A stretch of DNA of 64,000 bases from Haliotis cracherodii (GCF_022045235.1 NW_027266264.1:52390001-52454000), one strand, 5' to 3'. Shown: positions 1 through 64,000, counted from the first letter of the stretch. Program-made: numbers and translations. The notes: generated by a model from the sequence alone, not told the origin.

Positions 1-1642
1 AATAGGCGCTTAAACTACTGACAGGGACAGGAATAGGAGCTACAACTACTGACAGTGACATGAATAGGGATTACAACCACTGACAGGGACCGTAGCATGA
101 GCTACACCCACTGACAGGGACAGGAAAAGAAGCTACAACCACTGAAATGGACAGGAATAGGAGCAACAACTTCTGACAGGGACAGGAAAAGGAGCAACAA
201 CCAATGACAAAGACAGGAATAGGAGCTACAACTACTGACAGGGACAGGAATAGGGGCTACAACTATGGGCAGGGACAGTAATAGGAGCTACAACAACTAA
301 CAGGGACAGGACTAAGAGCTACAACCACTGACAGGGACAGGAATAGGAGCTACAACCACTAAAATGGACAGGATTAGACGCTACAACTACTGGCAGGGAC
401 AGGTATAGGAGCTACAACTTCTAAAAGTGACAGGAATAAGAGCTACAGCTATTTACAGGGACTGTAGCATGAGCTACACCCACTGACAGGGACAGGAAAA
501 GAAGCTACAACCACTAAAATGGACAGGAACAAGAGCTACAACCACTGACAGAGACAGGAATAGGAGCTACAACAACTGACAGGGACTGGAATAGGAGCTA
601 CAACTACTGACAGGGACAGGAAAAGGAGCAACAAGGACTGGCAAGGACAGGAATAGGAGCTATAACTACTCACAGGGACAGGAGCATGAGCTACAACCAC
701 TGACAGGGACAGGAATATGAGCTACAACCACTGAAACGGACAGGAATAGGAGCTACAACTACTGGCAGGGACAGGAAAAGGAGCAACAACTACTGACAAA
801 AACAGGAATAGGAGCTACATATACTCCCAGGGATAGGAATAGGAGCTAAAACCACTGACAGGGCAAGGAATAGGAGCTTCAAGCACTGAAAGGGACAGGA
901 ATAGGAGCTACAACCACTGACAGGGACAGGAATAGGAGTTACAACCACTGACAAGAACAAGAATAGGAACAACAACCATTGGTAGGGACAAGAATAGGAG
1001 CTACAACCACTCACAGGGAGAGGGATAGGAAATACAATGACTGGCAAGGACAGCAATATGAGCTACAACTACTGACAGGGACAGGAATAGAAGCTACAAC
1101 CACTGACAGGAATAGGAGCTATAACCACATACAGGAAAAGGAATAGGAACTACAACCACTGGCAGGAAAAGGAATAGGAGCTACAAACACTGGCAGGGAC
1201 AGGAAAAGGAGCTACAACCACTGGTACTGACAGGAATAGGGGCTACAACTACTGGCAGGGACAGGAATAGGAGCTACAACTACTGACAGGGACATGAATG
1301 GGAGCTACAACCACTGACAGGAATAGGAGCTACAACTACTGGCAGGTATAGGAGCTACAACTACTGACAGGGAGAGGGGTAGGAGCTACAACCACTGACA
1401 TGGAGAGGGGTAGGAGCTACAACCACCGGCAGTGACAAGAATATGAGCTACAACCACTGGCAGGGACAGGTATAGGAGCTGCAACTACTGACAGGGACAT
1501 GTATAGGAGCTACAACTACTGGTGGGGACAGGAATAGGAGCTTCAACCTCTGACAGGGACAGGAATAGGAGCTACAACAACTGAAAGGGACAGGAATAGG
1601 AGCTACAACCACTGGTAGGGACAGGGAAAGGAGACACAACCA
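1..1642. repeat. 31-bp minisatellite (consensus AGGAATAGGAGCTACAACCACTGACAGGGAC), downstream of orphan gene copy 1
   Basis: AATAGG recurs at 1, 32, 63... (period 31); array runs off the window start. Confidence 0.95.
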
Positions 1643-1931
1643 AGGAAGGAATGAGAGTTGGGACTAGAATCAGGCTGGAACACAAGTGGGAAATGTTTAA
1701 TGACAGTGATAAGGAATAGGGCTGTAAATTATTACAAACTGGAGTGATAGCGGAAGGACACAACTATTTTAAATATAGATATAATATAGATAGGACAATA
1801 AGATATAGTGTGACTAAAATAATAGCAGAAATTAAAGATAGTTCTACTCCGAATAAAACATAAAAAAGATTTTCTAAAATAAATGTTTCAAACATACATT
1901 AACAATGTACATCTGACAATACCTACCATAC

Positions 1932-2682
1932 CTACAGCCTGGCCCTCTTACAAACCTTCACCTCTACCTCATCATCATCCTCATCTCTCTTTCTCTTCCT
2001 GTCCACTATCTTATTCAGGGGTCCAGGTCTCCAGCTAGGGACTGGAAGAGGCACTCCTTGGTGGCTTAGGCTGGTCAGACTGCAGGACACATCACACTGG
2101 CTCAGGTTGGTGAAGCTGCTCACTGGGCTGACAGGGAGAGATGTGGTGCTTGAGGTCAGTCTTGGTCCATACTGAAAAGGGTCAGAGATCTTACAGAACC
2201 AGAAGTCTTTGTAAACTGTAGCTGAGAGGGTGATGCCATCTGGGAAACCTGACATGACTGATTCCAGGGATCTGCTAGGTTTGGGCCCATAGTTCAAGCA
2301 GGTGGTGCTGGAAGATGGGGAGGGAAGAAGATCATTGTAGAATTCCTCAGAATTCTTGAAAAGGGTAGAAGAGCTGGGGAAGGGGTCAGTAAGACTGATG
2401 TAACTCAGGCTGGTCAGGCTGGAGCTGGTGCTGGCTGGGAGAGACTCATCACATGGGCTGACAGGCCAGATATCTGAAGTGGCTGATAGAAATGTTGATG
2501 TTAGATCAGGGGTGTCAAAGAATGAAGTAAATCTGGGACATTCTGGATAAAGGAAGGAGTCATGGTTTTCTTGTAACTTGCCGCTGGGGCTGTTGGGGGT
2601 GTTACTTCCAAACATGGATAATCTAGGGGTAGGGGTAATGGGGCTGATGGACCTTCTAGTGGCAATGGAGGGGATGGCAGCA
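1932..2682 (-). pseudogene. Orphan S/T/P-rich NLS protein gene, copy 1, 5'-truncated (residual ORF 1932..2615, 227 aa)
   Basis: Near-identical to 5508..6258 (offset 3576). Homology breaks at ~2682 (GGCAGCA|TATAC), removing the ATG, acceptor and promoter. Confidence 0.8.
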
Positions 2683-3060
2683 TATACTATGAACGGATAC
2701 CTTTACTGATATTTTAACAATCATAAGAAAATACATCATGTAGGCAATTCATCTGACTGTAGACACAGTTAATGTTTACTGAGTTTCAGCTTATTTACAC
2801 ACCATATACAAACTACTAGCCAAGCCAAACAGTGGCCTCCACCTCCCCTTCTAGCCATACCCACACCACATTATATGAATTAACCTTTATTGAAAACTAC
2901 ATCATATAGGCAATTCATTTTAATGTTCACCGATCTTCAGATTATTTACACACTACATACAAACTACTGGTCTAACTAAGCAGTGGCCTCCTCCTCCCCT
3001 TCTAGCCACGCCCACACCACCTGTACTAGCCCTGACTTTAACATGATATCTTATAAGTGG
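2683..3060. repeat. ~140-180 bp repeat block (CAAACTAC...CAGTGGCCTCCACCTCCCCTTCTAGCCACGCCCACACCAC)
   Basis: Same units as 11430-13320 and, inverted, 25290-25740. Confidence 0.8.
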
Positions 3061-3485
3061 TTGATAGAAAATATATCATATGTCAAACAGAATTTTGTCT
3101 ATGATTTTGAGCCCAAATAAATATTGCCAGAGTTTTATCTGCACAGATTAGGTTTTAATACAAAGTTTGGCCTAATGTCCAGTCAGTTCTGGATAATACA
3201 TGCACTTCATTTATTAACGCTGACTAATTACTACCTGTCTTACTTTTTCATGTACATAGCTGACCAGATATTCTTTGAGGCAACATTGATTGTATTATTC
3301 ATATCATTTGGTATCATTTGATCAGAGCTTACATGTATCATTAACCAGGTAATGTTAGCTTGAGCAAAGGTCATGAATGTGTGTTGCCAGTACCTCTGAA
3401 AGGGGCAGGAGTAGGGGATATAAGTACTGACAGAACTAAGGACGACAGCCACTAGCCAGGCGTGAACCACTGGCTGGAACATCAG

Positions 3486-5218
3486 TAGGAGCTACAACTA
3501 CTGGCAGGGACAAGAATAGGAGCTACAACTACTGGCAGGGACAGGAATAGGAGCTACAACCACTGGCAGGGACATGAATAGGCGCTTAAACTACTGACAG
3601 GGACAGGAATAGGAGCTACAACTACTGACAGTGACATGAATAGGGATTACAACCACTGACAGGGACCGTAGCATGAGCTACACCCACTGACAGGGACAGG
3701 AAAAGAAGCTACAACCACTGAAATGGACAGGAATAGGAGCAACAACTTCTGACAGGGACAGGAAAAGGAGCAACAACCAATGACAAAGACAGGAATAGGA
3801 GCTACAACTACTGACAGGGACAGGAATAGGGGCTACAACTATGGGCAGGGACAGTAATAGGAGCTACAACAACTAACAGGGACAGGACTAAGAGCTACAA
3901 CCACTGACAGGGACAGGAATAGGAGCTACAACCACTAAAATGGACAGGATTAGACGCTACAACTACTGGCAGGGACAGGTATAGGAGCTACAACTTCTAA
4001 AAGTGACAGGAATAAGAGCTACAGCTATTTACAGGGACTGTAGCATGAGCTACACCCACTGACAGGGACAGGAAAAGAAGCTACAACCACTAAAATGGAC
4101 AGGAACAAGAGCTACAACCACTGACAGAGACAGGAATAGGAGCTACAACAACTGACAGGGACTGGAATAGGAGCTACAACTACTGACAGGGACAGGAAAA
4201 GGAGCAACAAGGACTGGCAAGGACAGGAATAGGAGCTATAACTACTCACAGGGACAGGAGCATGAGCTACAACCACTGACAGGGACAGGAATATGAGCTA
4301 CAACCACTGAAACGGACAGGAATAGGAGCTACAACTACTGGCAGGGACAGGAAAAGGAGCAACAACTACTGACAAGAACAGGAATAGGAGCTACATATAC
4401 TCCCAGGGATAGGAATAGGAGCTAAAACCACTGACAGGGCAAGGAATAGGAGCTTCAAGCACTGAAAGGGACAGGAATAGGAGCTACAACCACTGACAGG
4501 GACAGGAATAGGAGTTACAACCACTGACAAGAACAAGAATAGGAACAACAACCATTGGTAGGGACAAGAATAGGAGCTACAACCACTCACAGGGAGAGGG
4601 ATAGGAAATACAATGACTGGCAAGGACAGCAATATGAGCTACAACTACTGACAGGGACAGGAATAGAAGCTACAACCACTGACAGGAATAGGAGCTATAA
4701 CCACATACAGGAAAAGGAATAGGAACTACAACCACTGGCAGGAAAAGGAATAGGAGCTACAAACACTGGCAGGGACAGGAAAAGGAGCTACAACCACTGG
4801 TACTGACAGGAATAGGGGCTACAACTACTGGCAGGGACAGGAATAGGAGCTACAACTACTGACAGGGACATGAATGGGAGCTACAACCACTGACAGGAAT
4901 AGGAGCTACAACTACTGGCAGGTATAGGAGCTACAACTACTGACAGGGAGAGGGGTAGGAGCTACAACCACTGACATGGAGAGGGGTAGGAGCTACAACC
5001 ACCGGCAGTGACAAGAATATGAGCTACAACCACTGGCAGGGACAGGTATAGGAGCTGCAACTACTGACAGGGACATGTATAGGAGCTACAACTACTGGTG
5101 GGGACAGGAATAGGAGCTTCAACCTCTGACAGGGACAGGAATAGGAGCTACAACAACTGAAAGGGACAGGAATAGGAGCTACAACCACTGGTAGGGACAG
5201 GGAAAGGAGACACAACCA
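3486..5218. repeat. 31-bp minisatellite downstream of orphan gene copy 2
   Basis: Same unit; variant order matches the array at 1-1642. Confidence 0.95.
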
Positions 5219-5507
5219 AGGAAGGAATGAGAGTTGGGACTAGAATCAGGCTGGAACACAAGTGGGAAATGTTTAATGACAGTGATAAGGAATAGGGCTG
5301 TAAATTATTACAAACTGGAGTGATAGCGGAAGGACACAACTATTTTAAATATAGATATAATATAGATAGGACAATAAGATATAGTGTGACTAAAATAATA
5401 GCAGAAATTAAAGATAGTTCTACTCCGAATAAAACATAAAAAAGATTTTCTAAAATAAATGTTTCAAACATACATTAACAATGTACATCTGACAATACCT
5501 ACCATAC

Positions 5508-6344
5508 CTACAGCCTGGCCCTCTTACAAACCTTCACCTCTACCTCATCATCATCCTCATCTCTCTTTCTCTTCCTGTCCACTATCTTATTCAGGGGTCC
5601 AGGTCTCCTGCTAGGGACTGGAAGAGGCACTCCTTGGTGGCTTAGGCTGGTCAGACTGCAGGACACATCACACTGGCTCAGGTTGGTGAAGCTGCTCACT
5701 GGGCTGACAGGGAGAGATGTGGTGCTTGAGGTCAGTCTTGGTCCATACTGAAAAGGGTCAGAGATCTTACAGAACCAGAAGTCTTTGTAAACTGTAGCTG
5801 AGAGGGTGATGCCATCTGGGAAACCTGACATGACTGATTCCAGGGATCTGCTAGGTTTGGGCCCATAGTTCAAGCAGGTGGTGCTGGAAGATGGGGAGGG
5901 AAGAAGATCATTGTAGAATTCCTCAGAATTCTTGAAAAGGGTAGAAGAGCTGGGGAAGGGGTCAGTAAGACTGATGTAACTCAGGCTGGTCAGGCTGGAG
6001 CTGGTGCTGGCTGGGAGAGACTCATCACATGGGCTGACAGGCCAGATATCTGAAGTGGCTGATAGAAATGTTGATGTTAGATCAGGGGTGTCAAAGAATG
6101 AAGTAAATCTGGGACATTCTGGATAAAGGAAGGAGTCATGGTTTTCTTGTAACTTGCCGCTGGGGCTGTTGGGGGTGTTACTTCCAAACATGGATAATCT
6201 AGGGGTAGGGGTAATGGGGCTGATGGACCTTCTAGTGGCAATGGAGGGGATGGCAGCATCAGTCCACGTTGTGTGGGGGTAGAGACAGGTACAGCGAGGC
6301 TGAAAGTCATCCAGACTCACCCAACTCTCATTGGGACACAACAT
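5508..6344 (-). CDS. Orphan 278-aa Ser/Thr/Pro-rich protein with C-terminal bipartite NLS, copy 2
   Basis: Intact ORF from MLCPNESW. The ATG lies 9 nt after a conserved acceptor (CTTTAACACACTTCAG|GACCACAAG ATG), so the track's extra 17 codons are mostly intronic. Ends KRKRDEDDDEVEVKVCKRARL. Confidence 0.7.
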   Translation of the reverse strand: MLCPNESWVSLDDFQPRCTCLYPHTTWTDAAIPSIATRRSISPITPTPRLSMFGSNTPNSPSGKLQENHDSFLYPECPRFTSFFDTPDLTSTFLSATSDIWPVSPCDESLPASTSSSLTSLSYISLTDPFPSSSTLFKNSEEFYNDLLPSPSSSTTCLNYGPKPSRSLESVMSGFPDGITLSATVYKDFWFCKISDPFQYGPRLTSSTTSLPVSPVSSFTNLSQCDVSCSLTSLSHQGVPLPVPSRRPGPLNKIVDRKRKRDEDDDEVEVKVCKRARL

Positions 6345-7573
6345 CTTGTGGTCCTGAAGTGTGTTAAAGATTAATTTTATTAATTGTAAGTACATTTTAC
6401 ATGAAAAATCAAGAGACGTGTATTTAAAAATAATATGCTTTAATTGTAATTGGTTTATTTTAAAAGAAACTTCAAGGTATGTCTTATTGTCGACACATTT
6501 GAAGTTTCAAGAAGGGCAATGTCTAATATTAATGCCTAAATCACTTGAATTACCTTCACAGTTGAACTCTCTTGCACCAACTGAAGATTATACTAGAGTA
6601 CTCAACTCCAGACTCAAGTCTCACAAGAGAAATCTGTAAAATACATGCATGTATGAACATGTGACATGTGTGAAATAAATTAATGAGTGAATAACTGGAT
6701 GATTTTTCAGTAACTGTTTTATTCCAACCTCAAACCTTTTAAAAGAGCCTCATTCTCACATTAGGTGTTTGTCACTATAATGCCAAGGTAGGTCCTGCAC
6801 TGATGCACTAACCGGGCCTTGTGTTAATAAATAATATGAAATACATGACAAAACATGAGATGGCAGGTTAGATAAAAAGCCATGTGAATGACCAAATTAA
6901 AACCCGAATCCAGCCTTTCATTAATTAATAACTGATATGACATAGGACAGTCCGCCAACCAAATGGAAAGGGGAAGACATACACTGGTGCTACAAAGATA
7001 GATGTAGGGCCAAGTATCGCTGTCAACATGTTGTAACAGATCAATTACAAAAGAACCGTCAAAATACCGGTTATCCAACTAGAAGCCCTGGGCTTTTCTT
7101 ATGTGCAATCGGGATTACTAAATGTCTGTTTTGAATACTGCATGTTTAGCCCCTAGATTCATATTTCTATCATGTAGATTCAAACATCCGGGTATAGGCC
7201 TAGAAATGATGTCACAACCCCAGTCGGCCTGTTGGCCTGTGTCTTACGGTAAAAAATGTATGTAGAAGTTTACATTACATGGACATTTAGTCGGAACAAT
7301 GTTGATTTCCCGTGGGTCTACTCTAGAAAGGACATTTTGGCTGTTGTCAAGGATGACTTGTTACGTTTAAATTGACAACAAAGGTAAATCTGGGAGAATT
7401 TAAGCAACAGAAGACTATATCTATACAGGGAATACGTTTAATTACCTTACTGCACTAAGAGGGAAGTACAGGAACTCAAATATATCGATGAAACTTTCAA
7501 AAGAGCAGAGCTAGGTGTGATAGCAATGATACGCTTCGGTAAACGAAGATTCGTAAGAGCCGGGCTTGAACTT

Positions 7574-7602
7574 GGCAACCGTTACCCTAGCAACACCGGA
7601 AC
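7574..7602 (-). promoter_or_regulatory. RFX X-box (GTTACCCTAGCAAC 7581-7594), extra GGCAAC half-site and ETS core (CCGGAA); promoter of copy 2
   Basis: 14-bp X-box palindrome matching GTNRCN-N2-RGYAAC in a short CpG-rich patch, retained in copies 2-4. Confidence 0.6.
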
Positions 7603-9058
7603 TCACTCCTTTTTTTTAAAAGATATATCTTAAGTGAATGAATGAAATATTTAGAATAACAGCAAAGTGAAATTCCCCGAAAATACAAATGTAAAATATA
7701 GAAAACTTACCCTTGCCTATATATAATTCCTAAAAGGGAGCCTACTCTGAAAGTTATAAAAAGTTATCTCCCTTTGCAAAGCCACTCAAAAATATATATA
7801 TTAAACCAAGAAACTATATTTTGAGACAAATGTTTCGAAAGTCAGTTTTACTTAGAAAAGGGGCTCTAATTGGCTTGTCCGTTTTCACACCCCTAAAATG
7901 TACTTACATGTAATAGTGGTACTATATTTTAAGTCACGCAATAATGTGATTATTTCCTTCCTATTTGTAAATAAGACAAATATTTATCTCCAAATGAAAA
8001 ACAACAAATACAAATAAATGATCTTGCAAGGGTACACACTACAGTGTTGTTTGTTTATTTCGTCAGAGCTTTTCTGATTATTGATGTAAATCTAAACATC
8101 TTTGATATATTCTAATGGAAGATTGTGCAACATTACTGATGCATATAAGTGAATAGTTATGTAAGTGACGTTGTGCAAAGACTTGAAATATCTATCGATA
8201 CGTCTATGGTCTATTGAAAATAGGATGAGGTGTACAATGACATTTGCACGAATTACACAGTTAAGACATCGCTCATTATTTTTTGTTGACAAGTCAACAT
8301 TGCCTCAGCTATGTTTACCTGATTCTTTTCTCGTCAAAGGTTTATTAATTGCTTTAAATATGAACATTATTATAGCTAACCCACAGTTACACAACACAAC
8401 AATATATACATCTTATGCTTTTTACATTTAAGGATTACGCAAATATTTTAAAATATTTAAAAGCCATATGTCATGTGTCACCGTAGCTCAGGTCGACAAT
8501 TAGACGTCCTCAAATCAAATAATGCATGTTCAAATCCCGCTGGCGACACATGTTTTCCGACCCAAAAAAAATAGTTCTGTCTATTCCAAGTGTAAATCAA
8601 TTGAAATGTGGTTCCAGATAACGTATAACTGACAACCTACTCTCCTTTCCTGAAAAATGATGGAGCGTTTAAACAATAGAAAGTGCGTTTTAATTAGTTT
8701 GTAGGTCGCGAATAACCGTGCACTTTAAACTGACACGCCGTTGTATAAATGAAATAGCGCTCAAGTGGCATTAAAGCAAACCCACTCACTCACTGTAACG
8801 TAGCCATGCCTCAGAACGACTCAATTAGACGACAGTCCCTTACCTATTGTTTCCCTGGATCAAAAGTAAGGCGCGATTGTAACAAACAGAAAAAATAACG
8901 CATCGCTTCACTGACATTTTTCCAATTGCAATCACAGTGGGGTTTCTAAGGAGATTTTTTTTCATGTAGAAACAATTCCCTCGCCAGAGGCAGTTTTGTC
9001 AACTCGAGCCAACTGTATAATGCCTCCAAGTAGAGTTCACTAAGAGTTCTCTTTCCAT

Positions 9059-9157
9059 CAGGTTCCCCAGGCTGAGGTGTTCACAGACTCACTCGCATCA
9101 TGGTCACAGTTCACACAACTTGACCTTGACCTTGACCTCCAATACAGCAGACCATCC
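9059..9157 (+). pseudogene. Decayed inverted fragment of the SIRT6 last exon
   Basis: Matches the reverse complement of ~29980-30077 (..[16 protein letters not shown](LT)SNTADHP) with indels. Confidence 0.85.
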
Positions 9158-11429
9158 AACAGATCAAGTTGTTTTTTCTGGTTGTTATAAGGTCAAATTA
9201 TATCCATGTAGGATGTATGTTGTTTTGTGGCCGAGTGTTGTGATATGTCTACACTTCGATATGTATGACGTTATCTTTATCAGAACATCCAATATGTTTA
9301 GTGTTTAAAGTGTTTAGAATCAGTGTTGCTATGTTATCACATAGTGGGGACATCCCATCTGATGCAGCCTAGTGAATACCACACCAGACGTTATCCTGTA
9401 ATCTGGACAGAATGCATTATTGTATAATTACTGTAAACATGGTAAACAATGAAATATTCTCAATGAATTTGTTGTTTTTGTAGTCATGGAGTATAAACTT
9501 AATATGTTTTGTACAGTACACGTTTTACTGTGATCTACGTACACAGCGTTATTATTTAATTGATTGTAGCTTTATGCTGTAATCAATAATATTACAACAT
9601 AATTATCATGGCAGCCAGTTTGTATTTGAGGGCCTGTAGGGTAGTCTAGGCCACATTGGTTTTGTTTGCCCATATGGGTACTATGTGTGAGCACGAGTCG
9701 TACAATCTTCTATGGCACCGCAGTTCGCTGTACAGAGTTGCACACGAGGAACCTATCACAAGGGGTTTGAATCATGGTTCACTCCTAATGATATGTTTCT
9801 AGGTTGGCAGCACCATACCCATGCTCGTGGGTTTTACCAAAGTGAAAAAAATGTCTTAGATCTACATCACTTCAGGCTTTCCTCCCACATTAAGCTGACA
9901 CTTTATATAACTGGACTACTGTTAAAAACGGCATTAGTCACAACTCACTCACTATCTGTGAAGCACATTTCTAGTGTCCACCATGATATGGCAGGAATAT
10001 TGCTAAAAGCTGTGTGATACTTGATCACTGGAAGTAAATGAATTAGGAGTGGACATACCAGAGTGTGGCGACTATTAGCATTATTCCAGCCACATCACCA
10101 TTACTGCTTCATACAATTAGAACTGATATGGCTGACCTTATGTAGTTCATAATGATGTAATATATTGTGAAGTGTACCATGAAATAACATTCCCCGGGCA
10201 CACAGGCACCCACTCACTCACTCACTGATACACTCACTCACTGATACACTCACTCACTCATTAGCGTTTCAATGCCCTGGCCGCTTCATACCAAGAGATG
10301 GTGGACGATGGTGATTGTTGTTACTGCTCAGCATTAAGAGGATAAAACAAGAACTGGCCAAATGTGGAATAAGACAAAAAAAAGAATTCTCCTCTAAGCC
10401 TGCTGATTACTCAACATAAAGATTGTTCATGATGTCAAATACTGGTTTGCCTGGTGCAGACTTAATTATGTACAGGCCACAGTCATTTAGCTGGAATACA
10501 ACATTGCGTGGCCACTAACAACAAACAAACAAATAATGGATGTCTTCCAAATTCAGGGACTACATATGAGAAGGATGAGATTAATCTTTTTGACAGGTTT
10601 ATGTTCTTGTCAGAACGGTATGTCATGATGTAATTATTCTCCATTTGTATGGATGGTCTCCAGACTGTTGCCCCAGTGGACAGCCGTGAAGAGCTAGATT
10701 CCCAGCAACCTTTGCACCAGGGGACTTCTTGTATCCGGTGGCCAGCTTAGGTGACATTTCTTTGTTTATTGTGTTTATTGCGTGGCATCGTACTCGAACT
10801 ATGGTTACTCATTACATCAATCACTCGATTGTCTGTCCCTGACGTGATTATATACAGGCAACAATGACATACCTGGACTCATACAGTGATTACACAACAA
10901 ACAAACAAACAAACAAACAAACGATAAATGTCAGTTCTGGTGATTGAATGGTCAAAGAGAGGAAAAAAACACAAGTTTCACTCCAGAGAACATGTTTGTG
11001 ATATGGCGCCACATTTTCCACTGTCACAGCCCACATCTGCCTTGGGTAAGGGCAATGAGGTAGCCTGGTGGGAGAAAGCATTAATGCCGAGGACCGTGGT
11101 TCGATTCCCTACATAGGTACAAAGTGTGAAGCCCATTTCTGGTGTCACCTGCTGGGATATTGCCTTGGGTATGAATGACAACAAAAACACAGACTTTAGA
11201 TATTAAGATTTATTTTTCTGAACAGATTATGTTTGTGAAGAGTGAATGAACAAAGGAGAAAGATAAAAGTAAACTTAAGATATTATGATTTATTTCTCTG
11301 AAACAGATTTATATTTTTAAAGCATAAATCAACCGAAAGACGCAATTATATTTTTTAATTCAACAATTATGATTCCACCTTTATTGATGTTATGATATCA
11401 ATAACAAAATTAATCATATTTCTAATTTA

Positions 11430-13320
11430 TTTGACACAGTTAATGTTTATCGATTTTCAGCTCCTTAATACACTGCATACAAACTACCTGCCTAACTAAA
11501 CAGTGGCCTCCACCTCCCCTTCTAGCCACGCCCACACCACCTGTACTAGCCCTGACTATAACATTATATGAATGGATACCTTTACGATGTTTTAACAATC
11601 ATAAGAAAATACATCATGTAGGCAATTCATCTGACTGTAGACACAGTTAATGTTTACTGAGTTTCAGCTTATTTACACACCATATACAAACTACTAGCCA
11701 AGCCAAACAGTGGCCTCCACCTCCCCTTCTAGCCATACCCACAACACATTATATGAATTAACCTTTATTGAAAACTACATCATGTAGGCAATTCATTTTA
11801 ATGTTTACCGATCTTCAGATTATTTACACACTACATACAAACTACTGGTCTAACTAAGCAGTGGCCTCCACCTCCTCTTCTAGCCACGCCCACACCATCT
11901 GTACTAGCCCTGACTATAACATTATATGAATGGATACCTTTACCGATGTTTTAACAATCATAAGAAAATACATCATGTAGGCAATTCATCTGACACAGTT
12001 AATGTTTACAGATCTTCAGGTTATTTACACTCTACATACAAACTACTAGCCTAGCCAAACAGTGGCCTCTAGCCATACCCACACCACATTATATGAATTA
12101 ACCTTTATTGAAAACTACATCATGCATAAAAGCATAAATCAACCGAAAGACGCAATTATATTTTTTAATTCAACAATTATGATTCCACCTTTATTGATGT
12201 TATGATATCAATAACAAAATTAATCATATTTCTAATTTATTTGACACAGTTAATGTTTATCGATTTTCAGCTCCTTAATACACTGCATACAAACTACCTG
12301 CCTAACTAAACAGTGGCCTCCACCTCCCCTTCTAGCCACGCCCACACCACCTGTACTAGCCCTGACTATAACATTATATGAATGGATACCTTTACGATGT
12401 TTTAACAATCATAAGAAAATACATCATGTAGGCAATTCATCTGACTGTAGACACAGTTAATGTTTACTGAGTTTCAGCTTATTTACACACCATATACAAA
12501 CTACTAGCCAAGCCAAACAGTGGCCTCCACCTCCCCTTCTAGCCATACCCACAACACATTATATGAATTAACCTTTATTGAAAACTACATCATGTAGGCA
12601 ATTCATTTTAATGTTTACCGATCTTCAGATTATTTACACACTACATACAAACTACTGGTCTAACTAAGCAGTGGCCTCCACCTCCTCTTCTAGCCACGCC
12701 CACACCATCTGTACTAGCCCTGACTATAACATTATATGAATGGATACCTTTACCGATGTTTTAACAATCATAAGAAAATACATCATGTAGGCAATTCATC
12801 TGACACAGTTAATGTTTACAGATCTTCAGGTTATTTACACTCTACATACAAACTACTAGCCTAGCCAAACAGTGGCCTCTAGCCATACCCACACCACATT
12901 ATATGAATTAACCTTTATTGAAAACTACATCATGTAGGCAATTCATTTTAATGTTTACCGATCTTGTAATGTTTTGATATTCATATTAAAAATACATCAT
13001 ATTTTCCATTTATTTGACAGAGTTAATGTTTATTGATCTTCAGATTATTTACACATTACATACAAACTACTGGTCTAACTAAGCAGTGGCCTCCTCCTCC
13101 CCTTCTAGCCATACCCACACCACATTATATGAATTAACCTTTATTGAAAACTACATCATATAGGCAATTCATTTTAATGTTTACCGATCTTCAGATTATT
13201 TACACACTACATACAAACTACTGGTCTAACTAAGCAGTGGCCTCCACCTCCCCTTCTAGCCACGCCCACACCACCTGTACTAGCCCTGACTTTAACATTA
13301 TATCTTATACGTGGTTGATA
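11430..13320. repeat. ~140-180 bp repeat block, overlapping an exact 810-bp tandem duplication (~11317-12124 = ~12127-12934)
   Basis: AGCATAAATCAACCGAAAGA at 11321 and 12131; following sequence identical by eye. Confidence 0.9.
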
Positions 13321-13739
13321 GAAAATATATTAGATGTCAAACAGAATTTAGTCTATGATTTTGAGCCCAAATAAATATTGCCATAGTTTTATCTGCACAG
13401 ATTAGGTTTTAATACAAAGTTTGGCCTAATGTCCAGTCCGTTCTGGATAATACATGCACTTCATTTATTAACGCTGACTAATTACTACCTGTCTTACTTT
13501 TTCATGTACATAGCTGACCAGATATTCTTTGAGGCAACATTGATTGTATTATTCATATCATTTGGTATCATTTGATCAGAGCTTACATGTATCATTAACC
13601 AGGTAATGTTAGCTTGAGCAAGGGTCATGAATGTGTGTTGCCAGTACCTCTGAAAGGGGCAGGAGTAGGGGATATAAGTACTGACAGAACTAAGGACGAC
13701 AGCCACTAGCCAGGCGTGAACCACCGACTGGAACATCAG

Positions 13740-14466
13740 TAGGAGCTACAACTACTGGCAGGGACAGGAATAGGAGCTACAACTACTGACAGGGACAGCA
13801 ATAGGAGCTACAACTACTGGCAGGGACAGGAATAGGAGCTACAACTACTGGCAGGGACAGGAATAGGAGCTACAACCACTGGCAGGGACATGAATAGGCG
13901 CTTAAACTACTGACAGGGACAGGAATAGGAGCTACAACTACTGACAGTGACATGAATAGGGATTACAACCACTGACAGGGACAGGAATATTAGCTACAAC
14001 CACTGACAGGGACATGAATAGGTGCCAAACTACTGACAGGGACCGTAGCATGAGCTACACCCACTGACAGGGACAGGAAAAGAAGCTACAACCACTGAAA
14101 TGGACAGGAATAGGAGCAACAACTTCTGACAGGGACAGGAAAAGGAGCAACAACCAATGACAAAGACAGGAATAGGAGCTACAACTACTGACAGGGACAT
14201 GAATAGGGGCTACAACTATGGGCAGGGAGAGGGGTAGGAGCTACAACCACTGACATGGAGAGGGGTAGGAGCTACAACCACCGGCAGGGACAGGTATAGG
14301 AGCTGCAACTACTGACAGGGACAGGTATAGGAGCTACAACTACTGGTAGGGACAGGAATAGGAGCTTCAACCTCTGGCAGGGACAGGAATAGGAGCTATA
14401 ACAACTGAAAGGGACAGGAATAGGAGCTACAACCACTGGTAGGGACAGGGAAAGGAGACACAACCA
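13740..14466. repeat. 31-bp minisatellite downstream of orphan gene copy 3 (shorter array)
   Basis: Same unit as arrays 1 and 2. Confidence 0.95.
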
Positions 14467-14755
14467 AGGAGGAATGAGAGTTGGGACTAGAATCAGGCTG
14501 GAACACAAGTGGGAAATGTTTAATGACAGTGATAAGGAATAGGGCTGTAAATTATTACAAACTGGAGTGATAGCGGAAGGACACAACTATTTTAAATATA
14601 GATATAATATAGATAGGACAATAAGATATAGTGTGACTAAAATAATAGCAGAAATTAAAGATAGTTCTACTCCGAATAAAACATAAAAAAGAGGTTTCTA
14701 AATTAAATGTTTCAAACATACATTAACAATGTACATCTGACCATACCTACCATAC

Positions 14756-15592
14756 CTACAGCCTGGCCCTCTTACAAACCTTCACCTCTACCTCATCATC
14801 ATCCTCATCTCTCTTTCTCTTCCTGTCCACCATCTTGTTCAGGGGTCCAGGTCTCCAGCTAGGGACTGGAAGTGGCACTCCTTGGTGGCTTAGGCTGGTC
14901 AGACTGCAGGACACATCACACTGGCTCAGGTTGGTGAAGCTGCTCACTGGGCTGACAGGGAGAGATGTGGTGCTTGAGGTCAGTCTTGGTCCATACTGAA
15001 AAGGGTCAGAGATCTTACAGAACCAGAAGTCTTTGTAAACTGTAGCTGAGAGGGTGATGCCATCTGGGAAACCTGACATGACTGATTCCAGGGATCTGCT
15101 AGGTGTGGGTCCATAGTTCAAGCAGGTGGTGCTGGAAGATGGGGAGGGAAGAAGATCATTGTAGAATTCCTCAGAATTCTTGAAAAGGGTAGAAGAGCTG
15201 GGGAAGGGGTCAGTAAGACTGGTGGAACTCAGGCTGGTCAGGCTGGAGCTGGTGCTGGCTGGGAGAGACTCATCACTTGGACTGACAGGCCAGATATCTG
15301 AAGTGGCTGACAGAAATGTTGATGTTAGATCAGGGGTGTCAAAGAATGAAGTAAATCTGGGACATTCTGGATAAAGGAAGGAGTCATGGTTTTCTTGTAA
15401 CTTGCCGATGGGGCTGTTGGGGGTGTTACTTCCAAACATGGATGATCTAGGGGTAGGGTTAGTGGGGCTGATGGACCTTCTAGTGGCAATGGAGGGGATG
15501 GCAGCATCAGTCCAAGTTGTGTGGGAGTAGAGACAGGTACAGCGAGGCTGAAAGTCACCCAGGCTCACCCAACTCTCATTGGGACACAACAT
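14756..15592 (-). CDS. Orphan 278-aa Ser/Thr/Pro-rich protein with C-terminal bipartite NLS, copy 3
   Basis: Intact ORF, about 12 aa differences from copy 2, same acceptor and ATG context. Confidence 0.7.
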   Translation of the reverse strand: MLCPNESWVSLGDFQPRCTCLYSHTTWTDAAIPSIATRRSISPTNPTPRSSMFGSNTPNSPIGKLQENHDSFLYPECPRFTSFFDTPDLTSTFLSATSDIWPVSPSDESLPASTSSSLTSLSSTSLTDPFPSSSTLFKNSEEFYNDLLPSPSSSTTCLNYGPTPSRSLESVMSGFPDGITLSATVYKDFWFCKISDPFQYGPRLTSSTTSLPVSPVSSFTNLSQCDVSCSLTSLSHQGVPLPVPSWRPGPLNKMVDRKRKRDEDDDEVEVKVCKRARL

Positions 15593-15652
15593 CTTGTGGT
15601 TCTGAAGTGTGTTAAAGATTAATTTTATTAACTGTAAGTTCATTTTACATGA

Positions 15653-15933
15653 GTGAGTGAGTGAGTTGGGTTTAATGCCGCTTTTAACAGTATTGCAGTT
15701 ATATCACGGCGTGTCAGCTTGATGTGGGAGGAAAGCCCGAAGTGATGCAGGTCTCAGATGTTTACCACTTCGGTGAAACCCACGAGCACAGGTATGGAGC
15801 TGACAAACTTAGAAACATAATCGGGGCGAACCGGGATTCGAACCCACAATCATAGGTTTCTGGCGTGCCCAAGGGACGCAACTCTGCACAGTGAATCGCG
15901 GCGCTTTAGACGACTGGGCCACCCGTGCCCCCT
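15653..15933 (-). mobile_element. tRNA-derived SINE (family A, V-domain-like) in the 5' intron of copy 3
   Basis: A box TGGCCCAGTCG, B box GGTTCGAATCC, (ACTC)n tail. 11-bp TSD ATTTTACATGA (15642-15652/15934-15944); empty site present in copy 2. Confidence 0.92.
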
Positions 15934-17115
15934 ATTTTACATGAAAAATCAAGAGACATGTATTTAAAAATAATATGCTTTTAATGTCATTGGTTTATTT
16001 TAAAAGGAACTTCAGGTAATGTCTTATTGTCTACGCATTTGAAGTTTCAAGATGGGCAATGTCTAATACTAATGCCTAAATCACTTGAATTACCTTCGCA
16101 GTTGAACTCTCTTGCACCAACTCAAGATTATACTAGAGTACTCAACTCCAGACTCAAGTCTCACAAGAGAAATCTGTAAAATAAAACACATGCATGTATG
16201 AACATGTGACTGTGTGAAATAAATTCATCAGTGAATGATTGGATGATTTTTCAGTAACTGTTTTATTCCAACCTCAAACCTGTTAAGAAGGGCCTCATTC
16301 TCACATTAGGTGTTTGTCACTATAATGCCAAGGTAGGTCCTGCACTGATGCACTAACCAGGCCTTGTGTAAATAAATAGGTTTAAATACATGACAAAACA
16401 TGAGATGGCAGGCTAGATAAAAAGCCATGTGAATGACCAAATTAAAACCCGAATCCAGCCTTTCATTAATTAATTACTGATATGACATAGGACAGTCCGC
16501 CAACCAAATGGAAAGGGGAAGACATACACTGGTGCTACAAAGATACATGTAGGGCCAAGTATCGCTGTCAACATGTTGTAACAGATCAATTACAAAAGAA
16601 CCGTCAAAATACATATTATCCAACTAGAAGCCCTGGGCTTTTCTTATGTGCAATCGGGATTACTAAATGTCTGTTTTGAATAGGCCTACTGCATGTTTAG
16701 CCCCTAGATTCATATTTCAACCATGTAGATTTAAACATCCGGGTATAGGCCTAGGGATGATGTCAAAACCCCAGTCGGCCTGTTGGCCTGTGTCTTACGG
16801 TAAAAAATGTATGTAGAAGCTTACATTACATGGACATTTAGTCATTACAATGTAGAGTTCTAGTGGGTCAAGTAAGGACATTTTGGCTGTTGTCAAGGAT
16901 GACTTGTTACGTTTAAATTGACAACAAAGGTAAATGTGGGAACATTGGAGCAACAGAAAACTATATCTACACAGGAAATACGTTTAGTTACCTTACTGCG
17001 GTAAGAAAAAAGTACAGGAACTCAAATATATCGACGAAACTTTCAAAAGAGCAGAGGTGTGATAGCAATGATACGCTTCGGTAAACGAAGATTCGTAAGA
17101 GCCGGGCTTGAACTT

Positions 17116-17144
17116 GGCAACCGTTACCCTAGCAACACCGGAAC
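17116..17144 (-). promoter_or_regulatory. RFX X-box (17123-17136) + ETS core; promoter of copy 3
   Basis: GTTACCCTAGCAAC-A-CCGGAA identical to copy 2. Confidence 0.6.
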
Positions 17145-17344
17145 TGACATTTTTTTTTTAAGATATATCGTAAGTGAATGAATGAAATATTTAGAATAAC
17201 AACAAAGTGAAATTCCCCGAAAATACAAAAGTAAAATATAGAAAACTTACCCTTTCCTAAATATAATTCCTAAAAGGGAGCCTACTCTGAAAGTTATAAA
17301 AAGTTACCTCCCTTTGCAAAGCCGCTAAAAAATAAATATATTAA

Positions 17345-17630
17345 CCCTCTGGATGCCGAGTCTTTTTTCTGACGCACATTTTCCTAAGATCGGAAAAGTG
17401 AAGGTTGAGAGAGAATTGCGCCCACGCGCACTGGATGTACTCCTGGCTATAAAATTGAGCAGAGGTGGGTAATATTAATGTTCCAATTTGATGGTGTAAA
17501 TTTAACTGCAAATATTAAACCGGTTTTAAAAAAGACACTTCTAAGTGTTTTCCGAGAATTTATTCTGCAAGGAAAAACAGTTAATTTCTCCGCTTTTTAT
17601 CGTACACAGATAAAAGTAATGTGCTTTATT
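17345..17630. mobile_element. piggyBac-type transposon end fragment at the inversion breakpoint
   Basis: TTAA|CCCTCTGGATGCCGAG starts exactly where homology to the copy 2 upstream flank (TTAA at 7801) stops; partner end not found. Confidence 0.55.
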
Positions 17631-18936
17631 TTACAGCATAAAGCTACAATCAATTGTTCACTGTTGTAACAAAACTGTACGTAGATCACAGTAAAACGTG
17701 TACTGTACAAATGATATGCTCCATGACTACAAAGCAATTTCATTGAGAATATTTCATTGTTTACCATGTTTACAGTAATCATACAATTATGCATTCGGTC
17801 CAGATTACAGAAAAACATCTGGTGTGGTATTCTCTTGGCTGCATCAGATGGGATGTCCCCAGTATGTGATAACAAAGCAACACTGATTCTAAACACTTCA
17901 AACACAACTGGACATATTTGATGGTCTGATAAAACTAACTTCATCCATATCCCAACACTCGGCCAACCAATAAAATACATCCTTCATAGATATGATTTGA
18001 CCGTATAACAACCAGAATGAATCTGGCACGGAGACCTGACCAGCATGGTGAATGAGTGGATGGTTTTACGCCGCTTTCAGCAATATTCCAGCCCTATGAC
18101 GAGGGAAAGCTGAAACCACTAGACAACCTCACCGCCCTGACCAGCATGGTGGGACTCCGAGAGCCGCTGCATTACCTCAAGTCGTCTCCAAGCTTGCCAA
18201 GATGACTCCAGTGCTAACCAGCTCACCGATATTGAGTGAATGAATGTTGCTTTGCACTCATCGACACTATTCCAGCCATGTCATGTAAATAAACAAGCCT
18301 GGAGCTGGCAAACTAGTTTCTGAAAGCATGAACAAGGATCACATTGCCTGACCACAGATCCCCATCTTTGCTGGCTTCTTCAGAGTCCACAAAGGGATAT
18401 AGCAGAATGTCTATCATTACCTAGGGATTACTACAGCCATGGTGCTGTGGTGGTTTGTGAAATATCAACAGATACAGCAGGGGAAACTGATTTACCGCAA
18501 AGAAAATCCATTTACATCGTAACAAACTGAAGGCCTAGAAAACATCTTATTCAACAGTATGTATCAACATTTCCTCAGTGACACAAATCTATATCTCAAC
18601 AAAGTAAACCATAGTAGATAGCAGGTTAGTATATATGGTGCACATGGTGTACTTCAGATCACTTTGTCATGTGATGTGTGGATCAGAAGGGGCCATCAGC
18701 TAGAGGCTGATATAAGTATTTTCATTCATCCTGCGAGTCTTGGCACTAGGTTCCCCTGGAACTGCTGCCTGAAACTCGGCATCCTGACTGTTATGGAATC
18801 CAGACAACCCTGACCCCAGACTGACAGCTTGATCCAGATGATGGTGTGCTGTATTGGAGGTCAAGGTCAAGTTTTGTGAACTGTGACGTTGATGCGAGTG
18901 AGTCTGTGAGTTGAGCACGTCAACCTGTGCAACCTG
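17631..18936 (-). pseudogene. Duplicated SIRT6 3' end: last 77 codons + stop (18700-18933) and 3' UTR/flank
   Basis: Direct paralogue of ~29130-30077; frame intact ([13 protein letters not shown]...TYISL*). Confidence 0.9.
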
Positions 18937-18984
18937 ATGGAAAGCGAACTCTTAGTGAACTCTACATGGAGGCATTTTTAGGAA

Positions 18985-19153
18985 TGGAGTGAGTGAGTGA
19001 GTATGGTTTTACGCCGCTTTTAGCAATATTCCAGCAATATCACGGCGGGGGTCAACAGAAATGGGCTTCACACATTGTACCCATGTCGGAATCGAACCCG
19101 GGTCTTCGTCGTGACGAGCGAACGCTTGAACCACTAGGCTACCCGCTCGCCCC
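18985..19153 (-). mobile_element. tRNA-derived SINE (family B)
   Basis: A box TAGCCTAGTGG, B box GGTTCGATTCC, (ACTC)n tail, 9-bp TSD TTTTAGGAA (18976-18984/19154-19162). Confidence 0.92.
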
Positions 19154-20177
19154 TTTTAGGAAAAGAGAGTTGGTTGTCAATTATTCATTATCTGGAACCA
19201 GCGTTTCAATTGATTTACACTTGGAGTAGACAGAACTATTTTTTGTCGGAAAACATGTGTTGCCAGCTGGGTTCAAACCTGCATTATTTGATTTGAAGAC
19301 GTCTAATTGTCGTCCTGAGCTGCGGCGATACTGACAGAGAGTGCGGTCTGAAATTAAACTTTTAAATATTTTGAAATATTTGCATAATCTTTAAATCTAA
19401 AAAAACATAATATGTATATTTATGTTGCATTACAGTGGGTTACCTATAACAATGTTCATATTTAAAGCAATTTGATAAACCTTTAAATTGACGAGAGGAA
19501 AATCAGGTGAACTTAGCTGAGGCAATGTAGAATCATTCTAGACTTGAGTTGGACTTTTTAACATTTATTCTCTAGTGTCAGGGAGATAGACTATGTGAAA
19601 GTGTAAAAGTAGGGATATGTTTTAAGTAGGGGAATGTTCTCGTAACTCTCCAATAAATAATGAGGATATCTTGTTTGTGTAAGTTGATGCACATTTGATG
19701 TCATTGTGTATCTCAGCCCATAGACGTATAGAGAGATATTTCACCATCTTTGGAAAACGTCCCTTACTTAACCATTAACTTAGATGCATCAGTATTGTTG
19801 CACAATCTTTCATGAGAATATATTAAAGATGTTTACATTTACCAAGTACCACTATTACATCTAAGTGCATCTTATATGTATGAAAACGGACAAGCCAATT
19901 AGAGACTATTTTCTTGGTAAAACTGACTTTCGAAACATTTAGCTCAACATATAGTTTCTTGGTTTTATATATATCTACTCGTTTTTTAATTTTTTAGCGG
20001 TATTGCAAAGGGAGATAACTTTTTATAACTTTCAGAGTAGGCTCCCTTTTAGGAATTATATTTAGGAAAGGGTAAATTTCTGTATTTTATATTTGTATTT
20101 TCGGGGAATTTCACTTTGTTTTTATCCTAAATATTTCGCTCATTCTCTTAAGTTCTACAGAAAAAAAAAAATGTCAA

Positions 20178-20206
20178 TTCCGGTGTTGCTAGGGTTACGG
20201 TTGCCA
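20178..20206 (+). promoter_or_regulatory. ETS core + X-box variant (GTTGCTAGGGTTAC 20185-20198); promoter of copy 4
   Basis: One substitution relative to copies 2 and 3; followed by a conserved donor region CAGTAAG|GTAACT at ~20330. Confidence 0.55.
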
Positions 20207-21159
20207 AGTTCAAGCCCGGCTCTTACGAATCTTCGTTTACCGATGCGTATCATTGCTATCACACCTCTGCTCTCTTGAAAGTTTCGTCGATATATTTGAG
20301 TTCCTGTACTTTCCACTTACCACAGTAAGGTAACTAAACGTATTTCCTGTATAGATATAGTCTTCTGTTGCTCCAATGTTCCCAGATTTACCTTTGTTGT
20401 CACTTTAAACGGAACAAGACATTCTTGACAACTGCCAAAATGTCCTTTCTAGACCCACTAGAACTCCACATTGTAATGATTAATCTCCACGAAATGTAAC
20501 ATTCTACATACATCCTTTACCGTAAGACACAGGCCAACAGGCTGTGTGGGTTTGTAACACTATCTGTAGGCCTATAAACCTACCCAGATGTTTGAGTCTA
20601 CATGATAGAAATATGAATGAATCTAGGGGCTAAACATGCAGAAACCTAAAGAGACATTTAGGGGCCTAGTAATCCCGGTTTCCAGTTGGATAAAATGTAG
20701 TTTGACAGTCCCTATCTTTGTGTATTGTAGGGAAGAATAATATGTTATTCTTTTCCAATTGACCTGTTACTACATGTTGACAGCAATACTTGGCCCTACA
20801 TCTGTCCTACCCAATTTCTTTTGGTTGGCGGACTGTCTTATGTTAGTAACTAATTAATGAAAGACTAGATTCGGGTTTAATTTGATTTATCTAGACCTTC
20901 CCTGACCAACCCCCAAAGTGAGAATGAGGCCCTTTTTAAAAGGTTTGAGGTTGGAATAAATCAATTACTGAAACACACCCAGTGATGAACATGTCACTTC
21001 AGCATCTCCTTGTACATTATTGACAATTTTGCACCAGGATAATTTTGTCCCAAATTTCCTTGTTTTTGAACATCCGGTCATTCACTGATTAATTTATTTC
21101 ACAAATTCATTGGAAAAACAAGCATACCATTTCATACATGCATGGATTATATTTTACAG

Positions 21160-21239
21160 ATTTCTCTTGTGAGACTTGAGTCTGGAGTTGACTACTCTAG
21201 CATAATCTTGAGTTGGCGCAAGAGAGATAAACTGTGAAG
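21160..21239 (+). other. Putative non-coding 5' exon of orphan gene copy 4
   Basis: ATTTTACAG| ... GAAG|GTAA; both sites conserved in copies 2 and 3, and the exon is better conserved than the flanking intron. Confidence 0.55.
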
Positions 21240-21405
21240 GTAACTCAAGTCATTTTTAGGCATTAGTATTAAACATTGTCCTTCTTAAAACTTTAAAGGC
21301 CTAGACAATATCACATCACTTGAAGTTTCTTTTCTCTTGATTTTGTCTTGTAAAATTTGCTTTTAATTTATAAACTTTATCTTTAACACACTTCAGGACA
21401 ACAAG

Positions 21406-22239
21406 ATGTTGTGTCCCAATGAGAGTTGGGTGAGTCAGGATGACTTTCAGCCTCGCTGTACCTGTCTCTACCCCCACACAACTTGGACTGATGCTGTCAT
21501 CCCCTCAATCGCCACAAGAAGGTCCATCAGCCCCTCCAACCCTACCCCTAGGTCATTCATGTTTGACAGTAACAGCCCCAACAGCCCCAGCGGCAAGTTT
21601 CTAGAAAACCATGACTCCTTCCTTTATCCAGAATGTCCCAGATTTACTTCATTCTTTGACACCCCTGATCTAACATCAACATTTCTATCAGCCACTTCAG
21701 ATATCTGGCCTGTCAGTCCAAGTGACGAGTCTCTCCCAGCCAGCACCAGCTCCAGCCTGACCAGCCTGAGTTCCACCAGTCTTACTGACCCCTTCCCCAG
21801 CTCTTCTACCCTTTTCAAGAATTCTGAGGAATTCCACAATGATCTTTTTCCCTCCCCATCTTCCAGCACCACCTGCTTGAACTATGGGCCTAAACCCAGC
21901 AGATCCCTGGAATCAGACATGTCAGGTTTCCCAGATGGCATCACCATCTCAGCTACAGTTTACAAAGACTTCTGGTTCTGTAAGATCTCTGACCCTTTTC
22001 AGTATGGACCAAGACTGACCTCAAGCACCACATCTCTCCCTGTCAGCCCAGTGAGCAGCTTCACCAACCTGAGCCAGTGTGAGGTGTCCTGCAGTCTGAC
22101 CAGCCTAAGCCACCAAGGAGTGCCACTTCCAGTCCCTAGCAGGAGACCTGGACCCCTGAATAAGATGGTGGACAGGAAGAGAAAGAGAGATGAGGATGAT
22201 GAGGTAGAGGTGAAGGTTTGTAAGAGGGCCAGGCTGTAG
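21406..22239 (+). CDS. Orphan 277-aa Ser/Thr/Pro-rich protein with C-terminal bipartite NLS, copy 4 (inverted)
   Basis: Intact ORF; acceptor AG at 21395-21396; A at -3 of the ATG; differs from copy 3 by ~18 aa and one in-frame codon deletion. Confidence 0.72.
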   Translation: MLCPNESWVSQDDFQPRCTCLYPHTTWTDAVIPSIATRRSISPSNPTPRSFMFDSNSPNSPSGKFLENHDSFLYPECPRFTSFFDTPDLTSTFLSATSDIWPVSPSDESLPASTSSSLTSLSSTSLTDPFPSSSTLFKNSEEFHNDLFPSPSSSTTCLNYGPKPSRSLESDMSGFPDGITISATVYKDFWFCKISDPFQYGPRLTSSTTSLPVSPVSSFTNLSQCEVSCSLTSLSHQGVPLPVPSRRPGPLNKMVDRKRKRDEDDEVEVKVCKRARL

Positions 22240-22699
22240 GTATGGTAGGTATGGTCAGATGTACATTGTTAATGTATGTCTGAAGCATCTATTTCAGTAA
22301 AATTAATTGCTATATTTTCAGTTCTCTACATTTAGCTTGCTTTGAATTGAAATGACTTTACTTGCTGCTATTATTCTTGTCATTTTGTGTGATATTGTAA
22401 TACGTTTCATCTTTACTTAACTTTTCAAAATAGGTGCATGCTTCCTCTATAATTGCCAATGTGAATGTCACTACTCTAGTTTGTAATAACTAAAGCCCTA
22501 TTCTTATCATTGTCTATAAACTGTGTTCCAATCAGCAATTGCTTCCTCTCATTGTTATTCTTCAGATCACGTCATTAACAGTCCTGCTGTTTCTCCCACT
22601 GTTCACAACATAGTGAACCTACATTGTTGTCACTTTCCATGCCACTGATTCTATCTCCTATTCCTGACCCTTAATTCTAGCCCCCCTTCATTTATTCAT

Positions 22700-34100: not shown

Positions 34101-37100
34101 TACTTGAGTGACATGTTTAGGTTTCTTGTTAGTGGAAGGTCCATACTCCGTGTTCTTCGGTACAGATCATTGATCGTTGGTCAATAATGTGCTTGCGACA
34201 TTTGCGAAGATAATTACAAAAATCTTTCCACTGTAGTTGTCTGCATTGTGAACATTTGGCGGACAACTTGCATTGTCCACGACAATCACAGCAGTTGGAG
34301 TGAGGGTCTACTGACAAAAAAATATGATTGCTATTTGTGCATGGGCATTTCTCCATGTTAAACCAATCTCATTAAAATCAGACATTAGTTCTCGCTACTG
34401 CTAAACAAAGATCTGAGGACATCCCATTACGGGTCACGTCAGAACGACCTTTCATCCAACCAATCAGTGCGTCGCTTACCAGATTATGAAAGTGACATTC
34501 GGAATGTGATTTAATCATGCAATCTCGAAAACTTTAACATGGGCTATTCCGAACGATAGTTACAGGTTTAACAACTGAATCCTTACAATCTAGACCATCT
34601 ATTAGTCATTCCAGAATGTTTTTTTCATTCCGGTTTCAAATTTGTAATCTAGAATTAGTCAAAAGATGTTTCGAAGCGTAGTTGCCAATTTGAAATTTGT
34701 GCCGTAAAGCACGAGAAAGCTGCCTTCTGATTGGTCATTCCATTGGTTGGTCAAAGTTTGTGCAAAGTCGGTCTGACATGACCCGTAATGGGATGTCCTC
34801 AGATCTTTGTTTAGCAGTAGCGAGAACTAAGATCTGATTTTAATGAGATTGATGTTAAACTGACTGATATGTTGCAGCTGTCTGAGGAAGATTCACAAGA
34901 AAACAAAAAACAAAATATACTTCTCCATTGATTCAAAACCCGTCCCCACACTGTGGCGATAAGAAAGAGAATGATGTGGCAGGGTATGTCAGGTGATCAG
35001 GTTGCATGGGATTGCAGTGGTTGATGACCCATTGTTTAGGTGGGGACAATGGTGATGCTAGGATGTGTTCGGGTGTAGTGTTTTTTTAAGCTGGAATCTC
35101 GGTTTTAGGACATTTCCACACCAGGATCAAAAGAAGAAGGAAGAAATGCATTGTGTGAGATAGGAAAGTTTACAAATTAAACATTACCATCAAACATACA
35201 CATGAAATTCAACAACTTTAATCTAATAAGTGCCTGAGCTTTGTTAAACTGTTTACTATTTAGAAATCCATGGTACATGGTATTAAAAATAATGTCTCAA
35301 GATTCAAAACGAGAACCTTATTCCAGTTCAGACACCTTATGAAGCACAAGCACCTGAAATTGTACACTTGAGTTTACAAAAGAGAATAGATAGAGACTGT
35401 TCACCACTTTTAGTAATCAGCAATATGACAAGGGGGACCCCAGAAATGGGCTGGTCACATTGTCCCATATGAGGTGAACTTGGGTTCAACGTCGCGTCCA
35501 AGATTATTGCACTTATATAGCGACGTGCATGGTGTGTGTGTGTGTGTGTGTGGCTGTTTGTAATAGTTCGGACTGATGCCGATTTATAGTGCTAGACCAC
35601 TGAGATACCATGCCGCAGTTTAACATGAATACCCCACTCAGACACAGTATACTGACTCCGAGCCGACCAGTCCTTGTTTTAGCCCCTTAATGCCGAGCGC
35701 CAGACAGGGTAACAACAAGTACCATCTTTTAACGTCTTTGGGTATGACGCGGCCGGGGATCGAACCCCATACCTTCCGCTCTCCGGGCTGACGCTTTGTC
35801 CCATATGAGGAAATAAACCCCCTGGGCTTCGGTATGATGAGTGACCACTCAGCCCCTAGGGGCCCCCGATGAGAATGTTTCATGTTTACCTGCAGCGCCC
35901 CCTGGATTTAGACTGAGTACAACTCCTCCCAGTCAGCTTCAGACCCATGGTCGGGGTGCAGGTGCTCAGTATGTACTGTAAACAATGGGGGTTAGATATG
36001 TCAACATGGTAACATCAATAATAACTTTAAAAGGTGATGTGGTGGAAAGAAAATATCTCCAGAATACCAGACATTTTTTTCATTCAATCAACACATGTTT
36101 AGTCAACTATTTTGTTTTGTTTGTTGTTTTATGCCACACTCAGCAATGTTCAGCTATATGATGACTATCTGTAAATAATGGAGTCTGGACCAGACAATAC
36201 GTGATTGACATCATGTGCATCAATCTAATCAACTGGGATACGATGACATGCATCAACCGAGTCAGATAGCCTGAACGCACGTTAGTCACCTGTTACGCCA
36301 AGCATGGGTTGCTGAGTACCACTTCTAACCCAAATCTTTGGGGAAATTATGTACACGATTGGGATTATCCCTTGGCCAGCTGCTGGACAAGTAGGAAGTC
36401 ACCGTTTATGGTACCCATACAAGATGATAGTCATACAAAGAACTAGTTACAGATACTAATTGTTATTTTAATTATTCAAAATGCCAGGATCCCATGTTGC
36501 TTTGTACACTCAGCAATGTCATCTTTCCAAGGCAAGAGAGTTAACTGACTTTAAAAGTCCAGGCCAAACTAGGCTGGAATTCCTGGGCTCTATCGTAGCG
36601 CCTCCAGTGGCTATCGTGAGTTATGCCCTTTCTAAGCATTTCCTATGGACCAATCATATTTCACCTTTCGTATCACTTCCATTTGTTTCAAACAAAATGG
36701 CCACGCCCAGTCAAGACAATCTGATCGATAATCAAGACCTATATTGTGATAAAACGGGTCTTACATGCGAGCACTTTGATTAAAAACATGAAAGGATTTG
36801 GAAAATATCGGTTGACAATGAGTTGGCGGTGCACATGCTTTGCAAATCCTGCAACTGACCAGAATCTCCACGACAACTGGATTTCGATTTCGTTGAGAGA
36901 TTTTAATTGGACTATGCATAGACTCGTTAGTCCAGCCAAAATGTAACTCCATTATACCGGCCAAGTTTGGCAAGGGTGGAAACTGGAGTTTTATAGTCAG
37001 TTAACTCTCTTGCCTCGGGAAGATGCAGCAATGTATGCAATGTTATTTTTGTAGGATTACCAGAAATAGAACCAGTTAGACTGACCACTTCCTGATGTAT

Positions 37101-38603
37101 CTGTATAGCTGCTAAGCATCACAAAAAAAACAGTAGATAGACTCTGCAACCCAGACTAAATATCAGCCAATGAAAACATGTGTCATGCACTGCTGCACCA
37201 TTGCAACAGTAGCTTCAGGCCAAATAGTTTTGTTTAGGAATCCGATCAGTGTGTGATCTTTTCAGCACTTTCATTTGGTCATTTAAATACTTTCTACGAA
37301 TGTTATGATATTTTTCCTCTCGGAATTGACTTAAGTATCTAGGAAAATTGCTATTTGCAACAAAATCACAATCAATGTTTTCATTTTACTTGCCCTTTAA
37401 AGAGCCATATATTTCATGAACCCCTTTCATAGGCTTATGATCACTAACACTAAATCCATGAGAATTGTACTCAACAGAAATAAAATTACTGGATGCTCAT
37501 TTGGCAATAACAATAACATTAATAAATATTTTGAAGGAAAATGAGTTACTTCAAACCATGGTAAACAGGCTGTTTAAAAACACACACAGCAAAAGAGCAT
37601 CTGATAACATGATTTGTTTGCATGTTGATTTACGTTGCAGTCAATAACATTCCATGAAAATAAACAATTAAAGCAATTTGATCAAGGACACTTGTACAAT
37701 AACAGTGACAGCAACATCTTTATATGACAGAGATGTGTGTCGGTGACAAAGACTGCAAGAAGGGAAGGATGTTATATTGTACAGTCACCTGGGTGCCACA
37801 TTTATTACACTCTTCCACAAACATGTTGCCATGGAGTTCGGAGAGTCGACTGACTGGATACCCCGAGCGGATGTGAAGTCCATCCACGTTCTGGCTCACT
37901 GTGTACTTCAGCATATCTATAGCAAATATCAACAAACGAAATAACAACAAAACCAAAACAGGACTTTCTTCAAAAACAAATTATTATTTTCCTCTATAAC
38001 ATTCATGTATGGCAGGTATAGTAATGTAACAGTATGGATTCTCAGATGTATCTTCTATTGATTTTCTTTCTAAACTTTACTTGTTACTTCAGGGAAAGAT
38101 GGTTTGTCTCACTCTTTTTCTCCAATCCAACAAGTGCCATATGTGTACTGGTGGGACGAGCTGATTCAAATGTCACATTAAAGTGTGGTTGTTCCCCTTT
38201 CTTCTCCAGGGTCCACACACCTGCAATCAAATATAATGATTAGATAAAAATAATCAACTAAACACTAACTCAAACTGAGACTGCCCACATGGAAAATCTG
38301 GATTGTATAAAAGTACAACTGAGCACATGTGGTTGGTTAAATTGGCAAGTCATTCAACATTCATAAAGAAGATTTGGAATCAAAAAAACAAATTTTACCT
38401 TTGGGGCCTCTAAAGTCTGGGATTCCAGCTGAAGTGCTAATACCAGCTCCTGTGTGAACGACAAAATGGCGACTTATCCTAATCATGTCGGCCAACTCTC
38501 TGATTTTCGATTCCAGGATGTCCGGCGGGTCATATTTCTCTGGCATCCCACACTTGCCCTTATTGTCGTATGGGGACAAGCCTGCAGCATAGTTTACAGA
38601 CAT
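29840..38603 (-). CDS. SIRT6: NAD-dependent deacylase sirtuin-6, ~639 aa; join(38399-38603, 38113-38220, 37789-37916, 35890-35975, 32426-32506, 29840-31151)
   Basis: [19 protein letters not shown] start, [51 protein letters not shown] motifs; all GT-AG junctions in phase (1920 nt). Confidence 0.96.
32426..32506 (-). CDS. SIRT6: SIRT6 coding exon 5
   Basis: [19 protein letters not shown]; AG/GT in phase. Confidence 0.95.
33349..34014. repeat. 33-bp G-rich minisatellite (GGGTAGGGTCAGGTTATCGGGTGTTTGGTACCC) in a SIRT6 intron
   Basis: About 20 tandem units. Confidence 0.95.
34364..34851. mobile_element. MITE with long TIRs and 9-bp TSD (Mutator-like)
   Basis: TIR CAATCTCATTAAAATCAGA..., over 80 bp; TSD ATGTTAAAC (34355-34363/34852-34860). 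Confidence 0.92.
35475..35795 (-). mobile_element. 5'-truncated tRNA-derived SINE (Meta-domain-like) nested in a family-B SINE
   Basis: B box GGTTCGATCCC; 15-bp TSD TTGTCCCATATGAGG (35460-35474/35796-35810); host SINE continues on both sides. Confidence 0.85.
35890..35975 (-). CDS. SIRT6: SIRT6 coding exon 4
   Basis: [29 protein letters not shown] (zinc-binding Cys); in phase. Confidence 0.93.
36520..37025. mobile_element. MITE with ~43-bp TIRs and 9-bp TSD (Mutator-like)
   Basis: TIR CATCTTYCSAGGCAAGAGAGTTAACTGACT-like at both ends; TSD CAGCAATGT (36511-36519/37026-37034). Confidence 0.9.
37789..37916 (-). CDS. SIRT6: SIRT6 coding exon 3
   Basis: [12 protein letters not shown]...[17 protein letters not shown]. 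Confidence 0.95.
38113..38220 (-). CDS. SIRT6: SIRT6 coding exon 2
   Basis: GVWTLEKKG...[11 protein letters not shown]. Confidence 0.95.
38399..38603 (-). CDS. SIRT6: SIRT6 coding exon 1
   Basis: [10 protein letters not shown]...FRGPK; exon begins at an acceptor at 38632. Confidence 0.96.
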
Positions 38604-40151
38604 TCCTCTCTCGTACTTTTCTTGAACAAGATCTGCAAGAAATTTTATTCAACATTTGTTCAAAGAGGTCAAATTTTGTGGATTTTTGTTTGTTTTATGG
38701 TTCAGACAGGAATATTCAAACTCTATCATATCATTAAGACTGGACCAGACAAACCAGTGGTTGATATTATGATCAGCTTGCCACACTGTGGATGTAAGAT
38801 GAAAAGTCATCAAGTGATCAAGAAGTGCTGGGCAGCTATTCAAACCTGGAACCCTTTGGGAGTCATGGCGAAGGAAACAGAGAAATTTGTTCTAAATACT
38901 GTACCTTGATCTACCTCTGTATTTAATACATGAGTCAGTACGGTTGTATGCTGCAATTAGCATTGAAGCAATATTAATATTTTAATTAGCCAGTAGCATA
39001 AAAAAAATTCAAAGAGGCTTTGATGATAATCATGTTAGTTGTTTAACGTCGCATTCAGCAGTATTACAGATATATGATAGCTGGCGGTAGATAATCAAGT
39101 CTAGACCAGACAATCCTGTGATTGATATTGTGAGCAACATTTCACGTAATCAACTAAGTCACTGAGTGTGACCACTTGATCCAATTTGTTGCCTCTTATG
39201 ACAGCATGTGTTGTTGGGGACCAATTCTAAAAAGGAATCCCCCCTGAAGAGCTAATAATCATGATAATAGTCAGCAAATTAAGATCAGAAATTTCTGAAA
39301 TTGAAGTCTGATCGATTAACACCCCAAACATTTAATTTTGCACCACCAATGTGAACTGGCATTGTCATGTATAAGTATATTTATATTCTCCAGATCCCGT
39401 TGAACATATTGAACAATCTTAGAGCTATGAATAAGAGTGCAGTAAACATGTAAATAATCAAGCATTAAAGAATATAACCAATGGCTGACAGCATGAGCAG
39501 CGATGGCACATGATGGGCAATGTCACACATTGATGATTGAGCTGAGGATGTATTCTGACCCAAATTTGGATAAGTACAAATATGAAACTTAGTTCGCACT
39601 TACAACTTGTTAAAAAAAGGAAATAGCACCTGTACCAAAATGTTGCAATGAAAATAAAGAAGTTGAAATCCTTGTCAACCCCCGTCTTCATTGATACCAC
39701 AGCTTCTAAAAAGCCACTCATACAAGCGAAACATTGCGGGGAACCTATTCTGATGTGGTATCTAAACCCTGCTGGGGCTTAGCACCAAGACTATGATATG
39801 TGTTCTCAAGTTTAGGAGTTAATCCAGTTGTAGCACCATATCACTTTGTGAAATTGGCAAAGACATTTAAAACAATTCCTTTCTAATGATTGACTAAATC
39901 AAATAATCTCAAAATGATTGAGCTCCAAAGGCAATATATGCCTTCATTCAATTCAGTTTATTCGTTGTATGTTATACCATCGTCCAAATAGACATTGTAT
40001 GAATTGAATGTGTTGGTTGCTAGTATGCCAAGAATGAATGGAATGAATACCATCGTCAATAGAATCTACACTCAGTTCGTTTGTGTACAAAAAGCTTCAC
40101 CGGATCGCGCGTTGAAACGCCATGGCGAAGTCAAAATGTGAAAATACTTAC

Positions 40152-40432
40152 TGCAAGTGTGATTAATATTATCGTTCAAAGCTTCTTAATTACTGTATAG
40201 GGAAACACGCACGAAATAATGCCCATTTAGAACAATACATTGTCGGAAGTTCCAAGCGTCTAGCGCGAGTATCGCAAACTCTTCTTCGATGCACCTTCGT
40301 GATGCGGTAGATGGGGTACGGTAGAGGAGGCATCGCTACATTACTGTTAGGAGTTCTATCAAGACGAAAACTTCCGGTTCCAAATTGCACGGTGTGGCGT
40401 GAGACAACCGAGATACCGGTGGTACTGGCAAA
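40152..40432. promoter_or_regulatory. Putative bidirectional SIRT6/POLR3C promoter with SIRT6 non-coding first exon
   Basis: CpG-rich; opposed ETS sites (CGGAAGT 40244, ACTTCCGG 40370); minus-strand donor GTAAGT at 40151-40146. Confidence 0.6.
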
Positions 40433-40579
40433 ATGTCTCGCAGCAAAAATGATTTATGCGCTCGCATCTTGAAAGACCTTTATGGAGAACTTCCTTACAA
40501 AATAGGAAAATATCTTATGGCCAAGGGAGCATGCCCTCTCCGTTTAATAACCACAGACACAAAAATTCCTCATAACAGT
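40433..40579 (+). CDS. POLR3C: POLR3C exon 1
   Basis: MSRSKNDLC...; donor GTAAGT. Confidence 0.92.
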
Positions 40580-43500
40580 GTAAGTGCACGTCATGATCGG
40601 TGGTATAGTTACAGGGACATGTGGAGAAGAACGATGTCCCTGTTTGTGTTTAAATGAAGCAAATCTAGGTTTTCCATGGGTTCTGAAATTATCATCTCAC
40701 TGGGGCTTTTAACTTCAACGAAGCTGCTTATTTCTATCAAAATTATGGGGGGCACGAGTGACCCAGGCTGTGCAGAGTCGCGTCTCTTGGGCACGCCAGA
40801 AACCTATGATTGTGGGTTCGAATCCCGGTTCGCCCGATTATGTTTCTAGGTTTGTCAGCACCATACCTGTACTCGTGGGTTTCACCGAAGTGGTAAACGT
40901 CTGAGACCTGTATCACTTCAGGCTTTCCGCCCACATTAAGCTGACACGCTGTGATATAACTGGAATACTGTTAAAAGCGGTGTTAAACCAAACTCACTCA
41001 CTCATTCACTATCAAAATTATGTATTTTCAGAGGTTGGGCGTTATAAGCAAAACAGTATTTAAAGGACATAGAAAGCGTTGCATTAATCCTGTCTGTTTA
41101 CTAACAAGAGAAAAGTCTGGTCATGTGACAAGGCTACGCCCGTGGAGTGATCACTGGAGCAGGACATTCTGTTGCCGAATAAGGCGAGCAGAGCCGTGGT
41201 CGATCAGGGGTTATCGGCTAATGTTTCCAAATAAAGCTTTAGAACAGTCAACATCCTCTCCTTTTAAGAATTTTTTTTTATGACTTTTTTAAGAGATACT
41301 AATTCAGAGTTGTAGTAATGATCTGTATTGTTTCTACTGCAGGTGAAGAGAGCCCTGTGGGTGCTGAGTCATCAAAATATAGTTCACTTTGAGCAAAACA
41401 AAAAATCTTTCATTGAATATGGGATATCTTGTGATAGAATTTTGTGGCATGTCAGATACCCTAAGTACATATACTGTGCAAAGACTCTGTATGGAGATGC
41501 TGCTGAACTCATGGTAGAAGAATTACTTCAGGGAGGTCAAGGTCTCATGAGTGGGGTCGTTTCCAAGGTAACAGAACGTCTGAATGAAGCACTGGAAGCA
41601 TCAGGTGCGTAGAAACATTTGTCTTATAGAGTATGTTAACATGATGATGTGTAACTATTAATTTTGTTTGTTTGATGTTTGTTGTTTGTTGTTTAGCACA
41701 ATACTTAGCAATATTCCAGCTCTATAAAAGCAGCTTATAAATAATCAAGTCCGGACCAGAGAATCCAGTGATTGATATTGTGAACAACGATCCATGTCGT
41801 CAGGGTACAAACACATGCTATCAAACAAGTCACCGAATCTGACCAACCGACCCATTTGGTCGCCCTTTTATGACCTGCATAGCACAGGTTGCTTGGAACC
41901 TATTCTAACCTGGAATCCACACAGGGAAAACCATTAGTTTAGCAGTATTTCTTTCAGTTTCCTTAATTCATAGACATGTCAGATTCTAGAGGGAATTCTG
42001 GAGGACTAGGATGGGGCAAATGACAGCTCCAGAAAGTACATCTAATTAAAACACCACCATTTTATCTACTGACTCCAAATGTATGTCTATCACTTGATAA
42101 TTACTCTTATCCCTAAAGGAAATTGTTTTATTTTTTGAATCGCTAGATTAGTGAGTGAGTATGGTTTTTCGCCGTTTTTAGCAATATCACAGCTGTGAAC
42201 AACAGTAATGGGCTTCACACATTGTACCCATGTCGGAAATTGAACCCAGGTCTTCGGCCTGACTAGCAAACGCTTTTACCACTAGGCTACCCAACTGCCC
42301 CGAATCACTAAATTAAACAGTGTAGACCTATACTGAATATGATCAATAGGCAGTGTAGTGTAGTCTCCCTTTCAAGGTGATTCACAATGTAGTTTGAAGA
42401 GATGATAGTATTTACAGGCCTTCATCATATAGCTGGAATATGGTCGAGTGTTTAACAGCAAACACACAGACTAGATTGAGAGAGTGAGTGTTACCAGTTA
42501 GACATGTTTAACATGTGTCTGTAATTGTATGATACTGGGTGACTGTATTCATGGTAGTGTGCATGCTGTGAAACATGGATACATGATGACACTGACAGCC
42601 TCTGTTTAGATCCGGGTTAGAATTATCTTCATCAACCCAGGCTCGTCGCCAGAGGCGAATAATGGGATCAGCTGGTCAGGCTCGGTTGATGGATGTTATC
42701 TTGTCCCACATTGCATCATGGACACTCTAAAGGGTCCATGATGATTGTGTGAACAATGCTCGTGATGTCGATCATTGGATTATTTACAGACCACTGTCAT
42801 ATAGCTGATATATTACTGATTGCAGCTTTAAACAACAAACAAATGTTGTGAAATACCAAATGCTTCTGTAAACAAAGACATAAGATACAAAATCAATTAA
42901 AACTCAAATGATTTGAGCTTTTCAAGTTTCTCTTTGGTTGACAGGTCTGATACTAGAGAGTAATTGGAAAGTTAACTATGCATCAATGTGCTCATAGCAT
43001 TGTGTAATCAGATTGAGCATTTTTAGTCATAAGGCAGGTTTATTCAAAACTTCGTAAATATTACTTTTTGAAAATACAGCATTTAAACATGAATTGATAC
43101 AGGTATATCCTGTATTGTATTGTCATGATTGTCAGGTGTGACTTTGTAACATATGCATGATATAATACATCCGTTAAACTGGACATCACTTGTGGTTAGC
43201 ATGGTTGGATTTATACTTGTGTCTGTGCACTGTTTCTATGTCAGGGGGTACTCTTGTTATATTGATGCAGTGATGTGACATAATCTTAAATACTGTTCAA
43301 AGCAGAATTCTGTCATGTTTTTGTTGTCTTATTTTTTTTTATATTCTCTTTTAAATTCCTCTTGATAGGTCATCCTAAAATCAACATGTCACTGGTTAAG
43401 GACAAGTTTTCGAGTTTGGTGAGAACTCACTTTCTGCATAGAAGTTTGGAGCCTGTGAAAGATGATAATAACAGAGTTATCTCCCTTCAATCACCACAGA

Positions 43501-46500
43501 ACAGAGAGGAGTTGTTCCAAACACCGCTGGAGACGGAGGGTATAAATTGACAAAAAGTTTCATTGTCATAAAATTTATTGAAATGTTTAAACATTGCTTA
43601 AAGGAAAACAGTGTGATTAGATACATTTTGTCTTCTCCCTAACAAAAATTCAGAAGACAAATCTTTTAAGAAATATTTATAATGAATGAATGGTAAGATA
43701 TCTAAAAACATATGTTACTATTATTTTGACACAGTTGACAAGAACATGAGAAATATGTGCTTACAGGTCCCAAGAGGAAGCGGTCAGTTGATGACCATTC
43801 CAACCCGACCAAGAAACTTAAGACTGAAGGAGGAGAAAAAGAGGTTATTTTCTGAAGCATTTTCATTAAAAAATGTATTTTAAATTTTATATGACCATTA
43901 TTGTTTGATTGTTTGATGCCTTTGTTACTTAAAAGTTAAATTTTCCAAATCCTTTTTAAGTATTGAAACCCTATAGAATGCAACTTCATTTTGATTCTGA
44001 TCAATAAATGTCAGTCAGTTTATGGAACATGGAAGATTAGCTTGTACATGTTATAGACTCATGGCCATAGTTTTACTTATTGCGTATACACTGTAGGGAT
44101 TCCCAACTAGAATAACTAAGACGTTTTTGTTGTGGACAACTTGTTGCCTGCAAATTTATCAGGTACATTTACCAGTGGGACATTGTTTAACAGAGCATGA
44201 CATTTGGACCCCCATTTCCATGTTTCGTGTGGGCAATTAACAACCCTATCCAGTTTCAACGACCAATATGTTTCTATGCTTTTTGTCCAGACTTTGTGGA
44301 TGAATAGTAATATAGAAGCATCCTCTGATTTCAGGTTCCATTTGATGATGGTTTGTACTGGCAGGTGAACTTTGACCGTTTTCACCAGCACTTCCGGGAT
44401 CAGGCCATCATCGATGCTGTTTGTAACAAGATAGACAAGGTGGGAGATAAGTCTACTTTCAATGCAAACTCCGTATTGATCAAATCAATTTAGATCTCTC
44501 TTTCCTAAATTCTCTAATCCACAGTTCTTACATCTATTAGATATTAGCAAGGGGGTAAAAGTGGCACTGTGATCAAACCCATTACAACTCACTATGCAGA
44601 GTTGCATCCCTTAGCTGAGCCAGGATTTGCTTGTCTTTGATTCAAATCCCTGATCCTTCCATGTGTCCCTGATCCTTGGACTGTGTTGGCCTCCATGTTT
44701 TTTAAACTGTTGGATTCATGAATGTGGTTTTTCCATGACTTGCACCTTTTTTTGAACTTATTCAGCCCACATGTCATGATATAACTAAAATACTGTTCAA
44801 AGCATCCTCAATCATCCAGTGTATTATCATGATATAATCTCCATCCTATGATGATGATGAATACCCTGTACTCCTTTGCCACTGTGGTTTAATTTTGGAA
44901 GTGATGTCACCATATCCTTCTGGGTAAGAACTGCTCTTCAAGAACCCATGCTTGTCACAAGAGGTGAACACACACACGTGCATGCATGTCGCTATAGAAG
45001 TGCAATAATCTTGGAAGTGATGTCACCATCTCCTTCTGGGTAAGAATTGCTCTTCAAGAACCCATGCTTGTCACAAGAGGTGAACACACGCACATGTGCA
45101 TGCATGTCGCTATAGAAGTGCAATAATCTTGGACGTGACGTAAAACCCCATTTCACCTCACCTCACCTCACCCCGCCTCGCCTCACCTCACCTCACCTCA
45201 CCTCACCTCACCTCACCTCATAAGAGGTGACTGTGACTAATGGATCAGGTTGTAAGGCTGGCTGACTTTGTTGATACATGTCATCATATCCAAACTGCGT
45301 AGATCGATCATGATGTCAATGACTGTATTGTCTGGTCTGGATTAAATTGATTACAGACTGCCATCATATCGCTGGAATATTGTGTGGCATTAAACAGCAA
45401 ACAAACTCAAAATTTCTCTTGATTCTGTGAATATATTAATTGAACATATATTGTTAGCATTGTGTCTCAGCCTCAAAATGATGCTTTTGTAGCAAAATGG
45501 TATTATCAAAATAGAATGTACATATAATACACTGGATAATACATTATTCTCTTAGAGGACTGGTCAGATGGACTACTATATCTACAAAGTACTCCCCAGC
45601 AGTAAAGGTCACCATGGTGTCAGTTTGTATATCGTCAGTGGTTTACAATGCTGTTGACGAAAAGGATCGCTAAGCTGACTGTTTTGTGATTTTGAAAATA
45701 GAAATTCAAAGACTTTTATCTTCATTATCATAGAGTATGTGAAATATGTTGGCTATCTGTTGCTAGATAGAGTTTGAATGATTATTGTTCCATATCATTG
45801 ATCATAGGCTGCCTTGACACAAGATGTGGTCCCTTTATTTAGGGTCACAAGTGTGAAAATGACTTGACTTCTGCTATTTTTAGAAAGCCGGTGAGATAGT
45901 ACGGACCATGCTTCGTCTCAGTGAAGTGAGGACTGAGCAGACAGCCCCTGTTACCATGCCGATGTCAATCAACGAGGTAAGGATGACCAGAGTGGGCTTC
46001 TATTGGGAGCAGGATCCTATTTCACAAAGTGACCTTTAACTGTGATTGCTGTATTCCCATTGTTGAACATCATCATTACAGTGCTAATCTTACTGTGTGG
46101 AAGTGGGGCCATGATATAACTGGAATACTGTTCAAAGCGACGCTCAACCCAACTCACTCACTCACGTTGTGGATCTCGGCCCTGTCTGTCTTTGTGTCTG
46201 TGACATACAGAAACATGATCCTTGGTAAATGTGGTCATTTTGATTTGTTTCTGTGAGTCTCTTTGTGTGTGCCTGTGATCTTTAGTGTACTGTAACATGA
46301 TTGTTCATAGATGTGATCATATTCCATTTTTTATCTGAGCAANNNNNNNNNNNNNNNNNNNNNNNNNNNNNNNNNNNNNNNNNNNNNNNNNNNNNNNNNN
46401 NNNNNNNNNNNNNNNNNNNNNNNNNNNNNNNNNNNNNNNNNNNNNNNNNNNNNNNNNNNNNNNNNNNNNNNNNNNNNNNNNNNNNNNNNNNNNNNNNNNN

Positions 46501-49500
46501 NNNNNNNNNNNNNNNNNNNNNNNNNNNNNNNNNNNNNNNNNNNNNNNNNNNNNNNNNNNNNNNNNNNNNNNNNNNNNNNNNNNNNNNNNNNNNNNNNNNN
46601 NNNNNNNNNNNNNNNNNNNNNNNNNNNNNNNNNNNAGATTTGACTGTTCCTAAGAAAATGAGGAATGGGTTTGGTGAAGAAACAACGGTGGATGTAATGG
46701 ACAAGTTCATAGTCAAAGTTTCTCTGTATCCTGTAGTGTTAAAGTCTTGAACCATGCTCCTCTATATCTCAGATTTCCCAATCTCTACCCAAGGACCAGG
46801 GAATGACTCTGAGGGTGGTTGAACAGTATCTCTCCATTATTGCCGATGATTCGGTATGTACATTCACTTGAATAGATGCAGTATTGTTTGAAGAATATTT
46901 AAAATTGTGCTCTCTCCTCCCCCACCTGCCATTTGCCTGTGACACTCAATGGTGGGGAGGCCATGCTTCTTTGTTGAGAGTGAAACCTCATCAGTCCAGA
47001 CCCTGTTAGAATGGTTAAGCTGGGCTGTGTTGTATACTCGCCTTGATGCATAGCGCTGCACTTCTATTTACTAAACAACGTTTCGCTCCATGCAGTGCTG
47101 CGATTACCACTCACTGCGACTGAGAGGTGGTGCACACGGCAGTGAGCAAAATAAAAAATGGCGTCACAGTATGTACTTCTAGAAGTCGCCAAAGGTAACT
47201 TGTCCTTACTGGTGACCGAAGAGCAAGGGAAACGGATGCTATGTTTGCAATGTTTGTGTTTTGTTATTCACCAATAATAGTGTATTTACAGTTCTGATCT
47301 GACTCTTGTGGCAAAGGTGTGGCTAGTATCGGTGATACGTTTACTCAAAGAAATAAGCGACACCATTTTGAATGAAGTGCTCTAATCCACTTAGTTGCAC
47401 AGGTGTGTGAGCAGCGTTGTGCAGCAAAGCTTGTAACCTTTTGCTGAACAACGCGCCCCAGAATAGCTTGCTCTCTGGACAGTTATTGTTGGAAACCTCA
47501 GCATATGATAAAAGAGATCTTACTACCCATGATTTATTAACCTGGAACTCAGACAATTTCATTGGGTACCCTCTGTATTAACAGGGTTTCACTATCAATA
47601 TGTTGGATCATTATGCCAATGATGTTTGAGACCTGTGTTTGTATTATTATGTTTTTTTGTTATTGATGATATAAATTGTGATTTTGAGCTTGCGGAGAAA
47701 AAATGGTTTGTTGACACATAGTTGATTGTACCTTTGAAGAACGGTAATTTTGACTTCCATGTCTGTTCCAGTGTGATTTTGTCAGCAAAGTGGGAGACAG
47801 TGGAGGGGGAATGTATGTCGTCAGTATCCTTCACTTGTTGCCATGGTTAAAGATCTTTTGATCGTGACCATGGTTACAGAACGTCATTATTACTTAATAT
47901 TAATCATTGGTCCAGACTCGATTATTTACAGACAGCGGTCATACAGCTAAACAGATTATTATTCATGATAAATGAGTAAATAATAATCCAAACAAAGCAC
48001 AAGAATAATAATGACATGCCCTATAGATTTGTTGATGTCGATGTTGATGCTCAACTAATGGTTATTGTCACTGTGAAGTGTAAGCTTCTTGACACAGTTT
48101 TTAGGATAGAATACCCAAGTTCTTTACAATAGCTAATCCTAAGGCTAAAAAGATAATGGTCTTGGTTCTCAGGCACCACCGACTTCATCATAAGGTCTGC
48201 CGCACATTTCGTTTTTATTTCCATTATAAAACATCAAACAAAATCCTAATACTTAAAAACGATGCCATCCAATGAAGCATGCAGTTACCTCCCTTTACAT
48301 CCCCTCTGCCTACTGTGCCTCTCATGTTATGGTCAAGGCGACAGTAGAAGTTTGTTTGCTTCTTTATGTAGGGAGGCCCTTTCTCATGCTGATGGTGCAC
48401 AACTGTGTATTTGGTTACATACCAGTTTGAACAAGCCAAAAAAGACTAAAAAACACCGCCCACCTGCACTATGTTTTCAAAAGTCATTGCCTGAGAACCA
48501 CTTCTTTTATTTTTTAAGCCTAAAGTGTGAATACTGTTTTCACCATGATATGCACCCTGAGAGCTTAGGAAATTGACGAAAGTTGGCGCTTATTAAACCA
48601 TACACCCTTATTATTATTCTGCACTGCTGGTTTCAGGGAAAAATATGTAATACGAACAACAAATATGGACTGTCATGTAAATTGTACTTAAAAGATTACT
48701 TACAGATTGATCTAGAAGTTGGTCAAGTGGCACTTAGTGGAGAAAGGTGCTTGATAAGACAAATACATTCATTTAAAGTACATTTATGTGATGGTGTGCG
48801 TCCTTCTGGTTTTACAAGTGATTTGTCAGTATTCATGGTTAAGAATTCTGATGCCCACTTAATAAAATTTGCACATTTATGTAATGATCTCGACTACAAA
48901 TGCCCCAGCATTGATGTATGCAGTCCTTAACTCATTGCTAGACATCTTCAAGTCTCTCACAGCACTCTGCAAGGCACACATTGAATCTGTGGTGCAGGAA
49001 AGGTGAGAAGTGTAGCTGTGTTCTGTTGTATGTTGATATGTCCTCCTCTGCCTTCATCAATAACTAGATCTACCAGATGTATTTAAGATTCAATGAGTAC
49101 TGCCGTTCAGTTGAAGGAAATGAAAGTAATTGGTTACAACAAATCTTCAGCTTGATATGATCTATGTGAATCATGACGTGTATTATTTGTAAGAAGATCT
49201 GTTCAGCAGAGAAATATGACTATAGTGAACATCCTGCGCAGATATTCTATCGTCAATACAGTGTCTCACATCCATCTGCAGGTTCGGCTCCAAGTGTGTG
49301 AGACTGTTCCGAGTCCTCCTCCTTAAGAAACACGTTGAACAGAAGCAGGTGAGACGAACCTTCAACTGATGTACATACATCTATTTCAGAGAATGCTTAT
49401 CGCCTTCACTTTTATCATGGCGCTTTGTGGCCAAATGATCACCATTAATGTCAGTGATGACAAGTGTGGATTCCTGGTTCAGATTTCTAGGCTTCACGAA

Positions 49501-52500
49501 GGACAGATTCCTTTATTCTGAGTTTTGAGTCAGCTATTGTATATATTACACATTATCAATTTAAGAAATTAAAGAAAGAAAGAGGTTTGAGACTTCACTG
49601 AAGTCAGCTTATTGTTCAGATGAGGTAATGTTTCTTTGTGAGAGATCATGAACAATATGTAACATCATGAACAATGGATGACATGAACAATGGATGATGA
49701 CATCATGAACAGTTGATGACATGAACAATGGATGACATGAACAGCAGATTAAATAATGAACAGTTGATGACATGAACAGTTGATGACATGAACAGTTGAT
49801 GACATGAACAGTGGTTGATATGAACAATGGATGACACAACAATGGATGACATCATGAACAGTAGATGACATGAACAATGGATGGCATGAACAGTTGATGA
49901 CATGAACAATGGTTGATATGAACAATGGATGACACAACAATGGATGACATCATGAACAGTAGATGACATGAACAATGGATGACATGAACAGTTGATGACA
50001 TGAATAGTTGATGACATGAACAATGGAAAATGCCATCATGAACAGTTGATGCCATTATGAACAGTAGATGACATGAAGAATGAATGACATGAAGAATGGA
50101 TGTTGACATCATGAACAGTAGATGACATAAACAATGGATGACATGAACAGTGGATGACATGAACAATGGATGACATGAACAGTGGATGACATAAACCGTG
50201 GATGACATGAACAGTGGATGTCATGAACAATGGATGACATGAACAATGGATGACATGAACAGTGGATTACATCATGAACAGTGGATTATGTCACATCGTC
50301 ATATCTCTTAAACTGACCAAACAGCACTGAGACTCATTAAAATGCCCATTTGCAATATTGGATAGTTATGACACTTTGTGCCCTTATGGGTAGTATTTGA
50401 GGATGTTGTTCAAGTTAAACACATGTTGACTTCAGATAGAGGAGTGTGCCATGATCCCTGCAAAGGAGGCCAAGGATCTTCTGTACACCATGTTTGCTGA
50501 GAACTTTGTGTCCATCACTGTAAGTGTTGCCCTCTGTACATGTGTGTTCCATATACCACACACATGATGCACACACAAACTGACACAAGCTTGAATCCAG
50601 AGGTTTTTTTATTAAAAAAAGGAGAAAATACTGATTAACTTGGAGTTGTTTTATTCTTCAAGCTTTGATCATGTTGATAGATATTGGAGCTTAAGATACA
50701 ACAACAAATCACTTTTTGCTCTATGACTAAATGACTGGTGATCTGTAACTTCAATCTCATTAAAATCAGATCTTAGTTCTCGCTACTGCTAAACAAAGAT
50801 CTGAGGACACCCCATTGCGGGTCATGTCTGAACGACACAGGGTATTCCGAACGACAGTTATGGGCTTTATGTCTGTATTCATACAATCTAGACCATCTAT
50901 TAGCTATTTCAGGATGTTCTTTTGATCAGTTTTTAATTTTTAATTGAGTACATGTCAAAATATGTTACATAGCGTAGTCGCCAGTTTAAAACTCGTGCCG
51001 TAAAGCTCGATTAAGCTGCCTTCTGATTGGCTATTGTCGACTTCTTGTTAGTCATTCCATTGGTCGGTCAAAGTTTGTGAAAGGTCGGTTTGACATGACC
51101 TATACTGGGATGTCCTCAGATCTTTGTTTAGCAGTAGCAAGAACTAATAGATTTTAATGAGATTGTCTATAGCCTGTATGTTAGTGGTATTTAATGTTAA
51201 TAATGATGTATAAGATTGGTAGGTTGTTACTTTAAGACTAGTTAGCTTTTACTCTTGAATAAGTGATCATTTTCTAATTGTTTATTCTCTTTTGATGACA
51301 CCTTTTAAAATAAATGTGTAATTTGCTCTCATCGCTCTATGGCTGAGGTGATGCCTGTGTGATGTTAAACCTTTACCTCACTCACCCTGAGACCAAAGCT
51401 CTAAAATGTGATACCTAAGAAGCACTTTTTTCACATGTAAACAAGAGAGTTTACTTACCAATTGGAATACAAATGTTTCACGTTTTATTGTGAGAGAAGG
51501 GGGACTTTTCAGCAAATGTTTATTTATATATCAGGAGATATCCAAGACCCCGGACCATGCCCCCTCACGGACATTCTACCTGTTCAAGGTAGACATTGAC
51601 CAGGTGGCTCGCATGTTGCTGGAGAGATGCTACAAGGTTTGTACAAGATGAATAGTTGGGTACACATGGACCACAAGATGAATAGCTGGGTAGACATGGA
51701 TCACAAGATGAATAGTGGGGTACACATGGACAACAAGATAAATAGTGGGGTACACATGGACCACAAGATGAATACTGCATGGGGTACACATGGACCACAA
51801 GATGAATAGCTGGGTAGACATGGATCACAAGATGAATAGTTGGGTAGACATGGACAAGAATAATAATAGTGGGGTACACATGGACCACAAGATGAATAGT
51901 TGGGTACACATGGACCACAAGATAGATACTGGGGTACACATGGACCACAAGATGAATAGCTGGGTAGACATGGATCACAAGATGAATAGCTGGGTAGACA
52001 TGGACAAGAATAATAATAGTGGGGTACACATGGACCACAAGATGAATAGTTGGTGTACACATGGACCACAAGAGTAGATCAAAGTGAAATACTTTAATTA
52101 GTATTGGTGTTTTGTTACTGGTTGAGAGAGAGTATGTTGTCTTCAGATGAGAAATGTCCTTACAGCAACATGCTGCGACTCTGATTTCAGGCCCTTGCAA
52201 ATTCAATGATGAGAAGAGAAATGGAGGTTGCAGATCACAAGTAAGCAGACATTTCCCAGTGTTTGGGGTCATTAAAATATTTTTACTTTGATAACAGATT
52301 TCCTGTTCAGCGTGCAGGTTTTATTGATACCCAGACATGTGGTTTGTCAGTTGTCATTGTTTTAGCACTTTTACTGCTATGTGTGGCGTGTATCGGTTAT
52401 GAAGACGCAATGATGGCTTGTCATCAATGGTCATAAGAAGCAACTACGGCATTGTGTCATTGAAGTTGCTCAGATCAGCTACTGATTTGTCTGGTTCAGA

Positions 52501-55500
52501 CTTTATTGTGCCAGAGGTCACTGTAATATTGGTTAATTGCATGATCAACCACCCACTGTTGTGCACCCCCCACCCACCGTTGTGCAGCCCCCACCCACCG
52601 TTGTGCACCCCCCACCCACCGTTGTGCACCCCCCACCCACTGTTGTGCACCACCCGCCTACTGTTGTGCACCACCCACCGTTGTGCACCCCCCACCGTTG
52701 TGCACCCCCCACCCACTGTTGTGCACCACCCGCCTACTGTTGTGCACCCCCCACCCAACGTTGTGCACCATCAACCCACTGATGTGCACCACCCAACCAG
52801 TCGTACATCACCAGTCCATTGTCGTGGACATCCTACCCACTGTTGTGCATCACCCACCCACTGTTGTACATCACCCATCCACTGTTGTGCACCACCCACC
52901 CACTGTTGTGCACCCACCCACTGATGTGCACCACCCGCCCACCATTGTACATCACCCATCCACTGTTGTGCACCCCCCACCCACTGTTGTGCACCCACCC
53001 ACTGATGTGCACCACCCGCCAACCGTTGTACATCACCCATCCACTGTTGTGCACCACCCACCCACTGTTGTGCACCCCCCGCCTACTGTTGTGCACCACC
53101 CGCCCACCGTTGTACATCACCCATCCACTGTTGTGCACCACCCACCCACTGTTGTGCGCCCACCCACTGATGTGCACCACCCGCCCACCGTTGTACATCA
53201 CCCATCCACTGTTGTGCACCACCCACCCACTGTTGTGCACCCACCCACTGATGTGCACCACCCGCCCACCGTTGTACATCACCCATCCACTGTTGTGCAC
53301 CCCCAACCACTGTTGTGCACCACCCACCCACCGTTGTACATCACCCATCCACTGTTGTGCACCATCAACCCACTGATGTGCACCACCCAACCACTGTCGT
53401 ACAGCACCAGTCCATTGTCGTGGACATCCTACCCACTGTTGTGCATCACCCACCCACTGTTGTACATCACCCATCCACTGTTGTGCACCACCCACCCACT
53501 GTTGTGCACCCACCCACTGATGTGCACCACCCGCCCACCGTTGTACATCACCCATCCACTGTTGTGCACCACCCACCCACTGTTGTGCACCCACCCACTG
53601 ATGTGCACCACCCGCCCACCGTTGTACATCACCCATCCACTGTTGTGCACCCCCCACCCACCGTTGTACATCACCCATCCACTGTTGTGCACCCCCAACC
53701 ACTGTTGTGCACCCCCCGCCTACTGTTGTGCACCACCCGCCCACCGTTGTACATCACCCATCCACTGTTGTGCACCAACCACCCACTGATGTGCACCACC
53801 CAACCACTCGTACATCACCAGTCCATTGTCGTGGACATCCTACCCACTGTTGTGCATCACCCACTCTCTGTTGTGCAGACGTCTGCTGGACAAGCAGGAG
53901 CGAGTGGAGGCCATCATCGCGTCGCTGGAGCAGGAGGGTGGGGAGGCAGCTCAGAAGGAAGAAATTGAACAGATGATCACACCACCGGAGAGGGCACAGC
54001 TCGATAAAGTCAAGAAAACTGTCAATATGTATGTAAAGGAGAAACCACTTCTCCTCAGGATTACTTGAGATTGTAAACCTAGACAGTCCATAGGCCCCTT
54101 CAGTATGTTCCCTACTGGCAGGGTTTACAATCTCAAGTAATTGTCCAACTTATAAAGCCACCATCACTTGGATAATAAGAAAACATTGAGATACCTTATA
54201 GTGAAACAGTACAATGTGTCACGGTATGAAAGGAATTCGATCAGAAAAATTGCGAGCTAAAAACCATGTGCAGCATGGAGCAGAAGATTCATGACATGTC
54301 AATCTGAACAACTTTTCATCATCTACTCCGGTGGCTCAGTTACAAAACTAAATATATGTGAGGTTTACATTGATTGTAGCCCCTGGAGGAGGGTGTAGAA
54401 TCAATCATTGTAAGCCCTCATAGGAGGCCTTTCAATCATTGTGAACCAGACTGTAAGGCATCACATAAAAACTAATGCACTCTATTACCTGCCAGGGTTA
54501 CACAAACACGTAGGAGGTTTATAAGTATATGGTATCCGTTACCTCATGAACATGTCCCTTAGAGCTCATGAAGTACACACACTTACTGTTGGTGTAGAAA
54601 TCTACAAATGATGTAGCAAAGGAGATGGAGATTTGTAATTTCTGCTGTTTTTCTATCCAAAAATATTCCCATTTTGAAAACAAGTTCATATTGGCATGAA
54701 AAGGACTTGAATCAGATGCTCTGTCTTAAAAGGCTTTGAGATTAAAGAGTACCTTTAGAAAGGGCTTGAGTTTTTTATTTTAACGCTTTACAAAGAAGTG
54801 CATCTGTAAGATCGTCAATATAAATTATTCAGTCGGATTCCTGGTCAGAATTGGTCCCCATCAACATATGCTTGTCGTAAGAGGTGACTTCATAGATTGG
54901 ATGGTTCACAGGGGTTTGTAACCCCAAAATTAGCAGCTGCAAGATCTATGGTAACTACCAGTGTCATAGTACTGTGTGGGCGGTCGGGTAGCCTAGTGGT
55001 TAAAGCGTTCGGGTAGCCTAGTGGTTAAAGCGTTCACTCGTCACGCCGAAGACCCGGGTTCGATTCCCGACATGGGTACAATGTGTGAAGCCCATTTCTG
55101 GTGTCCCCCGCCGCGATATTGCTGGAATATTGCTAAAAGCGGCGAAAACCATACTCACTCACTCATAGTTCTGTGTACAAGGAGAGGAAGGTAACAGTGC
55201 ATAGTTTTATGGGGTATGTACAGTGAACATTGTTGTACTCGTGCCACAACAAACTTAGTGTGTTGACCTTGATATTTAGTGCCATGCAGGGTATAATATG
55301 CTCTGATAATTTTTCCTTTACATGCCCCTGTACAAGGCATGCATATCATGAATATGCTCTAGACCATAAAACCTTGTCTACATGTTAATGAATCCTGCAA
55401 TAATGCATTGTAGGAGTCAGCTGGAGGGTCACTGTGAGGTCAGAGTGTTGATGTTTGTTTCAGGTTGGACAGCTGCGAGGTTCAGTTGGACAACACGATA

Positions 55501-55572
55501 TTTCTCCTGGAGACCTATCTGGAATACACCAAGATCCCACTACCTGTCTTGAAGAAAAAACAAGCCTTCTAG
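40433..55572 (+). CDS. POLR3C: RNA polymerase III subunit RPC3/RPC62, ~536 aa; join(40433-40579, 41343-41604, 43369-43539, 43767-43843, 44335-44439, 45884-45976, 46773-46853, 47772-47823, 48942-49002, 49282-49348, 50436-50519, 51535-51636, 52191-52240, 53879-54028, 55464-55572)
   Basis: Motifs RYPKYIY, DDGLYWQVNFDRFHQHFRDQAII, GDSGGGMY, ERFGSK, AMIPAKEAK, EISKTPDHAPSRTFYL, RLLDKQERVEAII; all 15 exons in phase (1611 nt). Confidence 0.95.
40748..41008 (+). mobile_element. tRNA-derived SINE (family A) in POLR3C intron 1
   Basis: B box GGTTCGAATCC, (ACTC)n tail, 14-bp TSD CTATCAAAATTATG (40734-40747/41009-41022). Confidence 0.92.
41343..41604 (+). CDS. POLR3C: POLR3C exon 2
   Basis: VKRALWVLSHQN...RYPKYIYCAKTLYGD. 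Confidence 0.95.
42151..42302 (-). mobile_element. tRNA-derived SINE (family B), diverged
   Basis: A/B boxes, (ACTC)n tail, degenerate TSD GAATCRCTARATTA. Confidence 0.8.
43369..43539 (+). CDS. POLR3C: POLR3C exon 3
   Basis: AG/GT in phase; KFSSLVRTHFLHR. Confidence 0.92.
43767..43843 (+). CDS. POLR3C: POLR3C exon 4
   Basis: GPKRKRS...TKKLK (NLS-like); in phase. Confidence 0.88.
44335..44439 (+). CDS. POLR3C: POLR3C exon 5
   Basis: DDGLYWQVNFDRFHQHFRDQAII. Confidence 0.95.
44895..45219. repeat. ~116-bp tandem duplication followed by a (CACCT)n microsatellite
   Basis: TTGGAAGTGATGTCACCAT at 44895 and 45011; CACCT runs 45153-45219. Confidence 0.85.
45884..45976 (+). CDS. POLR3C: POLR3C exon 6
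   Basis: AGEIVRTMLRLSE. Confidence 0.93.
46343..46635. other. Assembly gap (293 N), intronic
   Basis: Run of N; flanking exons join in phase. Confidence 0.99.
46773..46853 (+). CDS. POLR3C: POLR3C exon 7
   Basis: ISQSLP...EQYLSIIADDS. Confidence 0.92.
47772..47823 (+). CDS. POLR3C: POLR3C exon 8
   Basis: CDFVSKVGDSGGGMYVV. Confidence 0.93.
47824..48941 (+). other. U12-type (minor spliceosome) GT-AG intron
   Basis: 5' site GTATCCTT; branch point TCCTTAAC (48924-48931) 10 nt before the intron end; no polypyrimidine tract. Confidence 0.93.
48942..49002 (+). CDS. POLR3C: POLR3C exon 9
   Basis: NIFKSLTALCKAHIESVVQER. Confidence 0.92.
49282..49348 (+). CDS. POLR3C: POLR3C exon 10
   Basis: FGSKCVRLFRVLLLKKHVEQKQ. 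Confidence 0.94.
49660..50290. repeat. ~16-bp minisatellite (GATGACATGAACARTG)
   Basis: Tandem units in a POLR3C intron. Confidence 0.92.
50436..50519 (+). CDS. POLR3C: POLR3C exon 11
   Basis: IEECAMIPAKEAKDLLY. Confidence 0.95.
50752..51165. mobile_element. Second copy of the long-TIR MITE at 34364
   Basis: Same TIRs CAATCTCATTAAAATC...; TSD degenerate. Confidence 0.9.
51535..51636 (+). CDS. POLR3C: POLR3C exon 12
   Basis: EISKTPDHAPSRTFYLF...RCYK. Confidence 0.95.
51642..52072. repeat. 30-bp minisatellite (CACAAGATGAATAGTTGGGTACACATGGAC)
   Basis: About 14 units starting just after the exon 12 donor. Confidence 0.93.
52191..52240 (+). CDS. POLR3C: POLR3C exon 13
   Basis: ALANSMMRREMEVADHK; in phase. 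Confidence 0.88.
52547..53878. repeat. 18/21-bp C-rich minisatellite (CCACCCACTGTTGTGCACCAC)
   Basis: Tandem units running into the exon 14 acceptor. Confidence 0.95.
53879..54028 (+). CDS. POLR3C: POLR3C exon 14
   Basis: RLLDKQERVEAIIASL...MITPPERAQL. Confidence 0.95.
54978..55162 (+). mobile_element. tRNA-derived SINE (family B) with a duplicated A-box segment
   Basis: 25-bp duplication CGGGTAGCCTAGTGGTTAAAGCGTT; B box GGTTCGATTCC; 14-bp TSD TCATAGTWCTGTGT. Confidence 0.92.
55464..55572 (+). CDS. POLR3C: POLR3C exon 15 (terminal)
   Basis: LDSCEVQLDNTIFLLETYL...KQAF*. Confidence 0.93.
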
Positions 55573-56711
55573 GACCCACTGTAAATAAATCTAGTAAATG
55601 TATTGTATTATTCCGGGATGTGTGGTTTATCTAAGTCAGCATTGCTGCACCATGGTGGACAGTGTATGCATGTGTGTCACTGGTCAGGAGCACATCTAGC
55701 GTGGGATATTACCACATGTGGCGTAATTGTGTTCACACCTTGTTTTCCTCATTGGACCTCCGTGACAGTGGATATTTGAGTGACTGAGTTTGGTATAGTG
55801 CAGCTTTGAACCTATACTACTCAAAAACAACTAAGGACCACCCAATTCTTTCATATTACCAAAGGTAATGTGTCATATCATGACACTAACTACAGTAATA
55901 TGAAAGATTCTGGTTGAGTATTATACTTCAGTTGAATCATGTCATGTCATGTCATGTCATGTCATGTGATTGTCACTGTACAACAAATTCAGATCAGGTG
56001 CAAATCCACTTTTATTACCAAGTGTCATACATATTTAAATCTAATTATAAAAATATGATTAAATGCATCTAGTTAAACATACCAGTCCCAGAAGGCAAAC
56101 AGCCCCCCCTTCATCCAGGATCAAGGTCCAGACTATACATGTAACAACCTGAGAAACAAAAACTGATGTTAACTCTGTGCCCCAATGGAAACCGCTAGTA
56201 AGGCACTGGAGTCAATTTTCCTAACAGAATCTCTTTTGTATAACGTGGTGGTCTGTATTCAGCAGATAGATTTCAGTGTTTGAAGTAAATGTAGATGACA
56301 AAAGTTGACATATGACCATGATGACTAGGGGTATGCTTAATAACCATGGCAACAAATTATCAATACTTGATGCTGAAGTATTCCAATCATTATTATGGCT
56401 TGTATTTTACTAAAATATCCCTTTTATATGTTGAATACATGGGTAGACCTGTTTTCATGAGGGAATAATATCATGTGACAGACATTATGATACCCAAGCC
56501 TGCCAGCTATATATTGAGGAGTAGATTTGAATGTATAGAGCAAAAACCTCTTTCCTTTACAATGTATCATGCAATATAAAGCATTAACATGTACTGTAAA
56601 TGACTGTTGCAGTGATTATATTTGGAACAATTACTAAAGCTTACAAAAAGATCTCAAATAAATTTCTGATGTTCCAAAATGAGCCAGAAAATCCTAATAT
56701 CTAAAATCAGA

Positions 56712-57204
56712 TGTAACAAATGTTATATTTGGGATAACACTTACTTTGTAAAGTACAGATTCTCATACCTTTTTTGGGTTGAGTCCTGACCGGGATTCGA
56801 ACCCACACTGCCAGAGTGAGGCATCTAATCGCCAGCGCACAAAGTCAGCGATCTAACCCACTCAGCCACCGAGGCTTCGACAAAATGAAAGTTCGAAAAC
56901 TGGTAGTCTAGATCACCTACTTTGTGCACCCCTCTGACAAGTGTAAATTATCACAGCTCCCATAGCCGAAAGCTATGAACACACAATGCCATTTAGAAAG
57001 TGGTAAAATGTAACAAATATTATATTTGGGATGACACTTTCTTAGTGTGCTGGCAATTAGGTGCCTCACTCTGGCAGTGAGGGTTCGAATCCCAGACGGG
57101 ACTCAACCCAAAAAAGTATGAGAATCTGTACTTTACAAAGAAAGTGTTATCCCAAATAAAACATTTGTTACATTTTACCACTTTCTACATGGCATTGTAT
57201 GTTC
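56712..57204. mobile_element. Non-autonomous retroelement with a tRNA-like core and partial-tandem plus inverted structure
   Basis: 13-bp TSD ATCTAAAATCAGA (56699-56711/57205-57217); ~297-bp unit; inverted arm 57043-57206. Confidence 0.8.
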
Positions 57205-58204
57205 ATCTAAAATCAGAGTACCAACTCAAATTTAAGTTTAAAAATCTATCTTCCCTAGCTGTATCAATATCTACAAATATACCATACCTTTCTTAAGAAA
57301 CAACTGTCAACTGTAAAACATGGTGTGGAAATAAATATAACATGAAAAATGATATACCGGTACTGGATTTCTAAACCTATCTAAACTGAATAGATACACC
57401 ATCATCATCATCTGGGAGTATCATCACCTGTAAAATATTTTATTTTGGTGATGTGACAAAGTGAGAAAGCAAGGACCCGAGACCCAGCCCCTGTGGTGGT
57501 CTCACTGGACAGGTCTTACTGGACAGATCTCACTGGACAGATGCCACAGGCTGAGGTCCGGCCAGACCACCAAAGGTGTCAGGTCTGAGGGGCATTGTTT
57601 TCACATTATTACCTCTCCAAAAGTAATTAATTGTTTTGTTATACCAAAATTCATATATGAAATATGAAATATGAAATACTTGATTTCATCTGTTTTGTCC
57701 TTGAGATCTTTTTCAGGAAGATCAGCGAACCATATATTACCACTTACCAATAATGTTTTCTTGATCAATATTGATCACGTGACAGGTCAATAGTAAACAT
57801 TTTTGGGTCAGTTTTCTATTGTTAGCCAACTTAAGTCAGCATTGAAATATATTGTTTCGTCATGTGATGTGGATTAACCAATGAAATTCACAGATTCTTA
57901 ATAGAGGTATAACAATTCTGTATACACAACAAATGTGGGTGAATAATCTGATTTCTTATCACTGTGCAAAACCTTGCCATCAGATTAAATACACCAGTTA
58001 ATGGCTTCACTGTCAACAACCAACATTTACATTAAATATGAGACACATCCATACCAGTACATATAATGAGACATCCTGTTTTCACACCTCAGGAGTATTC
58101 CCAGTGAGAATGAATCAAAGTAATTTTTGTTTGCCTAATATGTATACTGAGTTAGTGAGCGGCTTTTAGCAGTATTCCAGTGATATCATGGCGTGTTGCC
58201 TTAA

Positions 58205-60251
58205 AGGGGCACTGATCTAACGCAATTCCCCAGACTGGTTGTTGCCCCGTGAGTACCCGGATGATACGCAACGCAACTGAGCGTGACCAGAGACTGGGCT
58301 ACCGTCTGCAAGGACAGCTAAATAGACTTGGAGGCTTGAGGCTATATTAATCTTTTTTTACGCATTTTTGAACACTGATTGGTTAACTGTGATCTATAAA
58401 GATTTCGACAAAGGGCGCATGTTAATTAATTTCTTCAGCCTCAACAAACAGACAAAAAGAACAACGGAGCTCAACGGATGTCGTCATTTGGAAATACCCC
58501 AGATGGTTATAGTTTAATAATAATAAAAAGTATCCATGCAGTGAATTGCGGATTGCGTCGATAATACGATTACTACTCACTTGTTGTCATCCACGTTTTC
58601 TGGTATAACCTTACACTTGTGTATTTGCGGTCATTCACTTGATGCTCAGTTAATGAATTTATTACAGGTACAGTTAGTGGTAGCACCACTTAGATTACCT
58701 GACAAAGGTTCACATTTGGCATTTATTGTGTCTGGGGTAATTATTCAATCCAAATCCAGGTTTGAAGTGAGGTGAAATATGTGTTATGTAATATGCACGT
58801 GGCAGCCCAGCAAGAGGTAAATGATCAGTTGATTTACTTTTTTTGAAAATCAACGGATCCTTCCTAGTCATCAAAGGATTAACAGAAAATATGTTGATTG
58901 ATTAATCACTGTTATCTTGCACGGTGGATATGTCAAAAGTGAGTGTTTACATGTCTAGGTTTACTAAAACAACCTACACTCATATCATGGCGTGAAGTGC
59001 CGATGTAAAAACAACATACTTTGTTCAAAGGGTTAACTGATAATACGTTGATTGATTGCTCATTGATATCTATCACTCAATGTATTTTTTAGGAACCGTG
59101 GACGTTATGAAAATAATTGTCACGTGGGCTTTCTCAGCCGACCCTTGAGACTTGACACCTATGTGAAACACGTGAAACAATCTAAGTGATCAGTTGAGAA
59201 ACGAACACGGGTTATTTATATCCCGAAATGATATGTATCTTTTAAAATATTTGATTGTTACAGAGACACGTGACATCGAATAAGTTTCTTTGTACAGCTG
59301 CAGACGAGTGGGATATTGTTCCTTTGTGTGGATATTCACGGATACATTCCTCGAACAAGGAACCTGCCTGAAATTTATACACATAAATTTGGTAGGTTGT
59401 AATTATGGTATTTGCATTTTGTTTTCCTTCATTTGCTGTAGCATTGAACGGATTCGTTCTTGTTCCTCTACGTTCCTCTATGCGCGATAGACATTGTTTC
59501 CACAAGACTTTTCCTTTGTAAGCGTGTATATATTACCATCAATTTGTAAAATGTGATTCTCTCAGGCAATTTATAAAATCTGTAAATATATCAGTCATCT
59601 TGACTGAAAAATCTGTCCAGATTGACTAAAATTGATTAAGAGGATCAAAAGGGCCTAAAAACATCACAACAGATTATTATGTAGGATTAGAAGCCAAACA
59701 ACATAGAAATGTACTTTTCAACGTAACATTTTCAGTCTCTTGGTGATGACATTAAACATCAAAATGTTTGGAATTCGTTATCATAATAATACAGATGGAA
59801 ATGTTTTTCAGTCACTTTGTAAAATAACTGAATATTTAGGCGTTTAATAAATTTGAAAATGTTACACATTTTTGCAGTAAAAAAATATACACTATAAAAA
59901 AAAGCAATGCTCAGGTGAAATATTTACTTTGTGTTGAAAGTCAAAATAGTGTAAACGAAAATTGCAAAATTACCAAGCAAGTGACTTATCAAAACTTCGT
60001 CACCATTACCGATGCTACCAACAAAGATACCTACATTTCCTTATTATCTTGAAAACTGTATTTCATTTTGTTTATCAATGTGACCATACGCCTTTATTAC
60101 TACCGATAAAAGTGACTAATGCGCTTACGAATGGCGCAGCAGAGGTCGCGAACTAGTCTAGATTTCTGCTATACATCTGGGTACTCACTGGGAAAAAACA
60201 ATAACAAAGGCAACAACCAGTCCCGGGGAATTGCTTTAGATCAGTGCCCCT
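58205..60251. mobile_element. ~2.05-kb non-autonomous DNA transposon, Kolobok-like
   Basis: TTAA TSD (58201-58204/60252-60255); TIR AGGGGCACTGATCTAA.GCAATTCCCC.GACTGGTTGTTGCC; no transposase ORF. Confidence 0.88.
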
Positions 60252-60544
60252 TTAATGGTGGAGGAAAGCAGACTGGTATTATAAAATATTTTGCATAAAA
60301 ACATAACATAATAGTTGTGTGATCATATCACACAACAGTTTACCCATCAGTGATAATCAGGTTTTAGATCAGTTCATTTTCTAGGACACTGACAGATTGT
60401 CAGCCAAAATATCCTCATTTGAAAAAGAAAAATAATGATATAGAAGATTGTCTTAAAGATTTGATAAAATCATAAAAATGTTCTTATGCCATTTGTCTCC
60501 AGCAAAGTCTCTGGGTATTGTTATAATATTATAGTGATCTGATA

Positions 60545-60622
60545 TTATGATTGTTTGTTTGGTGTAGCCCATGCACACTCCTTGTTAGCTTTCCAGTCTG
60601 AACTGTGGTCATCATAGATTTC
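60545..60622 (-). CDS. MOCS2: Molybdopterin synthase catalytic (large) subunit, terminal exon
   Basis: Acceptor TTTCAG|; EIYDDHSSDWKANKECAW...* continues PIWKK in phase. Confidence 0.9.
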   Translation of the reverse strand, partial: EIYDDHSSDWKANKECAWATPNKQS

Positions 60623-60712
60623 CTGAAACGAGAAAATTGGGTAGGTCACTAGTTACCATGAACAAACTAAGTTCTTACAAAGGAATTCGGATAACACTGG
60701 CAGACCATGACA

Positions 60713-60960
60713 TTGGAGTGAGTGATGGAGTAAGTTGGGTTTAATGTCACTTTCAACAGTATTTCAGTTATATCACAGATGTTGGAGGAAATTCTAAAGT
60801 GATACAGGTCTTGGATGTTTACCACTTTGGTGAAACCCACAAGCAGGGGTACATTGCTGATATTGCTGATACGAAAACACACGATAGTAGGTTTCTGGCA
60901 CGCCTAAGGGGTGCAACTCTACAGAACAAATTGTGGTGACTGAGACAACTGAACCATGTC
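60713..60960 (-). mobile_element. Decayed family-A SINE
   Basis: Similar to 15653-15933 and 40748-41008. Confidence 0.7.
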
Positions 60961-61608
60961 CCCTTGACATAAGTGACATATGCAAGATTTCAGATGGTGA
61001 TTTAACATGTTTCCGAAGGTATAGAAGTTTGACTGGGCATTTGCCATTTATGCAGCAATAAATCGTGGGGAACATTTCTCATCCTCAAACACTCTCAAAT
61101 CAACACTAACAAGCTTCTGTTTGACAAGAGAAACTGGAAGTTTTAAACCAATAAAACAGAATTTTCTTGACTGCTGACTACTTAAACATGTTGAATCTGG
61201 CAATACCTGGTTATTATAATTAAACAAAACAAAGTGTCTACCCACAAGACATTCTTCCCAAAACTGGTCAAGGAGGTGAATGAGTTTACATTTTGAAATT
61301 TGAAAGAAACTACTATGCAAATGGATACTCATCCAAACACAGGCACAAAACTTAATACAGAAGAGTACTTGAAAAACGGAACCAGTCCCTTGACTGCCAT
61401 TTCGGGGTGGTGGGGCAGCCTAGCGGTTAAAGCAATTGGGCGATTCCCTATTGAGTAGCAAAACATCATTGCTATGCTATGATTTAGTATAGACGGAAAG
61501 GTTTGACCTGTACTGTCTCAAATTGCCAATGGCTGAAGTGGTCAATATTTTGACAGTTATTAATTGACATCTTAAAGTTGGTCTAAACTAGAATCCCAAG
61601 GGTGTATT

Positions 61609-61850
61609 TTGTTTGTTTGTTGTTTAACGCTGCACACAGCAATATTCCAGCAATATGACAGCAGTCTGTAAATAATCGAGTCTGGACCAGACAAACCAGT
61701 GATTGATGTCATGAGCATCGATCCACGCAATTTGGATACGATGACATGCATAACCAAGTCAGCGAGCCTGACCATCCAATCCCGTTAGTCGCCTCTTACG
61801 ACAAGCATAAATACCTTTTATGTCAAACATAGGTTGCTAAAGATCTTTTC
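61609..61850 (-). mobile_element. SINE family C with (AAAC)n tail; related copies at ~10640-10920, 26190-26420, 31315-31510, 36115-36340, 39035-39230, 41680-41920, 42610-42845, 45220-45405, 63210-63400
   Basis: Recurrent motifs TGCTTGTCGTAAGAGGCGACTAA and TGTCTGGTCCAGACTCGATTATTTACAGAC. Confidence 0.8.
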
Positions 61851-62730
61851 TAAGGGTTATATCAATTTGAACATATAAACCTCATGCTAAACGTTATGTC
61901 AATCAAGCAATCTGTCATCAGGAAAACAATCAGACAACCAATCAGAAGTTTAAAAAATGTATCTCCAACTGCAGATGTGCCAAAATATCTTACTACGCAT
62001 ATCTCCTGTGGGGCCTGTATTGGATAATATACAGGTAATATACAGGTACATGTGACACATCTTCTTGAAGGACACCATTGCAGTTAGGAGGGAGGAGGAA
62101 AGGACCAGAGAAGTAAGATAGGTAAGCTATAATATAAACCAACTTATTAAGAAATCATTATCTTGGGACTTATAAACAATACATTGGGATATTTTCTTAC
62201 AATGATGTTTACAACACACACAAAAGAAATATCCCCCGCCACCTCAACTCTGTAAATACTGTTCAACGTTTGATGGATTTACTTCTTATTCCGTGAAACA
62301 TGAAACTGATTACTTTTAAGAATCTGCAACTGAAGTTACTAGTCTGAACCCCAAGTCTTTTAGAACTGATTCTGACTTTTGAAGCTCAGCTAATAATAGT
62401 CCATATGTTACAATGAGCTTTTACTGAAAGTCTCTGAAGGGCAGGTTTGGGTTGGCTGATGAAATGTTTTTGATATACTTGAAATTAACATAAGTCTGCT
62501 GGTCCGAGGCTAGTTGAATTCAGGAATGTCCAGTGACATTTCCTTGTTGACTACCACTTTTACAATTAGGTACGTGGCAATTATGTAGGAGTTCATTTCC
62601 ATGAACAAGAGAAAATAGAAATTAATTTACAAACCCAGACATTAATGTATGTGAATTAGCTTTCACTATTTCAGTAACCCTATCAAACGTTGCACAGCAT
62701 ACAATAAACTATCAATCCATAATCCACATA

Positions 62731-62911
62731 CAGTAAACTACAGTTATAACAAACACGCTTATAACGAACTGATGGATATAACGAACTTACTTTTTGGTCC
62801 TGACTACTTGCTGTAGTCATGCTGTATATGTACTCGTACTTATAATGAACTGTGGTTATAACGAAATAAAATTAGAAGTCCCTTTGAGTTCGTTATAACC
62901 GTAGTTTACTG
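62731..62911. mobile_element. Tc1/mariner (pogo/Tigger-like) MITE
   Basis: TA|CAGTAAACTAC.GTTATAAC ... GTTATAACCGTAGTTTACTG|TA. Confidence 0.88.
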
Positions 62912-63026
62912 TATTGCAGAACGTGTTGGTCAACAAAATGAGAATAATGCATTCTTATATCAAGAAGAAACATTTGTTGAGTCGAGGAGCCAGAGATGAT
63001 GAGTGAGTGAGTGAATGAGTGCCTAC

Positions 63027-63150
63027 CTTCTTCCAGATGGGCACAGTGGCCTTGAGGGTATCAATGGCATAGGAGACGGCAGCCAGTGACTCCTTCCGAT
63101 GTGGGGAGGAGACCGCGATTATGATGCTGGACTCGGTCACAGGAACAACA
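63027..63150 (-). CDS. MOCS2: Molybdopterin synthase catalytic subunit (MoaE family), penultimate exon; rest of gene beyond the window
   Basis: [40 protein letters not shown]; AG/GT boundaries. Confidence 0.95.
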
Positions 63151-64000
63151 CTACAGAACACAGGAGAATGGTCAAGGGAGGGCAGAAAAATAAGTCTGGA
63201 CAGTCAGTCAATCTATCAGAAAGCTGCATTCAGCAGTATTCATGATCCTATATCATGGTGGCCTGTACATATCTAAATATGTGACAAACCAGTGGTTGAT
63301 ATTATGAGCATTTTCCAATGTCGCTGAGGTACGATGACACACAAGTCTGACCAACCAATGCCTCTCTTGGCCTCTGAGACCTATTCTTACCCGACTTCTC
63401 ATGAGTACGTCTTGACATTGCATGTTAAATAGTTATTGGCCTACTACTTATAGGAAATTGTACAAATTACATGGATCATTATAAAATACAGTCAGTGTTG
63501 CCTCTGGAATGAGTGAATGTTGTTTTCATATAACCAGATCACACAATGGAGACAGGAATGTAGGGTAGTGGGGCTCTCTTCTGCCCCACTTGAAACCCAT
63601 GAGGAAACAAGTGATGGTTAATGGGACCCGTTCAACTCTAAATCCCAAAGGGACACAAACATTGAATACTGGGGGCCAATCTGTTATGGTTCTTCTTTCG
63701 TAAACAAAAAGATGGGATACTGGGGATCTATTCTGCTCTAACTCCCTGTTGAGCATCAATTTTGGAGTACTTTCCTTCTGCCCTTAACAATCTAAGTTGC
63801 CTCCAAGAAAAAACGGGAACACCTTTTTCGGATTGTTCAAATATTAACTAGGCCCCAAAGCAGTTCAGTCTAATATAAACTATTTGCAATCAATCTAACC
63901 ATGAAATGACAATGCCTTTTAAATCTAACCAAGGCTGTACACTTTGCCTCAGAAAGACCATAGTTGAAACAGGATCATTAGCTAACACATCTAGTATGCT

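What the first reader, a model, noticed from the sequence alone, without database searches (positions are those of the whole stretch)
1932..22239. Amplified orphan nuclear-protein gene family (4 copies, both orientations) abutting SIRT6
Seen: three intact 277-278 aa ORFs and one 5'-truncated copy. The protein is very S/T/P-rich with many SP/TP sites and ends in KRKR-x11-12-KRARL. The copies have no frameshift or stop and only one 3-nt indel, while their flanks are full of indels. The splice sites of two non-coding 5' exons and the ATG context are conserved. Known: the C-terminus fits a classical bipartite importin-alpha NLS. I recognise no domain, transposon or viral protein. Inference: a lineage-specific, still-amplifying, largely disordered nuclear protein. 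This is the profile of ampliconic germ-line or conflict genes, and it is the best candidate for an undescribed system here.
Basis: partly seen in the sequence, partly recalled or inferred. Interest (0 to 1): 0.85.

Follow-up and report, generated by a model that had tools for sequence, protein, structure and literature searches.

The report
Abalone-only amplified nuclear-protein gene family
This is a real, spliced and transcribed gene family found only in abalones, copied about eleven times mostly in a tandem array next to SIRT6, encoding a disordered protein with a nuclear import signal; it is a fairly ordinary lineage-restricted family of unknown function.

Summary
The window (Haliotis cracherodii, chromosome contig C1) carries three intact 277-278 aa ORFs and one 5'-truncated copy. 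All end in KRKR-x11/12-KRARL.

The family is larger than reported. The genome has 9 intact copies, 1 truncated and 1 broken:
- seven ~9.5 kb tandem units, each carrying a fragment of the SIRT6 3' end;
- one inverted copy (D) beside the real SIRT6;
- an inverted pair 3.3 Mb away.

The predicted 5'-UTR splice junctions appear in RNA-like contigs from several studies. The coding sequence is constrained: dN/dS is about 0.47, and it has about 1 indel/kb against 10-20/kb in the flanks. Paralogues group by species, which points to concerted evolution or repeated expansion.

The family is not a complete orphan. A second abalone-only subfamily on another chromosome shares the N-terminal ~120 aa and a near-invariant ETS + RFX X-box promoter block, but has no NLS.

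No Pfam, viral, TP53INP/DOR or structural relative was found, and AlphaFold predicts disorder. RefSeq already models these genes as "uncharacterized protein". There is no sign of positive selection, and germ-line or conflict roles remain untested.

An earlier scan note on the X-box was tested here and holds. Interest is modest.

The parts
20178..20204 (+). Copy D promoter module: ETS core TTCCGG, then an RFX X-box (GTTGCTAGGGTTAC, one mismatch to the family consensus GGTAAC), then a GTTGC half-site
   Evidence: With up to 3 mismatches the 27-mer occurs only 13 times in the 1.18 Gb genome, all at family promoters.
20230..20329 (+). Copy D non-coding exon 1. The 5' end is not mapped. The donor follows 20329.
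   Evidence: GT..AG joint 20327/9->21158/60 in contigs of runs X1, X4 and X5. The donor is conserved in all 9 copies.
21160..21239 (+). Copy D non-coding exon 2
   Evidence: The loose 28-mer ahead of exon 3 equals the 3' end of exon 2.
21397..22303 (+). Copy D exon 3, with the CDS at 21406-22239 (277 aa) and the start of the 3' UTR. There is an alternative internal acceptor at 22003.
22699..24869 (+). 31-bp minisatellite 3' of copy D (about 71 units). RNA-like contigs run into its first ~200 bp.
14756..15592 (-). Copy C CDS (278 aa)
16094..16173 (-). Copy C exon 2. The 3' end at 16094 is from a tool result; the 5' end assumes the 80-nt length seen in D.
17117..17143 (-). Copy C promoter module (ETS + X-box), an exact match to the family consensus
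5508..6344 (-). Copy B CDS (278 aa)
6554..6633 (-). Copy B exon 2. The 3' end at 6554 is from a tool result; the 5' end assumes the 80-nt length seen in D.
7575..7601 (-). Copy B promoter module (ETS + X-box), an exact match
1869..2683 (-). Copy A: a 5'-truncated copy whose CDS remnant is 1932-2683. It lies within a 2683-bp block (1-2683) that is 99.93% identical to 3577-6259.
1..1642 (-). 31-bp minisatellite 3' of copy A
3465..5218 (-). 31-bp minisatellite 3' of copy B
13740..14464 (-). 31-bp minisatellite 3' of copy C
9192..11747 (-). 3' flank of unit C, an inverted copy of 25462-29515. It ends in a fragment of the SIRT6 3' UTR (9192-9593, like 29119-29515), which marks the unit boundary.
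17667..18936 (+). Fragments of the SIRT6 3' end upstream of D: 17667-17951 is like 29158-29449 (83%), and 18412-18936 is like 29552-30076 (95%). The second includes the last ~79 codons of SIRT6 plus 3' UTR.
29840..38603 (-). The real SIRT6 gene: first coding exon 38361-38603, SIR2 domain exon near 37591-37914, last exon 29840-31135. It is convergent with copy D.

Best explanation
This is a protein-coding gene family that, as far as can be detected, exists only in abalones (Haliotis).

Gene structure. Each gene has a promoter with an ETS site and an RFX X-box, two short non-coding exons, and one coding exon. The coding exon gives a ~277-aa serine/threonine/proline-rich protein predicted to be disordered.

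Protein. It has a conserved N-terminal module (MLCPNESWVSLDD... to about residue 120). A second abalone-only subfamily on another chromosome shares that module. The C-terminus is a bipartite nuclear localisation signal, KRKR-x11/12-KRARL, found only in this subfamily.

Shown here:
- The founder-like copy sits tail-to-tail with SIRT6.
- A ~9.5 kb segment holding the gene, a 31-bp minisatellite and a piece of the SIRT6 3' end was copied head-to-tail seven times. An inverted pair was also copied 3.3 Mb away.
- The copies are transcribed and spliced as predicted.
- The reading frame is kept by purifying selection. This is strongest on the N-terminal module and the C-terminal third; a linker at residues 44-70 is relaxed.
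- Copies resemble each other more within a species than between species.

Inferred:
- The protein is imported into the nucleus by importin-alpha.
- It acts through short linear motifs and phosphorylation, not through a folded domain.
- An RFX factor drives its transcription, which would point to ciliated cells or spermatogenic cells.
- Unequal crossing-over and gene conversion, possibly helped by the minisatellites, drive copy-number change and homogenisation.
For: Observation and copy number.

Taxonomic range:
- Word-indexed search of 5.8 billion proteins: 7 clusters, all Haliotis.
- Profile search of 1.84 billion representatives: only the Haliotis cluster.
- RefSeq models exist in H. cracherodii, H. 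rufescens, H. rubra and H. asinina.

Transcription and splicing:
- GT..AG joint 20329^21160 in 3 runs from 3 studies.
- Exon 2 joined to 21397 and to 22003.
- Contig depth is higher over exons than introns.
- One contig continues into the 3' flank of paralogue L008, matching it exactly.

Constraint:
- Mean dN/dS 0.47.
- By region: 0.21 for residues 1-43, 0.79 for 44-70, 0.30 for 201-278.
- CDS has about 1 indel/kb against 10-20/kb in flanks.
- The frame is intact in 26 or more proteins from 4 species.

Concerted evolution or repeated expansion: tree.

Array anatomy with SIRT6 fragments.

Second subfamily: own-genome profile hits; hhalign probability 97.4%, E 1e-11 over 113 columns.

Shared promoter:
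- blastn 71-73% over 260-273 nt and alignment A4.
- The 27-mer is unique to 13 family promoters in the whole genome, with 0 hits in the reversed control.

Disorder: AlphaFold2 mean pLDDT 39 for the full protein and 52 for the N-terminal module, with no secondary structure in either.

NLS: the sequence fits (K/R)(K/R)-X10-12-(K/R)3/5 and is nearly invariant across 27 sequences.
Against: - No protein-level evidence. Nuclear localisation is inferred from a consensus only.
- The RNA runs are labelled 'RNA?' (a guess) and are contigs, so tissue, expression level and exact transcript ends are unknown.
- All contigs covering codon 11 carry Leu, not copy D's Gln. Transcription of copy D itself is therefore not shown.
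- Synonymous divergence in the CDS (0.05) is lower than intron divergence (0.08-0.30). Part of the CDS conservation is thus likely gene conversion and not selection.
- The alignments behind the AlphaFold models are shallow (10 and 18 rows), so a fold could have been missed.
- An X-box match is not RFX occupancy.
- 'Haliotis-only' means no detectable relative. The profile search did not recover even the second subfamily at database scale, so equally distant relatives in other gastropods would be missed.
Confidence: 0.72

Rival explanations
1. Ampliconic germ-line or genetic-conflict gene family. Copies would be amplified and homogenised because dosage or an arms race in gametes or early embryos favours many near-identical copies.
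For: - Multi-copy in every species examined, with within-species homogeneity.
- Very recent duplications.
- Inverted (palindrome-like) pairs: C/D head-to-head and the 49.08 Mb pair.
- In other animals, from general knowledge, an RFX-type promoter is compatible with spermatogenic expression.
Against: - No region has dN/dS above 1. The whole gene is at 0.47.
- The sequence is held, at least in part, by contigs of 14 RNA-like runs from 8 studies, which argues against very narrow expression. Tissues are unknown.
- No sex linkage is known or tested.
- The related second subfamily shares the promoter and occurs only as dispersed loci, not as a large tandem array.
Confidence: 0.12
2. An adaptor with an LC3-interacting region, working like TP53INP/DOR. 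The invariant N-terminal E-S-W-V-S-L-D-D would dock on ATG8/GABARAP, and the C-terminal NLS would place the protein in the nucleus.
For: - By inspection, the consensus N-terminus (copies B and C and all other species) fits the published xLIR pattern, with acidic residues around W-x-x-L.
- It lies in a predicted disordered segment.
- The W-V-x-L-D-D core is kept in the second subfamily.
- The overall layout resembles TP53INP: a small disordered protein with an N-terminal aromatic motif and a C-terminal basic signal (from general knowledge).
Against: - The xLIR pattern is expected by chance in roughly one in five proteins of this length (my estimate).
- No sequence relationship to DOR: Pfam PF14839 gives no hit, and hhalign aligns only 6 columns at 0.5% probability.
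- A canonical DOR gene exists elsewhere, on contig C2.
- Copy D has lost the Leu.
Confidence: 0.08
3. The ORFs are not functional proteins. They would be transcribed, recently duplicated sequence whose open frames persist only through youth and gene conversion.
For: - Paralogues are young (dS 0.01-0.08).
- CDS synonymous divergence is below intron divergence, which suggests conversion.
- dN/dS of 0.47 is only moderate constraint, and the third-position excess is weak (21/21/36 variable sites, p = 0.056).
- An alternative acceptor at 22003 removes the start codon in some transcripts.
Against: - The frame is intact across species that differ by 19-26% at the protein level, with only in-frame indels.
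- Within H. cracherodii, flanks collect 10-20 indels/kb.
- The N-terminal module is conserved in a subfamily whose remaining sequence is unalignable.
- Constraint differs by region: 0.21 and 0.30 at the ends against 0.79 in the linker.
Confidence: 0.06
4. A domesticated or active transposon or viral gene that spreads its own copies.
For: Multiple copies in both orientations and a dispersed pair 3.3 Mb away.
Against: - No Pfam hit.
- No relative in 2.9 million viral contigs.
- No terminal repeats.
- The repeated unit is a ~9.5 kb host segment that includes SIRT6 3'-end fragments, typical of segmental duplication.
- The genes have spliced 5' UTRs and a conserved cellular-type promoter.
Confidence: 0.02

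Closest known systems
Taxonomically restricted (orphan) tandem gene families encoding intrinsically disordered proteins
   Same: - No detectable homologue outside one genus.
- Low-complexity S/T/P-rich sequence with a predicted lack of fold.
- Expansion by tandem segmental duplication, with species-wise clustering of paralogues.
   Different: - Unusually well-defined conserved parts: an N-terminal ~120-aa module, a bipartite NLS, and a promoter block that is more conserved than most of the protein.
- There are two architecturally different subfamilies.
TP53INP1/TP53INP2 (DOR family, Pfam PF14839)
   Same: - A small, acidic, disordered protein.
- An aromatic-acidic motif near the N-terminus (E-S-W-V, also present in DOR region 2) and a basic signal at the C-terminus.
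- A nuclear destination is inferred.
   Different: - No significant sequence similarity.
- The abalone genome has its own canonical DOR gene on another chromosome.
- Multi-copy, not single-copy.
Ampliconic multi-copy gene families of animal germ lines (for example on sex chromosomes)
   Same: High-identity tandem and inverted copies, ongoing duplication, and homogenisation within species.
   Different: - No evidence of germ-line-restricted expression, sex linkage or positive selection.
- Units are ~9.5 kb and copy number is about 10, far smaller than classical amplicons.
RFX (X-box) target genes
   Same: - A canonical X-box (GTTGCT-AG-GGTAAC) lies about 130 nt upstream of the first splice donor.
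- It is conserved between subfamilies that have otherwise diverged.
   Different: - Known RFX targets are mostly ciliary structural or transport genes, or MHC class II genes. This product is a disordered protein with an NLS.
- RFX binding was not tested.

Membership tests
Classical bipartite NLS (importin-alpha cargo) | Sequence consensus (K/R)(K/R)-X10-12-(K/R)3 of 5 | tested here: met
   KRKR, then an 11- or 12-residue acidic linker, then KRARL. It sits at the C-terminus and is nearly invariant in 27 sequences from 4 species.
Classical bipartite NLS (importin-alpha cargo) | Importin-alpha binding and nuclear accumulation that depends on both basic clusters | not testable with these tools
   Needs a tagged protein with and without cluster mutations.
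TP53INP / DOR (PF14839) | Match to the DOR profile, including region 2 (ESWF-TPPPCF...SPMENLLIEHPSMSVY) | tested here: not met
   - No Pfam hit even at E <= 1-10.
- hhalign aligns 6 columns at 0.5% probability.
- The genome's real DOR exon scores 1.9e-31.
RFX X-box regulated genes | X-box motif (GTHNYY-N2-RRNAAC) close to the transcription start | tested here: met
   GTTGCTAGGGTAAC at B (7581) and C (17123). D has the variant GGTTAC (20185). Subfamily 2 has GTTGCTACGGTAAC.
RFX X-box regulated genes | Evolutionary conservation of the site beyond its neutral surroundings | tested here: met
   - The 27-nt block is identical in 8 of 9 subfamily-1 copies.
- It is kept in 4 subfamily-2 promoters.
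- It occurs 13 times genome-wide against 0 in the control.
RFX X-box regulated genes | RFX occupancy, or dependence of expression on RFX | not testable with these tools
   Needs ChIP, ATAC footprinting or a reporter assay.
Ampliconic germ-line / conflict genes | Many near-identical copies in tandem and inverted arrays | tested here: met
   - 11 loci, with 92-99.9% identity.
- Head-to-head pairs are present.
Ampliconic germ-line / conflict genes | Signature of positive selection (dN/dS > 1 overall or in a patch) | tested here: not met
   Mean 0.47; the highest regional value is 0.79 at residues 44-70. Only within-species paralogues were available.
Ampliconic germ-line / conflict genes | Germ-line-restricted expression | not testable with these tools
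   Run identities and tissues are coded. Only contigs were available.
Transposon or viral gene | Homology to a transposase, viral protein or known accessory gene; terminal repeats around the unit | tested here: not met
   - Pfam: none.
- IMG/VR: none.
- The unit is a host segment bounded by SIRT6 3' fragments.
LIR-containing ATG8 binders | Core [W/F/Y]-x-x-[L/I/V] preceded by acidic or phosphorylatable residues, in a disordered region | tested here: met
   E-S-W-V-S-L-D-D at residues 6-13 in all copies except D, which has Q11. The region has low pLDDT. The motif alone is weak evidence.
LIR-containing ATG8 binders | Physical binding to ATG8/GABARAP | tested here: inconclusive
   The complex prediction returned 'no answer'. 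It counts neither for nor against binding.

The most novel reading that the evidence does not exclude
The two subfamilies could form an abalone-specific, RFX/ETS-driven module of disordered proteins expressed in ciliated or spermatogenic cells. On this reading one branch gained an NLS and was amplified next to SIRT6 under dosage or conflict pressure. It would be a young nuclear regulator whose copy number varies between individuals and species and affects larval or gamete biology.
Probability: 0.1. Interest if true: 0.6.

Novelty: new member of a known kind. Interest (0 to 1): 0.3.

Why it matters
If the reading holds, this is a clean example of how a lineage-restricted gene family grows and diversifies. 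The regulatory block and N-terminal module are shared by two subfamilies. One branch gains a nuclear import signal and is then amplified by unequal crossing-over that drags along a piece of the neighbouring SIRT6 gene.

It also gives abalone biologists a defined, testable set of genes. Four Haliotis species carry RefSeq models for them. The family has a predicted regulator (RFX) and a predicted location (the nucleus).

It does not open a long-standing question, and no new mechanism is shown. Lineage-specific tandem families of disordered proteins are common in mollusc genomes.

Tried and rejected
- Pfam on three copies, the N-terminal module and subfamily 2: nothing significant.
- ESM Atlas by features: no usable hit for either subfamily. 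The structural neighbours of the Atlas model of subfamily 2 rest on a model with pLDDT 0.42 and were ignored.
- Profile search of 1.84 billion representatives: only the Haliotis cluster.
- Viral contigs: no relative.
- Derivation of the ORF from the SIRT6 C-terminal tail: a permissive tblastn of the protein against the masked window found no match in the SIRT6 last exon.
- TP53INP/DOR membership: rejected.
- Zinc-binding reading of C3/C18/C20/H24: weakened, because subfamily 2 lacks the CxC...H insert.
- Complex prediction of copy B residues 1-45 with a GABARAP stand-in. The stand-in was insect protein P0138, two residues different from the abalone exon, used because the abalone gene is split by introns. 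The tool was busy seven times and then returned 'no answer', score 0.02. This is no evidence either way.
- The first complex request used copy D. I changed it to copy B after seeing that D alone has Q11.
Synteny and CDS DNA from other Haliotis species could therefore not be obtained, and between-species dN/dS was not computed.
- Literature: no paper mentions the LOC or XP identifiers. A Haliotis + RFX + cilia search found nothing relevant.
- Rfam: no family in the window.
The CDS lies in one exon and was always given by reference.
- The N run at 46343-46635 was left alone.

Full report
**What is there.** The window is Haliotis cracherodii contig C1:52,390,001-52,454,000. The window's own proteins sit in a cluster of H. 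cracherodii RefSeq proteins on an 89.1-Mb contig. The ORF listing confirms the ORFs:

| Copy | Coordinates | Strand | Length |
|---|---|---|---|
| D | 21406-22239 | + | 277 aa |
| B | 5508-6344 | - | 278 aa from the conserved Met |
| C | 14756-15592 | - | 278 aa |
| A | 1932-2683 | - | truncated |

Copy A's homology to the others begins at about residue 29. All copies end in KRKRDEDD(D)EVEVKVCKRARL. Copy D is 39% S+T+P, has pI 5.25 and carries 8 SP/TP sites.

**Size and anatomy of the family.** A six-frame search of the whole 1.18-Gb genome finds 11 loci:
- nine intact copies on C1;
- the truncated copy A;
- one interrupted copy on the small contig C28.

I fetched the 50 kb to the left of the window and mapped pieces of unit D onto it. 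There are seven head-to-tail minus-strand units of 9.1-9.9 kb, running from C1:52.351 Mb to window position 17344. Read along the gene's own 5'-to-3' direction, each unit holds:
- the promoter and non-coding exon 1;
- non-coding exon 2;
- the coding exon;
- a 31-bp minisatellite;
- a ~360-bp repeat;
- about 4 kb of 3' flank, ending in a fragment of the SIRT6 3' end.

Copy D is inverted. It lies head-to-head with C and tail-to-tail with the real SIRT6. SIRT6's last exon is 29840-31135 (-), its first coding exon is 38361-38603 (-), and its SIR2 domain lies near 37591-37914.

D's own upstream region also carries SIRT6 3' fragments. Positions 18412-18936 are 95% identical to 29552-30076, which includes the last ~79 SIRT6 codons. 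A head-to-head pair at C1:49.08 Mb carries the same SIRT6 3'-UTR fragment, so it derives from the SIRT6-adjacent cluster.

Copy A is part of a 2683-bp block that is 99.93% identical to the 3' part of unit B. An 806-bp piece at 11319-12124 is repeated at 100% identity. So the array is still rearranging, or these two very recent repeats are assembly artefacts. That cannot be excluded here.

**It is a gene.** RNA-like contig sets from four runs in four studies were laid on 19600-22900.
- A GT..AG joint that skips 20330-21159 is present in three runs.
- One contig that starts at 21395 is preceded by 28 nt. These equal the 3' end of exon 2 in copies B, C and D. This supports junction 21239^21397.
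- The same 28-mer, and in one run exon 1 directly, is also joined to an internal acceptor at 22003. That isoform removes the start codon and the first 199 codons.
- Contig depth is several-fold higher over exons than introns.
- Contigs that diverge from D at 22301 continue exactly as the 3' flank of paralogue L008. More than one paralogue is therefore transcribed.
- Every contig covering codon 11 has Leu, not D's Gln. Transcription of D itself is not demonstrated.

The runs are only guessed to be RNA. The spliced joints are the argument that they are.

RefSeq already models these genes in four Haliotis species as 'uncharacterized protein'. In H. rufescens some are mis-named 'probable maltase-glucoamylase 2'. 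No paper in the library mentions their identifiers.

**Constraint and mode of evolution.**
- Among the nine intact paralogues, mean dN is 0.023 and mean dS is 0.049, a ratio of 0.47.
- pN/pS by region:

| Residues | pN/pS |
|---|---|
| 1-43 | 0.21 |
| 44-70 | 0.79 |
| 71-140 | 0.46 |
| 141-200 | 0.56 |
| 201-278 | 0.30 |

- Variable sites by codon position are 21/21/36.
- CDS distance is 0.025-0.039 with about 1 indel event/kb. Introns and flanks are at 0.07-0.30 with 10-20 events/kb.
- Synonymous divergence in the CDS is below intron divergence. Gene conversion centred on the coding exon therefore probably adds to purifying selection.
- Proteins from H. rubra (81% identical) and H. asinina (74-79%) keep the frame with only in-frame indels.
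- In a maximum-likelihood tree, paralogues group by species or species pair. The splits are cracherodii+rufescens against rubra+asinina, with asinina and rubra copies mostly in their own clades. This fits concerted evolution or independent expansions.
- Nothing reaches dN/dS > 1, so the conflict-gene signature is not seen.

**Not a complete orphan.** A profile of the family searched against the animal's own genome gave weak hits on contig C23. These are open frames of about 270-378 aa (367 aa from the conserved Met at the locus examined) that begin MLCPSESWVNLDD....
- They form a second subfamily with 4-5 loci.
- Only H. cracherodii and H. rufescens proteins match it, one of them named 'dentin sialophosphoprotein-like'.
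- Profile-profile comparison of the two subfamilies gives 97.4% probability, E 1e-11, with 50% identity over 113 columns. It covers the N-terminal ~120 residues.
- Beyond that point, subfamily 2 has acidic S/T-rich repeats, ends in ...ILIAYSFQL and has no NLS.

The promoter and exon 1 are even better conserved than the protein.
- blastn gives 71-73% identity over 260-273 nt.
- The alignment shows a near-invariant block, TTCCGG-TGTTGCTA(G/C)GGTAAC-GGTTGC.
- This block is an ETS core followed by a canonical RFX X-box (GTHNYY-N2-RRNAAC).
- With up to 3 mismatches, the 27-mer occurs 13 times in the genome. All 13 are at the nine subfamily-1 and four subfamily-2 promoters, and the reversed control gives none.
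- Copy D alone has a mismatch inside the X-box. D alone also has L11Q in the otherwise invariant N-terminal motif, so D may be drifting.

This confirms and extends the earlier scan note s1-823418. The SIRT6 fragment upstream of D agrees with note s1-823388. I did not test that note's splice-acceptor claim.

**What the protein might do.**
- Pfam finds nothing.
- The ESM Atlas gives no usable neighbour.
- The 1.84-billion-protein profile search finds only the Haliotis cluster.
- Viral contigs hold no relative.
- AlphaFold2 predicts no structure for the full protein (mean pLDDT 39) or for the N-terminal module with both subfamilies in the alignment (pLDDT 52, pTM 0.10). The alignments are shallow, so this fits disorder but does not prove it.
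- The C-terminus fits the bipartite NLS consensus and is nearly invariant.

My best reading is a disordered nuclear protein that acts through short motifs and phosphorylation, transcribed under RFX/ETS control. From general knowledge of RFX targets, that control points to ciliated cells or spermatogenic cells.

I also considered a TP53INP/DOR-like LC3-interacting reading, because E-S-W-V-S-L-D-D fits the LIR pattern. DOR membership is rejected. The complex prediction with a GABARAP stand-in gave no answer, so this stays a low-probability idea.

**Verdict.**
- Copy number was under-counted.
- The family has a sister subfamily.
- The germ-line or conflict profile is untested, and unsupported by the one test available.
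- The genes are already annotated, though uncharacterised.

This is a new member of a known kind, a taxonomically restricted tandem gene family, with a neat conserved promoter. Interest is modest.

Noticed in passing
window 22000-22003 (and the same place in the other copies): There is an alternative 3' splice site inside the coding exon. Contigs in three runs join exon 2 or exon 1 to position 22003, and contigs break at 22001 in all four runs. The isoform lacks the start codon and the first 199 codons. Only a 24-codon ORF (M254 to the end, essentially the NLS) remains.
   Followed up: partly
G000:C23 at 37.29, 40.34, 40.98, 41.86 and 41.89 Mb (L021, L022): A second Haliotis-only subfamily (proteins of 338-421 aa), with acidic S/T-rich repeats such as SQTSLGPDFDDSTFQPLPVDSACSLDQA. 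It shares the N-terminal module and the ETS + X-box promoter but has no NLS. The 41.89 Mb locus has stop codons.
   Followed up: partly
window 20185-20198 and 21436-21438: Copy D, the copy next to the real SIRT6, is the outlier of the family. Its X-box half-site reads GGTTAC instead of GGTAAC. It has Gln instead of the otherwise invariant Leu11. Its flanks are the most diverged (81-88%). No RNA contig carried its Gln codon.
   Followed up: partly
window 1-1642, 3465-5218, 13740-14464, 22699-24869: A 31-bp minisatellite (23-71 units) follows every copy. D's version is only about 70% like the others. RNA-like contigs run into its first ~200 bp, so it may be part of the 3' UTR. It may also favour unequal crossing-over.
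   Followed up: no
window 11319-12934: An 806-bp segment is repeated head-to-tail at 100% identity, within a region of ~360-bp repeats. This is either a very recent duplication or an assembly artefact.
   Followed up: no
window 29840-31135 (-): The last SIRT6 exon encodes a long Q/P-rich C-terminal extension of about 350 residues after the end of the catalytic domain. It shows no similarity to the amplified family.
   Followed up: partly
G000:C28:364167-365010 (L011/L012): A diverged family copy (83% identity) on a 3.35-Mb unplaced contig. The match is split in two and has an in-frame TAA in one reading. RefSeq still models it as a 268-aa protein with a different C-terminus that lacks KRARL.
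   Followed up: no
window 33346-34014 and 52544-53877: Two further tandem-repeat blocks: a ~33-bp period inside the SIRT6 locus, and a GC-rich block (GC 0.54) of irregular period.
   Followed up: no
window 56781-56875 (-): ARAGORN calls a 95-nt tRNA-Thr(TGT). The length suggests an intron or a tRNA-derived repeat.
   Followed up: no
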